Shown: positions 1-64,000 of the stretch, piece by piece | Numbering within the stretch: position 1 is the stretch's first letter | Layout of the letters: each line of letters opens with the position of its first letter | Assembly (NCBI GenBank): GCA_022703445.1 | Contig: JAKLDR010000001.1 | Location: forward strand, 23,884 to 87,883 | DNA length: 64,000 nt | Reading direction: 5' to 3' | Source: Planctomycetota bacterium | GTDB taxonomy: Bacteria; Planctomycetota; SZUA-567; JAKLDR01 | Translations under genes and position numbers: made by a program | Notes under the pieces: generated by a model | The model's input: the letters and a program-made list of their open reading frames with translations, nothing else | The model's database searches: none | Told to the model about the DNA's origin: nothing

Positions 1-1046
1 GTGCTGAGCGGACCGGTCTCGAGCGTCTTCCAGGGCTGGAGTTCGCTTTTGCCGTCGAGGTCCATGGAGTAGACCGTTCCCGGCAGCCAGTCGGGGTTGA
101 CCGGCTTGCCGTCCGAGCCCGTCTTGCAGTAGGCCAGCGTGGCGTAGACCTTCTTCCCGTCGGGGCTGACCGCCATGTTGGTGTCGCCGCCGGCGCGCTG
201 ACTGCCGGGGAGCGGCTTCTTGCCGTTCCACTGGCGCTCCGGGCCGACCAGACGCGAGAACGGGATCCTGCCCTCCCAGGCGCCGCCGTCCCGGTCGAAG
301 CGATACACGTAGCTGCCATTGGCCAGGAAGATGCCGTTCTCCGCGCTGGTCGAGCCCATCATCAGATTGGCGTTCTTCCAGTCCAGAGGCAGGCAGTAGG
401 GGTAGACGTCCGAGTAGTTCTTCATCACCGGACGCTTGCCGGCCTCGTCCCAGTAGGAGAAGGCCTCGACCTTCTCGCGGGGCAGGTTAACCGGGAAGGG
501 GATGATGGTCTTGAGGTACTTGCCGTCCTTGTCGAAGACCTGGCAGTAGTACGAGCCGTATCCGAAGCTCTGGCTGACCACGTAGAGGTGCCCGCCCTTG
601 TCGGTGGCCATGCCCCGCACCGCGGCGATCATGTAGGGGCTGTCCGAGACCGTCCGGCCGAATTTGACGCCCAGCCCGGCGCGCACCCGGACCTTGAAGG
701 GTCCGCCCGCCGCCGGTTTCCCGAAGTCGTCGCGCGCATCCCACTCGAGCGCCTGGGCCAGCCCCGCCTTGAGAGGCTCGGGGGGAGGATTGGCGCCGCC
801 GAGCACGCCGGCGGCCAGGTGGCGGACCACCTTGCCGTCGGCGCCGAGCACGGCCACCTCCACGTCGGTCGGGGCGGCGAGGGTGAAGGCGATCTTCACC
901 TTGTCGCCGGCCTTCTCGGCCGAGGGCTTGGCGGAGAACTGTGCATCGCCGCCGCAGGCGGGGACGGCGCACAACACCACGGCCACGGCCACGGCCACGG
1001 CCAGGGCCAGGGCTGGCATTGTCGGGAGCGCTGCTGAGAGTTTCAT
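1..1046 (-). CDS. Secreted NHL-type beta-propeller family protein, paralog a (N-terminal ~348 codons; 3' end lies beyond the window edge)
   Basis: Absent from the ORF track because it is open at the window edge. Reverse-strand translation from ATG 1046..1044 gives MKLSAALPTMPALALAVAVAVAVVLCAVPACGGDAQFSAKPSAEKAGDKVKIAFTLAAPTDVEVAVLGADGKVVRHLAAGVLGG..PEPLKAGLAQALEWDARDDFGKPAAGGPFKVRVRAGLG... This is colinear with the N-termini of 13345..15873, 23137..25692, 32332..34944 and 36348..39059. I checked bases 3-440 codon by codon and found no in-frame stop; the rest was read by eye. ATGA start/stop overlap with the regulator at 1043..2140. Confidence 0.8.
   Translation of the reverse strand, partial: MKLSAALPTMPALALAVAVAVAVVLCAVPACGGDAQFSAKPSAEKAGDKVKIAFTLAAPTDVEVAVLGADGKVVRHLAAGVLGGANPPPEPLKAGLAQALEWDARDDFGKPAAGGPFKVRVRAGLGVKFGRTVSDSPYMIAAVRGMATDKGGHLYVVSQSFGYGSYYCQVFDKDGKYLKTIIPFPVNLPREKVEAFSYWDEAGKRPVMKNYSDVYPYCLPLDWKNANLMMGSTSAENGIFLANGSYVYRFDRDGGAWEGRIPFSRLVGPERQWNGKKPLPGSQRAGGDTNMAVSPDGKKVYATLAYCKTGSDGKPVNPDWLPGTVYSMDLDGKSELQPWKTLETGPLS
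978..1013. repeat. In-frame hexanucleotide tandem repeat (CACGGC x4 + CAGGGC x2) inside the signal-peptide coding region of paralog a
   Basis: Direct reading: cacggc cacggc cacggc cacggc cagggc cagggc. On the minus strand it encodes the LALAVAVAVAV hydrophobic core. Confidence 0.6.
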
Positions 1047-2140
1047 TTCCGTCCCTCCTCTTGGCGCAGCCAGGTCGCCACACTCAGGCGCAGCGGCGCC
1101 ATCCCCGGGCGGGCGCGGCGCTCGGCGAGGCGTGCCACCGCGGCCTCGGCCAATGCCGCCATGCTCCAGTTGATCGCTGCCGGGACGGCGCCCGGCGCGA
1201 AGTGCGGCAGCCAGCCGTCGGCATACTGCTCGTCGGCGCACCAGCCGACTAGCTTCACGTCGCGACCAATCTCCAGGCCCAGGTCCCGGGCGGCCGCGGC
1301 GACCTCCAGGGCGGCGCCGCGCCAGAGGGCCAGAATCCCGTCGGGTCGGTCGGCGCGGGAGAGCAGCTTCTTCGCCGCCGCTCGCGCATCCGCCTCCGAC
1401 ACCTCGGCGATGTTCGCTTCGGGGAGGTCCACGCCGGCCTTCCGCAGCGCCATGCTCGCGCCCGAGAAGCGGTCCATGCTGTGGACGCTCTCGGTTACCA
1501 GCCCCACCCAGCCCACCCGCCGGCAGCCCGCGGCCACGAGGTGCCCCGCGGCGAGCATCCCGCCGAGCGCGTTGTCCTGGAGCACGGTGTCGCAGTCCGC
1601 CTCGGGGTGCCAGGCGTCAACCATCACCGCGGCCAGGCCAGCTTTGCGGACCAGCCTGACCAGCTCCGGGCTGTGGACGTCAACGATCACGCCCCAGGCG
1701 CGGCTGGAACGGCACTGCTCGATGACGGCCTCGGCGGAGAGCTCCTTGGCGCCGGTGCCGAGGAGCGACCAGCCGCGGCGCGCGGCCGCATCCTGGAGGG
1801 AGGACAGCAGCAGGCGGTTGAAGCCGGTCCACTCGCCGCCGGGCATCTGCGCGGATAACACGTAGGCGATCGGGCAGCCGCGGTCCGGGTCGTTGGCGCG
1901 GGCCAGCACGCGGTAGCCGTGGCGGGAGTGGGCCGCGACCAGCCCCTCGGCCTCGAGCGTCTTGAGCGCCCGCCAGGCGGTCCCCGCCGACGTGCCGTGT
2001 TCCTCGCTCAGGCTCCGGACTGTCGGCGCGAACTGCCCCGGCGAGAGCTTGCCCGAGAGGATCCGCTGGCGCAGCGTCACGACCAGCGACCCCGACCCGC
2101 GGCCCATCCTGGCTGGCTCTGGTGTGCCTTTTCTTTTCAT
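1043..2140 (-). CDS. Transcriptional regulator R1, GntR-type winged HTH fused to a LacI/PBP1-like sugar-binding domain
   Basis: ORF 1043..2197 trimmed to MKRKGTPEP. HTH segment: PTVRSLSEEHGTSAGTAWRALKTLEAEGLVAAHSRHGYRV. The C-terminal region has PBP-like alternating beta-alpha segments (IAYVLS.., GVIVDV.., AVMVDA.., VGWVG..). Its stop overlaps the start of the downstream NHL paralog (ATGA). Confidence 0.85.
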   Translation of the reverse strand: MKRKGTPEPARMGRGSGSLVVTLRQRILSGKLSPGQFAPTVRSLSEEHGTSAGTAWRALKTLEAEGLVAAHSRHGYRVLARANDPDRGCPIAYVLSAQMPGGEWTGFNRLLLSSLQDAAARRGWSLLGTGAKELSAEAVIEQCRSSRAWGVIVDVHSPELVRLVRKAGLAAVMVDAWHPEADCDTVLQDNALGGMLAAGHLVAAGCRRVGWVGLVTESVHSMDRFSGASMALRKAGVDLPEANIAEVSEADARAAAKKLLSRADRPDGILALWRGAALEVAAAARDLGLEIGRDVKLVGWCADEQYADGWLPHFAPGAVPAAINWSMAALAEAAVARLAERRARPGMAPLRLSVATWLRQEEGRK

Positions 2141-2300
2141 GCGGTGTGCTCCTGGTGTCACATACACCGCATGAGCTGCGTAGTTTGCAGGAATCATGAA
2201 ATCAGTATCGAGTCGTCCAAGATACGTGTTAGCGTAATATGCGACGATGAAGACGGCGTCTCAACCTATAGTTCGCCATTTGCACCCTGGTGCCTAAGCC

Positions 2301-2480
2301 TCACTGCACTCCGCAGCTTTCCTCCGCCTTCCAGGTCGGGTCGAGGCCCACGACGCGGCGGTTGGCGCTGTCGCCCACGTAGATGTGCTTGTAGAAGGCC
2401 TTGGCCGCCACCGGATAGGCGAGCTGGACCGGAGCGCCATTGCAGCGCGATCCAAAGCGATGATGACCCAAGCGGAAATT
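2301..2480 (-). pseudogene. Relic of the 3' end (~60 codons) of an NHL-type propeller paralog
   Basis: Minus-strand ORF 2301..2546 ends with GNFRLGHHRFGSRCNGAPVQLAYPVAAKAFYKHIYVGDSANRRVVGLDPTWKAEESCGVQ. This aligns with the family C-termini, e.g. NFLTSFGERGSADDRGPAIRFAPARSVAASSRAVYVGDAGNARVVRLRTDYAAKATFPITP (32332..34944) and ..VRVKLSYAAEETCALP (13345..15873). The other ~800 codons of the family are absent, and the + strand gene at 2546 starts where the relic breaks off. Confidence 0.55.
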
Positions 2481-2545
2481 CCCTGGCGGAGCCGGGTCCG
2501 ACTGGGCACAATGGAGCCCGTTGCGCGCCGCAGGGCGCGTTGGCA

Positions 2546-3247
2546 ATGGAGGGCAGTGCCGTGCGTATCTCTGCGAGAATTGCCGTGGTGAGTCTGGTCG
2601 CCCTATGGCTGGGTTGGGGGAGCGCCGCCCTGGCGGCCACTACTGTCACCGTCAATGGTCGGAAGCTCACGCCGCAGGAGCAGGAGGCGTGGCTGAAGCG
2701 GCAGAAGGAGGAGGCGGAGAAGCACCAGCTGCCGCCGCTCAAGTGGCTCGAGCTCGAGCCCGGCCTGGCCGAGGCCAAGGGGGGCGGCAAGCCGGCCGCT
2801 GTTCTCTTCTGCACGAGGGAGTACAAGGGCGCGGCCACGTTCGAGGGAGAGGCGCTGCGCAAGGCCCTGACCGCCTCGGGGGCCGTCACCATCCGCGTTC
2901 TGCCGCCGGAGGCGCCGCGGGTCCACGCCGGGGCTACCGCCGACGAGGTCCGCCAACTGCAGGAGCAGTTCAACGCGACGGTCAAGAACTACCAGGCCAC
3001 GCTGGCCAGGTACGGAGTGACCAACGGCCCGGCCCTCGTCTTCCTGACCTCCGACGGCGAAGTGCTCGGCTCGCTGGTTTCCCCCGGCGACCATGACGTG
3101 AGCAAGGTGCTCGCCAACCTTCCCAAGACCATCGAGGAGTTCAAGGCGGCCAAGGCTGCGGCGGAGAAGGCCAGAGCGGGGGCTGGAGGCGGCGCCGGAG
3201 CCGGCGCCGACAAGGCCGGGGCCGCGGCGGGCAAGCCCGGCGGCTGA
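2546..3247 (+). CDS. Secreted hypothetical protein, possibly thioredoxin-fold but lacking a CxxC motif
   Basis: ORF 1919..3247 trimmed to MEGSAVRISARIAVVSLVALWLGWGSAALAA (signal peptide). The upstream 209 codons are Arg/Pro-rich and overlap the divergent regulator. The pattern KPAAVLFCT...GPALVFLTSDGEVLGSL resembles thioredoxin-like (DUF255-type) folds; this call is tentative. Ala/Gly/Lys-rich tail. Confidence 0.7.
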   Translation: MEGSAVRISARIAVVSLVALWLGWGSAALAATTVTVNGRKLTPQEQEAWLKRQKEEAEKHQLPPLKWLELEPGLAEAKGGGKPAAVLFCTREYKGAATFEGEALRKALTASGAVTIRVLPPEAPRVHAGATADEVRQLQEQFNATVKNYQATLARYGVTNGPALVFLTSDGEVLGSLVSPGDHDVSKVLANLPKTIEEFKAAKAAAEKARAGAGGGAGAGADKAGAAAGKPGG

Positions 3248-3303
3248 CGGCGCATCCGGGAGCCCGCCCCGGCCGGCTGCCAGCCGGGCAGTGAGACGCC
3301 AAT

Positions 3304-3339
3304 GAAAAGCCCCGGCCTCCATGGCCGGGGCTTCGTTTC
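3304..3339. terminator. Bidirectional intrinsic terminator between convergent genes
   Basis: gaaaAGCCCCGGCCtccatGGCCGGGGCTtcgtttc: a 10-bp GC stem with a 5-nt loop, flanked by an A-run on the left and a T-rich tract on the right. It therefore reads as hairpin plus U-tract on both strands. Confidence 0.65.
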
Positions 3340-3359
3340 AGACCTGATCGGAGAGCGGT

Positions 3360-4127
3360 TCAGAACGCCTCGCCCTGGTCTCCGGGGATCGGCGCCGGGG
3401 CCTGCGGCTGAGCGCCGCCGCGGTTGCCGCGGTTGCCGCGGCCGCCGAAGTTGCCGGGCCCGCCGACATCGCCGGGGCCGCCGCCGAAGTTGCCGCGTCC
3501 GCCCTGGTAGTCGTACTCGAGCTCGTTGGATCTGATCCTGCCGCTCCAGGCTTTCACGCCGGGGAGGACCTCGTCCTTGGCCGGCACGTCGACCTCGAAG
3601 CGCAGCACGTACTTGCCGTCCGCCGGGAAGCGCACCAGGCCGGCGATGGGCTGCTCCACGACCTGCCCGGGCTTGAGCACCACCAGGGTTATGGGCTTGT
3701 CTTCGCGCTTCGCGTCCTCGGCGGGCTTCACGAAGATGCGGACCGGGCCGACCTCCATGCCAGTGGGCTCGTTGCCGCCGGGGCCGCCGCGCCCGCCGAA
3801 GCCGCCGCCCTCGGGCAGCGGGAAGTCCAGGACCACCGGCTTGTCGCCGACGTTCTTGAGCTGGAGAGTGGGCTGCTTGATCTTGCGCTCCACGGCGTTG
3901 TCGCCTCCGCCCATCCGGAAGGTGCGCTCCTTCAGGATCAGCGTGGCCTGGAGACCGCCGGCCACCTGCTCCGCCTTGACCTCCGGAGCCGCGGGCTTGT
4001 CCGCGACCGGAGCCGCCGGGCCTTCGCCGGCTGCCGCCAGGCCGCCCGTCGGCGATGCCGCCAGGGCCAGACCGAGGAACGCCATCCCGAGCGACACCCG
4101 CTGCCAGGATCCGATGAGTGCGCGCAT
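3360..4127 (-). CDS. Secreted hypothetical protein with Gly/Arg-rich (RGG/GNFGG) low-complexity segments
   Basis: The 255-aa ORF has a signal peptide ending ..LAAAGE|GPAAP. Internal GGGFGGRGGPGG, and C-terminal GGRGNFGGGPGDVGGPGNFGGRGNRGNRGG. The middle section reads as beta-rich. Confidence 0.7.
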   Translation of the reverse strand: MRALIGSWQRVSLGMAFLGLALAASPTGGLAAAGEGPAAPVADKPAAPEVKAEQVAGGLQATLILKERTFRMGGGDNAVERKIKQPTLQLKNVGDKPVVLDFPLPEGGGFGGRGGPGGNEPTGMEVGPVRIFVKPAEDAKREDKPITLVVLKPGQVVEQPIAGLVRFPADGKYVLRFEVDVPAKDEVLPGVKAWSGRIRSNELEYDYQGGRGNFGGGPGDVGGPGNFGGRGNRGNRGGAQPQAPAPIPGDQGEAF

Positions 4128-4222
4128 GCCTGGAATCCTCCCCTGCTCAAGTCAAAGCCGCCGGTCTACGTGCCGGCGGACGCCCAGATGTACCGATGCC
4201 CCGCCACTGCCGGGCTGCTGGA

Positions 4223-4654
4223 CTATTGGGCGCCCGGCGCGGGCGATAACCGGGAAAAGCCGGCTTTCGAACGGAGCCGGCGGACCCCAGGCCTCCAAAC
4301 TGGCGGGAACTCCCGAAGCGTATCGCGGGCTATCGCCTCCAATTCGGGGTTGCCGCTCCTGGCCTTCTCATCCAGCAGGGATCGGCCGATGAGGTGGGGG
4401 AAGTTCACCAGACCCGACGCGATCTCATCGCAGAGCGGGATGTCTTCGTCGTCCCAGCAACCGACCAACACCTTCGACATCTCCTCGTGCACATCGGGCC
4501 GGACCTTGGCGTATCCGATGCGCATAATCAACTCGCTGACCGCCCCCACCGCCTGGGATGATGACATCCCCGGGCGTTCGATGAAGAAACGCCTGATGGC
4601 CTGATCAAGAGCCTTCTCATCCAAAACAAAAGGAAGTCGCGCGAAATCGGTCAC
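4223..4654 (-). CDS. Hypothetical small cytoplasmic protein (143 aa)
   Basis: Clean ORF in the lower-GC island, directly downstream of and co-oriented with the HEAT-repeat gene. No family recognised. The last ~30 residues (Arg/Pro-rich) may be read-through, so the true stop or boundary is uncertain. Confidence 0.55.
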   Translation of the reverse strand: MTDFARLPFVLDEKALDQAIRRFFIERPGMSSSQAVGAVSELIMRIGYAKVRPDVHEEMSKVLVGCWDDEDIPLCDEIASGLVNFPHLIGRSLLDEKARSGNPELEAIARDTLREFPPVWRPGVRRLRSKAGFSRLSPAPGAQ

Positions 4655-4889
4655 TGCGCATCATCCTTGCTCGGCGCAACCAGCAGGACGGTCGGTATGG
4701 GGTCGGATCTGGCCTCGTCGCAGAGCCCTTGGGGGCTTGCGGCGGCGACGAGGACGAGGGCCAGGACGGCCCTCAGTCTCCGCGTTTCTGATCGCCAGCC
4801 GCGTCATCTTGCGCCTTCTTCTCGGCCTCCGAACCGGCCACAGGTCGCTGAGCCTCTACAACGGTCACAGTTAGCCGGGCCGCTACAAG

Positions 4890-7169
4890 CTACATAGTAC
4901 CAATAGCCAGGACCTTGTTGTGCCCCCCAAAATGCATCTTGAGCACCCCCATCATCTTCGCGCGGGTCCCAGGGTCTGGCTCGTTTTTCGCTCGCTCAAT
5001 GACAAGATCCAGCGAGGCTTCCCCGCCAATATTCGCTACGGCCTCAAGAGCTGCCGACCGTACGATGGCGCTATCGTCCTCTAGGAGACTCTTCAGCACA
5101 GGTAACGCCCTCTCCACGCCAGCAGAAGCGCCGAGCGCTTTGGCAGCCTCAAACCGCACGGACGCATCCGAAGCCTTAGCGGCCTTTTCTGCCAACGCCA
5201 AGGCCCGTTCTTCAGTAAGCCCCCGTAGCGCCATGACCGCGCTTTCGCGCACGTCAAGAGCCCCATCATCCAACAATCTTTCAACCACGGGCAATACCCT
5301 TGCCCCTCCAGCCTTGCGCATCGCATATACCGCTGCAGCACGGACACCCCGATACTCGTCCTTGGCAAGGGCCTCCAAGACTCTCATGGTCTTCTCGTCC
5401 GGGAAGAAGCGCAGAGCGTGTATTGCAGCAATCTTGGCAGCCACGCTTTCTGCGGCCACAGCCTCCTCCAGTAGGGTTCGGGCCCGACGGTCCGAAACCA
5501 TCCCCAGTGCAGTATAGACGCTAGCCCGGGTGGATGCGTCATCGTCCAGCCGGAGCTTGCCGAGAAGGGCCAAAGCCTCATCCTTTGCTACTCGACCCAA
5601 TTGGAGAATCGCATCGCCTCGTACCGAATCGGCGGGGTCCACAAGGGCCTTCTGGACCCACGGTGCAGCCCCTATTGTCTTGATACCGTAGATCGCCCAG
5701 AACACCTCTCGCCTTACACCATCAGAAGCATCACGTGTCATTCCCTCCAGCAGCACAAGCGCCTCTTTGCCACCAATTCTGCTGAGAGCCGATGCGGCGC
5801 CACATCGAATAGTCTCCTCGGGACTCGAACAGCCCTTCCTGATGGACGCCAAGGCCTTTTCGTTGCCAATATTCCCCAGCGCCATGACGGCAGCACAACG
5901 TATGCTCTTATCTTCTACCTCATCGGCAACCATCCTGCAAAGCAACGCTGTTGCCCGCTCGTCACCTATAGCGCCAAGTTCACCGGCGATTGCGGCCCTC
6001 AGATCTTCATTCTTCGAGAGCTTCTCCAGCAGAAGACGCGCCCCATCCCCGCCGACCTCGCCCAATGCGGCGATTACGTCTAGCCGCACTCTGGGGTCGT
6101 CGTCCGCCGCGATCGGCTCCAGCAATTGCAACACAGTTGCGCCACCGACTCCCAATGCTCGTATTGCGCATCGCCTCACGGCCCGATCTGGATCGCCTGT
6201 AGCGTTCCTGATAATCTCCAGCGCACGACCTCCACCAACACGGGCAAGCGCCTGGACGGTCGATGCGCGAACTGTCGAATCAGTGTCTTTCATCTGCCTT
6301 TCCAGGATGGGGAGCGCCTTTGCAGCAGGGAGTCCTCCCAAGGCTTTGGTTGCAGCGCATCGAACCCGCACGTTCGGACTGGTTGCCAATAATTCAAGCA
6401 ACGGCAGTGCCTGGGCGTTACCGATCACTCCCAGAGCAGCCACGGCCTCCTCGCGTACGCTCACATCCTCATAATGACGTGCTATATCCAACAGCAGACC
6501 GATGCCCTTGTCGCCACCTACGAGTCCCGCTACGACAAAACCCAGTCTTCTCAGGCCCAAAATCGCCGTGCGCGAAAGCTCGACATCCTCCCGTTGTGAT
6601 GCAGCCTCTACAAGATGCATCACGAGCCTGACATCGCCAGCCAATCCGGCCAGGAACGCAGCCTCTCGCTTGGCAGCAGGATCGCCGGACTTGAACCCGG
6701 CGCTCACCCTCCGAACCTCTTCCTCTTTTGCCTGCATGTACAGCACAGCCCCACGACCGTCTTGAGACCACCACACGGCAAGGCCATTGAAGGCTGCAAC
6801 CTCGGAAATCAGCTGCCTTGAGGTCATTGGGCGAAACCGGGCATGGCTGGGCACAATAGGGTCATGGTAGTCGAACATCACCGCCACGCGGCACCGCTCC
6901 CGAAAGGCTTGCCCATCAAAGAGGGCATTGGCATTCCAGGTTCGGGATTCAACAGTCTCCTGCCCGGGACCCTCCTCTGCAGCAGCTGCGATCTGCAACC
7001 GCCCCTTCATGGTAAGAGCCGAATCCAGGAACCAGCAGGTGACGGCAACTGCCGCGGTCAAGGGCACGGCCGTCAACAACCTGCGCAGAGCGACAACAAG
7101 CCCACGCCGGAGGCATTCTTGTCCTCGCCTATGCTCCTGCCGTGAGCCGCCAGGGAGGCTAGCGTTCAT
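4890..7169 (-). CDS. Membrane-anchored HEAT-repeat (PBS-lyase-type) protein, 759 aa
   Basis: An N-terminal hydrophobic helix (LLTAVPLTAAVAVTCWFL) is followed by many ~31-residue repeats of the form D.d..VR..A..ALG.iG...Al..L, e.g. SPNVRVRCAATKALGGLPAAKALPILE and DPDRAVRRCAIRALGVGG. GC is visibly lower than in the flanks. Confidence 0.85.
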   Translation of the reverse strand: MNASLPGGSRQEHRRGQECLRRGLVVALRRLLTAVPLTAAVAVTCWFLDSALTMKGRLQIAAAAEEGPGQETVESRTWNANALFDGQAFRERCRVAVMFDYHDPIVPSHARFRPMTSRQLISEVAAFNGLAVWWSQDGRGAVLYMQAKEEEVRRVSAGFKSGDPAAKREAAFLAGLAGDVRLVMHLVEAASQREDVELSRTAILGLRRLGFVVAGLVGGDKGIGLLLDIARHYEDVSVREEAVAALGVIGNAQALPLLELLATSPNVRVRCAATKALGGLPAAKALPILERQMKDTDSTVRASTVQALARVGGGRALEIIRNATGDPDRAVRRCAIRALGVGGATVLQLLEPIAADDDPRVRLDVIAALGEVGGDGARLLLEKLSKNEDLRAAIAGELGAIGDERATALLCRMVADEVEDKSIRCAAVMALGNIGNEKALASIRKGCSSPEETIRCGAASALSRIGGKEALVLLEGMTRDASDGVRREVFWAIYGIKTIGAAPWVQKALVDPADSVRGDAILQLGRVAKDEALALLGKLRLDDDASTRASVYTALGMVSDRRARTLLEEAVAAESVAAKIAAIHALRFFPDEKTMRVLEALAKDEYRGVRAAAVYAMRKAGGARVLPVVERLLDDGALDVRESAVMALRGLTEERALALAEKAAKASDASVRFEAAKALGASAGVERALPVLKSLLEDDSAIVRSAALEAVANIGGEASLDLVIERAKNEPDPGTRAKMMGVLKMHFGGHNKVLAIGTM

Positions 7170-7544
7170 GCTGCTCCCTTCCGCAACGAATCTTGTTCCT
7201 GAACAACATCCCGTCCATCAGAAGTTCCGACCTCGTTGCCCAACCCTCGCCGTTCAAAATCATGCGGCTATGAGAGCGAACGCATCACGGCCGCAATCAT
7301 ATGGAAGTTCATGCTTTGTAGCAAGCCCTAACCGACCAACGCAAGATGGGCCGATGCCCGTGCTCCTCGTCCTCAGCGAGGCAGAGCCGAGCGGTCCTCA
7401 TCCATGATTCCTCGATTCCTCGCCAGGTTCGAGGACGAGAACGAGGACGAGAAGGAGAAAGAAGCTATTGAACGAGCGTAAGACACGCCATAACGATGTT
7501 TAAGAGTGGTTATCGGAATGTGTTGCGCTCATGTTCTAATAACC

Positions 7545-7610
7545 TAGCTATTTTATGAAAACCAATAGACATTTATGCCCGACCGGTGTACCACCCCCCA
7601 CCGGAGGATC
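7545..7610 (+). promoter_or_regulatory. Conserved 5' control region of regulator R2, duplicated at 40505..40569
   Basis: The block TAGCTATTnTAnnAAAnnAATAGACATTTATGnCCGACCGGTGTAnCnnCnnnCACCGGAGGATC is shared by both copies. It contains CTATT-N14-AATAG, a CCGGTG-N10-CACCGG stem whose loop differs between copies, and the GGAGGA ribosome-binding site. Confidence 0.5.
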
Positions 7611-7615
7611 GCAAC

Positions 7616-8746
7616 ATGGCTGTCAAGCCCGCCAACGGCACCCCCAAGTACCAGATCGTCAAGCAGGCGCTAATGGACCGCATCGCCGGCCGGCGCTACT
7701 CCGCCGAGCTGGCCGTGCCGCCCGAGAAGGTGCTGGCCAAGGAACTGGGCGTGGCGCCCATGACCGCGCGGCGCGCGCTGCAGGAGTTGGTGCAGGAGGG
7801 CGTGCTGGTCCGCGAGCGCGGACGGGGCCGCGGTACCTTTGTGCGTCAGGGCCCGGCCCGGGCGGCGAACGGCGGATCGGCCGACGCGCGGCTCCGGCGG
7901 GTCGGTGTCATCCATGCCTACGACTGGGAGCGGCTCCAGGCCTCGCCGGTCTATCATCTGACCTTCCTCGAGGTCCAGCGCGAGTGCGCCCGGCGCGGCG
8001 TGGGGCTCGAGCTGCTTCCGGCCCAGCCCGGCGACGGCAGGAACCCCGCGAAGCTCGCCCGCGAGTCCGGTTGTCAGGCGCTCATGGTCCTGGACTGGAC
8101 CGAGGGCGCTCCCGAACTGCTGGCCGCAGCGGCCGATCGGCTGCCCGTGGTGGTGGCCGGGCCGTTCCAGGAGATGATCCCTCTTTCCTTCGTTGCCCCC
8201 AACGACTTTCAGGGCGCCTGGGCGGTCACCCGGCACCTCCTCGAACTGGGCCATCCGCGCGTGGCCATGATCAACTCCCGCAAGGTGGCCAAGGCCTCCT
8301 CCGACCGCCAGGGCGGCTGGGCGATGGCTTTGGACCGCGCCGGGGCCGAGCGCGAGGGGCTGCTCTACCAGGCTGGCCGCCTCAAGCAGGGACAGGGAGA
8401 GGACTTCCGGGAGATCCGAGCCGAACTCCTTGAACAGTTCCGGCAGCGGCCGCCGCCCTCGGCGGTCTTCGCCCGCGACGGTTTCATGGCCATCGCGGCC
8501 ATCGGCGCGCTGCGCGAACTCGGCCGGAGCTGCCCGGGGGATGTCAGTGTGGCCTGCATCGGCCGGTTCTTCGAACAGGCCTTGGACGCGCCCCGGCTGA
8601 CCGCCGCCCAGTACGAGGACGGCGCCCTGGGCCGCGAGCTCCTGCAACTGGTCGAGGACCTGCTGGCCGGGCGGCGGACGGCGCCGGCCGGCGTGCTCCT
8701 GCCCATGCGCGTGGTCGAGGGCCAGACCACCCGGAAGGCTGACTGA
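7616..8746 (+). CDS. Transcriptional regulator R2, GntR-type HTH + LacI/PBP1-like domain (376 aa)
   Basis: ORF 7586..8746 trimmed to MAVKPANGTPKYQIVKQALMDRI. The GntR signature is VPPEKVLAKELGVAPMTARRALQELVQEGVLVRERGRGRGTFV. Same length as R3 (40576..41706) and roughly 80-90% identical to it by eye. Confidence 0.9.
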   Translation: MAVKPANGTPKYQIVKQALMDRIAGRRYSAELAVPPEKVLAKELGVAPMTARRALQELVQEGVLVRERGRGRGTFVRQGPARAANGGSADARLRRVGVIHAYDWERLQASPVYHLTFLEVQRECARRGVGLELLPAQPGDGRNPAKLARESGCQALMVLDWTEGAPELLAAAADRLPVVVAGPFQEMIPLSFVAPNDFQGAWAVTRHLLELGHPRVAMINSRKVAKASSDRQGGWAMALDRAGAEREGLLYQAGRLKQGQGEDFREIRAELLEQFRQRPPPSAVFARDGFMAIAAIGALRELGRSCPGDVSVACIGRFFEQALDAPRLTAAQYEDGALGRELLQLVEDLLAGRRTAPAGVLLPMRVVEGQTTRKAD

Positions 8747-8756
8747 GGGAGGATTG

Positions 8757-10643
8757 ATGATGAGTGCTCCTAAGATTGTGTCGATCGCCGCGTTGCTCCT
8801 GACTGTTACGATGGTCGCCTTCGCCGGTGAGACCGGCCCCGCCGCCCCGGCCCGGCCGGCCGGCGTGCAGGTCTGGACCTGCGACGCGCCCGGCAAGCTC
8901 ACCGCCTTCGACCAGGCCCCGGCCGACGCCAAGCCGGAGCTTAAGCTCGTGGGTGTGCGCAATGCCCGTTTCGCCGCGCAGATCGTCCTGGCTTCCGGGC
9001 AGCCCATCCGCGGCGTGAAGGTCAGGGCCACGGACCTGACCACCGCCGACGGCAAGGGCAGCATCCCGGCCAAGCAGGTGGCCTTCCGGTTCGCACTGCC
9101 CGGCGAGCCCATGCCCAAGAACATGTACGTGCCGGAGTGCCGCTTCGACGCGCTGCTCTCCGAGGCGCCGAAGGAGGCTCCGGCCCGGACCGTGCCGGTC
9201 AACTCGAACTACAACGCTCAGAAGAAGCCCGCCGGCGCGATGCAGCCGATCTGGGTCACGGTGACGGTCCCCGCGGACGCCGCGCCGGGCAACTACAGTG
9301 GCAAGGTGACCGTCGAGGCCGAGGGCCTGGCCGCGACCGAGGTGCCGCTCGCTCTCAAGGTCCACGCCTGGACCATGCCCGAGACCAAGGACTACACCTG
9401 CCGCAACAACATCTGGCAGTCGCACGAGTCGAGCGCCCTTTGCTACAAGGTGCCGATGTGGTCCGAGGAGCACTTCAAGCTGATCGGGCAGGTGCTGGAG
9501 CTGACCAGGCCGATGGGCAACGGCTTCTGCGTGGTGCACCTCATCAAGGGCGCCTACCACCAGGGCAACAGCGAGAGCATGGTCCGCTGGGTGAAGAAGG
9601 GCGAGAACCAGTACGAGCATGACTTCTCCGTCTTCGAGAAGTACCTCGACGTCTACGAGAAGGCCCTGGGCAAGCCCAACGTTCTGCTGCTGACCGTCTA
9701 CCACCCTTACGTCGACGCCAAGGACAAGGAGGGCAAGCTGACGGGGAGCGCCACGGTCAGCCTGCTCGACAAGGCCACCGGCAAGATCGAGGACCTTCAG
9801 GCTCCGGCCTACGGCACGCCCGAGGCCGCCGCCTTCTGGAAGCCGGTCATCGACGGGTGCTTCCAGCGCATTGAGAAGAAGGGCTGGATGGACGCGGTGG
9901 TCATCGGCACCTCCTCGGACAACGGACCCAAGACCCCGGCGCCCTACGACACGGTCAAGGCGGTCTGGCCGAGCCCCCGGATCATGTTCTCGGGCCACCC
10001 GCGCCCGGGCGAGTTCGCCCTCTCCGACAAGAGCAAGGTGCCGGTGCCCTGCGCCGAGCAGGTCTGGGCCGCCGGGACGCTGCGCCCGGCCTATCCGTGG
10101 CCGATGATCGCGAGGCCGGCCTCGGGCACCTTCGCCTTCTCCCGCGCCGGGGCGGGCATGTGTCACCTGCGCCAGGAGACGGACATCTACGCTTACCGCG
10201 CGAACGCCGAGATGTGCCTGCAGTGCAACCAGAGCGGCATCGGCCGGGTCGGCGCCGACTTCTGGCTGCCCCCGGGCCGCAAGACCGTCCTGAGCGGCGA
10301 CCAGGGCATGCACATCGGCCCGAGCGCCAGCATAACCGCCTTCACCGCGCCGGGCCCGCAGGGGCCGGTCACGACCACGCGCCTGGAGCTCTTTGTGGAG
10401 GGCATGCAGGCCCGCGAGGCGCTCGGCTTCCTGCTCAAGGCCCTGGCTGAGAAGAAGCTCGACGCGGCACTGGCCGCGAAGTGCACCGAGTACTTGAGCG
10501 CCCGCGCGGCCGCCAACAGGCCGTTCGCGCCGAAGACCTACAACCTGGAGGTGGGCATGCCCTACCGGGCCGACTGGCAGGAGCAGGAGGACAAGCTCTT
10601 CACGCTCTGCGCCGAGGCGGCGAAGGCCATGGGCCTGAAGTAG
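8757..10643 (+). CDS. Secreted GH123/DUF4091-like putative glycoside hydrolase
   Basis: Signal peptide ..VAFAGE|TGP. The N-terminal sandwich ([31 protein letters not shown]...[10 protein letters not shown]) and [46 protein letters not shown] match the pattern I associate with DUF4091/GH123 proteins. The family call is from memory of motifs, not a search. The track start 8754 is TTG; ATG codons lie at 8757 and 8760. Confidence 0.8.
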
Positions 10644-10664
10644 GAACCCGAGGGAGAACGCGCC

Positions 10665-13334
10665 ATGAAGCTCACGCTGCCGCTCGTCCTGCTGCTCTCG
10701 GCCGGCCTGGCCGGCGCGTCCCGCGGCGGCGAACCCGCGCCGTCGGGCCCGGTGATCCTGGACGGCTCGGGGACGCTCTGGCGCAGCTTCGTCGTCTGGA
10801 AGACCCCGGCCGTGCTGGCTGCTGACGGCAAGGTTCGGCCGCTGACCGGCCAGCAGTACTTCTGGTGGGCGGCGGAGAGGATCGATGGCAAGGGCCAACC
10901 CCTTGCCGACTGGCGTTCGGCTCCCGCCCCCGAGGGCTGGACTGCGCCGGAGTTCGACGACGGCGACTGGCCGCAGTCGGCCGGCCCGCAGGGGCCCGGC
11001 TATCGCGCCAAGGACTGGCAGCACCCCGGCTTCTCGATGTGGAGCGACGGAAGCCCGGCGCAGGTCAACGCGGTCTACGCCCGGGCCAAGTTCCGGGTGG
11101 CCGATCCCACCAAGGCCGGCAACCTCAAGCTGACCCTGCGCTATCAGGGCGGCGCCGTCGTCTACATGAACGGCAAGGAGATCGCCCGCGGCAATCTCTC
11201 CGAGGGGAAGCTCGATCTCGATGCCCTGGCGGCCCCCTATCCGGACGATGCCTATCTGGGCGCCGACGGCAAGCCGTGCACCGGCGAGGCCAACGCCAAA
11301 AGCACGCCCGAGCAGCTGGCCCAGTTCGAGAAGCGCGTCCGGCGCCTGGAGGTCGAGGTCCCGGCCTCGGCGCTGCGCGCGGGCGTCAACGTCCTGGCCG
11401 TCGAGCTCCGGCGCGCGGCCTACAAGGAGATCTGGCGCGCCCCGGCCAAGGAGTACCAGGGCGGCAGGTTCTGCGAGTGGCCCTGGCCCTGGCCGCACTG
11501 CCGGTTGATCGAGGCGCGCCTGGCGGCGCCGGCGGCCTCCGACGCGGTCGCCGCCAACGCCGGCCGGCCGGTCGGGATCCAGCTCTGGCGGCCGCACCCC
11601 TGGGCCACGGTCACGGGTCTGAGCTACGGCGACCCCTGCGAGGGCGCGGCTCCGCTCCGGCTGGTCGGATTCCGCAATGGGGCCTTCTCCGCCCAGCTGG
11701 TGGTCAGTTCGACCGAGGCCTTCTCCGGCCTGGCGGTCACCGCAACGGACTTGGCCGGGGAGAAGGGTTCCAAGCTCCCGGCCTCCTGCGTGCTCCTGCG
11801 CCATCCGGAGACGGACGGACTCCGCTTCGACGCGCTCCTCGACAAGCCCCCGGCGCAGGTTCCGGTGCGCGAGTACCGGGCCCACCGCGAGGCGCCGGCC
11901 CAGAAGGTCGCCATGCAGCCGGTGTGGGTCACCGTGAAGGTCCCGGCCGACGCGGCGCCCGGCGAGTACCAGGGCAAGGTCCGCGTCGAGGCTCAAGGGC
12001 TCGCTGCGGTCGAGGTGCCGCTCGCCATCAAGGTCCATGACTGGCGCCTGCCGGACGCGAAGGACCTCGTCGCCCACAACAACCTCTGGCAGTCGCAGGA
12101 GAGCGTGGCCGCGCGCTACAAGGTACCGCTCTGGTCCGACAGGCACTTCGAGCTGATGGGCAGGTGCCTGGAGCTCTCCGCGCCGCTGGCCAACAAGTAC
12201 TGCAACGTGCACCTGGTCAAGGGCGCCTTCTGCATCGGCAACACCGAGTCGATAGTTCGCTGGATCGACAAGGGCGATGGCAAGTACGACCACGACTTCG
12301 CTCCCTTCGACAAGTACCTGGATCTGTACGAGAAGACGCTGGGCAAGCCCAAGGTGCTACTCGTCGACGTCTGCGTGTCCATCCATTCGAGCAACCGGCC
12401 CAAGGACGGCAGCTGTCCGGTGAAGGTCAGCCGGCTCGATCCCGCCACCGGCAAGGTTGAGCCCATGGGTCAGCCGCCGCTCAAGCCCGACACCGGCGTG
12501 GCTTTCTGGAAGCCGGTCTTGGATGGAGTCAAGGCGCGGCTGGAGAAGCGCGGCTGGTGGGACGTGACCCTGATCGGCACGGCCTCGGACTCGGGACCCG
12601 GCAAGGAGGAGGCCCAGGTCTTCAAGGAGATCTGGCCGGACAAGGCCTGGCTCTTCTCCGGTCACCCCAAGACCACCGCGGTCGCCGGCGGCGCCGCGCC
12701 GGTGAAGTGCATGGAGTGGGTCTGGGGCGCCGGCAGCATCTGGAACCCGGCCGGCGGCGAGGGCTTCATGGGCGGGCCGAACTACCCCGCTCCCTGGAAG
12801 CGCAGGGACTACATCTCGGTGGCCTTCCCGCGGCTGGGCGCCGGGGCCTGCGAGCTCTACGGCTACATGGGCAGCAACCAGCCCTCGCCGCTCGGCACGT
12901 ACCGCCTCTTCCCCGAGAAGGCCATGCAGTGCGGCCAGGACGGCATCGGCCGGGTGGGCCTGAACTTCTGGGAGTTCACCGACGAGGGTGGTCGTAAGCG
13001 CCAGCTGGACTTCGGCCAGGGGACGGGGCAGTTCTTCTTCAACACCGGCGTGTCCTGGTTCCTGGGCGCCGGCCCCGACGGCCCGGTGCCCACGACCCGC
13101 TCGGAGATGTTCCGCGAGGGGCTCCAGGTCCGCGAGGCCATGACCTTCCTGCAGCAGGCCGCCGACGGGGGCAAGCTCCCGGCGGAGATGGCTGCGAGGA
13201 TGAACGAGCTGCTCAGGCAGCGCGCAACCAACATGATCCGCGAGCTCGGCGACGGCCACCGCGAGTGGCGCGAGAACGAGAACCGGCTCTTCGCGCTCTG
13301 TGCGGAGGCGGCGAAGGTTGCCGGCGGGAAGTAG
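10665..13334 (+). CDS. Secreted GH123/DUF4091-like paralog with an extra N-terminal jelly-roll (GH2-N/CBM-like) domain
   Basis: The C-terminal ~580 aa are colinear with 8757..10643 ([48 protein letters not shown]; NNLWQSQESVAARYKVPLWSDRHF). The N-terminal ~300 aa have PEFDDGDWPQS...VYARAKFRV...LKLTLRYQGGAVVYMNGKEIARG...GVNVLAVELRR, typical of a galactose-binding-like domain. Confidence 0.85.
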   Translation: MKLTLPLVLLLSAGLAGASRGGEPAPSGPVILDGSGTLWRSFVVWKTPAVLAADGKVRPLTGQQYFWWAAERIDGKGQPLADWRSAPAPEGWTAPEFDDGDWPQSAGPQGPGYRAKDWQHPGFSMWSDGSPAQVNAVYARAKFRVADPTKAGNLKLTLRYQGGAVVYMNGKEIARGNLSEGKLDLDALAAPYPDDAYLGADGKPCTGEANAKSTPEQLAQFEKRVRRLEVEVPASALRAGVNVLAVELRRAAYKEIWRAPAKEYQGGRFCEWPWPWPHCRLIEARLAAPAASDAVAANAGRPVGIQLWRPHPWATVTGLSYGDPCEGAAPLRLVGFRNGAFSAQLVVSSTEAFSGLAVTATDLAGEKGSKLPASCVLLRHPETDGLRFDALLDKPPAQVPVREYRAHREAPAQKVAMQPVWVTVKVPADAAPGEYQGKVRVEAQGLAAVEVPLAIKVHDWRLPDAKDLVAHNNLWQSQESVAARYKVPLWSDRHFELMGRCLELSAPLANKYCNVHLVKGAFCIGNTESIVRWIDKGDGKYDHDFAPFDKYLDLYEKTLGKPKVLLVDVCVSIHSSNRPKDGSCPVKVSRLDPATGKVEPMGQPPLKPDTGVAFWKPVLDGVKARLEKRGWWDVTLIGTASDSGPGKEEAQVFKEIWPDKAWLFSGHPKTTAVAGGAAPVKCMEWVWGAGSIWNPAGGEGFMGGPNYPAPWKRRDYISVAFPRLGAGACELYGYMGSNQPSPLGTYRLFPEKAMQCGQDGIGRVGLNFWEFTDEGGRKRQLDFGQGTGQFFFNTGVSWFLGAGPDGPVPTTRSEMFREGLQVREAMTFLQQAADGGKLPAEMAARMNELLRQRATNMIRELGDGHREWRENENRLFALCAEAAKVAGGK

Positions 13335-13344
13335 GGGGCCCAGC

Positions 13345-15873
13345 ATGCGCACTGCCCTGATCTGCGTCATCGTCTGGAGCGCGGGCCTGGCGACTCAGGC
13401 CGGCGAGGGACCCGCCTTCGTCGCCAAACCGTCGGTTTCCTCGGAGGCCGGCGTGGCGCGCATCACCTTTGAAGCCTCGGCTCCGACCGACGTGGCTGTG
13501 GAGGTGCTCGACAAGGACGGCCGGATCGTCCGGCACCTCGGGGCCGGGGTCCTGGGCGCCAATGCCCCTGAGCCCTTCAGGAAGGGGACCCTGGCCCAGT
13601 CGGTGGTCTGGGACCGCCGCGACGACGCCGGCAAGCCGGTGACCGGCCCCTGCACGGCCCGGGTGCGTCTGGGGCTGCGGGCCGGTTTCGACCGCTTCAT
13701 CGGCCCGGACGCGGCCGCGCTGGCCAACTGGGTCTCGCCGGCGGGCCTGGCCGTCGACTCCAAGGGCAACCTGCTGGTGCTGGGCTCCAGCGGGGCCGCC
13801 CCCCTGGCCGCGCGCACGGAGAACTGCCTGATCGCCATATCCCGCGAGGGCAAGTACCTGAAGAGGCTGTACCCCTTCAGCGCCAAGACCGCGACGGACA
13901 AGCTGCGCGGGGTCGACCTGCTCTCGTCCCAACCGGGGCGGATCGAGCCGCGGGTCTACGAGCAGGTCTGCACCGCCTTCCTGCCCCAGTTCCAGGCGCT
14001 GGCCCGGCAGACCGTGGCCATCACCGCCGACGACCGGCTGGTGATCGCCAGCGGCTGGGCCACCGAGCTCTACGGCTTCGGGCCGCGCGGGCTGATGGTC
14101 CTGAACGCCGACGGCTCGGTGCCGCGCGAACGGGTCGACGGCCCGGTCCTGCTGCAGGGCTGCAACAGCGGCTACCTGCACATGGCGGCCCATCCCGACG
14201 GCAAGAGCGTCTACGTCTGCGGCCTGGGCACCGGCCGGGAGTATTCCCCCGGCAAGCTGCACCATGTCGTCTACCGCGTGGGCCTGGAGCCGGACGCCAA
14301 GCCCGAGGTCGCCTTCGGGGAACTGAACAAGGCCGGCGGCGACGACAAGCACCTCAACGACCCGCGGGGCATCGCCGTGGGGCCCAAGGGCGAGGTCTAC
14401 GTCTCCGATTTCGGCAACAACCGCATCGTGGTCCTGGCGCCGGACGGGGCCCGGCAGCGCGAGATCAAGGTGGAGGGGCCGGCGGTGCTGGCCGTCCACC
14501 CCGGGAACGGCGCGATCTACGTCCACTCCATGCCGGCCGGCGGCGGGCACAAGCTCCTGAAGCTGGAGGGCGACGCCAAGCCCGTCTGGGAGCTGACGCT
14601 CCCCTCCGGCGGGAAGCGCGACGGGGTCATGACCCATCCGGTCATCGCCCTGGACTGGCGCGCCCCGGCGCCGATCGTGTACCTGGGGTTCAGCGACTAC
14701 TTCGCCCGCTGCTGCGTCCTCAGGGCGGTCGACCGCGGCGACAAGTGCGAAAGCTCCGACATGCTGCCGGCCCCCAAGGGCAACGGCTGGATTACGGGCA
14801 TGGCCGGAGTCGACGCCGAGGGCCGGCTCTACGCCAAGCAGGTCGCTGCCGGCAACAACAACGCCAGCTCCTGCATCCTGGATCCGGACGGGGCCTCAGC
14901 CAAAGGCTGGTGGGCCAAGTACTACGACAACGTTGTGCTCGGCGGGGACGGGCTGGTCTACAGCTACAAGATGGGGAAGAGCGAGTCCAGCGAGACGCTC
15001 GCCAGGGTCACCGTGGACAAAAGGCCGGCGCCCTTCTCCGCCTCCGGCGAGTTCACCGAGGTCTTCCCGCGGGACCTCTGGCCGGGCCGGCGGGACAGCA
15101 TCTACGTCAGGCCCTCCGGAGACATCTACCTGCTCAGCTACCTGGAGCGCGGCGGCAAGGAGACCGGCGTCTTCCACCTCACGCCCGACGGTCGCTTTGA
15201 CAAGAAGCTGCTCGGCAGCCTGCCGGCCCCGGCCAGCGTGAAGGTCGACAGCCGGGGGAACATCTTCATAGCCGACAACCTCAAGCCCGTCGGCCAGCAC
15301 TGGCCGGCGGAGATCAACGACTTCGTCTCCAAGCTGGACAAGCCGGGGCAGGCGCAATACGCCGAGATCTACGGGGCGGTCCTGAAGTTCGGCCCGGCCG
15401 GCGGGACGGTCAAGCGCCTGGCCAAGGGCGCCGCGCCCTCCGGGGACGGCAAGGCCCGGGTCATGGACGCCTGCCAGGGCGAGTGGAAGTTCGAGGTCGA
15501 GGGCCTGCTGGCCAGCTACGTGGGGGTCAGCCCGCGGCCGCCGCCGCGCCTGGAGCGCTCGAAGTGCTGGTGCTTGAGCTCTAGCCTGGACATGGACCGC
15601 CACGACCGCCTCTTTGTGCCCGACTCGGCCCGGTTCCGCGTCCACGTGCTCGACTCCAACCTGAACCTCATCCTGGACTTCGGCGGCTACGACAACGCCG
15701 ACGCCCCGGGCGGCGCGGCCAACGCGCCGGGGCCGGAGATCCCGATGGAGTGTCCGCTGAGCGTGCGCGCCTCGGACACCGCCGCCTACGTCCTCGACGC
15801 GGCGCCCTGCACCCCGCGGGTCGTCAGGGTCAAGTTGAGCTACGCCGCGGAAGAAACCTGCGCTTTGCCTTGA
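13345..15873 (+). CDS. Secreted NHL-type beta-propeller family protein, paralog b
   Basis: ORF 13300..15873 trimmed to MRTALICVIVWSAGLATQAGE|GPAFVAKP. Ig-like N-domain: ITFEASAPTDVAVEVLDKDGRIVRHLGAGVLG. Canonical NHL blade: LNDPRGIAVGPKGEVYVSDFGNNRIVVLAPDG. CxC segment: KCWCLSSSLDMDRHDRLFVPDSARFRVHVLDSN. Tail: YAAEETCALP. Confidence 0.9.
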   Translation: MRTALICVIVWSAGLATQAGEGPAFVAKPSVSSEAGVARITFEASAPTDVAVEVLDKDGRIVRHLGAGVLGANAPEPFRKGTLAQSVVWDRRDDAGKPVTGPCTARVRLGLRAGFDRFIGPDAAALANWVSPAGLAVDSKGNLLVLGSSGAAPLAARTENCLIAISREGKYLKRLYPFSAKTATDKLRGVDLLSSQPGRIEPRVYEQVCTAFLPQFQALARQTVAITADDRLVIASGWATELYGFGPRGLMVLNADGSVPRERVDGPVLLQGCNSGYLHMAAHPDGKSVYVCGLGTGREYSPGKLHHVVYRVGLEPDAKPEVAFGELNKAGGDDKHLNDPRGIAVGPKGEVYVSDFGNNRIVVLAPDGARQREIKVEGPAVLAVHPGNGAIYVHSMPAGGGHKLLKLEGDAKPVWELTLPSGGKRDGVMTHPVIALDWRAPAPIVYLGFSDYFARCCVLRAVDRGDKCESSDMLPAPKGNGWITGMAGVDAEGRLYAKQVAAGNNNASSCILDPDGASAKGWWAKYYDNVVLGGDGLVYSYKMGKSESSETLARVTVDKRPAPFSASGEFTEVFPRDLWPGRRDSIYVRPSGDIYLLSYLERGGKETGVFHLTPDGRFDKKLLGSLPAPASVKVDSRGNIFIADNLKPVGQHWPAEINDFVSKLDKPGQAQYAEIYGAVLKFGPAGGTVKRLAKGAAPSGDGKARVMDACQGEWKFEVEGLLASYVGVSPRPPPRLERSKCWCLSSSLDMDRHDRLFVPDSARFRVHVLDSNLNLILDFGGYDNADAPGGAANAPGPEIPMECPLSVRASDTAAYVLDAAPCTPRVVRVKLSYAAEETCALP

Positions 15874-15881
15874 GAGGAGCC

Positions 15882-18476
15882 ATGGCCATGAAGCACCTTG
15901 CCTTCCTGCTGAGTCCGGTCCTCCTGGCGCTCCCGAGCTCCGCGGTCCCCGCCGGCGAGGCCGGCCAGTGGACCGCCGCCGGCAAGTCCGGCGGGTCGAT
16001 GGGCGCGGCGACGGTCTGGTCGCCGACCCGCAAGCAGGTGCTCAACTGGGGGGGCCTGAGCTCCGGCAACGAGGTCCGGGCCTTCGACGGAGAGAAGTGG
16101 ACGCCCGACTACGCCGGCGACAAGGCCGGCGTCGGCGGGAACTTCTACGGCGGGCAGTCCAACGCCTCCTGGCTCGCCGGGAGCTCCCGGCCTGGGCCCT
16201 TCTTCATCTTCCGGCTGGCCTGCTGGGACTCCAAGCGCAACCGGATGGTGATCGCCGCCCACAACCTGACCGCGGCCTACGACCCCGAGAAGAAGACCTG
16301 GGAGGACTTGAAGGCCGCCTTCGAGGACCGCGAAGGGAAGCGCACCGAGGGCAAGGCTCCGGCCGGCCACGCCCAGCCCTGGTTCGGCCCGGTGCCGGTG
16401 CAGTGGGGTTCGATGGCCTACGACCCGGTCAACGACGAGGTCGTGCTCTTCCCGCAGTGGGTGACCCACACCAGCTGGGGCGACATGGGCATCTTCGGCC
16501 CGGCCGCGCCCGAGCGGCCTGAGGACGCCGGGGTCCGCGCCGGGCACTACGGCACGCTGATCTACGACTTCAAGACCAGCACCTGGAGGAACCCGGAGCT
16601 CGGCGGCAAGGAGATCCTGGGCGCGCGCTCGCGGCTGGCCGAGCTCATCGCCGGCCAGCGCGAGGCCTCCCGCTCCGGCTGGAAGGCGCTCCTGGCCCTG
16701 CGCCAGGAGAAGAAGGGCGAGGCGACCAAGCTCATGGCCGCCGCCGCTGAATCCCAGAAGGCGCTGGCCGCGAAGCTCGGCGCCGAGAAGACGGCGCTCG
16801 AGAAGCTCGCCGGCGAGCTCAAGGGCTTCGAGGCGGGTCAGGCCAAGGACGCCGCCGCCAATCTCGCCACGGTCTCCGCCCGGCTTGAGAAGGCCGCTGC
16901 CGGCTTCGCGGCCGGAAAGCCCGACGAGCTCCCGGCGCTCTGCGCGCAGCAGGGGGCCGGCTACCGCGAGCTGCGCCTGGTCCATCGCGAGGACCTCTAC
17001 GTCCAGCCCCTGCCGCGCTGCTCGACGGGCGTGGTCTACGACTCGAAGGCCAAGGGCATGGTCATGGCCGGCGGCGACCACCTCGACCGCAAGCTCGCCG
17101 ACACCTGGCTCTACGACTGCGCTACGCGTCGCTGGCAGCGCCGCGCCGCCGCGCCGGAGGCCGCCGACTGGCCGGGGATGTGTTTTGACTCCAAGCGCGG
17201 AGTCACCGTCTACGCCGCCAACCGCGGGACCTACGCCTACGATGCGGCCGCCGACAAATGGACGAAGGTCGGCGCGGGCCGCCCGGCCGGGCAGTACTGC
17301 GACATGGCCTACGACGAGGTCCGCGACGCTTACGTGCTCAATATCGGCAAGGATCGCTACGGGTCGGACGAGTCCACTTTCGTGATGACCCCGGCTGCGG
17401 GGACGCCGGCCGCGGCCGCGCCCGCCGAGCGCGAGAAGGCCGACGAGACGCCCTTCCCGCCGCCGGCCGAGCCGACGGCGCTGGAGCGCCTCAAGTCCAT
17501 GCCGGCCAACACCTGGGTCGCGGCCAAGCCCAACATCGAGGTCACCGGGCGCTCCTGGAGCACGATGAGCTGGGATGAGGGGCTCCGCTGCGTCATCTAC
17601 CAGGGCGGCGGCCACGCCGGGACCATGGACAACACGGTCAGCGCCTACTTCCCGGAGTCGAACAAGTGGGTCAACGCCTTCCCGACCCAGAACACTCCGC
17701 AGATCTTCGGCAACTGGAGTTGCGCCGGCGGCTACCCGGCCTTCGAGCGCGGCATGGGCCTTTCGCTCCACTGTCGCTTCTACGAGTCGCTCGACGGGCT
17801 CATGGTCCACGGCTGCCAGGCGGGCTTCGACTGGGTCACCCGGGAGCGGCCGCTCGACTTCAAGGCGGTCAAGGTGCCCTTCAAGTTCGCCCACGGCTTC
17901 TGCCTGTACCCCGAGAAGCGCCAGATCATCCAGGGCGGCAAGGGCGAGTACTACGATGCCAACTTCGGCCGGCAGCTGCTGGTCTGGGACCTGGATAAGG
18001 CCGAGGGCCAGGTGCTGAAGCCGGCCGGACCAGTCCCGCAGCTCAACTGCGAGTGGAGCGCCCTGGCCGTCCACCCGGACCGCGAACTGCTAGTGCTCCA
18101 CGGCGCCGGCGACCACAACAAGCGTACCGACACCGAGACCTGGACGCTCGACCTCAAGGCCCCGACCGCCTGGAAGAAGCTCGAGCTCAAGGGCACCACC
18201 CCGAGCGTGGGGATGGCCAAGCTCAGCGCCATCCCCGGAACCCCCTACATGGTCTGCGCCATGCCGGCCAGCGACGACCTCTGGGTGCTGGACCTGGACC
18301 GCTCCGCCTGGAAGCCGCTCGGCAACACCTATGAACCGGGCGCCAAGAAGAAGACCTTCGACCTCTATGGTCAGTGCGTCTGGGACCCGCACCACAAGAT
18401 CTTCGTCCGCAAGGGCGACTACGGGCACCCCACGCTGCTGATGCGGCCGGACTTCGGCGCGATCAAGTGGGAGTAG
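15882..18476 (+). CDS. Secreted Kelch-type double beta-propeller protein with helical insert, paralog A1
   Basis: ORF 15750..18476 trimmed to MAMKHLAFLLSPVLLALPSSAVPAGE|AGQW. Kelch-like blades (VVYDSKAKGMVMAGGDHLDRKLADTWLYDCATRRWQ). A ~110-aa Ala/Lys/Glu-rich helical insert. Second module begins LKSMPANTWVAAKP...YQGGGHAGTMDN. Tail: MRPDFGAIKWE. Confidence 0.9.
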   Translation: MAMKHLAFLLSPVLLALPSSAVPAGEAGQWTAAGKSGGSMGAATVWSPTRKQVLNWGGLSSGNEVRAFDGEKWTPDYAGDKAGVGGNFYGGQSNASWLAGSSRPGPFFIFRLACWDSKRNRMVIAAHNLTAAYDPEKKTWEDLKAAFEDREGKRTEGKAPAGHAQPWFGPVPVQWGSMAYDPVNDEVVLFPQWVTHTSWGDMGIFGPAAPERPEDAGVRAGHYGTLIYDFKTSTWRNPELGGKEILGARSRLAELIAGQREASRSGWKALLALRQEKKGEATKLMAAAAESQKALAAKLGAEKTALEKLAGELKGFEAGQAKDAAANLATVSARLEKAAAGFAAGKPDELPALCAQQGAGYRELRLVHREDLYVQPLPRCSTGVVYDSKAKGMVMAGGDHLDRKLADTWLYDCATRRWQRRAAAPEAADWPGMCFDSKRGVTVYAANRGTYAYDAAADKWTKVGAGRPAGQYCDMAYDEVRDAYVLNIGKDRYGSDESTFVMTPAAGTPAAAAPAEREKADETPFPPPAEPTALERLKSMPANTWVAAKPNIEVTGRSWSTMSWDEGLRCVIYQGGGHAGTMDNTVSAYFPESNKWVNAFPTQNTPQIFGNWSCAGGYPAFERGMGLSLHCRFYESLDGLMVHGCQAGFDWVTRERPLDFKAVKVPFKFAHGFCLYPEKRQIIQGGKGEYYDANFGRQLLVWDLDKAEGQVLKPAGPVPQLNCEWSALAVHPDRELLVLHGAGDHNKRTDTETWTLDLKAPTAWKKLELKGTTPSVGMAKLSAIPGTPYMVCAMPASDDLWVLDLDRSAWKPLGNTYEPGAKKKTFDLYGQCVWDPHHKIFVRKGDYGHPTLLMRPDFGAIKWE

Positions 18477-18487
18477 GAGGACTGACG

Positions 18488-21139
18488 ATGAAGGCTGTCT
18501 TGGCGCTGGGGCTGACGTTCACCCTCGGCGCGGCGTTGGCCGCGTCCGCCGGCGAAGACGTCCCGGCCAACACCTGGGTCACGGTCGGCAACGAGCCCGG
18601 CGGCGGCACTTCGGCCGGCCTCGTCTACCTGCCCGAGCAGAAGGGCATGCTGCTCTACGGCCGGCGCGACGGGAAGAACGCCAACCGCTACTGGGTCGAG
18701 GTGTTCAAGATCGCCGATCGCAAGTGGGAGGAGTGGGTGCCCGAGGCCGGGCGGCTCTCGGCCCAGAACGCCCGCGGCTCCTGCTACACCCAGTGGAAGA
18801 CCGAGAAGGGCTACGAGATGCCCTTCCTGCCATATTACAACTGCTGCTTCTGGTCGGCGCACCAGATGTGCCCCCTGCCCGACGAGAAGAAGGTCCTCTA
18901 CTTCTGGGGCGGCTCGACCTTCAAGTACGACCCGGCCAAGCGGACCTTCGAGAACTTGAAGATCGGCCTGGCCGCCGCGCCGCCCGACGTGATGCTCGGC
19001 ACCATGGCCTGGGACCCGGTCAACAAGGAGGCGGTGCTCTTCGGCGGCGGCTACATCAAGGCCCACCAGGTGCCATCGCGCAGCGACACCAAGCAGGAGA
19101 AGCAGCCCGACGCCTGGACCCCCGACAAGTGGGACCGCCGCGGCACCTGGGCCTTCAGCCCGGAGAAGAACTCCTGGCGGAAGCTCGAGACCGCCTCCAA
19201 GGAGATCGCCGAGGCCAACGCGAAGCTCCTGGACGCCGGCAAGGAGTTGCGCACGCTCTGGGGCGCGACCCGCGGCATCGCCTTCGAGCACGGCGACCTG
19301 GTCCTTGGCAAGAAGCCCGAGGATCTCGCCGCGCTCGTCGACAAGCTCGCCACCGACCTGGCCGCCTTCGCCAAGGACTCGGGCGGCAAGGGCGCCGACG
19401 CCTACGAGAAGTGGCAGTTCTCGACCGCCGCCGGGCTCATCGCGAAGGATGTGTCCACCAGGCTCAGGGCGGCCGCCGAGGCCCTCAAGGCCGCCGACGG
19501 CTGGAAGGCTCTGGGGGCGCTCGACACTGCCGAGCAGGTGCTCATCATGGCCCAGGAGGCGCTGGCCGTGGCCCCGCGGCCGCGGAACTACTCCCGTATG
19601 GTGCTCGACCCCGGGAACAAGGTTCTGGTGCTCTTCGGCGGCGACGGCGAGGACCGCTTCTTCGCCGACACTTGGCTGCTGCACCTGGCCACCGGGCGCT
19701 GGGAGCGCTGCCGGCCGGCCGCCCATCCGCCGGAGGTCGGCTCGGCGATGGTCGCGATGGACTACGACTCGAAGAACAAGGTCATCGTCCTGGCACACCA
19801 GTCCGCCGGGCTCTGGGCCTTCGACGCCGCCAAGCGCGAATGGAGGAAGCTCGAGGTCGCCGGCGAGTTCGCCCGGAAGGGCAAGGGCGGCACTTGGATG
19901 AGCCTGGAGTACTCGCCGGAGGACGACCTCCACGTGCTCGTGGACATGCCCCCGGCCTACGAGGGCCCGGCCCGGCGGACTCAGCTGCTGCGCCTCGACC
20001 TCAAGTCGGCCAAGGTCGCCGAGGCCCCGGCGGGCGGCAACGAAGAGGTCTGGCGTCCCCAGTACGGCGCGGGTTCGGGCGGCCCGGCCAACAAGTACGA
20101 CCTGGCCTGGAGCTTCCTGCCCAAGACCCAGGAGGAGTACCGCCAGAAGGTCGCCGCGCACAAGAAGCTGCTCGACGCCGTCCCGGACAACACCTGGACG
20201 CAGCTGCCCCACGTCTACAGCGGCTGGGGCCGGGCCTACGGCTCCTTCTGCTACGACTGGGACCGCGATGAACTCATCCTCTGGGGCGGAGGCCACTCGG
20301 CCTACATGGGCAACGAGGTCAGCCAGTACGATCTGGCCGGCAACCTCTGGATGGAGTCCTGGAACGCCGAGTACCCTTGCCACCCGCACGGTAGCCCCGA
20401 TGGCGAAGGGTGGGCACCGCAGTTCCAGCACGTGGTTGGCTCGGGCCACGGCTACTACAACTACAGCTACAGCGGAGTGCTCAAGAAGGTCGTCTTCTGG
20501 GGCTCGATCCTCTACGACCCGGACCGGATGCGCTACGCCCCGGAGCGGATCAAGATCCAGCAGGAGAACCCGGGGCAGGGCATAGGCATCCGCGTGGAGG
20601 GCAACGGCGCCCCCGAGACCTACTCGGTCAGCGCCCAGCACTGGTACGGCGGGCCGTTCGGCGTGTGGCTGGCCGACCCCAAGGCCATGACCAACGCGCG
20701 GCTCAAGGGCAGCGACACGCCCTTCGGAACCAACGATCGCGCCAAGGCGACCTTCGACACCAAGCGCAAGCGGGTGCTCTTCTACGGCGCCACGAACTCC
20801 AAGGAGAAGGGCGGCAGGTGCAACGCGCTCTGGGCCTATTCGGTCGAGGGCGGCAAGTGGGAGAAGCTCGAGCCCAAGACCGAGCCCGAGGGCGCCGAGG
20901 CGCCGGCCATCGAGGCCTGGAACTACTGCTACTCGCCGAAGCACGACGGGCTGCTCATCCCGACGAAGGCCGCCACCTGGTTCTACGACTGCGAGAAGAA
21001 CGTGATGAGGAAGCTCGAGTGCAAGCCGGTGGGGACCGATGCGGGCGTGATCTACTCGCCGAAGCAGGATCTCTTCTACCTGCTCGACGGGAACGGCTAC
21101 GCCCAGCAGAAGGTCTGGGTTCTCCGGTTGAAGCCCTGA
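18488..21139 (+). CDS. Secreted Kelch-type double beta-propeller protein, paralog A2
   Basis: ORF 18374..21139 trimmed to MKAVLALGLTFTLGAALAASAGE|DVPANTWV. Same architecture as A1: Kelch blades, helical insert (EIAEANAKLLDAGKELRTLW...), and a second module AVPDNTWTQLP...LWGGGHSAYMGNEV. The tail differs (VWVLRLKP). Confidence 0.9.
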   Translation: MKAVLALGLTFTLGAALAASAGEDVPANTWVTVGNEPGGGTSAGLVYLPEQKGMLLYGRRDGKNANRYWVEVFKIADRKWEEWVPEAGRLSAQNARGSCYTQWKTEKGYEMPFLPYYNCCFWSAHQMCPLPDEKKVLYFWGGSTFKYDPAKRTFENLKIGLAAAPPDVMLGTMAWDPVNKEAVLFGGGYIKAHQVPSRSDTKQEKQPDAWTPDKWDRRGTWAFSPEKNSWRKLETASKEIAEANAKLLDAGKELRTLWGATRGIAFEHGDLVLGKKPEDLAALVDKLATDLAAFAKDSGGKGADAYEKWQFSTAAGLIAKDVSTRLRAAAEALKAADGWKALGALDTAEQVLIMAQEALAVAPRPRNYSRMVLDPGNKVLVLFGGDGEDRFFADTWLLHLATGRWERCRPAAHPPEVGSAMVAMDYDSKNKVIVLAHQSAGLWAFDAAKREWRKLEVAGEFARKGKGGTWMSLEYSPEDDLHVLVDMPPAYEGPARRTQLLRLDLKSAKVAEAPAGGNEEVWRPQYGAGSGGPANKYDLAWSFLPKTQEEYRQKVAAHKKLLDAVPDNTWTQLPHVYSGWGRAYGSFCYDWDRDELILWGGGHSAYMGNEVSQYDLAGNLWMESWNAEYPCHPHGSPDGEGWAPQFQHVVGSGHGYYNYSYSGVLKKVVFWGSILYDPDRMRYAPERIKIQQENPGQGIGIRVEGNGAPETYSVSAQHWYGGPFGVWLADPKAMTNARLKGSDTPFGTNDRAKATFDTKRKRVLFYGATNSKEKGGRCNALWAYSVEGGKWEKLEPKTEPEGAEAPAIEAWNYCYSPKHDGLLIPTKAATWFYDCEKNVMRKLECKPVGTDAGVIYSPKQDLFYLLDGNGYAQQKVWVLRLKP

Positions 21140-21169
21140 GGTCGGAAGGGAAGGGGAGAGGGCCAACTC

Positions 21170-23140
21170 GTGACGCCACACCTCGAGGTCAAGCGCCGCT
21201 ACCGCGTGCCCGACGTGCGCCTGCGCATCGTCAACACCGAGATGGCGGTCATCGGCCGCCGCGCCGCCGGGCAGTGGCTGGCCACCGCCGCCTACTCCAA
21301 CCGCGGCGGCCAGCTCGTGCTCATCCGGCCCGACGGCCGCGAGCACCGGGTCATCGCCACTGGGCACGCTGGCATGATGCTCCAGGCCGACGAGCGGGGC
21401 CGCCTGGTGTTCGGGATCCGGGATCTGGCCCGCTTCGACCCGACCACCGGGCGCATCGCGATCCTGGCTCGGAAGGCCAATTCCGGGATCTGGGGCGGTT
21501 GCGTCACGCGCAGGCTGATCGTGGCCGGCGCCTCCACGCCGGACGGGATGCTCAGCGTCTACGACCGGGCAAGCCGGCGGGTCGTCAAGCAGTGGGCGCC
21601 GCTGCACCCGCGGGCCTTCTACCACTACCGCGCGCTGGAGGCGCCCGACGGCCGGGTGCTGGTCATGTCCAGCCTGCCCAACGCGGTCCTCACCCTGCTC
21701 GACCAGGCGAACCTGGAGGTCGAGCCCTTCGAGCCGCCCGCGATCAAGGGGATGAGCGGCTGCCAGGGCGGGCAGTTCCTGGCGCCGAGCCTCTTCTATC
21801 TGCACTCCGGAGCGCGCGCTTTCCTGCTCCGCTATCCCGGCTTCGAGACGATCGCCGAGATCCCCGCGCCCCGCGGCGTGAACGCCTGGAGCCGCAAGAC
21901 AGTGATTCTCGGCGGCCGCGTCGTGGCCTGGGGCCACGGCACCAACCGCTTCTTCGTCCTCGACGCCGCGCGGCGCCGGTGGCGGCCGCTGGTCGACGAG
22001 CCGGTGCTGCCGCTCAATCCCGAGCTGCCGGAGAACTGCGACACCTTCGCGGCGCTCGGCGACGGGGCCATTGCCGGGATCACCTCGACGGGCCTCTTCT
22101 TCCGGATCGCGAAGGGCGCGCGCCGGGCCGAGACCCGGCAGATCGAGATCGCCGGCCCGGTCCACGGCGCGCCGCTCCTGGTGGTCCGGGACGGGCGGGT
22201 CCAGAAGGCCTACGGCTCGGCCCACGTCAACCAGCGGCTCTGGGATGTGGACCTCGGCACCGGCCGGGGCCGGGATCTGGGCGACTCCGGGCCCGGCGGC
22301 GGGCAGATCAACGACCTGTTCTGGGACGCCAAGCGCCGGCGGGTCTACATGGGCAGCTACACCACCTGCACGCTGATCGAGTACGATCCGGCGCGCGGCG
22401 GGCGCTTCCCGGAGAACCCGCGCGAGCTGGCCCGGGTCGGCCACGGCCAGATGCGGCCATTGCAGTTGATTCACGACGGGGACTTCGCCTGGATGACCAG
22501 TTCCCCCTACTACGGGACGCTGGGCGGGGCCTTGAGCCGCATCGGGCTCGGCACCGGCCGGGTCCGCGTCTTCCGCGACCTGGTCGCCGGCCAGACGCCG
22601 ACGGCCATGCTGCTCTCCCGCGACCGCCGCACGATGTATCTGTCCATGACCGTGGAGGGCGACTGCGGCTCGGCCATCGTCGAGGCCCGGAGCGCGCACC
22701 TGGTGGTCTTCGACGCCCGCAAGCTCCGGGTGGTCCGCTCCTTCGCGCCGTTCCGCCAGGTGCCCCGGATGCTCCTGCGGGCGCTGCTGGCCGACGGGCG
22801 GCTGCTCTTCCAGGACGGCGGCAACTTCGAGGCCGGCGCGGTCCTCTGGACCTGGGACCCGCGCGATGACGCCGTCCGCCGCGTGGGCCTGGCTCCCGCG
22901 GGACTCCGCCAGGTGCTCACCGGCCCGGGCGGTCGAGGTCTGTGGGCCACCGGCTGCGAGGGCGTGGGGCCGCTGGTGCTCGGCGACCCCTGCCGGATCG
23001 AGCCGGCCGCGGACCCGACGATCTCGCGGCGGGCCTTCGACCGGGTCTGCAAGCATCTCCAGTGGGTCGGACCTGAGCTCTGGCTCATCACCGGCCCGGA
23101 AATCCTGTGTCTGACAGCGAAGCGCGGAGGAAGGCAATGA
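21170..23140 (+). CDS. Cytoplasmic beta-propeller-like protein of unknown function (656 aa, no signal peptide)
   Basis: GTG start with GGAGAGG upstream. Repetitive beta-strand-rich sequence (GRLVFGIRD.., GRVLVMSS.., GRVVAWGHGTNRFFVLD.., RRVYMGSYTTCTLIEYD..). ATGA stop/start overlap with 23137..25692. No family recognised. Confidence 0.7.
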   Translation: MTPHLEVKRRYRVPDVRLRIVNTEMAVIGRRAAGQWLATAAYSNRGGQLVLIRPDGREHRVIATGHAGMMLQADERGRLVFGIRDLARFDPTTGRIAILARKANSGIWGGCVTRRLIVAGASTPDGMLSVYDRASRRVVKQWAPLHPRAFYHYRALEAPDGRVLVMSSLPNAVLTLLDQANLEVEPFEPPAIKGMSGCQGGQFLAPSLFYLHSGARAFLLRYPGFETIAEIPAPRGVNAWSRKTVILGGRVVAWGHGTNRFFVLDAARRRWRPLVDEPVLPLNPELPENCDTFAALGDGAIAGITSTGLFFRIAKGARRAETRQIEIAGPVHGAPLLVVRDGRVQKAYGSAHVNQRLWDVDLGTGRGRDLGDSGPGGGQINDLFWDAKRRRVYMGSYTTCTLIEYDPARGGRFPENPRELARVGHGQMRPLQLIHDGDFAWMTSSPYYGTLGGALSRIGLGTGRVRVFRDLVAGQTPTAMLLSRDRRTMYLSMTVEGDCGSAIVEARSAHLVVFDARKLRVVRSFAPFRQVPRMLLRALLADGRLLFQDGGNFEAGAVLWTWDPRDDAVRRVGLAPAGLRQVLTGPGGRGLWATGCEGVGPLVLGDPCRIEPAADPTISRRAFDRVCKHLQWVGPELWLITGPEILCLTAKRGGRQ

Positions 23141-25692
23141 GCGAACCGAGAATGCGCAGTCTGTTGATTGCGGCGGCCGCGCTGGCAGTCTCCTGGAGCG
23201 CGTCGGCCGGCGAGGCCCCGGGCTTCGCTGCCAAGCCGACCGCCGCCTCCGAGTCCGGCGGGGCGCGTATCAGCTTCGAGGCCGCCGCGCCGACCGACGT
23301 GGCCGTGGAGGTTCTGGACGCCAAGGGCGCGGTGGTCCGCCACCTGGCCGCCGGCGTCCTCGGCGACAATCCCCCCGAGCCGCTGGCCAAGGGCCTCAAG
23401 CAGTCGCTGGCCTGGGACGGCAAGGACGACGCCGGCAAGCCGGCCGCGGGCGGGCCCTTCAAGGCCCGGGTGCGCCTCGGGCTCCGCGCGGACTTCGACC
23501 GCTTCATCCTCGACCCCAAGGAGGGCAAGCCCTCCGGCCCGATCCAGCCGATGCTGGCGGCCGGCGAGAAGAACGGCCTGGCTGTCGACAGCAAGGGCAA
23601 CCTCCACGTGCTCCTGACTTACGGCACAGCGGGCATCGCCGGGCGCACCGAGAACCGGCTGGTGGTGCTCTCGCCGGAGGGCAAGTACCTGCGCACCACC
23701 GTGCCCTTCCGGGCCAACGTCGCCCGCGAGAAGCTCGCCGGAGTCGACTTCATCTCCGCCGAGCCGGGCCGGCTGTTTCCGCGAATATACGAGCGGGTCT
23801 GCACCACGGTCCTGCCGCAGTTCGAGTCGCTTCCGCCCCAGACCATGGCCATGACCGCCGACGACCGGCTGGTGTTCTCGAGCGGCTGGGCCACGGAGCT
23901 CTATGGCTTCGGGCCACGCTCCCTGCTCGTGATCAACGCCGACGGCAGCATCCCCCGCGAGCGGTTCAACGGCCCGGTCCTGGTCAATGGCATTGCCAGC
24001 GGCATCGCCCACATCGGGGTCAGCCCCGACGGCAAGTACGCCTACGTGACCGGGCTGGCCGACGAGCGCTACTATGACCCGGACAAGTATGCCAAGAACC
24101 TGCACCAGACCGTGCTCCGCGTGGAGCTCAAGGTCGACGCCAAGCCCGAGGTCTTCTTCGGAAAGCACAAGACCGCCGGCGCGGGCCAGGACCTGCTCAA
24201 CGACCCGCGCGGCCTGGCGGTCGACGGCAAGGGGCAGGTCTACGTCTCCGACCTGGGGAACGACCGGGTGGTGGTGCTCTCGCCGGAGGGCAAGCTCGTC
24301 CGGGAGATCAAGGTCCCCGACCCGGCCGCCCTGGCCGTGCACCCCAAAGGCGAGGCCCTCTACGTCTTCTCGGTGCCGGCGGCCGGGGGCTCCGGCCTGA
24401 TCAAGCTCGACGCCGACGGCAAGCAGGTGTGGCGCCAGCCCGTGGGCCCAACGGCGCGCAGCCGGCCGATGCAGCACCCATCGCTGGCCATCGACACCCG
24501 CGGCGCGCAGACCGTCGTCTACCTGGGCTCGAACAGCGAGTACAACAAGTACCGGCTGCTCAAGCTCGCCGACCAGGGAGACAAGTGCGACGTCTCCGAG
24601 CTCCTGCCGGCCACGGCTGGCTTCGGCGACTCGGTGGCCTCGGTGACGCCCGATGACACTCTCTACGTGCGCCAAGCCGCCGGGCCCTCGGCGGCGAACT
24701 CCTTCCTCGAGAACGGCGCGACCGGCGAGAGGAAGCCCTGGTGGCCGAAGTACTACGATCGCGTCGGGATCGGCCGCGACGGCCTGGTCTACACCTACCA
24801 GATCGACAAGCCCAAGAAGGGCGACGTTCGGATCGCTCGGGCCGCGCTGGGGGGCGAGCCGCGGCCCTTCGCCACCGACGACAAGCTCTCCGAGCCGGCG
24901 ATCGGCTCCTTCTGGGCCGGCCGGCGCGGCAACCTCTTCGTCACGCCCGGCGGGGAGATGTACTACCTGGAGTACGGCGAGCAGGGCGGCGGCAAGACCT
25001 CGATCCTCCACTACGGGGCCGACGGCAAGCTGGCCGGCACGCCGGTGACCGGGCTGCTCGGGCCCATCGGCGTCCGGGTCGACCGCAAGGGCAACATCTA
25101 CACCGCCGACAACCTCAAGCCCGCCGGTGTCTATTGGCCCAAGGAGATGGACGCCTTCATCTCCAAGCTCGACAAGAAGGGTCGGGACGAGTACGCCGAG
25201 GCCTACGGCGCGATCCTCAAGTTCGGGCCCAAGGGCGGGAAGATCACGGCCGGGGCCGCCGGAGCGGGCTCCCGCGCCATGGAGATCTGCGCCGGCGAGA
25301 AGAAGTTCGCCGTCGAGGGCCTGATCGACTGCTACGTGGGGGTGAGCCCGCTCGCCCCGCTTCGCACTGGCTTCAAGTCGAAGTGCTGGTGCCTGGGGGC
25401 CGGCTTCACCCTCGACGCCCACGACCGGCTCTTCGTGCCGGACTCGGCGCGCTTCCGGGTCCAGGTGCTCGACTCGAACTTCAATCCGATCACCAGCTTC
25501 GGCGGCTACGACAGCATCGACGCACCCCAGGGCAGGGCCAACTCGCCCGGGCCAGAGATCTCCTTCGAGTGCCCTCTGTCCGTGAGCGTCTCGGACGCGG
25601 CCGCCTACGTCTACGACGCCGCGCCCTGCGCCCGGCGGACCATGCGCCTCAAGCTGACCTGTGCGGCGGAAGACACCTGTCCCTTGCCATAG
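23137..25692 (+). CDS. Secreted NHL-type beta-propeller family protein, paralog c
   Basis: ORF 23107..25692 trimmed to MSEPRMRSLLIAAAALAVSWSASAGE|APGFAAKP. Colinear with paralog b throughout: LNDPRGLAVDGKGQVYVSDLGNDRVVVLSPEG; KCWCLGAGFTLDAHDRLFVPDSARFRVQVLDSN; tail CAAEDTCPLP. Confidence 0.9.
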   Translation: MSEPRMRSLLIAAAALAVSWSASAGEAPGFAAKPTAASESGGARISFEAAAPTDVAVEVLDAKGAVVRHLAAGVLGDNPPEPLAKGLKQSLAWDGKDDAGKPAAGGPFKARVRLGLRADFDRFILDPKEGKPSGPIQPMLAAGEKNGLAVDSKGNLHVLLTYGTAGIAGRTENRLVVLSPEGKYLRTTVPFRANVAREKLAGVDFISAEPGRLFPRIYERVCTTVLPQFESLPPQTMAMTADDRLVFSSGWATELYGFGPRSLLVINADGSIPRERFNGPVLVNGIASGIAHIGVSPDGKYAYVTGLADERYYDPDKYAKNLHQTVLRVELKVDAKPEVFFGKHKTAGAGQDLLNDPRGLAVDGKGQVYVSDLGNDRVVVLSPEGKLVREIKVPDPAALAVHPKGEALYVFSVPAAGGSGLIKLDADGKQVWRQPVGPTARSRPMQHPSLAIDTRGAQTVVYLGSNSEYNKYRLLKLADQGDKCDVSELLPATAGFGDSVASVTPDDTLYVRQAAGPSAANSFLENGATGERKPWWPKYYDRVGIGRDGLVYTYQIDKPKKGDVRIARAALGGEPRPFATDDKLSEPAIGSFWAGRRGNLFVTPGGEMYYLEYGEQGGGKTSILHYGADGKLAGTPVTGLLGPIGVRVDRKGNIYTADNLKPAGVYWPKEMDAFISKLDKKGRDEYAEAYGAILKFGPKGGKITAGAAGAGSRAMEICAGEKKFAVEGLIDCYVGVSPLAPLRTGFKSKCWCLGAGFTLDAHDRLFVPDSARFRVQVLDSNFNPITSFGGYDSIDAPQGRANSPGPEISFECPLSVSVSDAAAYVYDAAPCARRTMRLKLTCAAEDTCPLP

Positions 25693-25704
25693 GAGCCTGC
25701 CCCG

Positions 25705-28308
25705 ATGCACATGCTCGAGTTCCGGCACACCCAGCCCATTGACAAGGACGAGCGCAAGCTCGCCGGCCGCCGGGCCCAGGAGCGCTACCCAGAGGGCTAT
25801 CGCCCGCTGGCCGAACACCCGGCGCTTTTCTGCCGCGCGGGCGACCGCCAGAGGCTCCGGGCCCGGCTCGGCAAGCAGCCCTGGAAGGAATGGTACGAGA
25901 CGCTGCTCCGGCCGCTGGCCGAGCTGGCCCTGGCCGCGCGGGACCTGGCCGAGCTGCAGTCGCCGGGCTTCGCCCTGAAGGTCTTCCCGATCCGCGGGGC
26001 GAAGATCTCTCCGGTGCAGGCCATGGGCGACAACTGGAAGGCATCTGTCGCCAACTGCGCCCTGGTCGCCTTCCTGGAGGAGGACCGGCAGTTCCAGGCC
26101 AAGGCCAGGCAGCTGCTGCTTGAGGCCGCCGAGGCCAACTGGGGCGACGGCGGCTGGGGCGGCGAGGACTACGACATCGACAGCGGCTGGACCTTCGCCT
26201 GGATCTGGAACGCCGCGCTGGCCGTCGGCTACGACCTGGTGGCGGCCTCCTTCACGCCCGAGGAGCGGCGGCGCTTCGAGGCCCGGCTGGCCCGCGACCT
26301 GGAGTACTGCCAGACCGACCCGCTCAGCCCGCGCTACAACCCGTCCTGGGTGGGCACGACCTTCATGGGCGTGGCCGCGCTGCTCCTGGGTCGCGAGGAC
26401 TATGTCCGCAAGGTCGAGGCCTACCTCGACCAGTACGTCGACCAGGTGCTCTGGGGCGAGGGCGAGTACTTCGAGGGCGGCGGCTACCAGACCTGCATGG
26501 AGTCTCCGGCCATCCTGCTCATGTCCGCAATCCGCAACGTGACCGGCCGCAACCCGGCGGCCAACCAGCGCTGGGCCATGCGCGCCGAGCACTGGATCCG
26601 CCGGGCCGGGCCGCTGGGCACCGACGCGACCCACAGCGACGCCGGCCTGGTTGCGCCGACGGCCCAGCTGCTCCTGGCCTCGATTCCGTTCCTGCCTCCC
26701 GAGGTCGCCGGCTGGGCGGTCTGGATGTACGAGCGCATCGGCGACCCGGGCTGGCTCCCGCTCCGCGGCAGCGACGACGAGCGCCGCCGCGGCGTCGACC
26801 GGCCCTCGACCATGGGAGACCGCTCCGAACCGGAGCGCCGGCGGCGTTACCCCTATGGCGTCTGGGCGGAGCCGTCCTTCTGGCTGATGACGCCGGACCC
26901 GCTGCCGGCGCCGGTCGAGCCGCCGGCCGGCAGCTACGTCGCCAGGAATGCGGGCCTGGGGTGCCTGCGCACCGACTGGTCGATGGCGTCGATGCACACC
27001 TGCCTCTTCGCCCCGCGCTTCTACGGCAGCCCGCACTCCCACTGGGACTCGCTGACCTTCGACTTCTGGGCCCACGGCGCGTACCTGGTCAAGAACGTTG
27101 GCTACCACGAGCTCTTCTACCCGGCGCCGCACATCCCGGGACATCTCCACGCGGCGCTCGGAGCGAAGCCCGCGCCGACGCCGATCCAGCCGCCGGCGCC
27201 CTGGACGACCTGGCAGGGCTGGGACGCGCAGCGCTGTTTCCGGATGGCCCCGGAGATGCACAACATCCCGACCGTCGACGGCGGCGGCGGCAACCACTGG
27301 ACCAGCCGCGCCGACCCGCTGCACTTCGTGGTCAACACCGGTTGGGTCCAGGCGCTGCGGGCCGACGGCGGGATCGCCGGCTCCTACACGCGCATCGGCC
27401 AACTGGGCACCGACGCCAAGGTGGTGCGCGCGCTCGTCCAGGTGGAGCCGGCGCCGGGGATGCCCGGATACCTGGTGGTGGTCGACGACGTCGTGCCGGT
27501 CGAGAATCCCGAGGCGCGCTGCGACTGGTTCCTGCACCCGCGCGGGGAAATAAAGGGGTCAGGCCCCTTTACCCGCCCGGCGGAGCCGGGACGGCCTGAA
27601 GGGCGCTGCGCGGTAAAGGGGCCTGACCCCTTTATTTCCTGGACCACCTGCGACTTCCTCAACTTCCCGCCCAAGGACGTGAGCCTGGAGGTCCGCCTGC
27701 CCCCTGAGGGGTTGGAGTGCACACTCAAGCCCGATGGACACCACCTCGTCGGCGGCTCCTTCCAGCCCGGCGAGTACCTCGATGTCAGTTGGCGAGGACC
27801 GCGGCGCTTCTGGGCGGTGCTCCGACCGGCGGCCGAGGGCCAGGAGCTTCCGTCGGCCGAGGACCTGTCCGGCAACCTCGGCCTGCGCATCGGCGGCCCG
27901 GGCGGCGATCTGCTCCTGGTCCGCCCGATCAGGGAGAAAGAGCTGAGCTTCGGGGGCATCCGCTCCGACGCGGGCGCCCTGCTGACCCGCGACGGCGGAC
28001 GGGGTTTCTACCTGGTGGACCACGCGACGCGGGCCAGCCTGTCCGACGGCGCGGGCGGCCAGCTCGGCTTCGAGGCGTCCGCGCCGGTGATGCTCACCGC
28101 CCGCGCCGGGTGCGGGACGGTCTTCGCGGACCGGCCCCACAAGCAGCCGACGCCGATGGTGCCGGTGAAGCTCGCCGTCCGCGATCCGCGGCTGGTGGTC
28201 GGCGGAACCGTGACGCTCGACGGTCGGCCGGCGGGGAAGTGCTCGGCCGGCGGATTCGAGATCGTGATCGAAAGCCCCGGCATGCATCGATGGGAGGTGT
28301 CCAAGTGA
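25705..28308 (+). CDS. Heparinase II/III-like (alpha/alpha toroid + beta-sandwich) putative polysaccharide lyase, no signal peptide
   Basis: The helical N-half has W-rich repeats. GSPHSHWDSLTFDFWAHGAYLVKNVGY resembles the H-x-H-x-D..sF motif of the heparinase II/III C-domain, followed by NIPTVDGGG. The family call is from motif memory. The CDS contains the in-frame palindromic element at 27546..27639. Confidence 0.75.
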   Translation: MHMLEFRHTQPIDKDERKLAGRRAQERYPEGYRPLAEHPALFCRAGDRQRLRARLGKQPWKEWYETLLRPLAELALAARDLAELQSPGFALKVFPIRGAKISPVQAMGDNWKASVANCALVAFLEEDRQFQAKARQLLLEAAEANWGDGGWGGEDYDIDSGWTFAWIWNAALAVGYDLVAASFTPEERRRFEARLARDLEYCQTDPLSPRYNPSWVGTTFMGVAALLLGREDYVRKVEAYLDQYVDQVLWGEGEYFEGGGYQTCMESPAILLMSAIRNVTGRNPAANQRWAMRAEHWIRRAGPLGTDATHSDAGLVAPTAQLLLASIPFLPPEVAGWAVWMYERIGDPGWLPLRGSDDERRRGVDRPSTMGDRSEPERRRRYPYGVWAEPSFWLMTPDPLPAPVEPPAGSYVARNAGLGCLRTDWSMASMHTCLFAPRFYGSPHSHWDSLTFDFWAHGAYLVKNVGYHELFYPAPHIPGHLHAALGAKPAPTPIQPPAPWTTWQGWDAQRCFRMAPEMHNIPTVDGGGGNHWTSRADPLHFVVNTGWVQALRADGGIAGSYTRIGQLGTDAKVVRALVQVEPAPGMPGYLVVVDDVVPVENPEARCDWFLHPRGEIKGSGPFTRPAEPGRPEGRCAVKGPDPFISWTTCDFLNFPPKDVSLEVRLPPEGLECTLKPDGHHLVGGSFQPGEYLDVSWRGPRRFWAVLRPAAEGQELPSAEDLSGNLGLRIGGPGGDLLLVRPIREKELSFGGIRSDAGALLTRDGGRGFYLVDHATRASLSDGAGGQLGFEASAPVMLTARAGCGTVFADRPHKQPTPMVPVKLAVRDPRLVVGGTVTLDGRPAGKCSAGGFEIVIESPGMHRWEVSK
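27546..27639. repeat. 94-bp nested palindromic (REP/MITE-like) element inserted in frame within a CDS
   Basis: Perfect 28-bp terminal inverted repeats: GGAAATAAAGGGGTCAGGCCCCTTTACC (27546..27573) and GGTAAAGGGGCCTGACCCCTTTATTTCC (27612..27639). Each arm is itself a hairpin (AAAGGGG-5nt-CCCCTTT) followed by a T/A run. The centre holds CCCGGC-gga-GCCGGG. The arms are AT-rich in a ~70% GC context. It translates as EIKGSGPFTRPAEPGRPEGRCAVKGPDPFIS. Confidence 0.85.
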
Positions 28309-29726
28309 GAACCGCAACCTTCGCAATTCTGGTCGCCGCCTTCGCGGGCCTCTGTCCGGCCGGCGAGCTCAAGCTCAGCTCGAGCGGCCCGCGCGAGGCG
28401 GCCGTCGAGCTGCCCGGCGGGACGGCCAAGCTCGTCCTGGTCAAAGGTTGGGGCCGGACCGTCGAGCCCAGGCCCGACGGCACCGCCTGGAAGGCCGAGG
28501 GCGAGAAGCTCCCGGCCATCGCCGCCAAGGCCGGCGATGGCTGGATCGAGTTTACGATTCCGCTCAAGCTCGACAAGGACGACCGCATCCGCATCTACCG
28601 CTTTGACCTGGACCTGTCCGGCGCCGCGCCCTGGGCCGATGCCGACGGCCAGAAGACCTTCCTGCGCCAGGGCCCGCAGTGGCAGAGCGCCGCCGGGCTG
28701 CTCGCCAAGCAGAAGCCGCTGCCGGCCGCGTGGGCCTGGCCGGTGGCCACCGGCCTCACCGGGCTCTACGAGAAATCCTTCAGCAAGTACGCGATGAGCT
28801 CGCACGACATCTGGACCGGCTTCGGCGACGAATGCTTCAAGGCGGTGGCCGACCCGCTCGCCACCGTCGACGTGAGCGCGGTCGCCCGGACCGACGGCGC
28901 CGGGCACGTCCTCGCCCTGGTTGCCGAGCGGGCCATCGCCGCCGGCTGGGAGGGCAACAGGCTCTCGCTCTGCGCGGTGCTGCGCGACGCCAAGGCCGGC
29001 CAGGACCGCCCGGTCCGGCTGCGGCTCTACTGCGGCCAGGGCCAGGTCGGGGACCTCGCCGGCAAGTGGGTCGCGGAGATGGACCGCGTGCCGCTGCGCG
29101 CGGTCTTCTGCGGCGACTCGGTCGGTGCCGAGGGCGGGGGCTACACCAGCCACCTCGCCGGCCGGCTCATCCAGGAGTTCGGCGAAAAGGTCCGGCCGCT
29201 CAACACCTCCCGGGGCGGCGCGACCACCAAGGAGTTCCTCGATGTCTGGCAGTTCCGGGTCATGGACTACTCTCCCAACCTGGCGGTCTTCCAGCTATGC
29301 TACAACGACGTCGGCCGGATCAAGCCCGAGGACGTGGCCGCGAACCTCCGGAAGATGGTCGACTCGGTGCTGGCCAATCCCGGGGGCCGGGCGGTGGTCT
29401 GTACCCCGCTGAGCTACGACAAGAAGCGCGTGGATGATACCATGGCCAAGGGCACGGACATCAACAAGGTCCACAGCGAGCAGTACATCCCGGCGCTGAA
29501 GAAGCTGGTGGCCGACTACGAGGCCGATCCCAAGACCAAGGGCAAGGTGGCCTTCGCGAACATCTGGGAGGCCATGGCCAAGGTCCGCGCCGAGAAGGGC
29601 GCCGACTACGTTCTCCTGCCCGACGGATCGCATCCCAACGCCGAGGGCCACAAGCTCCTGGCCGACACCATCTGGCCGGAGCTCAAGCGCCTGGCCGAGG
29701 CGGTGCTCAAGGAGCTGAACCGGTAG
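28290..29726 (+). CDS. Secreted SGNH/GDSL-family esterase with an uncharacterised N-terminal domain
   Basis: ORF 27717..29726 trimmed; possible starts are ATG 28290 or GTG 28305, the latter a GTGA overlap with the upstream stop. Signal peptide ILVAAFAGLCPAGE|LKL. SGNH blocks: FCGDSVG (I), SRGGATT (II), CYNDVG (III), DGSHPN (V). Confidence 0.8.
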   Translation: MGGVQVRTATFAILVAAFAGLCPAGELKLSSSGPREAAVELPGGTAKLVLVKGWGRTVEPRPDGTAWKAEGEKLPAIAAKAGDGWIEFTIPLKLDKDDRIRIYRFDLDLSGAAPWADADGQKTFLRQGPQWQSAAGLLAKQKPLPAAWAWPVATGLTGLYEKSFSKYAMSSHDIWTGFGDECFKAVADPLATVDVSAVARTDGAGHVLALVAERAIAAGWEGNRLSLCAVLRDAKAGQDRPVRLRLYCGQGQVGDLAGKWVAEMDRVPLRAVFCGDSVGAEGGGYTSHLAGRLIQEFGEKVRPLNTSRGGATTKEFLDVWQFRVMDYSPNLAVFQLCYNDVGRIKPEDVAANLRKMVDSVLANPGGRAVVCTPLSYDKKRVDDTMAKGTDINKVHSEQYIPALKKLVADYEADPKTKGKVAFANIWEAMAKVRAEKGADYVLLPDGSHPNAEGHKLLADTIWPELKRLAEAVLKELNR

Positions 29727-29943
29727 ACACCGCAGCGCGCAGTAGCCGGGGGACAAATCATGGACGGCTTCTCGCCGATGCCGAACGAGGAGCGCGGCGC
29801 GATAGGGAACAGGCCGATGCTTCTCGAGGGGAACCGCCCCGCCCGGATTTCCGGTCGCGCTCTTTGTTCGGAATTATCGAGCAATCCGGGCCCGGCCCGG
29901 GAGCTTATTGTGGAAGGAAGGGGCTCACGGTAGGACAGCCGCC

Positions 29944-32277
29944 ATGCGGACCGACGCCGAACTCCTGAGGGCCTACGCGGCGGCCGGCGACGAGCCGGCC
30001 TTCGCCGAACTCGTCTCCCGGCACGGCGCCATGGTCTACCGCTCCTGCCTGCGGGTCCTGGGCGACGAGCACGACGCCGAGGAATCCGCGCAGGCGGTCT
30101 TCGTGGTCCTGGCCCGCAAGGCGCGCTCCCTCCGGGAGGCGGGGAGCCTGGCGGCCTGGCTTCACGGGGTGGCCCGGAACATCTCGGCACGGCACCTGCG
30201 CGACAGGCTCCAGCGCGCCAGGCGGGAGGAGGCGGCGATCATGGTCCGGGCAGCCGGCGGCAGGGACGGGGGGGCGGGCGCGGGGGCCGAGTCTGGCCGG
30301 TCCGAGGTCCTGGCCGATCTCGACCGGGAAGTGGCGGCACTCCCGGTTGCCCAACGCCAGGCGGTGATCCTGCACTACCTCGAAGGGCTGTCCCATGAGC
30401 AGGCCGCCGAGGCTGCCAATTGCCCCCGCGGGACGCTCTCTCGGCGGGCCAGCGAGGGCTTGGAGCGCCTGCGCCAGCGGCTCTGCGGGCGCGGCCAGGT
30501 CCTGGGCTCGGCGGCCCTCGTCGGGCTGCTCGGCGCCGAGGCGGCCGCAGCCGTGCCGGCCACGCTTCTCCCTTCCATCGTGGCGGTCTCGAAGTTCGCC
30601 GCGGCCGGAGCCGCGGGGGGGACGGCCGGGATCGTGGGTGCCGTGGGAGCGCAGCAGGCCGTAGCCCTGCAATTGGCGGAAGGAGCGATAAAGGCCATGT
30701 TCTGGGTCAAGATGAAGCTGGCGGCGGCGGTGCTGGTCGGGGCGGCCATGGCGGGCGCGGGCGGAACGGCCGTGATCATCGCCGCGGCGGAATCCCCGCA
30801 GGCCGAGGCGCCCAAAGCAGGAAGCCCGGAGCCCAAGTCATCCGTCTCCGAACAGGGCATCGGGTGCCAGGTTGTCGCCCTGCTCGGCGGCGGCAAGGTG
30901 ACGCTCTCGGCCGGTGCGGAGCAGGGCGTCAGGCCCCGCTTCGAGCTGGACGTGGAGCGTGACGGCAAGAAGGTCGCTACGCTCAGGATTACCGCGGTCG
31001 AGCCAAAGAGCTCGACGGCTGAGCTGGTCAGCGCCACCGGCGAACTGAAAGTCGGCGACAAGGCCCGGACGCGGTTCGGGACGGTGCTGACGCAGCCGCC
31101 GGCCGAGCCCGAAGCCGCCAAACCGGTGATGTTCGGCGAAAAGGACAATGGCTCCCGGGTTCGCATGCCGGCCGGCCAGGTATTCGAAATCCGCCTGCAG
31201 GGCAGGGAGGCAGGTACGGGGTGGGAGTTCGAGAGCCTGGCAGAGGCGAAAGACCAGGCCGCGCGGGAAAGCGGCACCATCATCGACGGCAAGCTGTTTG
31301 TCCGGGACAGCGATATCCTGGCGCGGGAGCGCAGCACAGATTTTGAGCCCGCCGCCGGGGCGACGGATCAAGCCATCGGCACCTACATCGGCCGGTACCG
31401 CACGCTCAAGCCCGGCGTGGCCGTGATCCGCGGCGTGTATGTCCGCCCCGGTGGGCACGGCTTCTCCGGACTCCGGGGAAAGACGGCGCTGCGCGGAGAG
31501 TACAAGCTGACGGTCGAGGTCGTCGCGGCAGCCCCCGCGGCCGGCGGAGAGGCGGTGAACGGGATCAAGCTGGTGCTGATCCCCCGCAAGGCGACGCACA
31601 AGCTCCAGGAGACCTGGGAGTTCGACGCCAGGGCTGTCAATGTCCGCAAGGAGCCCCTGAGCCTGGATTACTACGACCAAAGGCTCAGGCTGGAAGTGCG
31701 TGGCCCGGCCGGGCAGGTTACCCAAGTGCCCAGAACTGCTATAGTCCGCGACGCCCGGGCAATCAAGAAAGACGGGCATTTTGCCGTGGTGGCTCCCGGC
31801 GGCGAGCAGGACCTGAGTGTGAGTGCTTTGCCGGGCCTCTATGTCCCTGGCTTGCCCGCCATCCGGCTAACGCCCGGAAGCGACAAAGGCGACGGAAGTG
31901 GTGGTTGGCCGCCGATTCCCGCGGGTGACTACCGCGTCAAGGCCGTTCTGGAGAACAAGGGTCCCGACGACACCGCGGAGTACGGCGTTCGGGCCGAGGA
32001 ATGGATTGGCTCCGTGACCTCCAAAGAGGTGGTCATCAGGGTTCTGTCGCCGGAGGGCGCGGGGGCCGAGAAGCCCGCAGCCGGCGCGCCGGGCGAATCG
32101 AAGCCTAACCCCGACACAAGGAAGGGCTCCTCCCTGAAAGGGCTGGCCGACAGCCAGGAGGCCGACGGCTCCTGGGAGCCGCGCAGCAAGGCCGACATCG
32201 CCGGCGGGAAGGTCTACACCACTGCGCTGGGCGCCTTGACCCTGCAGATCTACCCCGGTTTCCGGCCGATGTATTGA
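29944..32277 (+). CDS. ECF sigma-70 factor fused to a transmembrane segment and a ~520-aa extracytoplasmic extension
   Basis: ORF 29908..32277 trimmed to MRTDAELLRAY. Region 2: FAELVSRHGAMVYRSCLRVLGDEHDAEESAQAVF. Region 4: LPVAQRQAVILHYLEGLSHEQAAEAANCPRGTLSRRASEGLERLR. Then AVPATLLPSIVA...LAEGAIKAMFWVKMKLAAAVLVGAAMAGAGG (TM helix). The extension includes a possible chagasin-like segment (RMPAGQVFEIRLQGREAGTGWEF; tentative) and a C-terminal QEADGSWEP..GKVYTTALGALTLQIY motif. Confidence 0.85.
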   Translation: MRTDAELLRAYAAAGDEPAFAELVSRHGAMVYRSCLRVLGDEHDAEESAQAVFVVLARKARSLREAGSLAAWLHGVARNISARHLRDRLQRARREEAAIMVRAAGGRDGGAGAGAESGRSEVLADLDREVAALPVAQRQAVILHYLEGLSHEQAAEAANCPRGTLSRRASEGLERLRQRLCGRGQVLGSAALVGLLGAEAAAAVPATLLPSIVAVSKFAAAGAAGGTAGIVGAVGAQQAVALQLAEGAIKAMFWVKMKLAAAVLVGAAMAGAGGTAVIIAAAESPQAEAPKAGSPEPKSSVSEQGIGCQVVALLGGGKVTLSAGAEQGVRPRFELDVERDGKKVATLRITAVEPKSSTAELVSATGELKVGDKARTRFGTVLTQPPAEPEAAKPVMFGEKDNGSRVRMPAGQVFEIRLQGREAGTGWEFESLAEAKDQAARESGTIIDGKLFVRDSDILARERSTDFEPAAGATDQAIGTYIGRYRTLKPGVAVIRGVYVRPGGHGFSGLRGKTALRGEYKLTVEVVAAAPAAGGEAVNGIKLVLIPRKATHKLQETWEFDARAVNVRKEPLSLDYYDQRLRLEVRGPAGQVTQVPRTAIVRDARAIKKDGHFAVVAPGGEQDLSVSALPGLYVPGLPAIRLTPGSDKGDGSGGWPPIPAGDYRVKAVLENKGPDDTAEYGVRAEEWIGSVTSKEVVIRVLSPEGAGAEKPAAGAPGESKPNPDTRKGSSLKGLADSQEADGSWEPRSKADIAGGKVYTTALGALTLQIYPGFRPMY

Positions 32278-32331
32278 GACATGAAGAAACCGCCGGAAGC
32301 CTGCGGCGAAATGCCGGCAGTCGTCCTGTCG

Positions 32332-34944
32332 TCAGGGCGTGATCGGAAACGTGGCTTTGGCCGCGTAGTCCGTGCGCAGCCTGACCACCCGAGCGTTTCC
32401 CGCATCGCCGACGTAGACGGCCCGGGAGCTGGCCGCCACGCTGCGGGCCGGGGCGAAGCGGATCGCCGGGCCGCGGTCGTCAGCGCTGCCCCTCTCGCCG
32501 AAAGACGTCAGGAAGTTGCCGTTGGCGTCCAGCACCTTGATGCGGCCGGCCAGGGCGTCGGGCACGTAGATCCGGGCGTGCTCGTCTAGGTCGAAGGCGG
32601 CGGCGCCGCACACGCAGGACTGCCCCGCCGAGCTGCTCCACACCTGGGCGGGCATCGGCGAGACCCCCAGGTACTGCCACAGCGCGCCGGTCAGCCGCAC
32701 CTGGCGGCGGTGCCAGGGGAACCACTGGATCTCCGGGGCCGGCGTCCACAGGTCTCCGACCGGCGCCGGAGCCTTCTTGTCGGTCCGCTCGTCCAGTCCC
32801 TCGATGCGGCCTCCGGAAGGCGGGAACTTGAACAGGCAGCCGTAGCTGTAGATCGGGCTGTCGAAGCGGCCCTGGTCGTCCATGTAGATGCACGAGCGCC
32901 GGAACGGGTCCGGCGCGGTGGCGGCCAGTTCGGCGGGGTAGGCGTAGCCGACCGGTTTCATGTTGTCGCCGACGTAGACGTTGCCGGCCCGGTCGGAGCG
33001 CACGCAGCTACCGCCCATCCGCAGGTGGGCGATGAGCCGCTTCTTGAGCAACTTGCCGTCGTGGTCGTAAACGTCGACGGCACAGGTCTTCAGGCTGGTC
33101 CGGTCCCAGCGGCTCGCGGGCAGTTCCTCCCGGCCGTCGTCAGCGTACATGACGTAGAGTTTGCCGTCCGGCCCGGCGCAGATCCCCTTCTGGCGCTGCC
33201 CCGATGAGCCTTCGAAAAGACCCTTCTGGATAATCTCGTTGCCGCCCAGAGCGGCGAAGTCGGCCGGCCGGCCGGCCCGGTCGTAGCGCAGGACGCTGGT
33301 CGTATAGTCCTGGTCCCAGTTGGAGATGTAGAGCAGGCCATCGGGCCCGACGGACATCTCGGAGCCGCGGATGCCCTTGCCGGTGCGAGGCAGCTTCCAG
33401 ACGGGGAGCGCCTCGCCCTTCCCGGTGGCCCCGTCGAACCGCCAGAGCTTCCAGAGCCCGTTGTCGCGGACGTAAACTTCGTCACGCGCCCGGTCGAGGG
33501 AGAGATGGCGGGCGGTCTGGAGCGCCGCCTGGGCATACTTGAGCAGATTGACCGGCGCGGCGAACCTGTCGCCCAGGTCATCGACCCGGACCAGGACCCA
33601 GTCCCCGCCGCTCGACCCGACGTAGACCCGCGCCTGCTCCCCGGAGGAGTCCAGCGCGCCGGTCAGGGTGAACTTCGGCAGGGCCTCCCCGGACTTCTTC
33701 TGGACGAACGGCGGGTCCAGCGTCAGGCGCGCGAGCTCCTTGCCGTCGGGCGAGAACTTGAACAGCGTCGCCGACTGCCAGAAGCTGTGCCCCTCCCAGC
33801 GGGGGATGGTCTTCTCCGGGCCGCTCAGGACGTACAGGTCGCCGGTCCGCGGATGGACATAAACCTCCTGGGGGCTCGGCACCTTGATCTCGCGGAGCGG
33901 GATGGCCTCGCGGTCCCACACCCCGATGCGGTTGTTGCCGTAGTCGGCGACGTAGACGTTGCCCCGTCCGTCGGTGGCCAGTCCCTTGGGGTCCCGGACG
34001 TTCGAGCCGCCGGCGCCGGCGTTCTCGTTCTCGCCGAGGAAGACCTCGCCCGCCTGGCGCCCCTGGAGGTCCAGCCGCGTGACGATGTGCTGGACGCCGG
34101 CCAGCCGGCCGACGGCCGAGTCCTCGTGGCCCCACATCTGACCGGCGGCGTAGAGCCACCGGCCGTCCGGCGACAGCGCCAGCCGGATGAAGCCCACGTC
34201 GCCCTTCGGGCTGAGCAGCCACCGGTCGGGTGGGGTCGAGACCGCTCCGTCGGGGCCGATGCGCGCCGCCCGCCGGGCGTCGCCGTAGCCCTGCACGACG
34301 AAGGCGGCCCCGTCAGGCGCCAGCGCCATGCCCGTCCCCCGAACGGGGAGCCCGGCGCCGCCGGTCGACAGCCCCGCGCGCAGATACTCCCCGTTCCGGT
34401 TCAGCACCAGCAGCCGCCCGCCGGCCAGGAGGCAAAGTTCGCCGCGGGCGTTGACGGCCAGGGCCTGCACGGAGGCGATTCCGGACAGCGGATGCCAGCC
34501 GAGAACCTTGTCGAACCGGGGAGTCAGGCCGAGGCCGACGCGTACCTGCCAGGGGCCTCCGGTTGCTGGCCGCCCGCGGTCGTCCGTGCGGTCCCAGAGC
34601 AGCGACTGCCTCAGGCTGTTCCTGGCCAGCGGCTCGGGGGCGTTCGGGCCGAGCAGCCCGGCGGCCAGGTGGCGCACGACCCGGCCGCCATTGTCCAGGA
34701 CCTCCACGGCCACGTCGGTGACTCGGTCCGGCTCGAACTCGATGCGGGCGTTCGCGCCATCGACCCTGGCGGTCGGCCGGGCACTGAATTCCGGGACCCC
34801 CGCGGGCGGGGGAATCCGCACGCCGCTGTCAGCATTGGCCTGCACCGGGGTCGCCTCGGGGGCACAGCCCCAAAACGTCGTTGCCGCGCACAACATCGCG
34901 CCCGCCGCGATTAACATCAATCTCAGCCATCTCGCATTTCTCAA
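32332..34944 (-). CDS. Secreted (possibly lipoprotein) NHL-type beta-propeller family protein, paralog d
   Basis: 870-aa ORF with signal MLIAAGAMLCAATTFWGCAPE. Ig-like domain: IEFEPDRVTDVAVEVLDNGGRVVRHLAAGLLG. NHL blade: VRDPKGLATDGRGNVYVADYGNNRIGVWD. CxC segment: SCVCGAAAFDLDEHARIYVPDALAGRIKVLDAN. Tail: YAAKATFPITP. Confidence 0.9.
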   Translation of the reverse strand: MRNARWLRLMLIAAGAMLCAATTFWGCAPEATPVQANADSGVRIPPPAGVPEFSARPTARVDGANARIEFEPDRVTDVAVEVLDNGGRVVRHLAAGLLGPNAPEPLARNSLRQSLLWDRTDDRGRPATGGPWQVRVGLGLTPRFDKVLGWHPLSGIASVQALAVNARGELCLLAGGRLLVLNRNGEYLRAGLSTGGAGLPVRGTGMALAPDGAAFVVQGYGDARRAARIGPDGAVSTPPDRWLLSPKGDVGFIRLALSPDGRWLYAAGQMWGHEDSAVGRLAGVQHIVTRLDLQGRQAGEVFLGENENAGAGGSNVRDPKGLATDGRGNVYVADYGNNRIGVWDREAIPLREIKVPSPQEVYVHPRTGDLYVLSGPEKTIPRWEGHSFWQSATLFKFSPDGKELARLTLDPPFVQKKSGEALPKFTLTGALDSSGEQARVYVGSSGGDWVLVRVDDLGDRFAAPVNLLKYAQAALQTARHLSLDRARDEVYVRDNGLWKLWRFDGATGKGEALPVWKLPRTGKGIRGSEMSVGPDGLLYISNWDQDYTTSVLRYDRAGRPADFAALGGNEIIQKGLFEGSSGQRQKGICAGPDGKLYVMYADDGREELPASRWDRTSLKTCAVDVYDHDGKLLKKRLIAHLRMGGSCVRSDRAGNVYVGDNMKPVGYAYPAELAATAPDPFRRSCIYMDDQGRFDSPIYSYGCLFKFPPSGGRIEGLDERTDKKAPAPVGDLWTPAPEIQWFPWHRRQVRLTGALWQYLGVSPMPAQVWSSSAGQSCVCGAAAFDLDEHARIYVPDALAGRIKVLDANGNFLTSFGERGSADDRGPAIRFAPARSVAASSRAVYVGDAGNARVVRLRTDYAAKATFPITP

Positions 34945-34993
34945 GGTCGCTCTCCCTATCCTTCAAGTCTTCGCCCGAACCGAAGCCCACCAA

Positions 34994-36307
34994 TCATGGC
35001 ACCGGAGCCTTACTTGCCGTTATTGTTCGTTTGCTGGGAATCGCGTGCGCGGCGGGCGCATTTCCCGGGGAATTGCCACGCTCGACCTTCTGCTTCTCCT
35101 CCCACCACTCCCGCCAGGCCGCCGCGCCGGGCAGGTCCTGGCCGGTGACCTTCTTCAGCTGGGCGGTGACCGCCTCGGCGTCGGGCCCCTTGGCTTCGTC
35201 GAGCAGCCCCACCAGGAAGCCGGGGTCCTCGAGGAGCCCGAGGGCCGCGACCGCCGCGTCGATGCGTTTGAACTCGCGCCCCTTGGACTCGGCCAGGGAT
35301 TGCAGCCGGTTCTTGGCCTCGGGAGCGAGCTTCCCCTCCCTGAGCAGCTTCTCGATGGCCTCGCGGAAACGGCCGTAGGACTCGCCCAGCTTACTGCTGG
35401 CCGCCTCGCGCGCCTGGAAGTCGTTGTCGTCGAGCCCGCGGACGGCGTCCCCGAAGGCCTTGCGCTCCCCGTCGCCCGGCGGGCACAGTCTGGAGAGCAC
35501 CTGGGCCTTCACCGCCGGGTCGCTGGGCATGGGCGGCGGCGTGACGCCCAGGTGGCGGAGCAGCGGCAGCAGGTCCTTCTCCACCATGCCGCGGTGCTCC
35601 TTCCGCAGCGCGGCGAAGGACGCGGCCTGGGCCTGGAAAACGTCCTTGTCGCGGACGAGGATGACGCGCACGCCGCCGTCCTTCCGCTGGGTCAGGCGCA
35701 GGAAGAAGGTGTCGTCGGCGTCGCAGCCTATGAAGCGCACCCGGCCATCGCCGTCGTCCTGGAAGTCGATCTGGCAGCCGGGCTCGTTCTGCTCGGAAAG
35801 GATGACCCGGAAACGGCCCCGGCCGGTCTCCATCCGCCCGGAGAGCTTGGCGCCCTGGAAGTGGGTGGAGCGATCCTCGCCGCTGGAGAACAATCCCCCG
35901 CCGCGGCTGCCGCCGGCCTCGCAGATCTCACCGAAGAGGCCGTCGATGCCCGAGGCTCCATTTTCCGCCTGCATCTCGGCCATCTTGGCGGCCTGCTCCT
36001 CGGGCATGCCCTGCTTGACGAAATTGTTGGTGAGCTCCCGGACTGCCTGCTCCTTGGTCTTGGCGCCCTCCTCCTGGACCTCCCGGTCGAGCTTGATCCC
36101 CTGCCTATCCCAGGAGAGGCAGAGCAGTCGGCCCAGCGGCTTGGCCACCTCCTGCAGAGCCCCTTTCTTCATGCCGGGCGGCGTCCTGGCGATCGGGCCA
36201 GCCGCCGGCGGCTCGGCCTCACCGGACAGCACCCGGCGAGTCGGGCCAGGCAGCAGGCCGGACAGGCCCGCGCATAGGATGAAGATCGGGAAACGCGCGA
36301 TGTCCAT
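34994..36307 (-). CDS. Secreted hypothetical protein (437 aa)
   Basis: Signal-like N-terminus MDIARFPIFILCAGLSGLLPG...LSGE|AEP. Balanced, non-shadow amino-acid composition. Sits between two NHL paralogs on the same strand. No family recognised. Confidence 0.7.
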   Translation of the reverse strand: MDIARFPIFILCAGLSGLLPGPTRRVLSGEAEPPAAGPIARTPPGMKKGALQEVAKPLGRLLCLSWDRQGIKLDREVQEEGAKTKEQAVRELTNNFVKQGMPEEQAAKMAEMQAENGASGIDGLFGEICEAGGSRGGGLFSSGEDRSTHFQGAKLSGRMETGRGRFRVILSEQNEPGCQIDFQDDGDGRVRFIGCDADDTFFLRLTQRKDGGVRVILVRDKDVFQAQAASFAALRKEHRGMVEKDLLPLLRHLGVTPPPMPSDPAVKAQVLSRLCPPGDGERKAFGDAVRGLDDNDFQAREAASSKLGESYGRFREAIEKLLREGKLAPEAKNRLQSLAESKGREFKRIDAAVAALGLLEDPGFLVGLLDEAKGPDAEAVTAQLKKVTGQDLPGAAAWREWWEEKQKVERGNSPGNAPAAHAIPSKRTITASKAPVP

Positions 36308-36347
36308 CGCTTTGCAGACCTCTGGCGGCTTATGCCTTATGCTCCGC

Positions 36348-39059
36348 TCACGGCACCGCCACCGTTTCCTCGGCGGCGTAGACTTCGTCCAGGATCGTCA
36401 CCCGCGAGTTCTGGGTGTCCATTACCCGGATCCGGCCGTCCGTGCTGCCGCGGAAGACCACGTGGGGCCGGGCGAAGGCCAGTCGGCCCCTGCCGTCGTC
36501 CATGTTGCCGTAGCGGCCGAAGCGCAGCAGCAGGTTGCCCTCGGTGTCCAGCACGTGCACGCACATCCGGAAGGCGTCCGGCACGAAGATCCGGTCGTGC
36601 AGGTCGAGGTCGAGCCACGAGCCGCTGCACAGGCAGATCCCCAGATTGGCCGGATACGGCGATGCCCCCATGAAGATCCAGTCGACGTTCCGGCACTGGC
36701 CTCGCCACTCCGCGCGCGGCGGACCGCACCACACCGTCTCCGGCTTCCTGAGCAGGTCCTCTTGGGTGACCGGCTGGGGATTGGCGCCGGCGGCCTTCTT
36801 CCATTCGAATCCGCCCCCCTGGTTGGAGATTTTTATTAGCGAGCTGCAGTTGAAGCCGTAGGGGCTCAGACCGCTGTGGCCCCGCGGGACGAAGGCACTG
36901 TGCCCCCTCGCCGCCAGAGCCGCTTCCAGTTCACTGGGCAGAATCCTGCCCACCGGGAAGAAGTGCTCGGTGGTATAGACGTTGCCCCGGCGGTCGCAGC
37001 GGACGCTGCGGGCCCGGCTGCCCGATTCGGGCAGGCCGAACACGAAGTCCCGCACCACCGTGCCGTCGGGGCGGACCTTGTCGACGCCGTCGGTCTGCTG
37101 CGAACTGTAGGTCGGGTGGGCCTCCTCCGGAAACGGGTTTTTCTTGAAGTACCGGATCAAGAGCTCGTTCTGGCTGCTGACCTCGTCCACCATCCAGTGG
37201 ATGCGGCTGCCCCCCGCCCGATCCTTCGAGGAGATCCGCGCGTCGGGCCCCGGGAAAGGGACCTCCTTGCCCGCCGCGTCCGTCCGCGCCAGCCACGATC
37301 CCCCGAGGCGTTCGTGCTCCAGCCCGGGGCCGACGAACCGATAGGCGTAGCCGTCCCGCTGCAGGGCGCGTTGGCCGGCGATCGGCAGGGAGTCCGGGTC
37401 TTCGGTGCCGTTCCACACGGCGCTGTTCATGTCCACGTAGGGAAGTTGGCGGAGTTCCTTGCCGGCATCGGCCACCCGCACCAAACCGCACACGTAGCCC
37501 CTGGGCCAGACCATCTTGTCCGACGAGGTGCATCCCAGCCAGACCACGGGCTCCTTGCCGGCCACCGACAGCGCCATCCCGCAGAGCCGGGTTGGGCCGT
37601 AGGCGGGCATGCCCTTCGGACGGATGTCCTGATAGGCGTCGACCGACGCGAGCTCCTTGCCGTCCGCGGAGAACTTCAGCAGCTTCTCGGCTGTGGCGTG
37701 CTCCAGATCCCCCGCCCTGGCCCGTAACACGTATAGCGAGCCGTCCCTGGGATGAACGCGGACGTAGTAGGGCCGGTCGGTCCGGATCAGCTCGGTAGCT
37801 TCGCCCTTGGCGTTCAGCTTGACGACGCGGTTCGCGCCGCAGTCGGCGACGTAGAGGTTGCCGGCGCCGTCGGCCGCCAGGTCCGTCCAGGCCGAGCCCG
37901 CCTTGCCGTCGCCCTTCCAGAAGATCTCGGGCTTGCCGGCCGGATCCAGGTCCATCCGGTAGATCACCGTCTTGCCCGGCTCCTTGGGATCCGGCTTCTC
38001 CTGCCCGAATGCGAACAGCGTCCTGCCGTCCGGCCCGGCGGCCGCCATGGCCAGCCCCGGGGCGTTGGCGCGGGCGTCCCAGCTGTAGCTCTTCCCGGGA
38101 GGCAGGGGGCGGTACACGTCCTTCTCCGGGAAGGAGCCGTCGCTGCCCAGACGAATCAGCTCCCGCGGAGCCATCGCCAGCAGCAGATGCTTGCCGTCGG
38201 GCTCGATCGCCAGGCGCTGTGCGCCGATGGTCCGCGACTGATAGTAGAACCCCTCCTGCTCCAGGATCAGGCCCCCGTCCGCCAGCTTCAGCACCGGAAG
38301 CTGGGGATCGAGCCGCAGCTTGGCGGCCGGCGGAGGATAGACCTCGCGGACGTAGTTGCCCTCCGGATCGAGAACGATCAGATGCGCGAAGGCGGACTTC
38401 TGCCCGTTCCAGATGTAGCCGCCCAGGACGTAGATGCTGCCGTCCGGACCGGCGGCGATGTCCTGGATGCGCTGGATGTTCCGGCCGTCCCAGGGCACGC
38501 CCGGCAGGGAGGAGAACGCCCGGGTGGCATTGGCCGCGTTCTCGCCGGCATACCTCACGCCCAGGCCCAGACCTACGCGCACCTTGCACCCGCCTTCCGC
38601 CTTCGCCGAGGCTACGGCGGACACGTCGCCTGACGACTTCGGCGCGGCAAGCGGCCCGGCGACCAGCTTGCCGTCGTCATCCTTCCGGTCCCAGACCAGC
38701 GACTGCCTGAGGCTGTCCCTGGCCAACGGCTCGGGAGCGTTCGCCCCAAGCAACCCGGCGGCCAGGTGGCGGACCACTTTGCCGTTGGCATCCTGAATCT
38801 CCACGGCCACGTCGGTAGCCTTGTTGACCTCGAACTCGATCCGGACCTTGTCGCCATCGGCTTTGGCCGTCGGCTTGGCCTTGAACTCCACCCCCTCCTT
38901 CGGCGGCAGCCCCGGCACGCCCTGGCCGAAGCTGACGTCCGGAGCCTTGGCATCTGGATCCTCGCCGGCCGAGCCAGTCAGGCACCAGCCACCTATAACG
39001 AAGACCAGTCCCGCCAAAAACGGAGACAGCCGGGTTTGTCTCGCGATTATGTTCAGCAC
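36348..39059 (-). CDS. Secreted NHL-type beta-propeller family protein, paralog e
   Basis: 903-aa ORF with signal ..VFVIGGWCLTGSAGE|DPD. Ig-like domain: IEFEVNKATDVAVEIQDANGKVVRHLAAGLLG. Blades: AADGAGNLYVADCGANRVVKLNAKG. CxC segment: ICLCSGSWLDLDLHDRIFVPDAFRMCVHVLDTE. Tail: YAAEETVAVP. Confidence 0.9.
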   Translation of the reverse strand: MLNIIARQTRLSPFLAGLVFVIGGWCLTGSAGEDPDAKAPDVSFGQGVPGLPPKEGVEFKAKPTAKADGDKVRIEFEVNKATDVAVEIQDANGKVVRHLAAGLLGANAPEPLARDSLRQSLVWDRKDDDGKLVAGPLAAPKSSGDVSAVASAKAEGGCKVRVGLGLGVRYAGENAANATRAFSSLPGVPWDGRNIQRIQDIAAGPDGSIYVLGGYIWNGQKSAFAHLIVLDPEGNYVREVYPPPAAKLRLDPQLPVLKLADGGLILEQEGFYYQSRTIGAQRLAIEPDGKHLLLAMAPRELIRLGSDGSFPEKDVYRPLPPGKSYSWDARANAPGLAMAAAGPDGRTLFAFGQEKPDPKEPGKTVIYRMDLDPAGKPEIFWKGDGKAGSAWTDLAADGAGNLYVADCGANRVVKLNAKGEATELIRTDRPYYVRVHPRDGSLYVLRARAGDLEHATAEKLLKFSADGKELASVDAYQDIRPKGMPAYGPTRLCGMALSVAGKEPVVWLGCTSSDKMVWPRGYVCGLVRVADAGKELRQLPYVDMNSAVWNGTEDPDSLPIAGQRALQRDGYAYRFVGPGLEHERLGGSWLARTDAAGKEVPFPGPDARISSKDRAGGSRIHWMVDEVSSQNELLIRYFKKNPFPEEAHPTYSSQQTDGVDKVRPDGTVVRDFVFGLPESGSRARSVRCDRRGNVYTTEHFFPVGRILPSELEAALAARGHSAFVPRGHSGLSPYGFNCSSLIKISNQGGGFEWKKAAGANPQPVTQEDLLRKPETVWCGPPRAEWRGQCRNVDWIFMGASPYPANLGICLCSGSWLDLDLHDRIFVPDAFRMCVHVLDTEGNLLLRFGRYGNMDDGRGRLAFARPHVVFRGSTDGRIRVMDTQNSRVTILDEVYAAEETVAVP

Positions 39060-39082
39060 AGCCTTTCCTCCTTCCTCAATGC

Positions 39083-40282
39083 CTACCCCTGAGATCCCGC
39101 GCCGACGCCGCCAGCCATCACGGTCGGCTCGGGCCGGCCGCAGCTGGCTCGGACCACCAGTTCCACCGGCAGCCGCTCCCTGCGCGGCGCCCGGCGCGCC
39201 CCGGCCATCTGTTCCAGGAGCAGCCCGACCAGCGTGCCGGCCATGTCCTCCTGCTTGAACTCGAGCGCCGAGAGCTCGGCCAGCCCGGCCGGGTCCTCGA
39301 CCAGCCGGTTGTCGCCGAAGCTAATCACCGAGAGGTCGCCAGGGCAGCGCAGCCCTGCAGTCCGCGCCGCGGCGATGAGCCCCAGGGCGATCTCGTCGCT
39401 GCCGCTGCAGATGGCCGCGGTTGGGCGCTCACCCTCCGGCGCGGCCAGCATTTGCATCAGGGCCTCCTCGCCGCCGCTGCGCCCGTCGGCCAGCCCGGTC
39501 AGGATCCATTCCTGTCCGGAACACCCGCCGACCCCGAGCGCCTCCTCGAAGGCGGTCGCCCGCTCCGAGCCCTGGCGCTGCCCGGAGGTGAAGAAGCTCA
39601 GGCGGACGTGTCCCTGCCCGCGGAGGTATTCCACAGCCTTCAGGATTGCCCCGCGGTTGTCGATATCCACTTGGTCGCAGCGCTCGGCCAGATCGTCGGG
39701 CAGCAGCCATCTTCCCGGGTGGCCTTCCAGCACGACCGGCAGTTTCGCGCGGATCCACGCAGCCAGTTCGAGAGAGGCGACGCCGCCCGTTGCCGGGGTG
39801 ACGATCAGCCCGGCCGCCCCTGCACCTCGGCAGCGCCGGATGCAGTCGCTTTCCTGCGTTCCATCGAGGCGCGACGAGCAGATCAGCAGCCCCCGCCCGG
39901 ACCTGGCCAGAAGGTTCTCGATGACGCCGATCGACCTGGACGGGGCGCGGCCGTTGTTGCTCACGTCCTGCCGGATCAGCCCGACCGGCCGTCCCCTGGC
40001 GGTCTCGCGCCGGAAGCTGACCACGCGGTAGCCCACCCGCGGACAGCACTCGAGCACGCCCTCGGCCACCAGTTTGCGGAGCGCCGAACGCACCGTGATC
40101 CGCCCGATCCGGTGCCGGGCGGCCAGCGTCCGCTCCGGCGGCAGGAGGTCGCCTGGCTTCGCGCCGCCCGCCTCGATGGCCGCGGCCAGAGCCTCGGCCA
40201 TGGAGTCGAGCATCAGCCGGCCGTCCGTCTTCGGCCGCCCCGCGGGCAGCAGCTTCGGTTCCTTCCCGGTGCGCTTGGCCAT
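39083..40282 (-). CDS. Transcriptional regulator R4, GntR-type HTH + LacI/PBP1-like domain
   Basis: ORF 39083..40297 trimmed to MAKRTGKEP. HTH: LPPERTLAARHRIGRITVRSALRKLVAEGVLECCPRVGYRV. PBP-like body: GLLICSS.., GLIVTPA.., VVLEGH.., RLSFFTS... Lies 23 nt upstream of NHL paralog e on the same strand. Confidence 0.85.
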   Translation of the reverse strand: MAKRTGKEPKLLPAGRPKTDGRLMLDSMAEALAAAIEAGGAKPGDLLPPERTLAARHRIGRITVRSALRKLVAEGVLECCPRVGYRVVSFRRETARGRPVGLIRQDVSNNGRAPSRSIGVIENLLARSGRGLLICSSRLDGTQESDCIRRCRGAGAAGLIVTPATGGVASLELAAWIRAKLPVVLEGHPGRWLLPDDLAERCDQVDIDNRGAILKAVEYLRGQGHVRLSFFTSGQRQGSERATAFEEALGVGGCSGQEWILTGLADGRSGGEEALMQMLAAPEGERPTAAICSGSDEIALGLIAAARTAGLRCPGDLSVISFGDNRLVEDPAGLAELSALEFKQEDMAGTLVGLLLEQMAGARRAPRRERLPVELVVRASCGRPEPTVMAGGVGAGSQG

Positions 40283-40504
40283 CTCAACCTCCAACATGTG
40301 GTTCTGTTGTGGTGCTATACACCTGAGGCAGAGATTCTGTTGTCATGAAATGCCGAAAATCTGGCCATCGACGGTAACGTGCGGTAAGGCATCTTGCCAT
40401 ATCGGCGCGTGGTTGCGAACAATTCCATAAGACTCACAATATATGCGAGTTAAGAACTATATGTGGTTTCTGGAGACTTGCGGAAACCACTCGGCTAAAT
40501 AAGA

Positions 40505-40569
40505 TAGCTATTATAACAAAGGAATAGACATTTATGGCCGACCGGTGTATCCTCTTTCACCGGAGGATC
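40505..40569 (+). promoter_or_regulatory. Conserved 5' control region of regulator R3 (second copy of 7545..7610)
   Basis: tagctattataacaaaggaatagacatttatggccgaccggtgtatcctctttcaccggaggatc matches the copy at 7545..7610 at most positions. Differences cluster in the loop of the CCGGTG/CACCGG stem. Confidence 0.5.
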
Positions 40570-40575
40570 CACCCG

Positions 40576-41706
40576 ATGGCCGGCAAACTGGTCGCCACGC
40601 CCAAGTACCAGATGGTCAAGCAGGCACTCATGGACCGGATCGCCGGCCGGCGCTACTCGGCCGAGCTGGCCGTGCCGCCCGAGAGGGTCCTGGCCCAGGA
40701 GCTGGGCGTGGCGCCCATGACCGCCCGGCGCGCGCTGCAGGAGCTGGTCAGGGAAGGCATCCTGATCCGGGAGCGCGGCCGGGGCCGGGGCACGTTCGTG
40801 CGTCAGGGCGCCGTCCCGCCGGGCGGCGAGCCGGTCAAGGCGGATGCGCGCCTCCGCCGGGTGGGAGTCATCCACGCCTACGACTGGGAGCGGTTGCAGG
40901 CCTCGCCGGTCTACCATCTGACCTTCCTGGAGGTGCAGCGCGAGTGCGCCCGGCGCGGCGTGGGGCTCGAGCTGCTCCCCGTTCAGCCCGGCGACGGGAA
41001 GAACCCGGCCGAGCTCGCGCGCCAGGCCGGCTGCCAGGCGCTCATGGTTCTGGACTGGACCGAAGGGGCGCCCGAGCTTCTGGCGATGGCCGCCGACCGG
41101 CTTCCGGTGGTGGTCGCCGGGCCATTCCAGGAGATGGCCCCGCTCTCCTTCGTGGCCTCCAACGACTTCCAGGGCGCCTGGGCGGCCACCCGGCACCTCC
41201 TCGACCTGGGCCACCGGCAGGTGGCCATGGTCAACTTGCGGAAGATCGCCAAGGCCTCCTCCGACCGGCAGGGCGCCTGGGAAATGGCCCTGGACCGCGC
41301 GGGCATCGAGTCGGACGGCCTGCTCTACCGGGTCGGCCGGCTCAAGCAGGGCCAGGGCGAGGACTTTCAGGAGATAAAGGCCGCGCTGGTCGAGGCGTTC
41401 CGCCTCCGGCCGCCGCCTTCGGCGATCTTCGCGCGCGACGGCTTCATGGCCACCGCGGCCATCGGCGCGTTCCGCGAGCTCGGCCGGCGCTGCCCGGAGG
41501 ACGTCAGCGTGGCCTGCGTGGGCCGGTTCTTCGAGCAGGCCCTGGACGGCCCGCGGCTGACGGCCGCCCAGTACGAGGACGGGGCGCTGGGGCGCGAGCT
41601 GCTGCAGCTCGTCGAGGACCAGCTCGCCGGGCGGCGCTCTTCTCCGGCCGGCGTGCTTCTGCCCATGCGGGTGGTCGAGGGGCAGACCACGCGGAAGGTC
41701 GAGTGA
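40576..41706 (+). CDS. Transcriptional regulator R3, GntR-type HTH + LacI/PBP1-like domain (376 aa), near-duplicate of R2
   Basis: ORF 40534..41706 trimmed to MAGKLVATPKYQMVKQALMDRI. Long identical runs with R2, e.g. ARLRRVGVIHAYDWERLQASPVYHLTFLEVQRECARRGVGLELLP and PRLTAAQYEDGALGRELLQLVED. Confidence 0.9.
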   Translation: MAGKLVATPKYQMVKQALMDRIAGRRYSAELAVPPERVLAQELGVAPMTARRALQELVREGILIRERGRGRGTFVRQGAVPPGGEPVKADARLRRVGVIHAYDWERLQASPVYHLTFLEVQRECARRGVGLELLPVQPGDGKNPAELARQAGCQALMVLDWTEGAPELLAMAADRLPVVVAGPFQEMAPLSFVASNDFQGAWAATRHLLDLGHRQVAMVNLRKIAKASSDRQGAWEMALDRAGIESDGLLYRVGRLKQGQGEDFQEIKAALVEAFRLRPPPSAIFARDGFMATAAIGAFRELGRRCPEDVSVACVGRFFEQALDGPRLTAAQYEDGALGRELLQLVEDQLAGRRSSPAGVLLPMRVVEGQTTRKVE

Positions 41707-41734
41707 GAGGACGGAGGCGGTGCCGAAAGCGGAT

Positions 41735-41820
41735 GGGTGGACGGTGGAGGGTGGAAGGTGGAGGGCAACGGGGACTTGGCGCTCAGCCCTCCACCTTCCA
41801 CCTTCCACCTTCCACCGCCC
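41735..41820. repeat. Long imperfect hairpin built from tandem heptamers (GGTGGAN x4 / TTCCACC x4)
   Basis: Left arm gggtggacggtggagggtggaaggtggagggc; loop aacggggacttggcgctca (19 nt); right arm gccctccaccttccaccttccaccttccaccgccc. The inner 17 bp are perfect and ~30 bp pair with 2-3 mismatches. It lies in the 132-nt spacer between R3 and Kelch paralog B1. The equivalent spacer after R2 is only 10 nt. Confidence 0.8.
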
Positions 41821-41838
41821 AGAAAGTGGAGATCGACC

Positions 41839-44442
41839 ATGCGACTGATTCCGACCTGCGCAGCGGTTCTGATGACTCTGACCGGCTTGGCCCCCGCCGG
41901 CGAGCTCAAGAGCCTGCCCGAGAATAAGTGGACCGAGCTGTCCGCCGGCACCGGGAACCCCTACGTCAACCCGGTCTACGATCCGGGGACGAAGCAGATT
42001 GTCATGCTCCTGGCCGGCGGCAACGGCACTGCGCACCTCGACCCGGCGACGGGCCAGTGGCAGCCGGGCCTGGCCCCGGCCGGCGGGGCCGAGGGTGGCG
42101 ACCAGCCGCTCCTCAAGCCCTACGCGCTCGCCGGGGGGCGGCCCAACTATAAGAATATGCTCATTTACCACATGACCGCCTACGACTCCAAGCGCCAGAG
42201 GCTGATCGCCGGCGCGGGATCCTTCATGGCCGCCTATGACCCCCGGGAGAGGAAGTGGACCGACCTCGGAGCCAAGGTCGAGCTCTACGGCAAGCAGTAC
42301 CCGGGGGCCGCGCCGGTGACCTGGGGCTCGATGTGCTACGACCCGGTCAACGACGAAATCGTCTGCTTCTCCGGCGGCGCCATCTACAACTTCGACAACT
42401 GGGAGAAGGACAAGGAGGTCACCGGCGCCTTCGGCACCTGGATCTTCAGCTGCGAGAAGAACCTCTGGACCCGCCCGAAGATCGGGCCGGCGGCGTTCTA
42501 CAAGGCGCGCGACCTGGTCCGCCCGGTTCGCATCCAACTTCAGGATGTGATGAGCGCCACCGGCGAGGCCATCGTCGTGGACCGCGATGGCAAGGCCGAG
42601 GAGGCCAGAAAGCAGGTTGCCGGACAGGCCGTGGCCATCGAGAAGGCGGCTGCGGATCTCAAGAAGCTTGCCGCCGACGTGAAGGCACTCGGCACCGAGC
42701 CGCGGCTGGCCTCGGCTGCAGGCAAGCTCGAATCCGCAGCTGGCAAGCTCGTCAAGGACGGCTCCCTCGACGACATCTACAAGGCCCAGTTCGAGGCCCT
42801 GAAGCTCGTGACCGCCGCGGTCGACGAGGACCTCTGGAGCCACCCGCACTACCGGACGCTCTCGCGGATGGTCTACCTGCCGGAGCAGAAGGCCATCCTG
42901 CTCTTCGGCGGCCACGACCAGAACCAGATGCTCAACGACACCTGGCTGTACGACTGCACCAAGCGCGAGTGGCTGAAGAAGAGCCCCAAGACGCTGCCCC
43001 GGCCGCGGATGATGCAGGTCATGGTCTACGACGCGAAGCTCAAGGCGGCGGTCATGGCCGGCGGGTACTCCAGCTACTGGTTCGAGCGTAAGGACCAGGT
43101 CTGCGAGGAGGTCTGGACCTACGACGCGGCGGCCGACGACTGGAAGCTGGTCCTGGGCGAGTTCCCCTTCAAGCGCGGGGAGCCGTCCTACTTCGCGGAG
43201 TACAGCGAGGCCGACGATGCCATTGTCATGGTCCGCGGCGGGCGCGAGACCTTCGCGCTGCGGCTGGCGCCTGGCGCAGCGCTTCCCGCCCCGAAGACCG
43301 AGGCCTTTCCCAAGCCGGAAGACATCGAGCCCTTCCTGCCGCCGAAGGAGGACCCGGCGGTCGTTGAGCGCTGGAAGGCGCTGCCGGCCAACACCTGGGT
43401 CCCGGCCGACCCTCCCGGCTGGGAGCCGGGCGAGCACGGTTGGGGCATGATGGGCATGAACGGCCGGCTGCACGCCGCGATCATGTGGGGCGGCGGGCAC
43501 TCCACCCACCAGGCCAACGAGATCAGCCTGTACTTCCCCGGGGCCAACCGATGGGTCCTGGCCTACCCTCACCACCGGATCGACATCCCGCCCTGGAACA
43601 AGGGCTGCGGCAACGCCGGCGGCGTGGACCTGCGCGGCGGGGTCTTCAACGAGCACGCCCGGCGGGGCCTGTCCGGCAACGGCGGCAAAACGCTGATCAA
43701 CTTCCAAATCTTCAGCCCCTACTGGTACGGCCCGGAGGCCTTCTTCAAACAGCCCGAGTCCTGGGGCCGGACCACCACCTTCGAGTTCGACATGTTCTCC
43801 CGGCGCTGGCGGATGCCCCTGCCGGCCGTCGGGACCGCCGGCATGTGCTACCCGTACAACGCCAAGAACACGGTGATGGCCGTGGATGCCAGCGGCGCAC
43901 GCTACTGGGATTCGGTCGAGGGGACCTGGAAGGTGGCCAGCGACGCCAAGTGCCCGACGCCCCCGGGCGCCGGCGAAGGGGCTGGGAACCTCTTCATCGA
44001 GAAGCGCAACCAGGTGGTGGTCATCGGCCCGGTCGGCAAGGAGGGCACGATCCAGACTTGGGCCCTGGACATCGCCGCCGGCGCCTGGAAGAATGTGGAC
44101 CCCAAGGGCGTCCCGCCCGGCCGGCCCACGGCGCTGGCCTACTGCGAGGCCGACGACTGCGTCTACGCCGGCTGCTTCACCGGCTTCGACAAGAAGACGC
44201 CCGATGGGCAGGAGGCGGTTTACTCGTTCAAGAAGAACGAATGGACCAGTCTCCCCACAAAAGTCCAGAAGCGGGTCATCAAGCCCGGCCAGCCCTGGAG
44301 ACCCGAGGGCATGGGGGCGCACCACACCGGCTGGAGCAAGATCGCCTACAGCCCGCGCTACAACCTGCTCATGAGCTTCCAGGAGAACGGCGGCATGTGG
44401 GTCATGCGCCCAGACTTCGAGAAGCTGGATTGGGGGAAGTGA
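41839..44442 (+). CDS. Secreted Kelch-type double beta-propeller protein, paralog B1
   Basis: ORF 41737..44442 trimmed to MRLIPTCAAVLMTLTGLAPAGE|LKSLPENKW. Kelch blades (MVYLPEQKAILLFGGHDQNQMLNDTWLYDCTKREW). Helical insert (AIEKAAADLKKLAADVKALG..). Second module WKALPANTWVPADPP...MWGGGHSTHQANEI. Tail: MRPDFEKLDWGK. Confidence 0.9.
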   Translation: MRLIPTCAAVLMTLTGLAPAGELKSLPENKWTELSAGTGNPYVNPVYDPGTKQIVMLLAGGNGTAHLDPATGQWQPGLAPAGGAEGGDQPLLKPYALAGGRPNYKNMLIYHMTAYDSKRQRLIAGAGSFMAAYDPRERKWTDLGAKVELYGKQYPGAAPVTWGSMCYDPVNDEIVCFSGGAIYNFDNWEKDKEVTGAFGTWIFSCEKNLWTRPKIGPAAFYKARDLVRPVRIQLQDVMSATGEAIVVDRDGKAEEARKQVAGQAVAIEKAAADLKKLAADVKALGTEPRLASAAGKLESAAGKLVKDGSLDDIYKAQFEALKLVTAAVDEDLWSHPHYRTLSRMVYLPEQKAILLFGGHDQNQMLNDTWLYDCTKREWLKKSPKTLPRPRMMQVMVYDAKLKAAVMAGGYSSYWFERKDQVCEEVWTYDAAADDWKLVLGEFPFKRGEPSYFAEYSEADDAIVMVRGGRETFALRLAPGAALPAPKTEAFPKPEDIEPFLPPKEDPAVVERWKALPANTWVPADPPGWEPGEHGWGMMGMNGRLHAAIMWGGGHSTHQANEISLYFPGANRWVLAYPHHRIDIPPWNKGCGNAGGVDLRGGVFNEHARRGLSGNGGKTLINFQIFSPYWYGPEAFFKQPESWGRTTTFEFDMFSRRWRMPLPAVGTAGMCYPYNAKNTVMAVDASGARYWDSVEGTWKVASDAKCPTPPGAGEGAGNLFIEKRNQVVVIGPVGKEGTIQTWALDIAAGAWKNVDPKGVPPGRPTALAYCEADDCVYAGCFTGFDKKTPDGQEAVYSFKKNEWTSLPTKVQKRVIKPGQPWRPEGMGAHHTGWSKIAYSPRYNLLMSFQENGGMWVMRPDFEKLDWGK

Positions 44443-44443
44443 C

Positions 44444-47161
44444 ATGAAACTCGCGACTACGATCATCCTCGGATTGGCAGTCCCCTTCGCGGCGGCCCTG
44501 CCGCTCGCCGCCGGCGAACTGCCCGCCAACAAGTGGACCCGGCTCGAGACCAAGGCCGAGCCCGGCTACGTCTGGAGCGGGCCGGTGTGGGTCCCGTCGC
44601 GCGGGCAGCTCCTGCACTGGGGCGGGCAGGAGCACGGCAAGCCCAGCCGCAACGATGTCCGGGCCTTCGATGCGGCGGCGCTCGACTGGGCCTCGGACTA
44701 CGAGAGCGACCCGCCGAGCGGCGCCTCGGGGCAGAGCTACGCCGGCGTCGGCGGCATGGCCAAGTCCGGCCGGCCGCGGCCCTATTACGTGATCCAGGGC
44801 GGCTGCTGGGACTCCAAGCGCGAGCAGCTCGTCTACACCATGAAGGGTCTGATGGCCGCCTACGACCCCAAGGCCAAGACCTGGAAGGACCTCGGCGCCA
44901 AGACGGTCATGCCCTGGCCGGTGGAGTACATCACCGACACGATCGCCTTCAAGACCGAGACGCCCGGCGGCCCGCCGGTCTACGGCGTGGGCACCTGCTA
45001 CGACCCGGAGAACGACGAGATCGTGCTCTTCCCGCACTTCGATGCCAAGAACCGCATGCTCCGCGACGCGACCGGGCAGATCACCGGCCACTACGGCACC
45101 TTCCGCTACAGCTTCAAGGACAACGCCTGGACGCTGGTGAGTGACTCGATTGGCTCGGACGAGGTCAAGGCTGCGCGCAAGGGGCTCGTCGCGGTCATGG
45201 CCAAGGTCAGCTCCGCCATGGACGCGGCGTGGGTCCTGAATCGCAAGCCGGATCCAGCCAAGGCGGCGGAGGCCGCCAAGCAGGTCGAGGCCGCCGCGGG
45301 CGAACTCGAGAAACTCGCCGTGCCGGCGGATGCCAAGGCGGGCCTCGCGCCGGTTGCCGGGCTGCTCAAGTCCGCGGCCGCGGCGCTCTCCGGCGGGAAG
45401 GCCGGCGACGCCATGAAGCCGGCCCGCGACGCGCTCTGGGCCGTGAACGAGGCCCTCGACGGCGCGCTCCGCGTCGAGCCACCGGCGCGGACCGCGGCGT
45501 CGATGGTCTACGACCCGAAGAACAAGTGCATCGTGATGTTCGGCGGGCAGACCACCGTCTCGCGCACCGACATCGGCGCGGGGCTGGCCCACACCGGCCT
45601 GGACGACACCTGGCTCTACGACGTCAAGACGAAGCAATGGCGCGAGGTGGCCAAGGCCAACCGCCCGCCGAGGACGCGCATCCCGCTGCTCGCCTACGAT
45701 CCGGAGAGCGGCCTGGTGCTGCTCGTGACCATCTCCGGGAACGTCTGGGACTCGCGCGTCCCGCGCAAGGTCGCCCTATGGACGCTCGACGCCGCCAAGG
45801 GCGAGTGGAGCAAGCGCGACGAGCAGCCCTGGGTCGGCGAGATCGTCACCAATTCCGGCGGCGGCAGCGAGGGGCCCAAGGCCCAGATGCCCATGGACAT
45901 GTTCGGCTTCGACGCGAAGAACCGGCTGCTCCTGGTCATGCAGCCGTTCAAGGGCGGGCAGCTCACCTGCGCCATGAAGCTGGACCTGGCCAAGCTGTCG
46001 TCCGAGCCGGCCCCGGCCGCGCAGCCCGCGCCGCCGATCAAGCCGTACGCGCCGGATCTGACCGACGACCCGGCCTGGGTCGCGAAGCTCAAGGCCCTGC
46101 CGGCCAACACCTGGGTGGCGGCCAAGCCGCCACAGGAACCTTCGCGGCGCGACTGGGGCATCATCACGGTCGACCCGCAGCGCGGGTGCCTGGTGTACTT
46201 CGGCGGCGGGCACTCCTCCTACCAGTGCAACGACGTGGCCGTCTACTCTGTGGGCGGCAACAAGTGGGTCACCGGCGCCGGCGACCACAACGGCCACGTG
46301 CCCAACAACGAATGGGAAGGTTCGACCCTGGGTCACCGCGGCGGCCCGCCCACCGGCCACCAGCGCAATACCTACCAGTCGTTCGACGGCCGGATGTACC
46401 TCTTCTACGGGACGCAGGACAAGCTCCCGGGCAACTACATCTTCCACGCCGACCCGGACTACGCCCGCTTCTACGACCTGGACCGCGGCGGGGTCTGGCG
46501 CGACCTCAAGATCGGGGCCATCGAGCGGCCCGAGAAGGTGCCGCCGGCGCTCTATGTCTCGGTCGCCGATCCGAAGGGCCGGCTCTTCACGCTGATCGGG
46601 GAGGCCCCAGGCTACTACGCGGCCAACAACATCCGCTTCTTTGTCAGCTGCCTGGACCTCAATGAGAACAAGCTCGTCGTCAAGGACGTGCCCAAGCCCT
46701 TCCCGGAGCAGCGCGGCCTGGGCGAGGGCCGGCCCTTCTGCTACGCCTCCGACCGCGACCAGATCATTCTCATGAACGGCAAGCCGGAGGATGCCTCCAG
46801 GAACTACAGCGAGGACGCCAAGAAGTTCCCGCTCAAGCAGGTCACCTACGCCTACGACTTCAAGGAGAACAAGTTCTCGGAGCTGCCCGCCAAGAAGACG
46901 CCACCCGTACGGCCCGTCCAGGTAGTCGAGTACTGCGAGGCCCAGAAATGCCTGCTCGCCGTGCTCGGCGACCAGCAGTGGGTCTACTCCTTCGAGAAGG
47001 GCGACTGGGCCGAGCTGGAAATGAAGACCGAGGGTGGCAAGATGGGCTTCCAGCATCCCTACAGTCAGATGGTCTGGGTCGCGAAGTACGGTGTCTTCGT
47101 CAACTTCGCCGGCAACACCTGGGTGATGCGCCCGGACTTCAGCCAGGTGAAGTGGGAATAG
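44444..47161 (+). CDS. Secreted Kelch-type double beta-propeller protein, paralog B2
   Basis: Signal ..PFAAALPLAAGE|LPANKW. Same architecture as B1. Second module LKALPANTWVAAKPP...YFGGGHSSYQCNDV. Tail: MRPDFSQVKWE. Starts 1 nt after the B1 stop. Confidence 0.9.
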   Translation: MKLATTIILGLAVPFAAALPLAAGELPANKWTRLETKAEPGYVWSGPVWVPSRGQLLHWGGQEHGKPSRNDVRAFDAAALDWASDYESDPPSGASGQSYAGVGGMAKSGRPRPYYVIQGGCWDSKREQLVYTMKGLMAAYDPKAKTWKDLGAKTVMPWPVEYITDTIAFKTETPGGPPVYGVGTCYDPENDEIVLFPHFDAKNRMLRDATGQITGHYGTFRYSFKDNAWTLVSDSIGSDEVKAARKGLVAVMAKVSSAMDAAWVLNRKPDPAKAAEAAKQVEAAAGELEKLAVPADAKAGLAPVAGLLKSAAAALSGGKAGDAMKPARDALWAVNEALDGALRVEPPARTAASMVYDPKNKCIVMFGGQTTVSRTDIGAGLAHTGLDDTWLYDVKTKQWREVAKANRPPRTRIPLLAYDPESGLVLLVTISGNVWDSRVPRKVALWTLDAAKGEWSKRDEQPWVGEIVTNSGGGSEGPKAQMPMDMFGFDAKNRLLLVMQPFKGGQLTCAMKLDLAKLSSEPAPAAQPAPPIKPYAPDLTDDPAWVAKLKALPANTWVAAKPPQEPSRRDWGIITVDPQRGCLVYFGGGHSSYQCNDVAVYSVGGNKWVTGAGDHNGHVPNNEWEGSTLGHRGGPPTGHQRNTYQSFDGRMYLFYGTQDKLPGNYIFHADPDYARFYDLDRGGVWRDLKIGAIERPEKVPPALYVSVADPKGRLFTLIGEAPGYYAANNIRFFVSCLDLNENKLVVKDVPKPFPEQRGLGEGRPFCYASDRDQIILMNGKPEDASRNYSEDAKKFPLKQVTYAYDFKENKFSELPAKKTPPVRPVQVVEYCEAQKCLLAVLGDQQWVYSFEKGDWAELEMKTEGGKMGFQHPYSQMVWVAKYGVFVNFAGNTWVMRPDFSQVKWE

Positions 47162-47171
47162 GAGAGACCCG

Positions 47172-49859
47172 ATGAGAGCCCTGAGCCTTGCCGCCACGAT
47201 CCTGGCCACGCTGACCGCCTCGGCTGTCTCCGCCGGCGAATCCGGCGGCATGCCCGAGTTGCCGGTCAACAAGTGGACCCTGCTGCCCACCAAGTCGGCG
47301 CCGCTCTACTGGCACGCCATGCCGGTCTACGCCCCGAGCCGTGGGCAGGTCTTCTTCTGGGGTCGGGACGGAGCCAGCGGCGGGGGCGGGGAGTCGGGCA
47401 TCGCCCGCAACGACATCTGCGCCTTCGACGCCGCCAAGGGCGAGTGGGTCTCCGACGTCCCCAGCGCCTCGCGCAAGGAACTGGCCGACGCCCGCAACGC
47501 CAACCTCGGCGTGGGCTTTGCCGGCCGCGCGGCCATGCTCCCCGGCGGCACGCCCGTGCCCTCGACCATCTCCTGCGGGGGAACCTGGGACTCGAAGAGG
47601 AACGAGATCGTCTACACGGTGGGCGGCCTGACCTTCGCCTACAACCCCGAGGCGAAGAAGTGGCGCGACCTCAAGGCCGAAAAGGCGCCGCGCGTCTACG
47701 GCCCCGGCGCCGGCTACGATCCGGTCAACGACGAGATCGTGCTCTTCCCGCACTTCAACGCCAACAACAACGATCTTGCCCGGGTCAACGGCAACGTGAC
47801 CATGCACCAGGGCACCTGGGTTTACAGCTTCAAGGACAACACCTGGCGCCGCGCGGGCGACTCCTTCGGTTCCGAGGAGGTGAAGAAGGCCCGCAAGGCG
47901 CTCCTGGAACTCATCGCCAAGGTCAGCGCGGCGACCGACGGCGCCTGGACGCTGCGGCGCACCAAGGACGCAGTCAAACCCGAGGATGTCCAGAAGGGCT
48001 TCGCCGAGGCGGCCGCCGAGTTAGACAGGCTGCCGATGCCCGCCGACGCGAAAGCGGTGCTCGCCAAGGCAGCCGCGCCGCTTAAGGAAGCATCCGACGC
48101 CGCCGCGGCCGGCAAGTGGGACGAGGCCCTGGCCGCCGGCGGGCGGGCCCTGTGGGTCTGCGACGAGACGCTCGACAAGCCGTTGCGGGTCGAGCCGCCC
48201 GCCCGTTGCGCCACGCCCCTGGTCTACGATCCCAAGAACCAGTGCCTGGTCATGTTCGGGGGGCACACCGGCCTCGTGCGCCTCGACCTCCAGACTCCCG
48301 AGAACAAGGGCGGCGAGCCCGGGCGCCTGAACGACACCTGGATCTACGACTGCAAGACGCGGCAGTGGCGCGACGCCTCCAAGGGCACCCGTCCGCCGCC
48401 GACGCTCTGGCCGGGCGTGGTCTACGACCCGGTTTCCGGGCTGGTGCTGCTCGTCACCCGCACCGGCAACCCCTGGAACGCCGCGGCCGGAGGCAAGGCC
48501 GCCATCTGGGGTTTCGACGCCGCCAAGATGGAGTGGAGCAAGCTCGACGAGCAGGCCTGGCCGGGGCCGGTCTGCGGCAACGCCTGGACCGGCTGGGGCA
48601 CGGTCATGCAGGAGGTGGCGCTCGACGCCAAGGCCGGACTGCTGCTTCTCCTACAGGTGCGCCGTGAGGGGAACAGTGCCTCGCAGGAAACCTTCGCGCT
48701 CAAGCTCGACGTATCGAAGATGACTCCCGCCCCCGCGCCGGCCTGGAAGGAGCCCGAGCCCATCCGGCCGCAGGTGATCCCGCCCGACGATCCGGCGGTG
48801 GTCGCCAAGCTCAAGGCGCTGCCCGCCAACAAGTGGGTCCACGTCCGGCCGCCCAACGACGGCCCCACCCGCGACTGGGGCAACGCCGCCTGCGACCCGG
48901 TCCGCGGGCACGTCTACTACTTCGGCGGCGGGCACTCCACCTATCAGGTCAACGACGTGGCCATCTACGCGCCGGGCGTCAACAAGTGGTTCTACGCCGC
49001 CGGCGACCACAACGACTGGGTCCCGCCGGCCGGCTGGGACGGCTCCAACCCCGGCCTGCGCGGCGGCAGGAACGCCGGCCACCAGCGCAACTCCTACGTG
49101 GCGCTCGACGGCCGGATGTACTCGGGGCTCGGCGCCGAGAGCCGGCGCTGGGGCGCGGAGAGCGCCAAAAGGGACTACCAGCGCTACTCCTGGTTCTACG
49201 ACGTGGACCGCGGCGGCGTCTGGCGGATGGTGCCGCTCGAGGCGAAGAAGGGCGAGGGCGTCGCCGGCCTCTGGGGCGGCACGCACCTCTCCTCGCCCGA
49301 CGGCCGGCTGTTCGGCTTCGGCGGGGCGCTCGAGCCCTACGACGGGCGCTTCTCGCCCGGCGAGATCTACTTTGCGGCGTTCGACGCCTTCCGCAACCAG
49401 CTCTCCGTGCAGAAGGTCGCGCCCGGCCCGAACTGCGATCCCAACGAGGATCGGCCGTTCTGCGTCCTTGGCGACAAGAACCAGGTCTTCTTCTACGAGT
49501 GCGCCATGGAGAACAAGGCCGTCAAGAAGCAGGGCACCTGGGTCTACGACATCAAGACCAACGCCTTCATCGACCTGAAGCCCAAGCGCCAGCCGCCAGC
49601 CGACCCGCAGACCGTCGAGTACCTCGCCGGCCAGGACGCGGTCTTCGCGGTGATCCGCGGCGGCGCGCAGTGGGTATACTCCTTCAAGGAGAAGGCATGG
49701 GCGCCGCTGCCGCTCGAGTCCGACGGCAAGCTGGGCTTCGCCACGCCCTACGCCCAGACGGTCTACTCAGCGAAGTACGGGGTGCTGGTCAACCTCGGTT
49801 ACGCCAGCGGCGGCACCGCGGTGATGCGGCCGGACGTGAGCCAGATGAAGTGGGAGTAG
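47172..49859 (+). CDS. Secreted Kelch-type double beta-propeller protein, paralog B3
   Basis: Signal ..LTASAVSAGE|SGG..LPVNKW. Closest by eye to B2 (EEVKKARKALLELIAKVSAATDGAW versus DEVKAARKGLVAVMAKVSSAMDAAW). Second module LKALPANKWVHVRPP...YFGGGHSTYQVNDV. Tail: MRPDVSQMKWE. Confidence 0.9.
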   Translation: MRALSLAATILATLTASAVSAGESGGMPELPVNKWTLLPTKSAPLYWHAMPVYAPSRGQVFFWGRDGASGGGGESGIARNDICAFDAAKGEWVSDVPSASRKELADARNANLGVGFAGRAAMLPGGTPVPSTISCGGTWDSKRNEIVYTVGGLTFAYNPEAKKWRDLKAEKAPRVYGPGAGYDPVNDEIVLFPHFNANNNDLARVNGNVTMHQGTWVYSFKDNTWRRAGDSFGSEEVKKARKALLELIAKVSAATDGAWTLRRTKDAVKPEDVQKGFAEAAAELDRLPMPADAKAVLAKAAAPLKEASDAAAAGKWDEALAAGGRALWVCDETLDKPLRVEPPARCATPLVYDPKNQCLVMFGGHTGLVRLDLQTPENKGGEPGRLNDTWIYDCKTRQWRDASKGTRPPPTLWPGVVYDPVSGLVLLVTRTGNPWNAAAGGKAAIWGFDAAKMEWSKLDEQAWPGPVCGNAWTGWGTVMQEVALDAKAGLLLLLQVRREGNSASQETFALKLDVSKMTPAPAPAWKEPEPIRPQVIPPDDPAVVAKLKALPANKWVHVRPPNDGPTRDWGNAACDPVRGHVYYFGGGHSTYQVNDVAIYAPGVNKWFYAAGDHNDWVPPAGWDGSNPGLRGGRNAGHQRNSYVALDGRMYSGLGAESRRWGAESAKRDYQRYSWFYDVDRGGVWRMVPLEAKKGEGVAGLWGGTHLSSPDGRLFGFGGALEPYDGRFSPGEIYFAAFDAFRNQLSVQKVAPGPNCDPNEDRPFCVLGDKNQVFFYECAMENKAVKKQGTWVYDIKTNAFIDLKPKRQPPADPQTVEYLAGQDAVFAVIRGGAQWVYSFKEKAWAPLPLESDGKLGFATPYAQTVYSAKYGVLVNLGYASGGTAVMRPDVSQMKWE

Positions 49860-49874
49860 GCGGAGAACGCTTGC

Positions 49875-51317
49875 ATGGCTTTCGCGCTGGACAAACCCGA
49901 CAGGAACCGCGGCATCATCGAGGTCACCGGGGAGGTGCTCCACCGGATGGCCGAGGGACTGGGCTTCAACTGGTACTCCTGCTACGGGCCGGAGACCTAT
50001 CCCGCACCCGGCGACGACGGGCGCTGGGCGCGGATCTTCGCCCACGCCGAATGGCTGAACATGCGCTTCATCCGCTTCGGTCAGTCCGCGGGCAGGATCA
50101 GCGACGACGCCGGAACGTTCCGCCCGGACGACCTGTCGTTCGACCAACTCCGGCGCGTGAACGGTTGGGCCGAACGCTGGGGCGCTTCGATCGTCCTGGA
50201 TCCGTTCGGCATTCCCAAGGCGTTTCAGTACGAGCCGTGGCCGGGGGCGCCGGGCGTCTGGGGGCGCGAGGGGAGCTACCACCTGGGCGTCCGCGACATC
50301 GACGCCTACGTCGGCCGCTTCGTGGTTCCCTACGTGCGGCATGTGGTCAGGGAACTCGGCTGCAGGGCCGTGACGTGGTTCAACCACGTTAACGAGCCCC
50401 TGCGCGGGGCCGTGTGCGCCACGCCTCCGGGCATCGACGATCATGCCCGGTACGTCGAGGTGCTCAAGGCCATCCGGCAGGGGCTCGACGAGGCGGGGCT
50501 GTCCGGCATCGGCAACATGGGACCGGACACGCACACCCACCACTACTGGCCGATCGACCACATGCTGGAGATCGGCGCGGACCCCGATCCGGCGATCCAG
50601 GCCTATTGCATGCATCACTACCAGAGCCGCTTCGACTGGGACGCGCCGACGGGCGTGGTCAACTCCAAGCCCATGACCGAGACCGTCGAGCAGCACCTCA
50701 GGCGGTATTGCCGTTACGCCCAAGGGAAGCGCAAGCCGTACCTGGTCACGGAGATCGGCATGTTCCATTTCGGGTGGGCCACCGGCGACCCGGCGGGCAT
50801 CGCCCGTCACGACAACTCCGTCCTGGAGGCCGAATTCATCGTCCGCGGCATGGCCGAGGGCGCCGACGGGTTCCTGCGCTGGGCGTGGCTCAACCCCGGC
50901 ACGCACGACGGCTGGTGGCAGCTGATTGACACGGTTGGCGGCAGCGACGCACCGCTGCGGGACCCGTACCATGGCTACGGGACGCTCTATCGCTACGTGT
51001 CGCGGAGGCCGGAAATCGTGAAGGTGGAAGTCGCACAGGAAACGGGCGGCGGGCCGCGGACGATCCACGCCACGGCGACGATCAACGCCGACGGCTCGCG
51101 CACGTTGCTGGTGGTCAACGATTCCTACGCGACCTGCGCGCCGGTCACGGTCAGGCTTCCCACCGGCGGGGCGGCGGTCGTGCGCAAGATCGTCAACGAC
51201 CCGGTCCGGAAGCACCACGAATGCGAGCCGCTGGCGGTCTCGGGCGGGGCCATCGAGATAGCCGACGCCCTGTCCCCGATGAGTCTGACCGTGTACACGA
51301 CATGCGAGAAGTCGTGA
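49875..51317 (+). CDS. Cytoplasmic clan GH-A (TIM-barrel) glycoside hydrolase, family not assigned
   Basis: No signal peptide. WFNHVNEP (acid/base NEP) and PYLVTEIG (nucleophile TE) sit at typical spacing. The C-terminal ~100 aa are beta-rich (sandwich). Family-level assignment needs a dbCAN search. Confidence 0.75.
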   Translation: MAFALDKPDRNRGIIEVTGEVLHRMAEGLGFNWYSCYGPETYPAPGDDGRWARIFAHAEWLNMRFIRFGQSAGRISDDAGTFRPDDLSFDQLRRVNGWAERWGASIVLDPFGIPKAFQYEPWPGAPGVWGREGSYHLGVRDIDAYVGRFVVPYVRHVVRELGCRAVTWFNHVNEPLRGAVCATPPGIDDHARYVEVLKAIRQGLDEAGLSGIGNMGPDTHTHHYWPIDHMLEIGADPDPAIQAYCMHHYQSRFDWDAPTGVVNSKPMTETVEQHLRRYCRYAQGKRKPYLVTEIGMFHFGWATGDPAGIARHDNSVLEAEFIVRGMAEGADGFLRWAWLNPGTHDGWWQLIDTVGGSDAPLRDPYHGYGTLYRYVSRRPEIVKVEVAQETGGGPRTIHATATINADGSRTLLVVNDSYATCAPVTVRLPTGGAAVVRKIVNDPVRKHHECEPLAVSGGAIEIADALSPMSLTVYTTCEKS

Positions 51318-51339
51318 GCAACTACCAGGGAGGACGGGC

Positions 51340-52542
51340 ATGCACTGGAGAATCGTGACGGCAGCCGTTCTGGCCCTGCTGGCCATCGATGGCCCGGGCC
51401 ATCGTACCCGAGCCGGCGAGAGCGCCCCGGCGGATCAGGCCGTCGACGTCTGGATCCCTAGCGGCCAGTCCAACGCGTGCGGACGGGGACGACCCCCGGG
51501 CCCGCCGGCCAGTGCGGCTGTGGAGGCCTTCGACCCCAGGGGCGGCAAGTGGGTTCCGGCCCGCGATCCTCTTCCGGGCATGGGCACCTCAGGCGTCGGT
51601 CCCTGGCAGGCGGCGGCGGCGGAGTACGCCGCCAGAACCGGCCGCAAGGTCCGGCTGGCCGGCTGGGCGGAGGGCGGCATCAGCATCGACTTGTGGGACG
51701 CGGCCAAGGGCAGCGGCTGGCGCGCGCTCTCCGGCGTGCTGGAGCGCGCCGGCAAAGGAGCCGGCGTCCTTCTGTGGTACCAGGGAGAAGCCGACTGCGG
51801 CAAGGCGCCCGACAGGTACCTGGCCCAGTTCAAGGACCTGACCGAGCGCGTCCGGAAGGGCTGCGACAACCCGGGGATGACGGTGGTCGTGGTCCAACTC
51901 TCCGCCTACCAGGCAGGCTACGACCTGGGCAAGGACCCGCCCGCGAAGAAGCCTTTGGCCAGGGGCGACAAGAGCCAGATCATGCTCATGCGCGAGACCC
52001 AGCGCCAGTGCGTCCTCGGTGACGACCGGGCCATTCTGGTCACGGCCATGGGGCGCAAGACGCAGGACTACTGGCACCTCAGCACCGAGGGGCAGACCGA
52101 ACTGGGCGGGGAGATCGGCCGGGCGCTGGCCGCCCGGTTGCACAAGGTCGACACCGGCTGGCCTGGGCCGGTGCTGGACGCGGCCGTGCTGGGCGACGAC
52201 GGCAAGACCGTGATTGCGCACTTCGCCGAGGTCAAGAAGCTGACCGGGCTCGCGGCCGCCGACTTCGGCTTGGTGGGAACAGGCGCCAAGGCCGCGGAGG
52301 TCCAGGCGGCGGCGGCCAAGGCCGAGGCGTTGGGCGGGACGCTGGTCAAACTGACCTTCGAAGAGCCGGTCAAGCTGCCGGCCGCCCTGGTCTACGGTCT
52401 GGGCAGCGCGCCCGCCGCTGGGCTGGTCGACGAGGCCGGCAACCGGGCGCCCGCCGTGCAGCTGGAGATAACCCAGGGCAAGGCCCCGGAAGACAAGGAG
52501 ACCGCCGCGCCCAACGGGGCGGGAGCGGCGGCCCGGCGCTGA
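51340..52542 (+). CDS. Secreted SASA/DUF303-type carbohydrate O-acetylesterase-like protein 1
   Basis: Signal ..HRTRAGE|SAP. IPSGQSNACG (GQSN catalytic Ser motif) and LLWYQGEADC are characteristic of sialate O-acetylesterase-like enzymes. More divergent than the next gene. Confidence 0.75.
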   Translation: MHWRIVTAAVLALLAIDGPGHRTRAGESAPADQAVDVWIPSGQSNACGRGRPPGPPASAAVEAFDPRGGKWVPARDPLPGMGTSGVGPWQAAAAEYAARTGRKVRLAGWAEGGISIDLWDAAKGSGWRALSGVLERAGKGAGVLLWYQGEADCGKAPDRYLAQFKDLTERVRKGCDNPGMTVVVVQLSAYQAGYDLGKDPPAKKPLARGDKSQIMLMRETQRQCVLGDDRAILVTAMGRKTQDYWHLSTEGQTELGGEIGRALAARLHKVDTGWPGPVLDAAVLGDDGKTVIAHFAEVKKLTGLAAADFGLVGTGAKAAEVQAAAAKAEALGGTLVKLTFEEPVKLPAALVYGLGSAPAAGLVDEAGNRAPAVQLEITQGKAPEDKETAAPNGAGAAARR

Positions 52543-52577
52543 TGCGCCCGGACTTCAGCCAGTTGAAGCGGAGTTAG
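52542..52577 (+). pseudogene. 12-codon relic of a Kelch-paralog 3' end (MRPDFSQLKRS-stop)
   Basis: atgcgcccggacttcagccagttgaagcggagttag versus the B2 3' end atgcgcccggacttcagccaggtgaagtgggaatag (47126..47161). A 23-nt exact run (tgatgcgcccggacttcagccag) is shared, and I count 30 of 36 nt identical. It lies in the spacer between the two esterase genes. Confidence 0.7.
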
Positions 52578-52592
52578 CGAAGAGAGGTCGGC

Positions 52593-53948
52593 ATGGTCCC
52601 CAAGCATTTCGCCATGGTCATGGTTTCGGTGTTGTCCTTTGGCACCGGAGCTCTCTGCGCCGCCGAGCCGGCCGCGGCTCCCGCCGACGTCAGGCTCCCC
52701 GGCATCTTCAGGGACAACATGGTCCTGCAGCGCGAGATGCCCGTGCCGGTCTGGGGCATGGCTGCTCCCGGCGGAGAGGTGACGGTCAGGATCGCCGGTC
52801 AGGAGGCCAAGGGCCAGGCCGACGCGAAAGGGAACTGGTCGGTGAAGCTCGCCGCCATGGACGCTGGCGGACCGCACGAGATGACGGTCTCCGGCAGGAA
52901 CACGCTGACTCTCAAGAACGTCATGGTTGGCGAGGTCTGGCTCTGCTCCGGACAGTCGAACATGGAGAAGCCCGCATACGCCGGGCACCCGATCCCCGAC
53001 GCCAAGCATCCCGATCTCCGGTTGCTCAATGGGCCGTGGGTCTCCTGGGTGGCCTGCGATCCGAACAGCGTGGCCCGTTTCTCGGGGGCGGCCTACTTCT
53101 TCGGCCGCGAGGTTCAGGAGAAGCTTAAGGTCCCAGTGGGGCTGATCCTCGGCGCGTCGGGCGGCACGCGGATCGAGCACTGGACGCCGGCGGTCGGGTA
53201 CGAGGGGCCCGCCGGGATCGGCAAGGCCAGGGCCGAGGACGGCGGCTGCTACAAGGAGCGGATCCGGCCCTTCGCCCCGTTCGCCATCCGGGGGGTCATC
53301 TGGTACCAGGGCGAGAGCAACTGCGACGGCGCCGATCATGATTTCTACACGAAGAGGATGGAGGCGCTGGTCGGCGGCTGGCGGAAAGTCTGGAAGCAGG
53401 GCGACTTCCCCTTCTACTTCGTGCAGCTCGCCCCATGGAAGTACGACTCCGCCAAGCCGCAGATGCTGCCGCTGATGTGGGAGGCCCAGACGAAGGCGCT
53501 GAAGATTCCCAACACCGGGATGGCGGTGATAACCGACATGGGCAATGCTGAGGATATCCATCTAGATGCCCGCGGTCAGTCCGTGGTCGGCCACCGCCTG
53601 GCCCTGCTGGCGCTGGCCAGGACTTACGGCCAGGACAAGCTGGTGTGCTCCGGGCCGGTCTACAAGTCTATGGCCGTTGAGGGCGGCAAGGTTCGCCTGA
53701 AGTTCGAGAGCGTCGGCGGCGGATTGGCTTCGCGCGACGGCAAGCCTCTCGACTGCTTCGAGATCGCTGGCGAGGACCGCAAGTTCGTCCCCGCCAAGGC
53801 GGAGATCGACGGAGAGGGCGTGGTCGTGTCCGCCGATGGCGTCACCGCCCCGGCCGCGGTGCGCTTCGGCTGGTCCAACACCGCCATGCCCAACCTGATC
53901 AACAAGGAGAAGCTGCCGGCGGCGCCGTTCCGCACGGACAGCTGGTGA
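52593..53948 (+). CDS. Secreted SASA-type sialate/carbohydrate 9-O-acetylesterase
   Basis: Signal ..GALCAAE|PAA. LPGIFRDNMVLQRE, GEVWLCSGQSNME, GVIWYQGESN and FPFYFVQLAPW are the textbook motifs of this family. Confidence 0.9.
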   Translation: MVPKHFAMVMVSVLSFGTGALCAAEPAAAPADVRLPGIFRDNMVLQREMPVPVWGMAAPGGEVTVRIAGQEAKGQADAKGNWSVKLAAMDAGGPHEMTVSGRNTLTLKNVMVGEVWLCSGQSNMEKPAYAGHPIPDAKHPDLRLLNGPWVSWVACDPNSVARFSGAAYFFGREVQEKLKVPVGLILGASGGTRIEHWTPAVGYEGPAGIGKARAEDGGCYKERIRPFAPFAIRGVIWYQGESNCDGADHDFYTKRMEALVGGWRKVWKQGDFPFYFVQLAPWKYDSAKPQMLPLMWEAQTKALKIPNTGMAVITDMGNAEDIHLDARGQSVVGHRLALLALARTYGQDKLVCSGPVYKSMAVEGGKVRLKFESVGGGLASRDGKPLDCFEIAGEDRKFVPAKAEIDGEGVVVSADGVTAPAAVRFGWSNTAMPNLINKEKLPAAPFRTDSW

Positions 53949-53976
53949 AGCCCCGGCCAGGAAGGAGAAGGAGCCC

Positions 53977-54891
53977 ATGCCCAGGACCGTGAAGCTGACC
54001 CGTTACGACGGCAACCCCATCCTCCGGCCGATCCCGGAGCACACCTTCGAGGCCCAGAACGTCTCGAACGCCGCGGCCATAGTCCACGACGGCCGGGTGC
54101 ATCTGCTCTACCGATCGGAGGGCTTCGAGAACCGCTGGCCGAACACCAAGACCTGGCCGAAGACCTACCTGGGCCTGGCCACGTCGAGGGACGGCCTGCA
54201 CATCGACGAGCGCCTGGACCGCCCAGTGATCGGCCCGGAGCCGGCCGGCGAGTACGGCTGCTGGGGCATCCAGGACCCGCGCCTCGTGAAGATCGGCGAC
54301 ACCTTCTACGCCACGACCGCCGGCGTCTCGCCCTGGGGCGACCGGGTGATCCTCTACACCTCGAAGGACCTGCGCTCGTGGGAGAAGCGCGCGCTGATCA
54401 AGCCCGAACACGAGATGCGCACCGCCGGGATGTTCCCTGAGAAGTTCGGCGACGACTACTGCTTCCTGCTCCGGCCCGATCCCAACATGTGGATCGGTTA
54501 CACCCCGGACTTCGTCCACTGGCGCGGCTACAAGCTGATGTTCGAGGTCAAGCGCGGCTCGTGGTACGGCCGGAAGCTGGGTCTGGGCGCGCCGCCCATC
54601 CGCCAGGACGACGCCTGGCTGCTCTTCTGGCACGGCAAGGCCGACACCCAGGACGGCACCTATTCGCTCGGAGTCATGTGGCTGGACCTCGAGGACCCGG
54701 GCCGCATCATTCGGGTCCAGGAAGAGCCCATCCTCCGCGCCGAGCTCGAGTGGGAGCGGGTCGGCTACTACCCGAACGTTGCCTACACCTGCGGCGCGGT
54801 GCAGCTCGGCGACCAGTACCTCGTCTACTACGGGGCGGCCGACCGGGTCCTGGCCGTGGCCAAGGTCCCGGTCGCCGACTGCCGGCTGTGA
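53977..54891 (+). CDS. GH130-family beta-mannoside phosphorylase/hydrolase (cytoplasmic)
   Basis: LTRYDGNPILRP..FEAQNVSNAAAIVHDGRVHLLYRSEG...YLGLATSRDGLHIDE..PVIGPE...GIQDPRLVKIGDTFY...YYGAADRVLAVA matches the five-bladed GH130/DUF377 pattern. Confidence 0.85.
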   Translation: MPRTVKLTRYDGNPILRPIPEHTFEAQNVSNAAAIVHDGRVHLLYRSEGFENRWPNTKTWPKTYLGLATSRDGLHIDERLDRPVIGPEPAGEYGCWGIQDPRLVKIGDTFYATTAGVSPWGDRVILYTSKDLRSWEKRALIKPEHEMRTAGMFPEKFGDDYCFLLRPDPNMWIGYTPDFVHWRGYKLMFEVKRGSWYGRKLGLGAPPIRQDDAWLLFWHGKADTQDGTYSLGVMWLDLEDPGRIIRVQEEPILRAELEWERVGYYPNVAYTCGAVQLGDQYLVYYGAADRVLAVAKVPVADCRL

Positions 54892-54923
54892 GTGGGCCAG
54901 TCAGAGGAGAACAAGGAGAGAGC

Positions 54924-56138
54924 ATGTACGACCTGAAGCTGTCCGCATCCGAGAAGGCCGAGTACCTGGAGGCCGCGCGACTGGCCGGCTACTGGCTGGT
55001 CAACACCCAGAACACGCCGGCGCGGCCCTGGGGCCCGTACTACGTGGAGGACAGCGCCGACGCCGGCCGCTTCCTGGAGAAGACCTGCCCCTCGCGCGAC
55101 TACCGCAAGCCGGCCGGGGTGTGGCTGACCGGCCTCTACCTCTGCAGCCTGGCCGAGCTGCCGGAGGCGCCGGTGCTCGACAAGGGCCTCTACCAGAACG
55201 CCCTGAAGCTCGGCGCGAAGTACCTGAAGAGCCTGCAGTGCTTCGACGCCCGCTGGCCGAAGGCGGTCGGCGGATTCCACGAGGTCTACCCGGGGCACGA
55301 GTACTCCGCGCCGCGCGACGCGGCCACCGGGGCCTACGCCCTGCTAGCACTTTACCTCGAGACCGGCGAGAAGGACTGCCTGGATCGGACCCTCCGTTTC
55401 GCCGAGTGGTACTCGACCCACGGCTCCGACCGCGACGGGTTCCCCTGGGACGACTTCGATCTCCCGAGCGGCAAGGGCACCAGCCGGAAGCGCGGCGACT
55501 GGCAGGCCGGCGGCGCGCTCCTCTACTACCAGCTCTGGATGGTCACCGGCGACGCGCGCTGGAAGAAGGCCCTCAGGCGCGTTCTCGATGTGCTCGTGAA
55601 GATCTGTGCCGGTGGGCCGAAGGGCGACACCGCCTATACCTTCCACGGCGACTGCACCATCTCGGTGGGCAACGACGACTTCGCCAACACCGTGCTCCTG
55701 GCCGGCCACGAGGTCTTCGGGGAGCAGCGCTACCTGGAGCTCTTCGCCTCGCGGGTCCGCACCGAGCTCGAGCGCCAGGACGAGCGCGGTGCCTTCCCGG
55801 GCTACGGCGGGACCTTCGTGACCGCGCTCGAGCTCCTCGAGGCCCTGGACTACTCCGCCGCCAAGGGCGTCGAGATCATGCCCGAAGCGGAGCTTCTCGA
55901 GCCGCTCATGCGCGCGGCGCGCTTCAGCCTCTCGCTCCAGGAGAAGTCGAGCCCCGACCGCTGGATGCTCGGCGGGGTCTACGGCCAGAGCAACTACGCC
56001 CACGCCCGCGACGTGGTCCACGGCCGCGACTGCGGCTACGGCCTGCAGCTCTGGCTGCGCCTCGCCGGCCATCGGGCCTCGACCTACACGGTGCTGGGCT
56101 GGGAGCGGAGGGGCTCCGGGAGGAAGGGCCGGCCCTGA
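54924..56138 (+). CDS. Cytoplasmic hypothetical protein, probably all-alpha (alpha/alpha-barrel-like)
   Basis: ORF 54489..56138 trimmed to MYDLKLSASEKAEYLEAARLAGYWL after the GGAGAG site. The upstream part overlaps GH130 in another frame and is Arg-rich. Repeated helical W/Y-rich segments (GAYALLALYLETGEKDCLDRTLRFAEWY; GALLYYQLWMVTGDARWKKAL). The fold call is tentative. Confidence 0.7.
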   Translation: MYDLKLSASEKAEYLEAARLAGYWLVNTQNTPARPWGPYYVEDSADAGRFLEKTCPSRDYRKPAGVWLTGLYLCSLAELPEAPVLDKGLYQNALKLGAKYLKSLQCFDARWPKAVGGFHEVYPGHEYSAPRDAATGAYALLALYLETGEKDCLDRTLRFAEWYSTHGSDRDGFPWDDFDLPSGKGTSRKRGDWQAGGALLYYQLWMVTGDARWKKALRRVLDVLVKICAGGPKGDTAYTFHGDCTISVGNDDFANTVLLAGHEVFGEQRYLELFASRVRTELERQDERGAFPGYGGTFVTALELLEALDYSAAKGVEIMPEAELLEPLMRAARFSLSLQEKSSPDRWMLGGVYGQSNYAHARDVVHGRDCGYGLQLWLRLAGHRASTYTVLGWERRGSGRKGRP

Positions 56139-56205
56139 AGAAGGGGGGCTGGTGCAGCGGCGCCCAGCGCGTGGCTGGGTGCCAGCCTGCCGCAGCCGAG
56201 CGGCT

Positions 56206-57702
56206 CTACCGGCTGGCCGTCGTTTCTCCGCTGGGCACGCAGGCCGCATCATCCGGCGGGGGGGCCACGGCGCGCTTTGCGGCCGGTGTGCGTTCCGCGA
56301 ACCTGCGCTGGAAGTCCGCGTAGGCCCGGCAGTCCCGGCGGAAGTTGCTCCGGTACGACAGGTTGCCGATCAGGCTGATCAGCGGCGCGTGCAGCCGCCA
56401 CAGGCTGCTCCAGGTCCGGTGCAGGATGCGCGGCAGGGCGTAGAAGCTCCGGTTGCAGGCGACCATCTCCCCGATGATGCCCTCCATCGAAAGGCGTTTG
56501 TAGCGGGCCACCGGGAAGGTCAGCGTGTAGTAGTTCCAGTCCTCCGGGAACCGGTCGAGGGCCAGGCGATCTTCGGAGCGCATCTGCTCCCAGAGCCGGG
56601 TGCCGGGCAGGGGCGTCAGGAAGAGGGTGTTGAGGTTGTCCACCCCGTAGCTGCCGGCCACCTCGGCGATGCGCCGGCCGATGCCGGGCTCGTCCACGTC
56701 CAGGCCGATGATGAAGGACCCCACCACCATGATGTTGTGCCGCTGGATGCGCCGCACCGAGGCGCGGAAGTCCCGGTTCTTGATGATGTTGAACTTCTTG
56801 CCGATCTCGCGGAGCCCCTCCACCGAGGGGGACTCGAAGCCGATGAAGATGCCCCGGCAGCCGGCGGCGGCGGCCAGGGCCATGAGCTCCTCGTCGTCGG
56901 CGAAGTTGATGGTGGCCTGGGCCACCCAGCGGTGGCGAGCCCCCGCCCGGGCCATGGCCCGGAACAGTTCCTTGGCGCGGGCGATGTGCGCCGGGCTCGT
57001 GCCGATGAGGTTGTCGTCGACCACCAGAACGTGTTTCTCGCGGATCGCCAGGAACTCCCGGACCACGTCGTCGACGGGCCGCTGCCGGTAGTGGGCGCCG
57101 TTGAAGGCCGTCACGCTGCAGAAGCTGCAGTTCAGCGGGCAGCCGCGCGTGGTCTGGATGGCGCCGAAGGCGTAGCCCCCGGTGGTCAGATCGTGACGGG
57201 CGGCGGGGACGGTTGCGATGTCGGCCAGGCCCCCCTTGTAGCGGCGCTGCAGACACCCATGTCGCGCGTCCTCCAGGACCCGCGGCCAGACTCCTTCGGC
57301 CTCCCCGGTGACCACCGCGTCGACGTGGGCGGAGACCTCGTCCAGGCACATGGTGGCGTGGATCCCTCCCATGACCACGGGCACGCCCATTCCCCGGAAG
57401 TGCGCGGCCACCTCGTAGGCCCGGTTGGCCTGCGAGGTGAAGGCGGTGATGCCCACCAGGTCCGGGCGGGGCAGGGCAGCGTAGTCCGGCAGGCCCAGGT
57501 TCTCGTCGAGGATGCGGACCTCCCACTCCGGCGGGGTCATCCCGGCCAGCACCATCAGGCTCAGCGGCTTCCACACCCGGTAGCGGTTCCAGCGGCTCTC
57601 CTTGACGTGGACCATGCTGACCAGCGGATTGGAGGGGTTGATCAGATAGAGCCTCCGGCCACCGGCGGGGGCGACGGAGCGTGCGGCCGGCTGGGCGCTC
57701 AC
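56206..57702 (-). CDS. B12-binding-domain radical SAM (class B) enzyme
   Basis: ORF 56206..58107 trimmed to the GTG at 57702, a GTGA overlap with the lpxD stop. The B12-like N-domain is LYLINPSN...DLVGITAFTSQANRAYEVAAHFRGMGVPVVMGGIH. The radical SAM motif is TTRGCPLNCSFCSV (CxxxCxxC). Confidence 0.85.
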   Translation of the reverse strand: MSAQPAARSVAPAGGRRLYLINPSNPLVSMVHVKESRWNRYRVWKPLSLMVLAGMTPPEWEVRILDENLGLPDYAALPRPDLVGITAFTSQANRAYEVAAHFRGMGVPVVMGGIHATMCLDEVSAHVDAVVTGEAEGVWPRVLEDARHGCLQRRYKGGLADIATVPAARHDLTTGGYAFGAIQTTRGCPLNCSFCSVTAFNGAHYRQRPVDDVVREFLAIREKHVLVVDDNLIGTSPAHIARAKELFRAMARAGARHRWVAQATINFADDEELMALAAAAGCRGIFIGFESPSVEGLREIGKKFNIIKNRDFRASVRRIQRHNIMVVGSFIIGLDVDEPGIGRRIAEVAGSYGVDNLNTLFLTPLPGTRLWEQMRSEDRLALDRFPEDWNYYTLTFPVARYKRLSMEGIIGEMVACNRSFYALPRILHRTWSSLWRLHAPLISLIGNLSYRSNFRRDCRAYADFQRRFAERTPAAKRAVAPPPDDAACVPSGETTASR

Positions 57703-58760
57703 GGCCGGACCCTTCCGGACTCCAGCCTTGCGACGCTCGCAGCCAGCTCGCGCAGCTCCTTGCGCATCTCCGGGAGCGTGGCCAGGGTCGCGTAGGCGCG
57801 CCGGGCCTGGCCGAGGGGCATGAGCGGCAGGCCCCAGTAGACTCCGGCCTTGTCGACGTCGCCGGATACTCCGCTTTGGGCGGCGACGATCACGTCCGGG
57901 GCGATCCGGAGGTGGCCGGCCACCCCCACCTGACCGGCCAGGACCGCGCGGTCGCCGACCGTGGAGCTGCCGGAGATCCCCATCTGCCCGACCAGGCGCA
58001 CATCCTCGCCGACCTGGACGTTGTGGGCCACCAGCACCAGGGCGTCGAGCTTGGTGCCGCGGCCGATCCGCGTGGGGCCGATCGCCCCGCGGTGGACCGT
58101 GCAGCACGGGCCTATCTCCACGTCGTCGCCGATCTCCACCCAGCCGAGCTGGGGGATCTTGACCAGCCGTTTGTCGGGACCGGGCGCGAAGCCGTAGCCG
58201 TCGTTGCCGATCACCGCGCAGGCGTGGATGCGCACCCGTTTGCCGATCTGGCAGCGCGGGTAGATCACCGCGTTGGGGAATATCTCCGCCTCGTCCCCGA
58301 TCCGGCAGTCGTCGCCGACGCAGACGCCAGGATGAAGCGTGACCTTCCGGCCGAGCATGGCTCGCGCGCCAACGTGCGCGCCCGGGTGGATCGAGCAGCC
58401 CGCGCCGATCACCGCGCTGTCCGCGACGTGCGCGCCGGGGGCGACCCCCATGACCGTCCGGGGAAAGAGGCCCTCGGCCACGACCGCGGCCGCCTGAGCG
58501 TAGGCCAGGTAGGGGTCTTCGGCCAGGATGGCGGTGAAGCCCGCACCCGGCGACTCCCGGCGGAGGATCACCGCGCCGGCACGGCTCCCGGCCAGGTGCC
58601 GCTCCCAGCGGGGGTCGGCCAGGAAGGACAGGTCCTCCGGCCCGGCCGCATCGAGCGACGCCACGCCCGTGATCCGGCGGGTCCCATCGCCGACGATCCT
58701 GCCCCCGCAGGCCGCGGCCAGTTCCGCCACGCTCCAGGATTTCTGCTGGTTGACGGTCAT
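57699..58760 (-). CDS. lpxD: UDP-3-O-acylglucosamine N-acyltransferase
   Basis: N-terminal WSVAELAAACGGRIVGDG...ITGVASLDAAGPEDLSFLADPRW..AGAVIL is followed by a long left-handed beta-helix hexapeptide region (IGAGCSIHPGAHVGARAMLG..VTLHPGVCVGDDCRIGDEAEIFPNAVI..). Confidence 0.9.
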   Translation of the reverse strand: MTVNQQKSWSVAELAAACGGRIVGDGTRRITGVASLDAAGPEDLSFLADPRWERHLAGSRAGAVILRRESPGAGFTAILAEDPYLAYAQAAAVVAEGLFPRTVMGVAPGAHVADSAVIGAGCSIHPGAHVGARAMLGRKVTLHPGVCVGDDCRIGDEAEIFPNAVIYPRCQIGKRVRIHACAVIGNDGYGFAPGPDKRLVKIPQLGWVEIGDDVEIGPCCTVHRGAIGPTRIGRGTKLDALVLVAHNVQVGEDVRLVGQMGISGSSTVGDRAVLAGQVGVAGHLRIAPDVIVAAQSGVSGDVDKAGVYWGLPLMPLGQARRAYATLATLPEMRKELRELAASVARLESGRVRP

Positions 58761-58904
58761 TCAGTATGCTCCTTGCGTCGGGTCCAAATGCACATGCCGC
58801 CGCGAATCGCCTCGCGGCCGGATGTCTGCCTGTAGTGCGTGGGAATCGGCGTCCAGGCTCTCAAATGCGGCCGGAGTACAGCCCGGGCGCGGGGTGGACG
58901 GCAA

Positions 58905-59204
58905 TCACGCCGGCCCCCAGCGGGCGGCCCGCAGCTTCCGAAGCCGGCCCATCAAGCCTTCCAGCCGGTCGGCGAGCCGGCTGCTGCCGATGGTGCGGAG
59001 CAGCGCCTCGGCCCGCGCCAGACGGAAGAGGGCCAACGCATAGTGCCCCTCCCCGCCCGCGTCACCGCCGCCGTTCTTGATGGCTCCGACCGGTCCGGCG
59101 GCCCGGAGCAGCCAGTTCTGCGCGCTCCGCTTGTCCGCGAGCAGCGCCGGGGCCATGCGCGTCTGTTCCACCAGGGCGATGATCTCCCAGAACTTCTCCT
59201 GCAC
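58905..59204 (-). CDS. Hypothetical helical protein (weak; possibly a degenerate four-helix-bundle type)
   Basis: ORF 58905..59300; the N-terminal 32 codons are Arg-rich and overlap the upstream gene, so I trimmed to GTG 59204 (VQEKFWEIIALVEQTR...). The resemblance of LLRAAGPVGAIKNGGG...ALALFRLARAEALL to the four-helix-bundle family is loose. The start and even the coding status are uncertain. Confidence 0.3.
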   Translation of the reverse strand: MQEKFWEIIALVEQTRMAPALLADKRSAQNWLLRAAGPVGAIKNGGGDAGGEGHYALALFRLARAEALLRTIGSSRLADRLEGLMGRLRKLRAARWGPA

Positions 59205-59235
59205 GCCGTCTGGGCGAGGGGGCCTCCGGCTCCTA

Positions 59236-59583
59236 TCAGCGGCCGCCAAGCGGCCTCCTTGCAGTCGCCTTCCCGCGCGGCGCGGCGCTCCGGCCGTCAC
59301 CGGGCGCGGGGGCGAACTGACGGTCGAGCGCCTCCCGGATGCCGGCTTCGACGCTGGCCCGGGTGGGAGTCACCTGGCCGACCAGCACGATGCTGATGTT
59401 CAGTTCGTTCCGGCGGGAGGAGATGCTGCCGCGCATGATCTTGCCGGACAGGGTGGTCAGGTTCTTCCCCGTCGTCATTTCCAGCTGGCAGCGGGAGCAG
59501 ATGGCGCTGGCCGCCGCGGCCACCTTGGTTGCGGCCTCCGCCGGGCTCGCCGAGTGGGGGTAGCTGAACCTAACCCAGTCCAT
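59236..59583 (-). CDS. Hypothetical protein (115 aa)
   Basis: ORF with normal composition and locally lower GC: MDWVRFSYPHSASPAEAATKVAAAASAICSRCQLEMTTGKNLTTLSGKIMRGSISSRRNELNISIVLVGQVTPTRASVEAGIREALDRQ.. AGGAG lies 10 nt upstream of the ATG. No family recognised. Confidence 0.55.
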   Translation of the reverse strand: MDWVRFSYPHSASPAEAATKVAAAASAICSRCQLEMTTGKNLTTLSGKIMRGSISSRRNELNISIVLVGQVTPTRASVEAGIREALDRQFAPAPGDGRSAAPRGKATARRPLGGR

Positions 59584-59778
59584 AGGCGCCTCGCTCCTGC
59601 CGGCAGGACGCGCAGCCGCGGGCCTCTGGCCGGCGGAGCTGGGCGACGATCGCGGGCGGTCTTCGGGACAGAGACTGGGTCATGAGACACACGCGGTTGC
59701 CGGACTGTGGCCGTTGCAGCCAACCGTCCCCGCGTGCGGCCAAGGCGGAGCCGTCATCAGCACGTGGCTGATACGGGG

Positions 59779-59807
59779 ATTGTACACCATCCGAACCTCC
59801 CCGTCAA
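59779..59807 (-). promoter_or_regulatory. Near-consensus sigma-70-type promoter (TTGACG-N17-TACAAT) reading toward 59583
   Basis: The minus strand reads tcTTGACGgggaggttcggatggtgTACAATcccc. The -35 element is at 59807..59802, the -10 element at 59784..59779, and the spacer is exactly 17 nt. This implies a ~190-nt leader before ATG 59583. Confidence 0.45.
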
Positions 59808-60205
59808 AGATACGGGACCGGCCAAGGCCCGCCGAAGGCCTCGGACGCCGTTCCGTGGTCGGCCATGGAAGACATCGCTGGCGTGCGGTCCGGGAACGGT
59901 GTGCGGTCCGCGCATCCCCGCCGGCCGGGGGTGGCTCTCGACGGGCCCGAAGCAGGACGACGCGTGGCCGGGTGTCCGGGGCGCTGCGCCGCGCCCCGGC
60001 TGTCTCGGCCAACCCCACGCAGAACTGTGAATTGGAGCACTAAGGCGGCGGGGGCCGCGGCCGGCGGCGCGAAACGGCACTGGCAGGCCCCTCGGGCCGG
60101 CGCTATAAGAGCCGGCGGCGGGTCCGGATCTGGCGCCCCTCGCCGCGGCGCTCCGGGATTTTCCGGTGCACCCGCCCCCGGATCCTGCGTTATCCAGGGC
60201 AGAGG

Positions 60206-61294
60206 ATGGGCGGAGAGGGCACCATGGACGAGCAGTCCGGTTCCGAGACCAGGCCGCCGACTTCCCCGGCTTCGCCGGTCTCGCCGGTTTCCCCGCCGGC
60301 GGCGGACCAGCAGGGAGCGGCGGCGCCCGCGCCCGGCCGCGGCCCCGGCGCCCAGGTGGTCTCCGAAGCCATGCGCTCCGCGCAGAACAGCAACGAGTAC
60401 CGGGACAAGCGCCGGGGATGGATCCGCGAACACGCCTCGGACGACAGTTTCCTCATCTTCCTGGGCGTGATCGTCGCGCTCGCCGTGCTGGGAGTGGTGG
60501 CCTACAGGCTGATCCCTGAGCTCCGCAAGCCGCCGCCGGTCGCGCCCGTGCAGGTCCCGCTGGCGGCAATCTTCAACGGGGCCCGGGCCGAGGAGGGCCC
60601 GCCCGGGACGATCACGGTCTTCTACGACTTCGCCATGCGCTCGGACGCCGCCGACCTGCGCTCCGCCTGTCCGCAGATCAACGACTGGCACGTCCCGGGC
60701 GGGACGGTTTCGCGGGTCGAGAGCGATGGAGGCACGGCCAACAGCGGCGTGCTGGTCAGCGGGAAGTTCAGCCGCCACATCCCGTACTTCGTACCCGGCG
60801 ACCTGTCGGTGGAGTGCGATGCGGCTCTGCTCCAGGGCACGGAACTCGCCCTGCATCTCGACAGCATCGATGAGGGCCGGGTGGGCGACGGCTACCGCCT
60901 GGAGGTCTGCGCCTCGCGGGCCGAGGGCGAGGAGGCCAGCGCCGCCATCGTCGAGTACCGCCGGGGCAGCCAGGTGCGCTCCAGTCCGCCGGCCCGCCTC
61001 CCCGAGTTGCTCGCCCGGCGCAACCCGCCGCTCTTCTACCGCCTGAAGTTCGAGCTCCGCGCCGGGATGCTCCGGGCCTGCTTCCAGGGCAAGGAGGTCC
61101 TGCAGCTCCCGGTCGGAGAGACGAAGCCCGGCTCCGTGCTGCTCATGGGGCCGAACTCGCGGACCGCCTTCGACAACGTCACCATCGTCGGACAGCCCCA
61201 CCCCTCCTTCATAAAGCCGCGGGTCGAGATGTACCGCCTCTTCGGCGGGCCGGCCGGGGCCGCCCCGGGTACCCAGCCGGCGCCCGGGAAGTAG
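60206..61294 (+). CDS. Single-pass membrane protein of unknown function
   Basis: Pro/Ser-rich N-terminus (PPTSPASPVSPVSPP), a TM helix FLIFLGVIVALAVLGVVAY, then a ~250-aa beta-rich domain. The start could instead be the ATG at 60224. Confidence 0.65.
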   Translation: MGGEGTMDEQSGSETRPPTSPASPVSPVSPPAADQQGAAAPAPGRGPGAQVVSEAMRSAQNSNEYRDKRRGWIREHASDDSFLIFLGVIVALAVLGVVAYRLIPELRKPPPVAPVQVPLAAIFNGARAEEGPPGTITVFYDFAMRSDAADLRSACPQINDWHVPGGTVSRVESDGGTANSGVLVSGKFSRHIPYFVPGDLSVECDAALLQGTELALHLDSIDEGRVGDGYRLEVCASRAEGEEASAAIVEYRRGSQVRSSPPARLPELLARRNPPLFYRLKFELRAGMLRACFQGKEVLQLPVGETKPGSVLLMGPNSRTAFDNVTIVGQPHPSFIKPRVEMYRLFGGPAGAAPGTQPAPGK

Positions 61295-61354
61295 GGGCTG
61301 CCCGCCGCCGTCAGGAAGTCCCCATGCCGCGATCTGGAAAATGCACTTTCCGGC

Positions 61355-61392
61355 TTGACACCGACGCAACACTTGCTAAATTGGCCAAGTGT
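61355..61392 (+). promoter_or_regulatory. Promoter with overlapping ArsR-type operator
   Basis: TTGACA (61355..61360), a 16-nt spacer, then TAAATT (61377..61382). The 7-bp inverted repeat ACACTTG (61369..61375) / CAAGTGT (61386..61392) brackets the -10 element. Confidence 0.5.
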
Positions 61393-61425
61393 GCAAGCCG
61401 GCGGGACCGGCGCGGGAGAGACGCC

Positions 61426-61710
61426 ATGTCCAAGACTGCCAGGCGCGACCTGGTCTCGGCCCTGAAGGCCCTGGCCCACCCTGGCCGGCTGGCCGCGGTG
61501 CGGGCCCTTAAGAAGGGCGAGCTCTGCGTCTGCGAGCTCCAGGAAGTTATGGGCTCGGACCTGTCCACCGTCTCGCGGCACCTCAAGCTGCTGGCCGACG
61601 CCGGGCTGGTGGCCACCCGCCGGGAAGGCAAGTGGATCTACTGCCGGCTGGCCGCGCCGTGCGTGCTGGAGTTCCTGGACTGCCTGGAGTCCGGGCTTCC
61701 CGGAAGGTAG
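61426..61710 (+). CDS. ArsR/SmtB-family metalloregulatory transcriptional repressor
   Basis: ORF 61324..61710 trimmed to MSKTARRDLVSALKALAHPGRLAAVRALKKGELCVCELQEVMGSDLSTVSRHLKLLADAGLV. This contains the classic ELCVCEL metal/redox site and the HTH. Confidence 0.85.
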   Translation: MSKTARRDLVSALKALAHPGRLAAVRALKKGELCVCELQEVMGSDLSTVSRHLKLLADAGLVATRREGKWIYCRLAAPCVLEFLDCLESGLPGR

Positions 61711-61716
61711 GGCGCT

Positions 61717-62907
61717 GTGGACTGGAGGAAGGAGTGGAAGCCGCTGGCCGCGATCGTCGCGGTCTTCCTGGCCTGCTTCTTCCTGCCGGTCGGCGAGCAG
61801 CCCTCGGGCGCGCCGCGCTTCAACAACTCGGTTTTGGAAGCCCTCCAGCTCACCCGCTGGTACGCCCGCGAGCACGTCCTGCTCTGCCTGGTGCCGGCCT
61901 TCTTCATCGCCGGAGGCATTTCGGTCTTCGTGAGCCAGGCCGGGGTCATGAAGTACCTCGGCGCGCGGGCCAACAAGGTCCTGGCCTACGGGGTTGCTGC
62001 GGTCAGCGGAACCATCCTGGCGGTGTGCTCCTGCACGGTGCTGCCGCTCTTCGCCGGCATCTATCGGATGGGCGCGGGACTCGGGCCGGCCTGCGCCTTC
62101 CTCTACTCCGGGCCGGCGATCAGCGTCCTGGCCATCGTGCTCTCCGCCCGGATCCTGGGCATCGGCCTGGGGACCGCCCGCGGGATAGGAGCCATCGCCT
62201 TCAGCCTGGTCATCGGGGTGCTCATGCACTTCATCTTCCGCAGGGAGGAGGCTGCCAAGGCCGAGGCCCAGGCCGAGCTCCCCGAGCCGGAGGTCCGGAG
62301 GCCCCTCTGGCAGAACGCGCTCTTCTTCGCGGCCATGGTCGGGTTCCTGGTCTTCGCCAACTGGGGGCGGCCCGAGGGCGCCGAGGGCTTCTGGGCGGCG
62401 GTTTACGCCGCCAAGTGGTTCGTGGCCGCCGCCTGCCTTGCCGGCCTGGCGGTCATGCTCCCCCTGTGGTTCACCCGGGCGGAGTTCGGCGAGTGGGTCG
62501 GCGCCAGCTGGGGCCTGGCCAAGCAGATCATGCCGCTGCTCCTGGCCGGGGTGCTGGCCTCCGGGCTGCTCCTGGGCCGGCCGGGCCGGGAGGGCTGGAT
62601 CCCCTCGGAGTGGGTGGCCGGAGCGGTCGGCGGGAACTCGTTGCTGGCCAACTTCGTGGCCTCCTTCCTGGGGGCCTTCATGTACTTCGCGACGCTGACC
62701 GAGGTGCCCATCGTCCAGGGGCTGCTGGGCAGCGGCATGGGCCAGGGCCCGGCGCTGGCGCTCCTGCTGGCCGGGCCGGCGCTCTCGCTGCCGAGCATGC
62801 TGGTCATCGGCAGCCTGATGGGCCTGCGCAAGACGGTGGTCTTCGTGGGACTGGTGGTGGTGCTGTCCACGCTGGCCGGATGGGTCTACGGCGCGGCGGT
62901 CGGTTGA
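61717..62907 (+). CDS. Permease of the DUF318/ArsP (UPF0718) family
   Basis: GTG start. Multi-pass membrane protein with the family's AVCSCTVLPLFAGIY motif and the repeated second half (FMYFATLTEVPIVQGLLGSGMG). Confidence 0.85.
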   Translation: MDWRKEWKPLAAIVAVFLACFFLPVGEQPSGAPRFNNSVLEALQLTRWYAREHVLLCLVPAFFIAGGISVFVSQAGVMKYLGARANKVLAYGVAAVSGTILAVCSCTVLPLFAGIYRMGAGLGPACAFLYSGPAISVLAIVLSARILGIGLGTARGIGAIAFSLVIGVLMHFIFRREEAAKAEAQAELPEPEVRRPLWQNALFFAAMVGFLVFANWGRPEGAEGFWAAVYAAKWFVAAACLAGLAVMLPLWFTRAEFGEWVGASWGLAKQIMPLLLAGVLASGLLLGRPGREGWIPSEWVAGAVGGNSLLANFVASFLGAFMYFATLTEVPIVQGLLGSGMGQGPALALLLAGPALSLPSMLVIGSLMGLRKTVVFVGLVVVLSTLAGWVYGAAVG

Positions 62908-62935
62908 TCGCGGCGCGACTGGGGAGGAGGCGACG

Positions 62936-63172
62936 ATGAAGAAGACGATCCAGGTCCTGGGCACCGGCTGCCCCAAGTGCCAGAAGCTTGCCGAGAACGC
63001 CGATGCGGCGGCCAAGGCGCTGGGCCTCGAGTACGAGCTGGTCAAGGTCAAGGACATCAACGCCATCATGGCCTTCGGCGTGATGATCACCCCGGCGCTG
63101 GCCGTGGATGGCAAGGTGAAGGTGGCCGGCAAGGTGCCCTCGCCGGAGGAGATCAAGAAGCTCTTGGCGTAA
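62936..63172 (+). CDS. Small thioredoxin-fold protein (redox-active disulfide protein 2 / Thioredoxin_3 type)
   Basis: 78 aa: MKKTIQVLGTGCPKCQKL...MITPALAVDGKVKVAGKVPS. The CPKC motif is present, and this protein is the usual partner of DUF318 permeases. Confidence 0.85.
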   Translation: MKKTIQVLGTGCPKCQKLAENADAAAKALGLEYELVKVKDINAIMAFGVMITPALAVDGKVKVAGKVPSPEEIKKLLA

Positions 63173-63188
63173 CGAGGAGGGATGCGGC

Positions 63189-63701
63189 ATGGCTGACGAG
63201 AAGAGCCCCGGAACGGAAGCGCCGGCACCGTCCGGCATGGGCGTCGGCGGCAAGGTGGCCATCGTGGCCGTTCTGGCCGCGGCGGTGGCCGGGGTAGTGT
63301 GGATGAAAGGCTGCAGGAGCAATTCCCCTTCCGCTTCCCCGAGCGGCAACGGCCAGGCGGCCGCTCCTGTCGCACGGCCGGACGCAGGCGGGCCGAAGCC
63401 CCAGCCGGCCGTCGCCCTGCCCAAGCTGGTCGACCTGGGCGCGGGCAAGTGCATACCATGCAAGCTGATGGCCCCGATCCTGGAGGAGCTGAAGAAGGAG
63501 CAGGCCGGCAGGTTCGACGTCGTCTTCATCGACGTCTGGCAGAACCCCGACGCCGGCAAGCAGTACGGCATCAAGATGATCCCGACGCAGATATTCTACG
63601 GCGCCGACGGCAAGGAGCTCTTCCGCCACGAGGGCTTCTTCTCCAAGGAGGACATCCTCAAGAAGTGGCAGGAGCTGGGCGTCGGCGAAGCCAAGCCCTG
63701 A
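63189..63701 (+). CDS. Membrane-anchored thioredoxin-like protein
   Basis: TM helix VAIVAVLAAAVAGVVW, a linker, then LVDLGAGKCIPCKLMAPILEEL...VVFIDVWQNPD..YGIKMIPTQIFY (CxxC thioredoxin fold). Confidence 0.8.
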   Translation: MADEKSPGTEAPAPSGMGVGGKVAIVAVLAAAVAGVVWMKGCRSNSPSASPSGNGQAAAPVARPDAGGPKPQPAVALPKLVDLGAGKCIPCKLMAPILEELKKEQAGRFDVVFIDVWQNPDAGKQYGIKMIPTQIFYGADGKELFRHEGFFSKEDILKKWQELGVGEAKP

Positions 63702-63736
63702 TGCGGCCGAGGCCGCCGGAAAGGACGGGTGTTGCC

Positions 63737-64000
63737 ATGGGGTTCCGCCATGCCAGTCTGTTGCTGCTTGCCGCCACCCTGGCCCTGCCGGCCCTGCCCG
63801 GCGAGAAGGCCCAGCGCGTCGAGGAGGCCTACCCGGGGCTCGTCCCGGGGTCCCTGGCTTGCGCCGTGATGGCCGAGTTGCCGGAAGGCGTGCTGCTCAA
63901 GTCCGGAGCCATCCAGGTGACAGCCAAGGAGCTCGCGGATGAGTTGGACAAGGCCCCGGAGATGCTCAGGGCCGAGCTGAAGAAGAACGCCCCGGTGGTT
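63737..64000 (+). CDS. Secreted protein, N-terminal fragment (continues beyond the window)
   Basis: ATG 63737: MGFRHASLLLLAATLALPALPGE|KAQRVEEAYPGL..., open to the window end. A SurA/PpiC-like chaperone is possible but not supportable from 88 residues. Confidence 0.5.
   Translation, partial: MGFRHASLLLLAATLALPALPGEKAQRVEEAYPGLVPGSLACAVMAELPEGVLLKSGAIQVTAKELADELDKAPEMLRAELKKNAPVV

Follow-up and report, generated by a model that had tools for sequence, protein, structure and literature searches.

Two expanded families of predicted exported double beta-propellers in glycan-related cassettes of an uncultured Planctomycetota bacterium

Several carbohydrate-active enzyme families are built on beta-propellers, among them PL11, PL22, PL24/25 and GH74, and a regulator with a LacI-type sugar-binding domain at each cassette is typical of substrate-induced catabolic operons. 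GH130 phosphorylases are of a catabolic, energy-conserving type, and CBM9-like carbohydrate-binding modules usually accompany catalytic domains. The Kelch and NHL propellers of characterised proteins are mostly protein-interaction modules.

The locus described here (positions 1-56138 of the window, the whole 64,000-nt stretch of DNA that was analysed) belongs to an uncultured Planctomycetota bacterium and comprises four operon-like cassettes, each headed by a GntR/LacI-type regulator (Table 1). As the preliminary description had stated, its gene content includes no SusC/D. The reading that we tentatively adopt, with somewhat less than even confidence, is that the four cassettes of the window are units of a modular system spread over the genome and that its propellers are previously unrecognised glycan-cleaving or glycan-modifying enzymes.

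Organisation of the locus

Genes were called by third-codon-position GC (GC3) and their starts were refined with Shine-Dalgarno-like motifs. This reproduced the four cassettes at the coordinates first reported. R1 (2197 or 2140 to 1043, minus strand; the true start is possibly 2140) is followed by NHLa (1046 to 1, minus strand), which is truncated by the window edge and whose start overlaps the R1 stop by 4 nt. Nine genes follow R2 (start 7616), up to position 29726; R4 starts at 40282 on the minus strand, with a GGAGG motif upstream, and heads three further genes that reach 32332; R3 starts at 40576, and the eight genes after it end at 56138. The tiny or overlapping intergenic gaps noted earlier were measured at -19 to +50 nt within cassettes, with the exception of R3-KelC (132 nt). 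The right end of the locus at 56138 was also confirmed; next come genes for a B12-dependent radical SAM protein, LpxD, a permease and a thioredoxin. R2 and R3 are 85% identical and share ~80 nt upstream, in which the inverted repeat CTATT-N13/14-AATAG lies.

Table 1. Features of the locus, with positions counted from the first letter of the window. Bit scores are for Pfam models.
Feature	Position	Strand	Description
NHLa	1..1046	-	NHL-type double propeller, cut by window edge, N-terminal 348 aa present; family HMM E=1.8e-80
R1	1043..2197	-	GntR helix-turn-helix (45.7 bits) and LacI-type periplasmic-binding (sugar-binding) domain (Peripla_BP_3, 59.2 bits)
NHL relic	~2304..2450	-	Final ~45 codons of an NHL-type gene; family HMM positions 790-838, independent E-value 1e-8
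Small exported ORF	3360..4127	-	No family; coding by GC3; hydrophobic N-terminus; system membership uncertain
HEAT-repeat protein	4890..7169	-	759 aa; HEAT_2 257 bits; GC 0.61 here, ~0.70 elsewhere
R2	7616..8746	+	Heads ten-gene cassette; GntR 51.1 bits, Peripla_BP_3 92.8 bits
GH123-like a	8757..10643	+	Exported; GH123_cat 76.7 bits (cutoff 23.1), model positions 1-179 of 324 only; Glyco_hydro_123_N_2 50.1 bits
GH123-like b	10665..13334	+	Exported; extra N-terminal ~300 aa; GH123_cat 62.4 bits, N_2 49.3 bits
NHLb	13345..15873	+	Ig + NHL-type double propeller; family HMM E=1e-283; NHL repeat 49.3 bits
KelA	15882..18476	+	Kelch-type double propeller; family HMM E=3e-180; PF24681 59.3 bits (cutoff 50); signal peptide MAMKHLAFLL...
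KelB	18488..21139	+	Kelch-type double propeller, most divergent copy; family HMM E=4e-138; PF24681 71.3 bits
U656	21170..23140	+	656 aa; no signal peptide, no family; conserved partner of Kel genes
NHLc	23137..25692	+	Ig + NHL-type double propeller; member modelled
U867	25705..28308	+	Divergent heparinase II/III-like; no signal peptide; Hepar_II_III_C 13.9 bits
SGNH/GDSL esterase	28290..29726	+	Exported, last in R2 cassette; Lipase_GDSL_2 47.8 bits
ECF sigma factor	29944..32277	+	Sigma70_r2 + r4; linker, one TM helix (271-289), ~500-aa ectodomain without family
NHLd	32332..34944	-	Ig + NHL-type double propeller; family HMM E=1.7e-217; NHL 38.3 bits
U437	34994..36307	-	Exported, 437 aa; no family; coding by GC3; hydrophobic N-terminus
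NHLe	36348..39059	-	Ig + NHL-type double propeller; family HMM E=3.5e-173; NHL 23.8 bits
R4	39083..40282	-	Divergent from R3; GntR 51.1 bits, Peripla_BP_3 93.5 bits
R3	40576..41706	+	Heads eight-gene cassette; GntR 55.8 bits, Peripla_BP_3 84.8 bits
KelC	41839..44442	+	Kelch-type double propeller; family HMM E=1e-194; PF24681 72.2 bits
KelD	44444..47161	+	Kelch-type double propeller; member modelled
KelE	47172..49859	+	Kelch-type double propeller; PF24681 57.2 bits; 45% identity to KelD
U480	49875..51317	+	Possible clan GH-A (GH5/GH30-like); no signal peptide; assignment weak
SASA 1	51340..52542	+	SASA-type carbohydrate O-acetylesterase; exported; PF03629 84.2 bits
SASA 2	52593..53948	+	SASA-type carbohydrate O-acetylesterase; exported; PF03629 93.3 bits
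GH130	53977..54891	+	Beta-1,2-mannoside phosphorylase-like; no signal peptide; PF04041 146.4 bits
U549	54924..56138	+	Alpha/alpha-toroid-like; no signal peptide; conserved partner of Kel genes

Three features of the span were absent from the preliminary description: a HEAT-repeat protein, a small exported ORF and a membrane-anchored ECF sigma factor. HEAT proteins recur at the flanks of two related loci (L082 and L001) and three times among Kel neighbours. The small ORF and U437 gave no Pfam or NCBIfam match. U656, whose stop overlaps the beginning of NHLc by 4 nt, matched nothing in Pfam, NCBIfam or the PDB; in the distant locus L002 a homolog (E=3e-205) has the regulator on one side and two Kel genes on the other. 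The U549 protein of the window has no Pfam match, and its homologs come after Kel genes in L002 (E=2.6e-221), L007 and L022. The L002 homolog matches part of the GH76 model at 27.4 bits (cutoff 25.9), with weak GH47, GH88 and GH127 matches.

The two propeller families

All-vs-all BLAST and family HMMs recovered exactly five NHL-type copies (full-length identity 29-53%, E values between 1e-21 and 0) and exactly five Kelch-type (Kel) copies (24-45% identity), the numbers originally counted; together they cover ~24.7 kb, compared with an earlier estimate of ~26 kb. NHLb and NHLc are 53% identical. The truncated NHLa is 34-40% identical to its paralogs and shows a signal peptide and the start of the Ig-like domain. 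One of two decayed relics claimed previously was found, an NHL-family remnant on the minus strand whose end, YVGDSANRRVVGLDPTWKAEESC and stop, agrees with the C-terminal consensus of the family; a second relic was not detected by tblastn or by an unfiltered HMM scan of all six frames.

Both families are predicted to be exported tandem double beta-propellers of ~850-900 aa, with N-terminal signal peptides judged by eye. They differ in that one carries an N-terminal Ig-like domain and NHL-type blades and the other Kelch-type blades and a helical insertion. The AlphaFold model of NHLc (pLDDT 91.4, pTM 0.92) comprises a signal peptide, an Ig-like domain at 25-118 and two propellers, and that of KelD (pLDDT 92.9, pTM 0.92) two propellers and, at residues 239-338, an insertion of five helices. 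Foldseek returned only generic matches: tandem propellers for NHLc (TM at most 0.38 relative to the query), and for KelD a best match to tricorn protease (TM 0.17), with the ectodomains of the Bacteroides hybrid two-component system (HTCS) proteins BT4663 and BT4673 also present (TM 0.18-0.24).

Searches of Pfam, NCBIfam and the PDB, with sequence profiles as well as folds, revealed no specific relative of either family; matches were limited to repeats or to generic propellers, and profile searches found no PDB sequence relative of KelD. Gluconolactonase-like (SGL) matches in the NHL family are weak and generic (21-35 bits on one or two blades), and Pfam detected no Reg_prop repeats in the propellers of the window. 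Known propeller glycosidases or lyases appeared neither in profile searches nor among the top 50 Foldseek matches, and no kinship was detectable to the PL11, PL22, PL24/25 and GH74 families cited in the preliminary description. The literature searches returned no description of either family, and two papers on polysaccharide degradation by Planctomycetota did not mention them. The view of the propellers as functionally undescribed was thus upheld, with no match to a well-characterised non-glycan function.

Carbohydrate-active neighbours, related loci and substrate

Each unit encodes one to five exported propellers and a variable set of carbohydrate-active genes. Most of the enzyme assignments made earlier stood: the two GH123-like proteins (44% identical to each other), the SGNH esterase (with a signal-peptide start at 28290 that overlaps U867 by 19 nt), the two SASA O-acetylesterases and GH130. 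The last matches beta-1,2-mannobiose phosphorylase 7fip (E=8.5e-66) and 1,2-beta-oligomannan phosphorylase 9fj8 (E=1e-59) over its full length. The heparinase II/III-like call holds at the level of the family, with a Hepar_II_III_C match in 14 of 14 members (best E 1.1e-7); the score of the window protein itself is low, and no PDB sequence match was found even by profile. The clan GH-A assignment of U480 is marginal, with matches below the Pfam cutoffs to Cellulase (GH5; E=0.025 over residues 63-309) and Glyco_hydro_30C (E=0.021), and no PDB sequence match. The heparinase-like, GH130, alpha/alpha-toroid and GH-A-like proteins have no signal peptide and are presumably cytoplasmic.

At least three further loci of this design occur in the same organism and bring its NHL-family genes to at least 15. 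Both families are scattered over the genome, yet always in regulator-headed, glycan-flavoured modules. In distant, unrelated PVC genomes the order recurs: a regulator is followed by propellers and these by GH123-like, heparinase-like, sulfatase, amidohydrolase or GH76-like genes, so that the association with carbohydrate-active genes first seen here extends beyond this genome. The 162 nearest neighbours of Kel genes at ~38 other loci include sulfatases (6), GH123_cat (6) and GntR/PBP (3-4), as raw counts, and further neighbours encode fucosidase, malectin and 3-keto-disaccharide hydrolase. The glycan link of the propeller families is well supported.

An acetylated heteroglycan of mannose, hexosamine and uronate had been suggested as substrate, which is only weakly constrained. 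The GH130 matches point specifically to beta-1,2-mannosides, which is as far as the guess is refined. The hexosamine guess is weak because the divergent GH123-like proteins match only half of the catalytic model, and the uronate guess because the heparinase-like protein is very divergent.

Possible roles of the propellers

Under the adopted reading, a sugar or oligosaccharide freed from a complex glycan would bind a regulator and switch on its own cassette. The exported propellers would then cleave or modify the polymer, either in the periplasm or on the cell surface, with paralogs that may differ in linkage specificity; the esterases would take off acetyl groups and the enzymes without signal peptides would finish the fragments. 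Several observations are consistent with catalysis. A CBM9-like module is fused to a subgroup of the NHL family, with two proteins scoring above the Pfam cutoff. Paralogs with only 25-30% identity share invariant polar residues that lie outside the repeat motifs (H590 and H639 in Kel; K690, C745, C747 and R759 in NHL). At L084, another locus of the same organism, a regulator and a Kelch-type protein accompany four NHL paralogs, and no degradative enzyme was recognised; if this operon is catabolic, degradation would fall to the propellers. In Motiliproteus sp. SC1-56, a gammaproteobacterium and the only cultured carrier, the Kel homolog adjoins a GH127/pectic-acid-lyase-like protein. Against catalysis stand the lack of a match to known propeller CAZymes and the conservation, which falls mostly within Kelch or NHL structural motifs.

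The latter would also fit non-catalytic glycan binders, since conservation spread across all domains marks no single obvious active site. Such binders would capture, present or sense polysaccharide, on the cell surface or within the periplasm, which is enlarged in planctomycetes, in a role likened to that of SusD and surface glycan-binding proteins of Bacteroidota, while the variable neighbouring enzymes do the chemistry. This is somewhat unlikely, although both families are constant while enzyme content varies between cassettes and genomes. The HTCS structures matched by KelD are non-catalytic, glycan-sensing double propellers from periplasmic sensor domains, but this likeness is generic and no Reg_prop repeats were detected. 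A CBM9-like module on a mere binder would be unusual, and in operons such as L084 no recognised enzyme would accompany the four or five binders. Whole Kel and NHL modules form the ectodomain, in the sensor position, of some membrane-anchored ECF sigma factors, with every conserved residue kept, and the linker of the ECF sigma factor in the window is homologous to those of sigma-Kel and sigma-NHL fusions elsewhere (sigma factor against L006, E=6e-65). These fusions are weak evidence for sensing, because ECF sigma modules of Planctomycetes are known to insert into unrelated coding regions and acquire arbitrary C-terminal extensions (PMC7671368). Catalysis is slightly favoured over binding.

It is improbable that the system acts on the cell's own glycans, with propellers as periplasmic or surface factors that trim, modify, polymerise, export or organise an exopolysaccharide or envelope glycan and esterases and hydrolase-like proteins that remodel the polymer. 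The Motiliproteus homolog does lie in a polysaccharide biosynthesis cluster, not a catabolic one (two GT2, a GT4, a GT4/GT1-deacetylase fusion, two sulfotransferases, a pyruvyl transferase and acetyltransferases). Other loci, too, repeatedly have glycosyltransferases and methyltransferases as neighbours, and domain annotation of the 56-kb locus found no sugar transporter or central sugar-catabolic gene. The Motiliproteus context and the lack of a transporter gene also count against the adopted reading. However, domain searches of the window found no glycosyltransferase, polymerase, flippase or export gene, the GH130 phosphorylase and the sugar-binding regulator of each cassette are of catabolic type, and the sulfatase, fucosidase and GH123-like neighbours elsewhere are degradative.

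Still less probable is a carbohydrate-independent role as protein-binding adhesins, scaffolds, small-molecule lactonase- or oxidase-type enzymes or protease-associated gating domains, in which CAZyme proximity would reflect the high density of such genes in Planctomycetota: the interaction role of characterised Kelch and NHL propellers, the SGL and tricorn matches (both generic) and the many Kel neighbours in other genomes unrelated to glycans would fit it, but sugar-binding-domain regulators lie directly upstream in several unrelated genomes, the propellers are linked in operons (1-30 nt gaps) to GH123-like, heparinase-like, esterase, GH130 and GH76-like genes, CBM9-like fusions occur, and the context is polysaccharide even in a gammaproteobacterium.

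The propellers are therefore good candidates for new glycan-active enzymes or glycan-binding proteins, and the locus provides a solid lead to new families inside a known kind of system.

Gene organisation and recognised functions of the locus

Genes were called from the GC content at third codon positions (GC3), and their starts were refined by Shine-Dalgarno-like motifs and signal peptides. The GC content of the window was approximately 70%, with a drop to 0.61 at 4-8 kb. The resulting gene map and the measured gaps bore out the preliminary description as to where the cassettes lie, how many genes they contain and how compact they are. Within the cassettes the genes were separated by -19 to +50 nt, the sole exception being the 132 nt between the regulator R3 and the Kelch-type gene KelC. 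A scan of the cassette ends for terminators returned sites no more numerous than in shuffled sequence.

Features of the window and gene content of its cassettes
Feature	Position	Strand	Content or remark
NHLa	1..1046	-	Cut by window edge
R1	1043..2197	-	
NHL-family C-terminal relic	about 2304-2450	-	
Small exported ORF	3360..4127	-	
HEAT-repeat protein	4890..7169	-	759 aa
R2 cassette	7616 to 29726	+	R2, GH123-like a, GH123-like b, NHLb, KelA, KelB, U656, NHLc, U867, SGNH
U656	21170..23140		In R2 cassette
ECF sigma with long extension	29944..32277	+	Stands between two cassettes
R4 cassette	40282 to 32332	-	R4, NHLe, U437, NHLd
R3 cassette	40576 to 56138	+	R3, KelC, KelD, KelE, U480, SASA1, SASA2, GH130, U549
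GH130	53977..54891	+	In R3 cassette
U549	54924..56138		In R3 cassette
Later genes	past 56138		B12-dependent radical SAM gene, lpxD, permease, thioredoxin

The gene at 4890..7169 was considered as the NHL-type gene near R1 and rejected, as it encodes a HEAT-repeat protein; the real NHLa is the gene cut by the window edge. The HEAT-repeat gene lies in the low-GC stretch (0.61 vs about 0.70). HEAT-repeat proteins of like size were also present beside related cassettes elsewhere (L082, 1085-3154 and 18439-20724; L001, 14316-15563), and these proteins may be a further recurrent component of the cassettes.

All four regulators (R1-R4, each heading one cassette) combined a GntR helix-turn-helix with a LacI-type periplasmic-binding-protein (PBP) domain. 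R2 and R3 were 85% identical and had about 80 nt of upstream sequence in common, with an inverted repeat, which points to a recent duplication of one regulator plus its control region. The inverted repeat itself, CTATT-N13/14-AATAG (window 7500..7616 and 40460..40576), is a candidate operator, and would have been duplicated together with the regulator gene.

As judged by eye, a signal-peptide-like hydrophobic N-terminus was present in all ten propeller proteins and absent from U656, U867, U480, GH130 and U549 (a U marks an ORF unmatched in the first Pfam scans, and the number its size in residues as first called). Of the exported proteins of the locus, nearly all had a signal peptide ending in A/S/P-A-G-E (SAGE, QAGE, PAGE, AAGE or FAGE; examples start at 13345, 15882, 18488, 23152, 41839, 44444, 47172, 8757 and 28290), which suggests that they have a signal for cleavage or sorting in common. 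In NHLa, NHLd and NHLe, which are possibly lipoproteins, the hydrophobic segment is instead followed closely by a Cys.

Clear Pfam assignments were obtained for the SGNH esterase, the two SASA O-acetylesterases and GH130, all as previously called. GH130 matched PF04041 (146.4 bits) and aligned over its full length with characterised beta-1,2-mannobiose and 1,2-beta-oligomannan phosphorylases (7fip, E=8.5e-66; 9fj8, E=1e-59); the full-length domain and these closest characterised relatives place it among the beta-mannoside phosphorylases. Its nearest relatives are beta-1,2-mannobiose/beta-1,2-oligomannan enzymes and not beta-1,4-mannan enzymes, and beta-1,2-mannosides are an uncommon class of substrate. 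Other calls of the preliminary description stood in part. GH123-like a and b scored well above the Pfam cutoff for GH123_cat, but the alignments spanned just the first 160-179 of 324 model positions and left the second half of the catalytic model unmatched. U867, described as heparinase II/III-like, reached by itself 13.9 bits against Hepar_II_III_C, below the cutoff of 24, but all 14 members of its family matched this model at E<=0.1 (best 1.1e-7), and the designation "divergent heparinase II/III-like" is therefore justified at the level of the family. No PDB sequence matched U867, even in a profile search. For U480, proposed as a clan GH-A hydrolase, only marginal GH5 and GH30C matches were obtained.

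U549 had no Pfam match; a close homolog elsewhere reached the GH76 cutoff across part of the model, and also had weak matches to other alpha/alpha-barrel hydrolase families. Searches of PDB sequences with U656 and U480, as single sequences or profiles, returned nothing past generic repeats, and NCBIfam held no family for any unknown protein of the locus. U656 and U549 had homologs at 5143-7110 and 12684-13874 of a locus in a distant genome (L002; E=3e-205 and 2.6e-221), in the same operon positions and far better conserved than the Kelch-type genes that they flank. From this conservation, the two proteins look like obligate partners of the Kelch-type proteins.

The two GH123-like genes, GH130, both SASA genes and SGNH belong to operons that begin with a GntR/PBP regulator gene, and the locus accordingly has the recognised CAZymes adjoining a transcription factor that define a CAZyme gene cluster. 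No ABC, MFS, TonB-dependent or PTS domain of a sugar transporter was found in 1-56138. TonB-dependent receptor, Plug and SusD Pfam domains were absent among the ORFs scanned across 1-64 kb, in line with the proposed lack of SusC/D.

Two families of exported double propellers

The earlier count of five NHL-type (NHLa-NHLe) and five Kelch-type (KelA-KelE) paralogs was borne out by all-vs-all BLAST and by family profile HMMs, each built from about 95 homologs. Paralogy extended over the full length of the proteins, with identities of 29-53% in the NHL family and 24-45% in the Kelch (Kel) family. The window holds exactly five copies per family plus one relic of an NHL C-terminus. Two decayed relics had been reported previously; a second was not found by tblastn with the ten paralogs or by unfiltered HMM scans of six-frame pieces of >=25 aa, which detected only the stretch at 2304-2450. 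A Kel match at 4150-4329 was rejected as the second relic (E=0.46), and U656 and U437 were ruled out as degenerate family members, being matched by none of the HMMs. The unrecognised families account for about 45% of the locus.

Pfam recognised only Kelch or NHL repeats in these proteins, and in the NHL family also a weak FlgD-Ig domain. PF24681 matched all five Kel proteins at 57-74 bits (cutoff 50). The AlphaFold model of KelD, predicted from an alignment (pLDDT 92.9, pTM 0.92), had two propellers and, at residues 239-338, an insertion of five helices; one of these propellers superposed on the Kelch domains of LZTR1 and KLHDC2/3 with a target-normalised TM-score of 0.56-0.66. PF01436 matched four full-length NHL copies at 23.8-49.3 bits (cutoff 20), with essentially one canonical NHL repeat per full-length copy. 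The model of NHLc, also predicted from an alignment (pLDDT 91.4, pTM 0.92), comprised two propellers preceded by a signal peptide and an Ig-like sandwich.

Searches of PDB sequences with KelD and NHLc, as single sequences and as family profiles, gave repeat-level similarity only: to muskelin and KLHDC2 for Kel, and to TRIM71, Pizza designs, PknD and peptidylglycine amidating lyase for the NHL family, where the profile matches to TRIM71, Pizza designs and PknD run through the single canonical repeat. Foldseek searches of the PDB with both models returned generic tandem propellers of low TM-score, with no glycoside hydrolase or lyase among the top 50; matches to tricorn protease, LRP6, EML1, WD40 proteins and teneurins were rejected as meaningful on account of these low scores. 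As Pfam, NCBIfam, PDB profiles and Foldseek all yielded repeat-level or generic matches, the view that the propellers are functionally undescribed was upheld, and neither family was found mentioned in the searchable literature, including work on polysaccharide degradation by Planctomycetota. Similarity of Kel to galactose oxidase was limited to the generic "galactose oxidase central domain" Kelch repeat models, and no AA5 copper radical oxidase was retrieved, either at E<=1 with the Kel profile among PDB sequences or in the top 50 Foldseek matches.

A few polar residues outside the repeat motifs did not vary among the paralogs, although these share only 25-30% identity. In Kel they were H590, which is part of a GGGH motif, and H639; in the NHL family they were K690, C745-x-C747 and R759.

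Distribution, neighbourhoods and sigma factor fusions

Both families are almost confined to uncultured Planctomycetota (Phycisphaerae, Planctomycetia and Brocadiia), Kiritimatiellia and Victivallales, where all homologs are annotated as hypothetical or generic repeat proteins. The exceptions were the cultured gammaproteobacterium Motiliproteus sp. SC1-56 and one Myxococcales MAG. When 1.84 billion representatives were searched exhaustively with a profile, 1197 matched at E<=1e-30; among the best 150, about 30 were near-full-length matches in a single stretch and the others were fragments or generic multi-Kelch proteins, which indicates that the full Kel architecture is uncommon.

Gene content of related loci
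Locus	Genome	Genes
L082	Same organism	HEAT, regulator, GH123-like, NHL x3, GH123-like, HEAT
L083	Same organism	Regulator, three unknowns, NHL x3, unknown, divergent Kelch
L084	Same organism	NHL x4, regulator, divergent Kelch
L001	Distant	GH95-like, malectin and GH35-like genes near Kel
L002	Distant	Regulator, U656 homolog, Kel, Kel, U549/GH76-like homolog
L004	Distant	Regulator, NHL, two shorter relatives, NHL, heparinase II/III, GH123-like
L006	Distant	GH123-like and heparinase-like, sigma-NHL, NHL relatives, amidohydrolase, sulfatase

With the three other loci of the same organism, in which membership was confirmed by HMM, one genome carries at least 15 NHL-family and at least 5-7 Kelch-family genes. 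The 533-604 aa proteins between NHL genes in L004 (12646-15914) and L006 (13410-15224), previously without Pfam annotation, were truncated NHL relatives (HMM E 1e-72 to 1e-172). In four NHL-family clusters the N-terminus was extended by about 550 aa that include a CBM9-like domain, which scored above the Pfam cutoff in two of them; these homologs (P0179, P0192, P0199 and P0224) are about 1360 aa long.

A bulk Pfam scan covered 162 genes, the nearest neighbours of Kel in about 38 other loci. It recovered sulfatases (6), GH123_cat proteins (6), GntR/PBP regulators (3-4), PQQ-type propeller proteins (4), NHL-family members (3), malectins (2), one fucosidase and one 3-keto-disaccharide hydrolase, together with many unrelated genes. 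An enrichment of carbohydrate genes around Kel genes is indicated qualitatively by these raw counts. The PQQ_2-type proteins, of about 1000 aa, form a third propeller family beside Kel in related MAGs (L010, 6980-9982; L011, L012 and L038), sometimes with a methyltransferase domain, e.g. adjoining the sigma-fusion homolog P0074 in L005. With them, the range of large exported propellers in Kel-carrying MAGs would extend beyond the Kel and NHL families.

Among cultured organisms, only Motiliproteus sp. SC1-56 carried a full-length Kel homolog. In this strain the gene (around 93-96 kb of NZ_JAEMGS010000002.1) lies within, at 3336-18809 of the locus L028, a polysaccharide biosynthesis/modification cluster encoding two GT2, a GT4, a GT4/GT1-deacetylase fusion, two sulfotransferases, a pyruvyl transferase and acetyltransferases, which supports a connection to polysaccharides. 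A GH127/pectic-acid-lyase-like gene is located directly upstream. Its similarity to U549 was confined to a helical-hairpin motif (E=0.014), too little to establish homology.

The window sigma factor matched Sigma70_r2 (44.2 bits), r4_2 (39.8 bits) and TIGR02937 (71.8 bits), followed by a TM helix and about 500 aa; it is an ECF sigma factor with a C-terminal extension, the ectodomain of which belongs to no family. In several homologs of the propellers, a Kel or NHL module that is complete and keeps every conserved residue was joined to an ECF sigma factor by a conserved linker and a single TM helix (P0074, P0081, P0100 and P0176; loci L005 and L006). The sigma-linker-TM part is common to the window protein and to these fusions, and the ectodomain is different.

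Possible functions and comparison with known systems

Among the major degraders of complex glycans, be it in water, in soil or in engineered systems, are the Planctomycetota and their relatives. Their degradation of glycans without SusC/D machinery is poorly understood, and large parts of their glycan loci encode proteins without assigned function. For the two propeller families, an association with glycans is highly probable. The cassettes would be induced by sugars, the exported double propellers would act on a polymer outside the cytoplasm, and the esterases and the enzymes without signal peptides would finish its breakdown. The firmest substrate hints, predicted for the R3 cassette, are O-acetyl groups and beta-1,2-mannosides. 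Of the acetylated substrate containing mannose, hexosamine and uronate proposed in the preliminary description, these two elements hold best, whereas hexosamine and uronate depend on the very divergent GH123-like and heparinase-like proteins.

A catalytic role of the propellers is tentatively, and slightly, favoured over a non-catalytic one. This preference is based on L084-like operons, which hold essentially just propellers and a regulator, on the CBM-like module appended to some NHL-family members, on the handful of invariant polar residues outside the repeat motifs, and on the Motiliproteus context, which resembles that of the polymer-processing enzymes of exopolysaccharide clusters. Such enzymes are common in these clusters. 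It is conceivable, if rather doubtful, that both families are new GH/PL families and the catalytic core of a SusC/D-independent, cassette-regulated foraging system common among uncultured Planctomycetota and their PVC relatives, with the sigma-fused versions as membrane-tethered substrate-sensing transcription factors.

The propellers might instead be non-catalytic binding, capture or sensing proteins, a possible but less probable reading to which the sigma fusions are relevant. In Planctomycetes, copies of ECF modules become inserted in coding regions to which they have no relation, so that their extensions are heterogeneous (PMC7671368). The window sigma and the sigma-Kel and sigma-NHL proteins are similarly one sigma-linker-TM module on unrelated extensions; in contrast to the published cases, the Kel/NHL extension is a complete conserved protein family that is otherwise free in sugar-regulated operons, and double-propeller extensions were apparently not reported there. 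As arbitrary extensions are gained by insertion (PMC7671368), the value of the fusions as evidence of sensing was downgraded: they show that the modules face outward, and support a sensor role weakly. The Motiliproteus cluster would also suit propellers that process the cell's own glycans, which is unlikely beside the foraging role outlined above. A function unrelated to glycans is improbable. A scatter with no link to carbohydrate genes would have spoken against the preliminary description; the families are dispersed, but always in modules of like design.

The locus is a well-founded lead to new carbohydrate-active or carbohydrate-binding families. Two families are now defined, with confident models and a massive expansion in one genome, and the tie of both to regulators of the sugar type and to carbohydrate-active genes is consistent across phyla. 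As enzymes, they would enlarge CAZy by new families and show Kelch and NHL propellers in new catalytic uses; as binders, they would be the first candidate counterparts, in PVC bacteria, to the surface glycan-binding proteins of Bacteroidota. In both cases, experiments can start from concrete proteins and mutable residues, from Motiliproteus sp. SC1-56 as a cultured carrier, and from a partial clue to the substrate (beta-1,2-mannosides, O-acetylation).

Propeller folds serve glycan cleavage in GH74, PL11, PL22, PL24/25, PL42, and GH130 and like single propellers. In GH74, a family of xyloglucanases, two propellers form the substrate cleft, an arrangement comparable to the predicted architecture of Kel and NHL proteins, but the Kel/NHL blades are Kelch- and NHL-type and not of the Asp-box or other types of the propeller CAZyme families. 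No BNR/GH74 match was obtained in Pfam and no GH74 chain in the PDB profile searches or the top 50 Foldseek matches; whole-chain searches gave no profile match to PL11, PL22, PL24/25 or PL42, and none of these among the top 50 fold matches. The Foldseek list of KelD included the double-propeller periplasmic sensor domains of BT4663 and BT4673 from Bacteroides HTCS. These are also exported tandem double propellers, which there recognise oligosaccharides, and some Kel/NHL modules sit similarly outside the membrane on a transcription factor, in this case an ECF sigma. However, the TM-scores were only 0.18-0.24, and most Kel/NHL members are free secreted proteins; the HTCS domains (Reg_prop, Y_Y_Y, kinase, receiver and AraC-type) were absent from the window proteins in Pfam scans.

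Clusters of CAZymes in Planctomycetota and Verrucomicrobiota (PMC11685898 for fucoidan; PMC11131199 for surveys) resemble the locus in their independence of SusC/D and in combining exported and cytoplasmic carbohydrate-active genes, often with adjoining sulfatases. Both papers catalogue recognised CAZy families, and Kelch, NHL or propeller proteins and GntR regulators are unmentioned in them. The polysaccharide utilisation loci of Bacteroidota, with SusC/SusD and hybrid two-component or ECF/anti-sigma regulation, similarly comprise many paralogous, separately regulated cassettes per genome, in which a constant, paralog-rich exported component is combined with variable hydrolases, lyases, esterases and sulfatases, and induction by a sugar signal is presumed for each cassette. 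They differ in that the locus encodes no SusC (TonB-dependent transporter), SusD or any other transporter, that its regulators are cytoplasmic one-component proteins of the GntR/LacI type, and that its constant components are predicted double beta-propellers. Multiple, separately regulated glycan-processing gene clusters are thus a kind of system already known; new here are the absence of SusC/D, the GntR/LacI-type regulators and a core of two expanded double-propeller families without a characterised relative.

What the first reader, a model, noticed from the sequence alone, without database searches (positions are those of the whole stretch)
41839..49859. Tandem triplet of Kelch-type double propellers with a conserved helical insert, a GGGH motif and a conserved C-terminal tail (two more copies at 15882..21139)
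All five paralogs (860-920 aa) share one unusual layout:
- A signal peptide, then (L)P(A/E/V)N(K/T)W.
- Kelch blades interrupted by a ~110-aa Ala/Lys/Glu-rich helical segment, e.g. AIEKAAADLKKLAADVKALG and KQVEAAAGELEKLAVPADAK.
- A second module that restarts with L(K)ALPAN(T/K)WV and carries an invariant GGGH(S/A)..(Q/M).N.(V/I) motif.
- In four of the five, an ending of MRPD(F/V)xxx(K/D)W(E/G).

The repeated PANxW entry motif suggests an ancient internal duplication of a whole propeller. B2 and B3 are clearly the most recent duplicates. I know of no characterised protein with this arrangement, though that is a statement from memory and not a search result. The conserved tail could be the closing strand of the propeller or a sorting tag.
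Basis: partly seen in the sequence, partly recalled or inferred. Interest (0 to 1): 0.65.

Follow-up and report, generated by a model that had tools for sequence, protein, structure and literature searches.

The report
Secreted double Kelch propellers in glycan operons
Five paralogous genes encode secreted proteins built from two six-bladed Kelch propellers plus a helical insert. They belong to an uncharacterised family found mainly in Planctomycetota, sitting in sugar-regulated polysaccharide operons and, in other bacteria, in exopolysaccharide gene clusters, which makes it a candidate new glycan-acting family.

Summary
Five intact paralogous ORFs (B1 41839-44442, B2 44444-47161, B3 47172-49859, A1 15882-18476, A2 18488-21139) share the described layout.

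An AlphaFold2 model of B2 (pLDDT 93.6, pTM 0.92) shows:
- two six-bladed Kelch propellers;
- a five-helix insert between blades 3 and 4 of the first propeller;
- an ordered Pro-rich linker between the propellers.

PxNxW supplies the outer strand of each propeller's last blade. MRPD is the last β-strand of the closing blade, not a sorting tag. GGGH is the Kelch Gly-Gly doublet plus an invariant His.

The motifs hold outside this genome: GGGH in 99 of 99 homologs, the tail in 78 of 99. A collinear profile match (probability 98.9%) supports a whole-propeller duplication.

No solved structure, NCBIfam model or paper gives a function. Fold matches are generic Kelch domains only.

Context points to glycans:
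- GntR/LacI-type regulators, GH123-like, GH130 and SASA esterase neighbours;
- homologs inside Wzx/Wzy sulfated-EPS clusters;
- fusions to lyase-like modules and to ECF sigma factors.

Best reading: extracytoplasmic glycan-recognising, probably glycan-cleaving, proteins that use the conserved face of the second propeller. Whether they are catalytic is unproven. I rate it a new variant of a known fold, of moderate interest.

The parts
41839..44442 (+). B1, double Kelch propeller paralog (867 aa), first gene after the GntR/LacI-type regulator
   Evidence: ORF. Kelch Pfam hits. Alignment with GGGH and tail. Ortholog at 75% identity in L006.
44444..47161 (+). B2, double Kelch propeller paralog (905 aa); the modelled protein
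   Evidence: ORF. AF2 model pLDDT 93.6, pTM 0.92. 115 homologs. The start lies 1 nt after the B1 stop.
47172..49859 (+). B3, double Kelch propeller paralog (895 aa)
   Evidence: ORF. 47% identical to B2. Ortholog at 85% identity in L006.
15882..18476 (+). A1, double Kelch propeller paralog (864 aa) in the second operon
   Evidence: ORF. Pfam Kelch. Alignment. Ortholog at 89% identity in L008.
18488..21139 (+). A2, the most divergent paralog (883 aa). It keeps GGGH and the tail Arg but lacks MRPD..KWE.
   Evidence: Its subfamily is the one fused to a PcRGLX-like module in L082 (36.8% identity).
44444..44515 (+). B2 predicted Sec signal peptide (aa 1-24)
   Evidence: Basic residue, hydrophobic stretch and LAAG|E read from the sequence. 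pLDDT below 50 for residues 1-17. Hydropathy scan.
44522..45979 (+). B2 N-terminal six-bladed Kelch propeller (aa 27-512), starting with PANKW
   Evidence: DSSP strands of the model. Kelch Pfam stretches.
45158..45460 (+). B2 five-helix insert (aa 239-339) between blade 3 strand D and blade 4 strand A of the N-propeller
   Evidence: Helices 239-265, 271-290, 295-301, 304-316 and 320-339, pLDDT 96-98. Translation. Length distribution in the family.
45980..46099 (+). B2 ordered Pro-rich inter-propeller linker (aa 513-552)
   Evidence: pLDDT 95-98 and helix 543-550. Length 33-59 residues across the family.
46100..47131 (+). B2 C-terminal six-bladed Kelch propeller (aa 553-896), from PANTW to VMRPD
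   Evidence: DSSP. Foldseek best matches are six-bladed Kelch domains, TM 0.45-0.65.
46202..46213 (+). GGGH (aa 587-590): the Kelch Gly-Gly doublet at the end of strand B of blade 1, plus the invariant His
   Evidence: Translation. 99 of 99 homologs. 93 of 103 wider relatives have GGGH, and most of the rest have S/A/D-GGH.
46274..46375 (+). Long conserved loop between blades 1 and 2 of the C-propeller (aa 611-644: AGDHN...W.G...RGG...HQRN.Y), with invariant His639
   Evidence: No regular secondary structure, but strongly conserved.
47123..47158 (+). C-terminal tail VMRPDFSQVKWE (aa 894-905): the last β-strand of the closing blade, then a short helix; Arg896 is invariant
   Evidence: Translation. 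Strand 892-896. Arg in 99 of 99. Tail regex matches 78 of 99.
40534..41706 (+). GntR-HTH plus LacI-type sugar-binding-domain regulator, directly upstream of B1
   Evidence: Pfam PF00392 and PF13377. Ortholog at 90% identity in the same position in L006.
49875..54891 (+). Downstream genes on the same strand: a 480-aa candidate clan GH-A glycosidase, two SASA-type acetylesterases and a GH130
   Evidence: Pfam SASA twice and GH130. Weak GH5/GH30C hints, E 0.02. NEP and TEIG motifs read from the translation.

Best explanation
The five genes encode secreted or periplasmic proteins of one uncharacterised family.

Architecture. Each protein is a rigid body of two six-bladed Kelch β-propellers that arose by duplication of a whole propeller. 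PxNxW provides the outer 'velcro' strand of each propeller's last blade. MRPD is the final strand of the closing blade. The first propeller carries a helical bundle inserted in a blade 3-to-4 connection.

Conserved site. The second propeller carries the family-defining polar residues: the His of GGGH, a second invariant His (H639), a conserved acid (E761), and in the B2/B3 subfamily also Arg, Asn, Gln, Tyr and Cys. These lie in the B-C and D-A loops. In Kelch propellers those loops make up the ligand-binding 'top' face around the central axis.

Proposed function. The proteins recognise, and probably cleave or otherwise process, complex glycans outside the cytoplasm. The likely substrates are substituted (acetylated, sulfated or acidic) bacterial exopolysaccharides. 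The proposed site is a His/His/acid site on the second propeller, either metal-assisted or lyase-like. The first propeller and helical insert would serve as a substrate platform.

Regulation and gene arrays. Expression is controlled by the adjacent GntR/LacI-type sugar-responsive regulators. The tandem paralogs are old subfamilies, presumably with different specificities.

What is shown and what is inferred. Shown: the architecture, motif conservation, duplication and genomic association. Inferred: the location of the site on the top face, glycan as the ligand, and catalysis.
For: Architecture:
- The AF2 model has pLDDT 93.6 and pTM 0.92, with the linker at pLDDT 95-98, which implies a fixed domain arrangement.
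- The N- and C-module profiles match collinearly.

Conservation:
- H590, H639 and R896 are present in 99 of 99 homologs. E761 is present in 95, R641 in 94, N642 in 95, Y644 in 98, Q875 in 95 and C766 in 94.
- GG(G)H persists in about 100 wider relatives.

Context in the window:
- Both arrays follow GntR/LacI-type regulators.
- They sit with GH123-like genes (two), NHL/FlgD-Ig propellers, SASA esterases (two) and GH130.
- B1/B2 and B2/B3 are 1 and 10 nt apart.
- A metatranscriptome contig spans the B2/B3 junction.

Context elsewhere:
- GH123-like and NHL genes lie next to family members in 13 of 79 loci each.
- Other neighbours include GH95, GH35, GH42, GH76, BNR_4 and a pectate-lyase-fold protein.
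- The Motiliproteus sp. SC1-56 homolog (36% identity, all motifs present) lies inside an EPS biosynthesis cluster with glycosyltransferases, sulfotransferases, a pyruvyl transferase and a deacetylase.

Fusions:
- P0190 is a PcRGLX-like (PL26-type) module fused to the double Kelch, within a Wzx/Wzy sulfotransferase cluster.
- P0208 has a weak heparinase II/III-like N-terminus fused to the Kelch part.

Precedent: propeller lyases PL24, PL25 and PL42 use conserved His/His plus an Arg neutraliser, with or without Tyr, on the anterior face (PMC8377490).
Against: - No sequence or fold similarity to any CAZyme. The best fold matches are protein-binding Kelch domains and the specifier proteins TFP/ESP, at TM 0.45-0.65 and 11-15% identity.
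- Three ECF sigma-TM-double-Kelch fusions fit a ligand-sensing, non-catalytic role as well as they fit catalysis.
- B1, A1 and A2 have lost several of the near-invariant residues (R763, C766, Q594). Only H590, H639, R896 and an acid at position 761 are universal.
- Two of the contexts inspected contain no CAZyme-like genes.
Confidence: 0.45

Rival explanations
1. Non-catalytic glycan-binding proteins. The double propeller only captures or presents poly- or oligosaccharides to neighbouring enzymes or transporters. In the sigma-factor fusions it senses them. The conserved His and Arg residues form a binding site, not an active site.
For: - Kelch domains are typically binding modules, and the top fold matches are all binders apart from TFP/ESP.
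- ECF sigma-TM-Kelch fusions look like one-component sensors.
- Fusion to lyase-like catalytic modules resembles the way carbohydrate-binding modules are appended.
- Whole-chain Foldseek lists the BT4663/BT4673 glycan-sensor double propellers among its top hits, but only at TM about 0.2.
Against: - The same polar residues (H590, H639, acid at 761) stay invariant across subfamilies only 22-30% identical, which presumably see different ligands. That pattern is more typical of catalytic or cofactor sites.
- 870-900 residues is large for an accessory binder.
- The homologs in EPS biosynthesis clusters sit where processing enzymes are usually found.
Confidence: 0.33
2. Metal-dependent redox or other non-glycosidic enzyme on a Kelch scaffold. 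Models would be the galactose/glyoxal oxidase Cu-radical site, or the Fe(II) site of the Kelch specifier proteins, acting on a sugar or a small molecule.
For: - Two invariant His, a conserved acid, and conserved Tyr (Y644, Y873) and Cys (C766) in the B2/B3 subfamily.
- TFP and ESP, which are Kelch enzymes, are among the best fold matches to the C-propeller.
Against: - Six blades, not the seven I recall for galactose oxidase.
- No Pfam hit to PF07250 (glyoxal oxidase N-terminus) or PF09118, the galactose/glyoxal oxidase models as I recall them.
- Cys766 and R763 are lost in B1, A1 and A2.
- The organism and its relatives come partly from anaerobic digesters, where an O2-dependent oxidase is unlikely.
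- Fold similarity to TFP/ESP is generic (TM about 0.57, 12-14% identity).
Confidence: 0.08
3. Sugar mutarotase or epimerase of the NanM/YjhT type: a periplasmic six-bladed Kelch enzyme that accelerates anomer interconversion of a released sugar.
For: - Extracytoplasmic Kelch proteins in a sugar-utilisation operon.
- Two sialate-O-acetylesterase-family (SASA) genes lie downstream.
Against: - No NCBIfam hit to the YjhT/mutarotase models at E up to 0.1.
- NanM is not among the top 50 fold matches.
- NanM, as I recall it, is a single propeller of about 350-390 aa with no helical insert and no second propeller.
Confidence: 0.05
4. Envelope or surface structural proteins, or protein-protein interaction scaffolds unrelated to glycans. 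On this view the CAZyme neighbourhood is coincidental, in genomes that are rich in such genes.
For: - Two inspected contexts have no CAZyme-like neighbours.
- Planctomycete genomes carry many CAZyme genes, which raises the background chance of adjacency.
Against: - Association recurs across phyla and with both catabolic and biosynthetic glycan loci.
- There are physical fusions to lyase-like modules.
- Sugar-type regulators sit directly upstream in this window and in L002/L006.
Confidence: 0.09

Closest known systems
Six-bladed Kelch-repeat β-propellers (Pfam PF24681/PF13418/PF01344; for example KLHDC10, LZTR1, Keap1, muskelin)
   Same: Repeat signature (hydrophobic strand, Gly-Gly, Tyr, Trp), six blades and velcro closure. 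Best Foldseek matches have TM 0.45-0.65. Pfam scores are above the curated cut-off.
   Different: Those are eukaryotic intracellular single propellers that bind proteins or peptides. Here there are two propellers in tandem with a helical insert and a signal peptide, the proteins are bacterial, they carry a GGGH/H639 constellation, and identity is only 11-15%.
β-propeller polysaccharide lyases PL24, PL25 and PL42 (ulvan lyases; FoRham1)
   Same: A propeller scaffold in polysaccharide-utilisation loci. The active site on the anterior face is built from conserved His/His plus an Arg neutraliser, with or without Tyr (PMC8377490), a residue set like the one conserved here.
   Different: Those are seven-bladed, non-Kelch single propellers. 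They are absent from the top 50 fold matches and gave no Pfam hit. The resemblance is one of mechanism only.
Periplasmic double-propeller sensor domains of Bacteroides hybrid two-component systems (BT4663, BT4673)
   Same: Extracytoplasmic tandem propellers that recognise glycan fragments. They appear among the top whole-chain Foldseek hits. By analogy, some family members are fused to ECF sigma factors through a TM helix.
   Different: TM is only about 0.2. From my recollection, the HTCS sensors carry Reg_prop and Y_Y_Y domains, which gave no Pfam hit here, and are seven-bladed, non-Kelch and part of histidine-kinase proteins.
NanM/YjhT N-acetylneuraminate mutarotase
   Same: From my own knowledge of the family: a bacterial periplasmic six-bladed Kelch enzyme encoded in a sugar-catabolic locus.
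   Different: NanM is a single propeller. No NCBIfam hit was found, and it is not among the top fold matches.
GH74 xyloglucanases
   Same: From my own knowledge: two tandem β-propellers forming one catalytic unit for a polysaccharide.
   Different: From my own knowledge, those are seven-bladed Asp-box (BNR) propellers with catalytic Asp residues in the inter-domain cleft. No similarity was detected here.

Membership tests
Kelch-repeat β-propeller superfamily | Significant match to Kelch repeat or domain profiles | tested here: met
   PF24681 scores 57-74 bits (cut-off 50) in all five, plus Kelch_1/2/3/4/6 above their cut-offs.
Kelch-repeat β-propeller superfamily | Four-stranded blades arranged as a closed propeller, typically six or seven blades | tested here: met
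   DSSP of the AF2 model gives two sets of six four-stranded blades. The best Foldseek matches are six-bladed Kelch domains.
Galactose oxidase / glyoxal oxidase (AA5 copper radical oxidases) | Seven-bladed Kelch propeller with associated domains (Pfam PF07250 glyoxal oxidase N-terminus and PF09118, as I recall them) | tested here: not met
   No PF07250 or PF09118 hit at E up to 0.1. Six blades. Not in the top 50 fold matches.
Galactose oxidase / glyoxal oxidase (AA5 copper radical oxidases) | Cu site of two His and two Tyr, with a Cys-Tyr cross-link | not testable with these tools
   Two invariant His and conserved Tyr and Cys exist in the B2/B3 subfamily, but Cys766 is lost in B1, A1 and A2. 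The geometry could not be examined because no coordinates were available.
NanM/YjhT mutarotase family | Match to the curated NCBIfam YjhT/mutarotase models | tested here: not met
   No NCBIfam family at E up to 0.1 for four proteins, and only an irrelevant sub-threshold hit for B2.
β-propeller polysaccharide lyases (PL24/PL25/PL42) | Seven-bladed propeller homologous to characterised members | tested here: not met
   Six-bladed Kelch propellers. No such entries among the top Foldseek hits. No PDB sequence or profile match.
β-propeller polysaccharide lyases (PL24/PL25/PL42) | β-elimination activity on uronic-acid-containing polysaccharide | not testable with these tools
   Needs an enzyme assay.
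HTCS-type periplasmic double-propeller sensors | Reg_prop repeats and a Y_Y_Y domain (as I recall the family), linked to a histidine kinase | tested here: not met
   No such Pfam hits. The proteins have only a signal peptide. Foldseek TM is about 0.2.
Sorting-signal proteins (PEP-CTERM, LPXTG, T9SS CTD and similar) | A C-terminal sorting motif followed by a hydrophobic helix, or a dedicated C-terminal domain | tested here: not met
   The tail is a β-strand of the last blade, pLDDT 91-98. There is no hydrophobic segment after residue 40.

The most novel reading that the evidence does not exclude
The GGGH double Kelch proteins found a new carbohydrate-active enzyme family: a lyase or hydrolase built on a tandem six-bladed Kelch scaffold, with a His/His/acid site that may bind a metal. 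The family would act on substituted bacterial exopolysaccharides. It would be used by EPS producers (Motiliproteus-type Wzx/Wzy sulfated-EPS clusters) to process their own polymer, and by Planctomycetota in sludge and sediments to eat it. Some copies would have been recruited as extracytoplasmic sensors of ECF sigma factors.
Probability: 0.33. Interest if true: 0.75.

Novelty: new variant of a known kind. Interest (0 to 1): 0.55.

Why it matters
Planctomycetota and related bacteria degrade complex glycans in sludge, sediments and soils, yet much of their glycan machinery is unannotated. This family is expanded in them: five copies in 64 kb here, and at least 12 loci in the closest MAG. It is tied to sugar-regulated operons, to EPS biosynthesis clusters and to lyase-like fusion partners, and it has no characterised member. 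If it is catalytic, it would add a new fold and architecture to the carbohydrate-active enzymes and give a handle on the turnover of bacterial EPS, which matters for the properties of wastewater biofilms and granules. If it only binds, it would be a new type of glycan receptor and sensor module for bacteria that lack SusC/D-type systems.

Tried and rejected
Searches that found no functional lead:
- PDB sequence search with B2 found nothing meaningful, best E 0.6.
- PDB profile search with 99 sequences found only single Kelch repeats of muskelin, BSU1 and KLHDC2.
- NCBIfam found no family.
- Foldseek with the full model returned generic double propellers at TM about 0.2 and single Kelch domains.
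- I then modelled the C-propeller alone to get cleaner domain-level matches. The result was again only Kelch binders and TFP/ESP.
- Five literature searches found no paper on this family.

Things I could not do or that proved wrong:
- I looked for the model coordinates, to measure whether the conserved residues cluster and where the helical insert packs. They are not exposed to the scripting environment, so the face assignment rests on strand topology.
- Short hits in the representative search (P0118, P0120, P0144) looked like stand-alone C-propellers. They begin inside the linker or the last N-blade, so they are truncated gene calls.
- The sorting-tag reading of the tail is rejected.
- The idea of a recent B2/B3 duplication is rejected.
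- PDB searches for the neighbouring unknown proteins (480 aa and 656 aa) gave nothing. Relaxed Pfam gave only sub-threshold hints: GH5/GH30C and Hepar_II_III_C.
Full report
**What is in the sequence**

The window has 69% G+C. Codon-position G+C picks out one clear gene per locus among many spurious antisense ORFs, for example a 1352-aa antisense ORF across B1.

- B1, 41839-44442
- B2, 44444-47161
- B3, 47172-49859
- A1, 15882-18476
- A2, 18488-21139

They are the only copies in the window, with pairwise tblastn E-values from 1e-24 to 0. Spacers are tiny: 1 nt between B1 and B2, 10 nt between B2 and B3, and 11 nt between A1 and A2. Each protein starts with a basic residue, a hydrophobic stretch and ...AGE, and has no other hydrophobic segment. 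They are therefore predicted to be Sec-exported soluble proteins.

Pfam sees only Kelch-type repeats (PF24681 at 57-74 bits against a cut-off of 50, plus Kelch_1/2/3/4/6). NCBIfam has no model for them.

In the five-way alignment, GGGH and the second P(A/D)N(T/K)W are invariant. The first PxNxW is present in four of five. The MRPD(F/V)...KW(E/G) ending is present in four of five.

**Architecture**

I built a 99-sequence alignment and modelled B2 with AlphaFold2. The model has mean pLDDT 93.6 and pTM 0.92. Its secondary structure reads as follows:
- a six-bladed propeller (about residues 27-512);
- five helices (239-339) inserted between the outer strand of blade 3 and the inner strand of blade 4;
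- a Pro-rich linker (513-552) that is itself confidently placed (pLDDT 95-98);
- a second six-bladed propeller (553-896).

A pTM of 0.92 for a 905-residue chain and the well-ordered linker argue for one rigid body, not beads on a string.

The motifs map onto this structure:
- The TWV of PANTWV (557-559) is a lone strand. It completes the last blade, whose other three strands are 876-879, 884-888 and 892-896. The last of these is VMRPD. PxNxW and MRPD are therefore the two halves of the 'velcro' closure. The tail is not a sorting signal.
- GGGH is the classical Kelch Gly-Gly doublet at the end of strand B of blade 1, followed by a His at the start of the B-C loop.
- A 34-residue, strongly conserved loop without regular structure (611-644, AGDHN...W.G...RGG...HQRN.Y) links blades 1 and 2 and holds the second invariant His.

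By standard Kelch topology, B-C and D-A connections lie on the ligand-binding 'top' face. On that basis H590, H639, R641, N642, Y644, E761, R763, Y873 and Q875 are all predicted to lie on the top face of the second propeller. The helical insert, also a D-A connection, emerges from the top face of the first propeller.

When the C-propeller was modelled alone (22 sequences, pLDDT 85.7), loops 589-598 and 615-628 fell to pLDDT 43-69, against 86-98 in the full-length model. This may mean they lean on the other domain. The shallower alignment is a confound.

**Internal duplication and age of the paralogs**

Profile-profile comparison of the N-module with the C-module gives its best hit as a collinear, end-to-end alignment: N 1-496 against C 6-359, probability 98.9%, E 1.6e-17. 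This supports duplication of a whole propeller, with the helical insert specific to the first copy.

B2 and B3 are 47% identical. All other pairs are 24-31% identical. Each of the five has its own ortholog at 75-89% identity in a syntenic contig of MAG SRR6007444_bin.47 (L006, L008), and further orthologs at 51-66% identity in other MAGs. The arrays are therefore old sets of subfamilies, not recent tandem duplicates.

**Distribution and motif conservation**

A search of 5.8 billion proteins returned 115 relatives of B2. They are annotated only as hypothetical, Kelch-repeat or 'galactose oxidase-like', the last being a label inherited from Pfam names. They come from Planctomycetota, Phycisphaerae, Brocadiia and Kiritimatiellia.

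A scan of species-representative genomes found 157 relatives (the best 80 were kept). Most are in Planctomycetota MAGs. Others are in Victivallales, a Myxococcales MAG and one cultured gammaproteobacterium, Motiliproteus sp. SC1-56. The closest MAG has at least 12 loci.

With a C-propeller profile against 1.84 billion cluster representatives, 226 proteins score E ≤ 1e-30. I estimate that about 60-80 of the top 150 are full-length matches to this module. By that estimate it is a modest, lineage-restricted family.

Conservation of individual features:
- GGGH: 99 of 99.
- MRPD-type tail: 78 of 99.
- H590, H639 and R896: 99 of 99.
- E761 95, R641 94, N642 95, Y644 98, C766 94, Q875 95.
- In a wider set of 103 relatives found with A2, 93 have GGGH and most of the rest have S/A/D-GGH.

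The near-invariant set reflects the B2/B3 subfamily. B1, A1 and A2 keep only H590, H639, R896 and an acid at position 761.

The helical insert is present throughout but varies in sequence and comes in two size classes.

**Comparison with known structures and families**

PDB sequence and profile searches give only single-repeat matches to eukaryotic Kelch proteins.

Foldseek with the whole model lists generic double propellers at TM about 0.2: WD40 proteins, tricorn, and the Bacteroides glycan sensors BT4663/BT4673.

Foldseek with the C-propeller alone lists six-bladed Kelch domains at TM 0.45-0.65 and 11-15% identity. These are KLHDC10, LZTR1, muskelin, Keap1 and the plant specifier proteins TFP/ESP.

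No glycoside hydrolase, lyase, oxidase or mutarotase appears among the listed matches. Five literature searches found no study of such proteins.

**Genomic context**

Both arrays sit in operon-like strings headed by a GntR-HTH regulator with a LacI-type sugar-binding domain.
- Regulator 7559-8746, then two GH123-like genes, an NHL propeller, A1, A2, a 656-aa unknown, an NHL/FlgD-Ig protein and an 871-aa unknown.
- Regulator 40534-41706, then B1, B2, B3, a 480-aa protein with NEP and TEIG motifs and weak GH5/GH30C hits, two SASA acetylesterases and GH130.

The association recurs elsewhere:
- GH123-like and NHL genes lie beside family members in 13 of 79 fetched loci each, from several genomes.
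- Other neighbours include GH95, GH35, GH42, GH76, BNR_4 and a pectate-lyase-fold protein, again with GntR/LacI regulators and tandem Kelch paralogs.
- Two contexts were uninformative.

In a quite different setting, the Motiliproteus homolog lies inside an exopolysaccharide biosynthesis cluster. It is full-length, 36% identical and has all motifs. The cluster holds GT1/2/4 glycosyltransferases, two sulfotransferases, a pyruvyl transferase, a deacetylase, an N-acetyltransferase and a GH127-like protein.

P0190 (2150 aa) fuses a PcRGLX-like (PL26-type) three-domain module to an A2-type double Kelch (36.8% identity to A2). It sits in a Wzx/Wzy cluster with the same accessory set.

P0208 fuses a region with the heparinase II/III His-Gly-His-Glu-Asp signature to the Kelch part. 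That Pfam hit is below threshold, E 0.0057.

P0074, P0081 and P0100 are ECF sigma factor-TM helix-double Kelch proteins encoded as single ORFs.

The window sequence itself is found in activated-sludge and anaerobic-digester metagenomes. A sludge metatranscriptome holds low-depth contigs over B1-B3 and the downstream genes, including one that spans the B2/B3 junction. This is weak evidence of expression and co-transcription.

**Interpretation**

The structural reading is solid. It comprises a secreted tandem six-bladed Kelch protein, a whole-propeller duplication, the velcro role of PxNxW and MRPD, and GGGH as Gly-Gly plus His.

That the ligand is a glycan is a well-supported inference. It rests on three independent kinds of association: catabolic operons with sugar regulators, EPS biosynthetic clusters, and fusion partners.

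Whether the proteins are enzymes or binders is open. Points in favour of catalysis:
- The same His/His/acid core persists across subfamilies that are only 22-30% identical.
- The homologs in EPS clusters sit where polymer-processing enzymes usually are.
- The residue inventory (two His, Arg, Tyr, Asn/Gln) matches what propeller lyases PL24/25/42 use on their anterior face (PMC8377490).
- A 2-His-1-carboxylate set also fits a metal site.

Points against catalysis:
- No relationship to any known enzyme was found.
- The sigma-factor fusions look like sensors.
- Several 'conserved' residues are lost in B1, A1 and A2.

I put catalytic glycan processing at about 0.45, binding or sensing only at about 0.33, and the remaining options together at about 0.22.

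**Novelty**

The fold is known. The family, its tandem architecture with a helical insert, its conserved site and its genomic associations are not described in any resource I could search. I classify it as a new variant of a known kind. Interest is moderate, and would be high if catalysis is shown.

Noticed in passing
window 41736-41816: A 30-bp-stem hairpin lies between the regulator stop (41706) and the B1 start (41839). It is built from about four heptad repeats (GGTGGAR / its complement CCACCTT). Predicted ΔG is -69.8 kcal/mol, z = -8.1 against shuffles. The motif occurs nowhere else in the window (6 overlapping matches, all here; 0.14 expected). It could be a terminator/insulator, an attenuator or an operator.
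   Followed up: partly
window 29806-32277 (+): An ECF sigma factor (regions 2 and 4) is fused through a TM helix (about aa 305-328) to an extracytoplasmic domain of about 490 aa with no Pfam match. Its sigma part resembles that of P0074/P0081, where the extracytoplasmic domain is a GGGH double Kelch. This suggests a lineage of sigma-TM-sensor proteins with swappable sensor domains.
   Followed up: partly
window 1043-2260 (-), 7559-8746 (+), 39083-40297 (-), 40534-41706 (+): Four paralogous regulators in 64 kb combine a GntR-type HTH with a LacI-type periplasmic-binding-protein sugar domain. Two of them head the Kelch operons.
   Followed up: partly
window 13300-15873 (+), 23077-25692 (+), 32332-34962 (-), 36348-39320 (-): A second expanded family of 860-990-aa NHL-repeat propeller proteins is present, some with an N-terminal FlgD-Ig domain. 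It co-occurs with the Kelch family in 13 of 79 loci from other genomes. Function unknown.
   Followed up: partly
window 8601-10643 and 10644-13334 (+): Two adjacent GH123-like genes (PF13320 at E 1e-17 to 1e-21, distant from characterised GH123). They are the most recurrent CAZyme-like neighbour of the Kelch family (13 of 79 loci).
   Followed up: partly
window 49875-51317 (+): A 480-aa protein with no signal peptide and no significant Pfam or PDB hit. It carries NEP (WFNHVNEPL) and TEIG (YLVTEIGMF) motifs and has weak GH5/GH30C hits (E 0.02). It may be a divergent clan GH-A glycosidase.
   Followed up: partly
window 21170-23140 (+) and 25693-28308 (+): Two unknown proteins lie in the A operon. 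The 656-aa one is conserved next to family members in L002, L008 and L030. The 871-aa one has a sub-threshold heparinase II/III C-terminal hit (E 0.04).
   Followed up: partly
L027 and L082 (EPS clusters outside the window): Both proteobacterial-type EPS clusters that carry a family member share an unusual accessory set: two sulfotransferases, an aminoglycoside-N-acetyltransferase-like gene, a GH127/C5-epimerase-like (α/α)6 protein and a polysaccharide deacetylase. This suggests a conserved pathway for a sulfated EPS.
   Followed up: no
window 40495-44553 (-) and similar: Very long antisense ORFs (up to 1572 aa) overlap the real genes. They are a by-product of 69% G+C and fail the codon-position G+C test.
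   Followed up: yes
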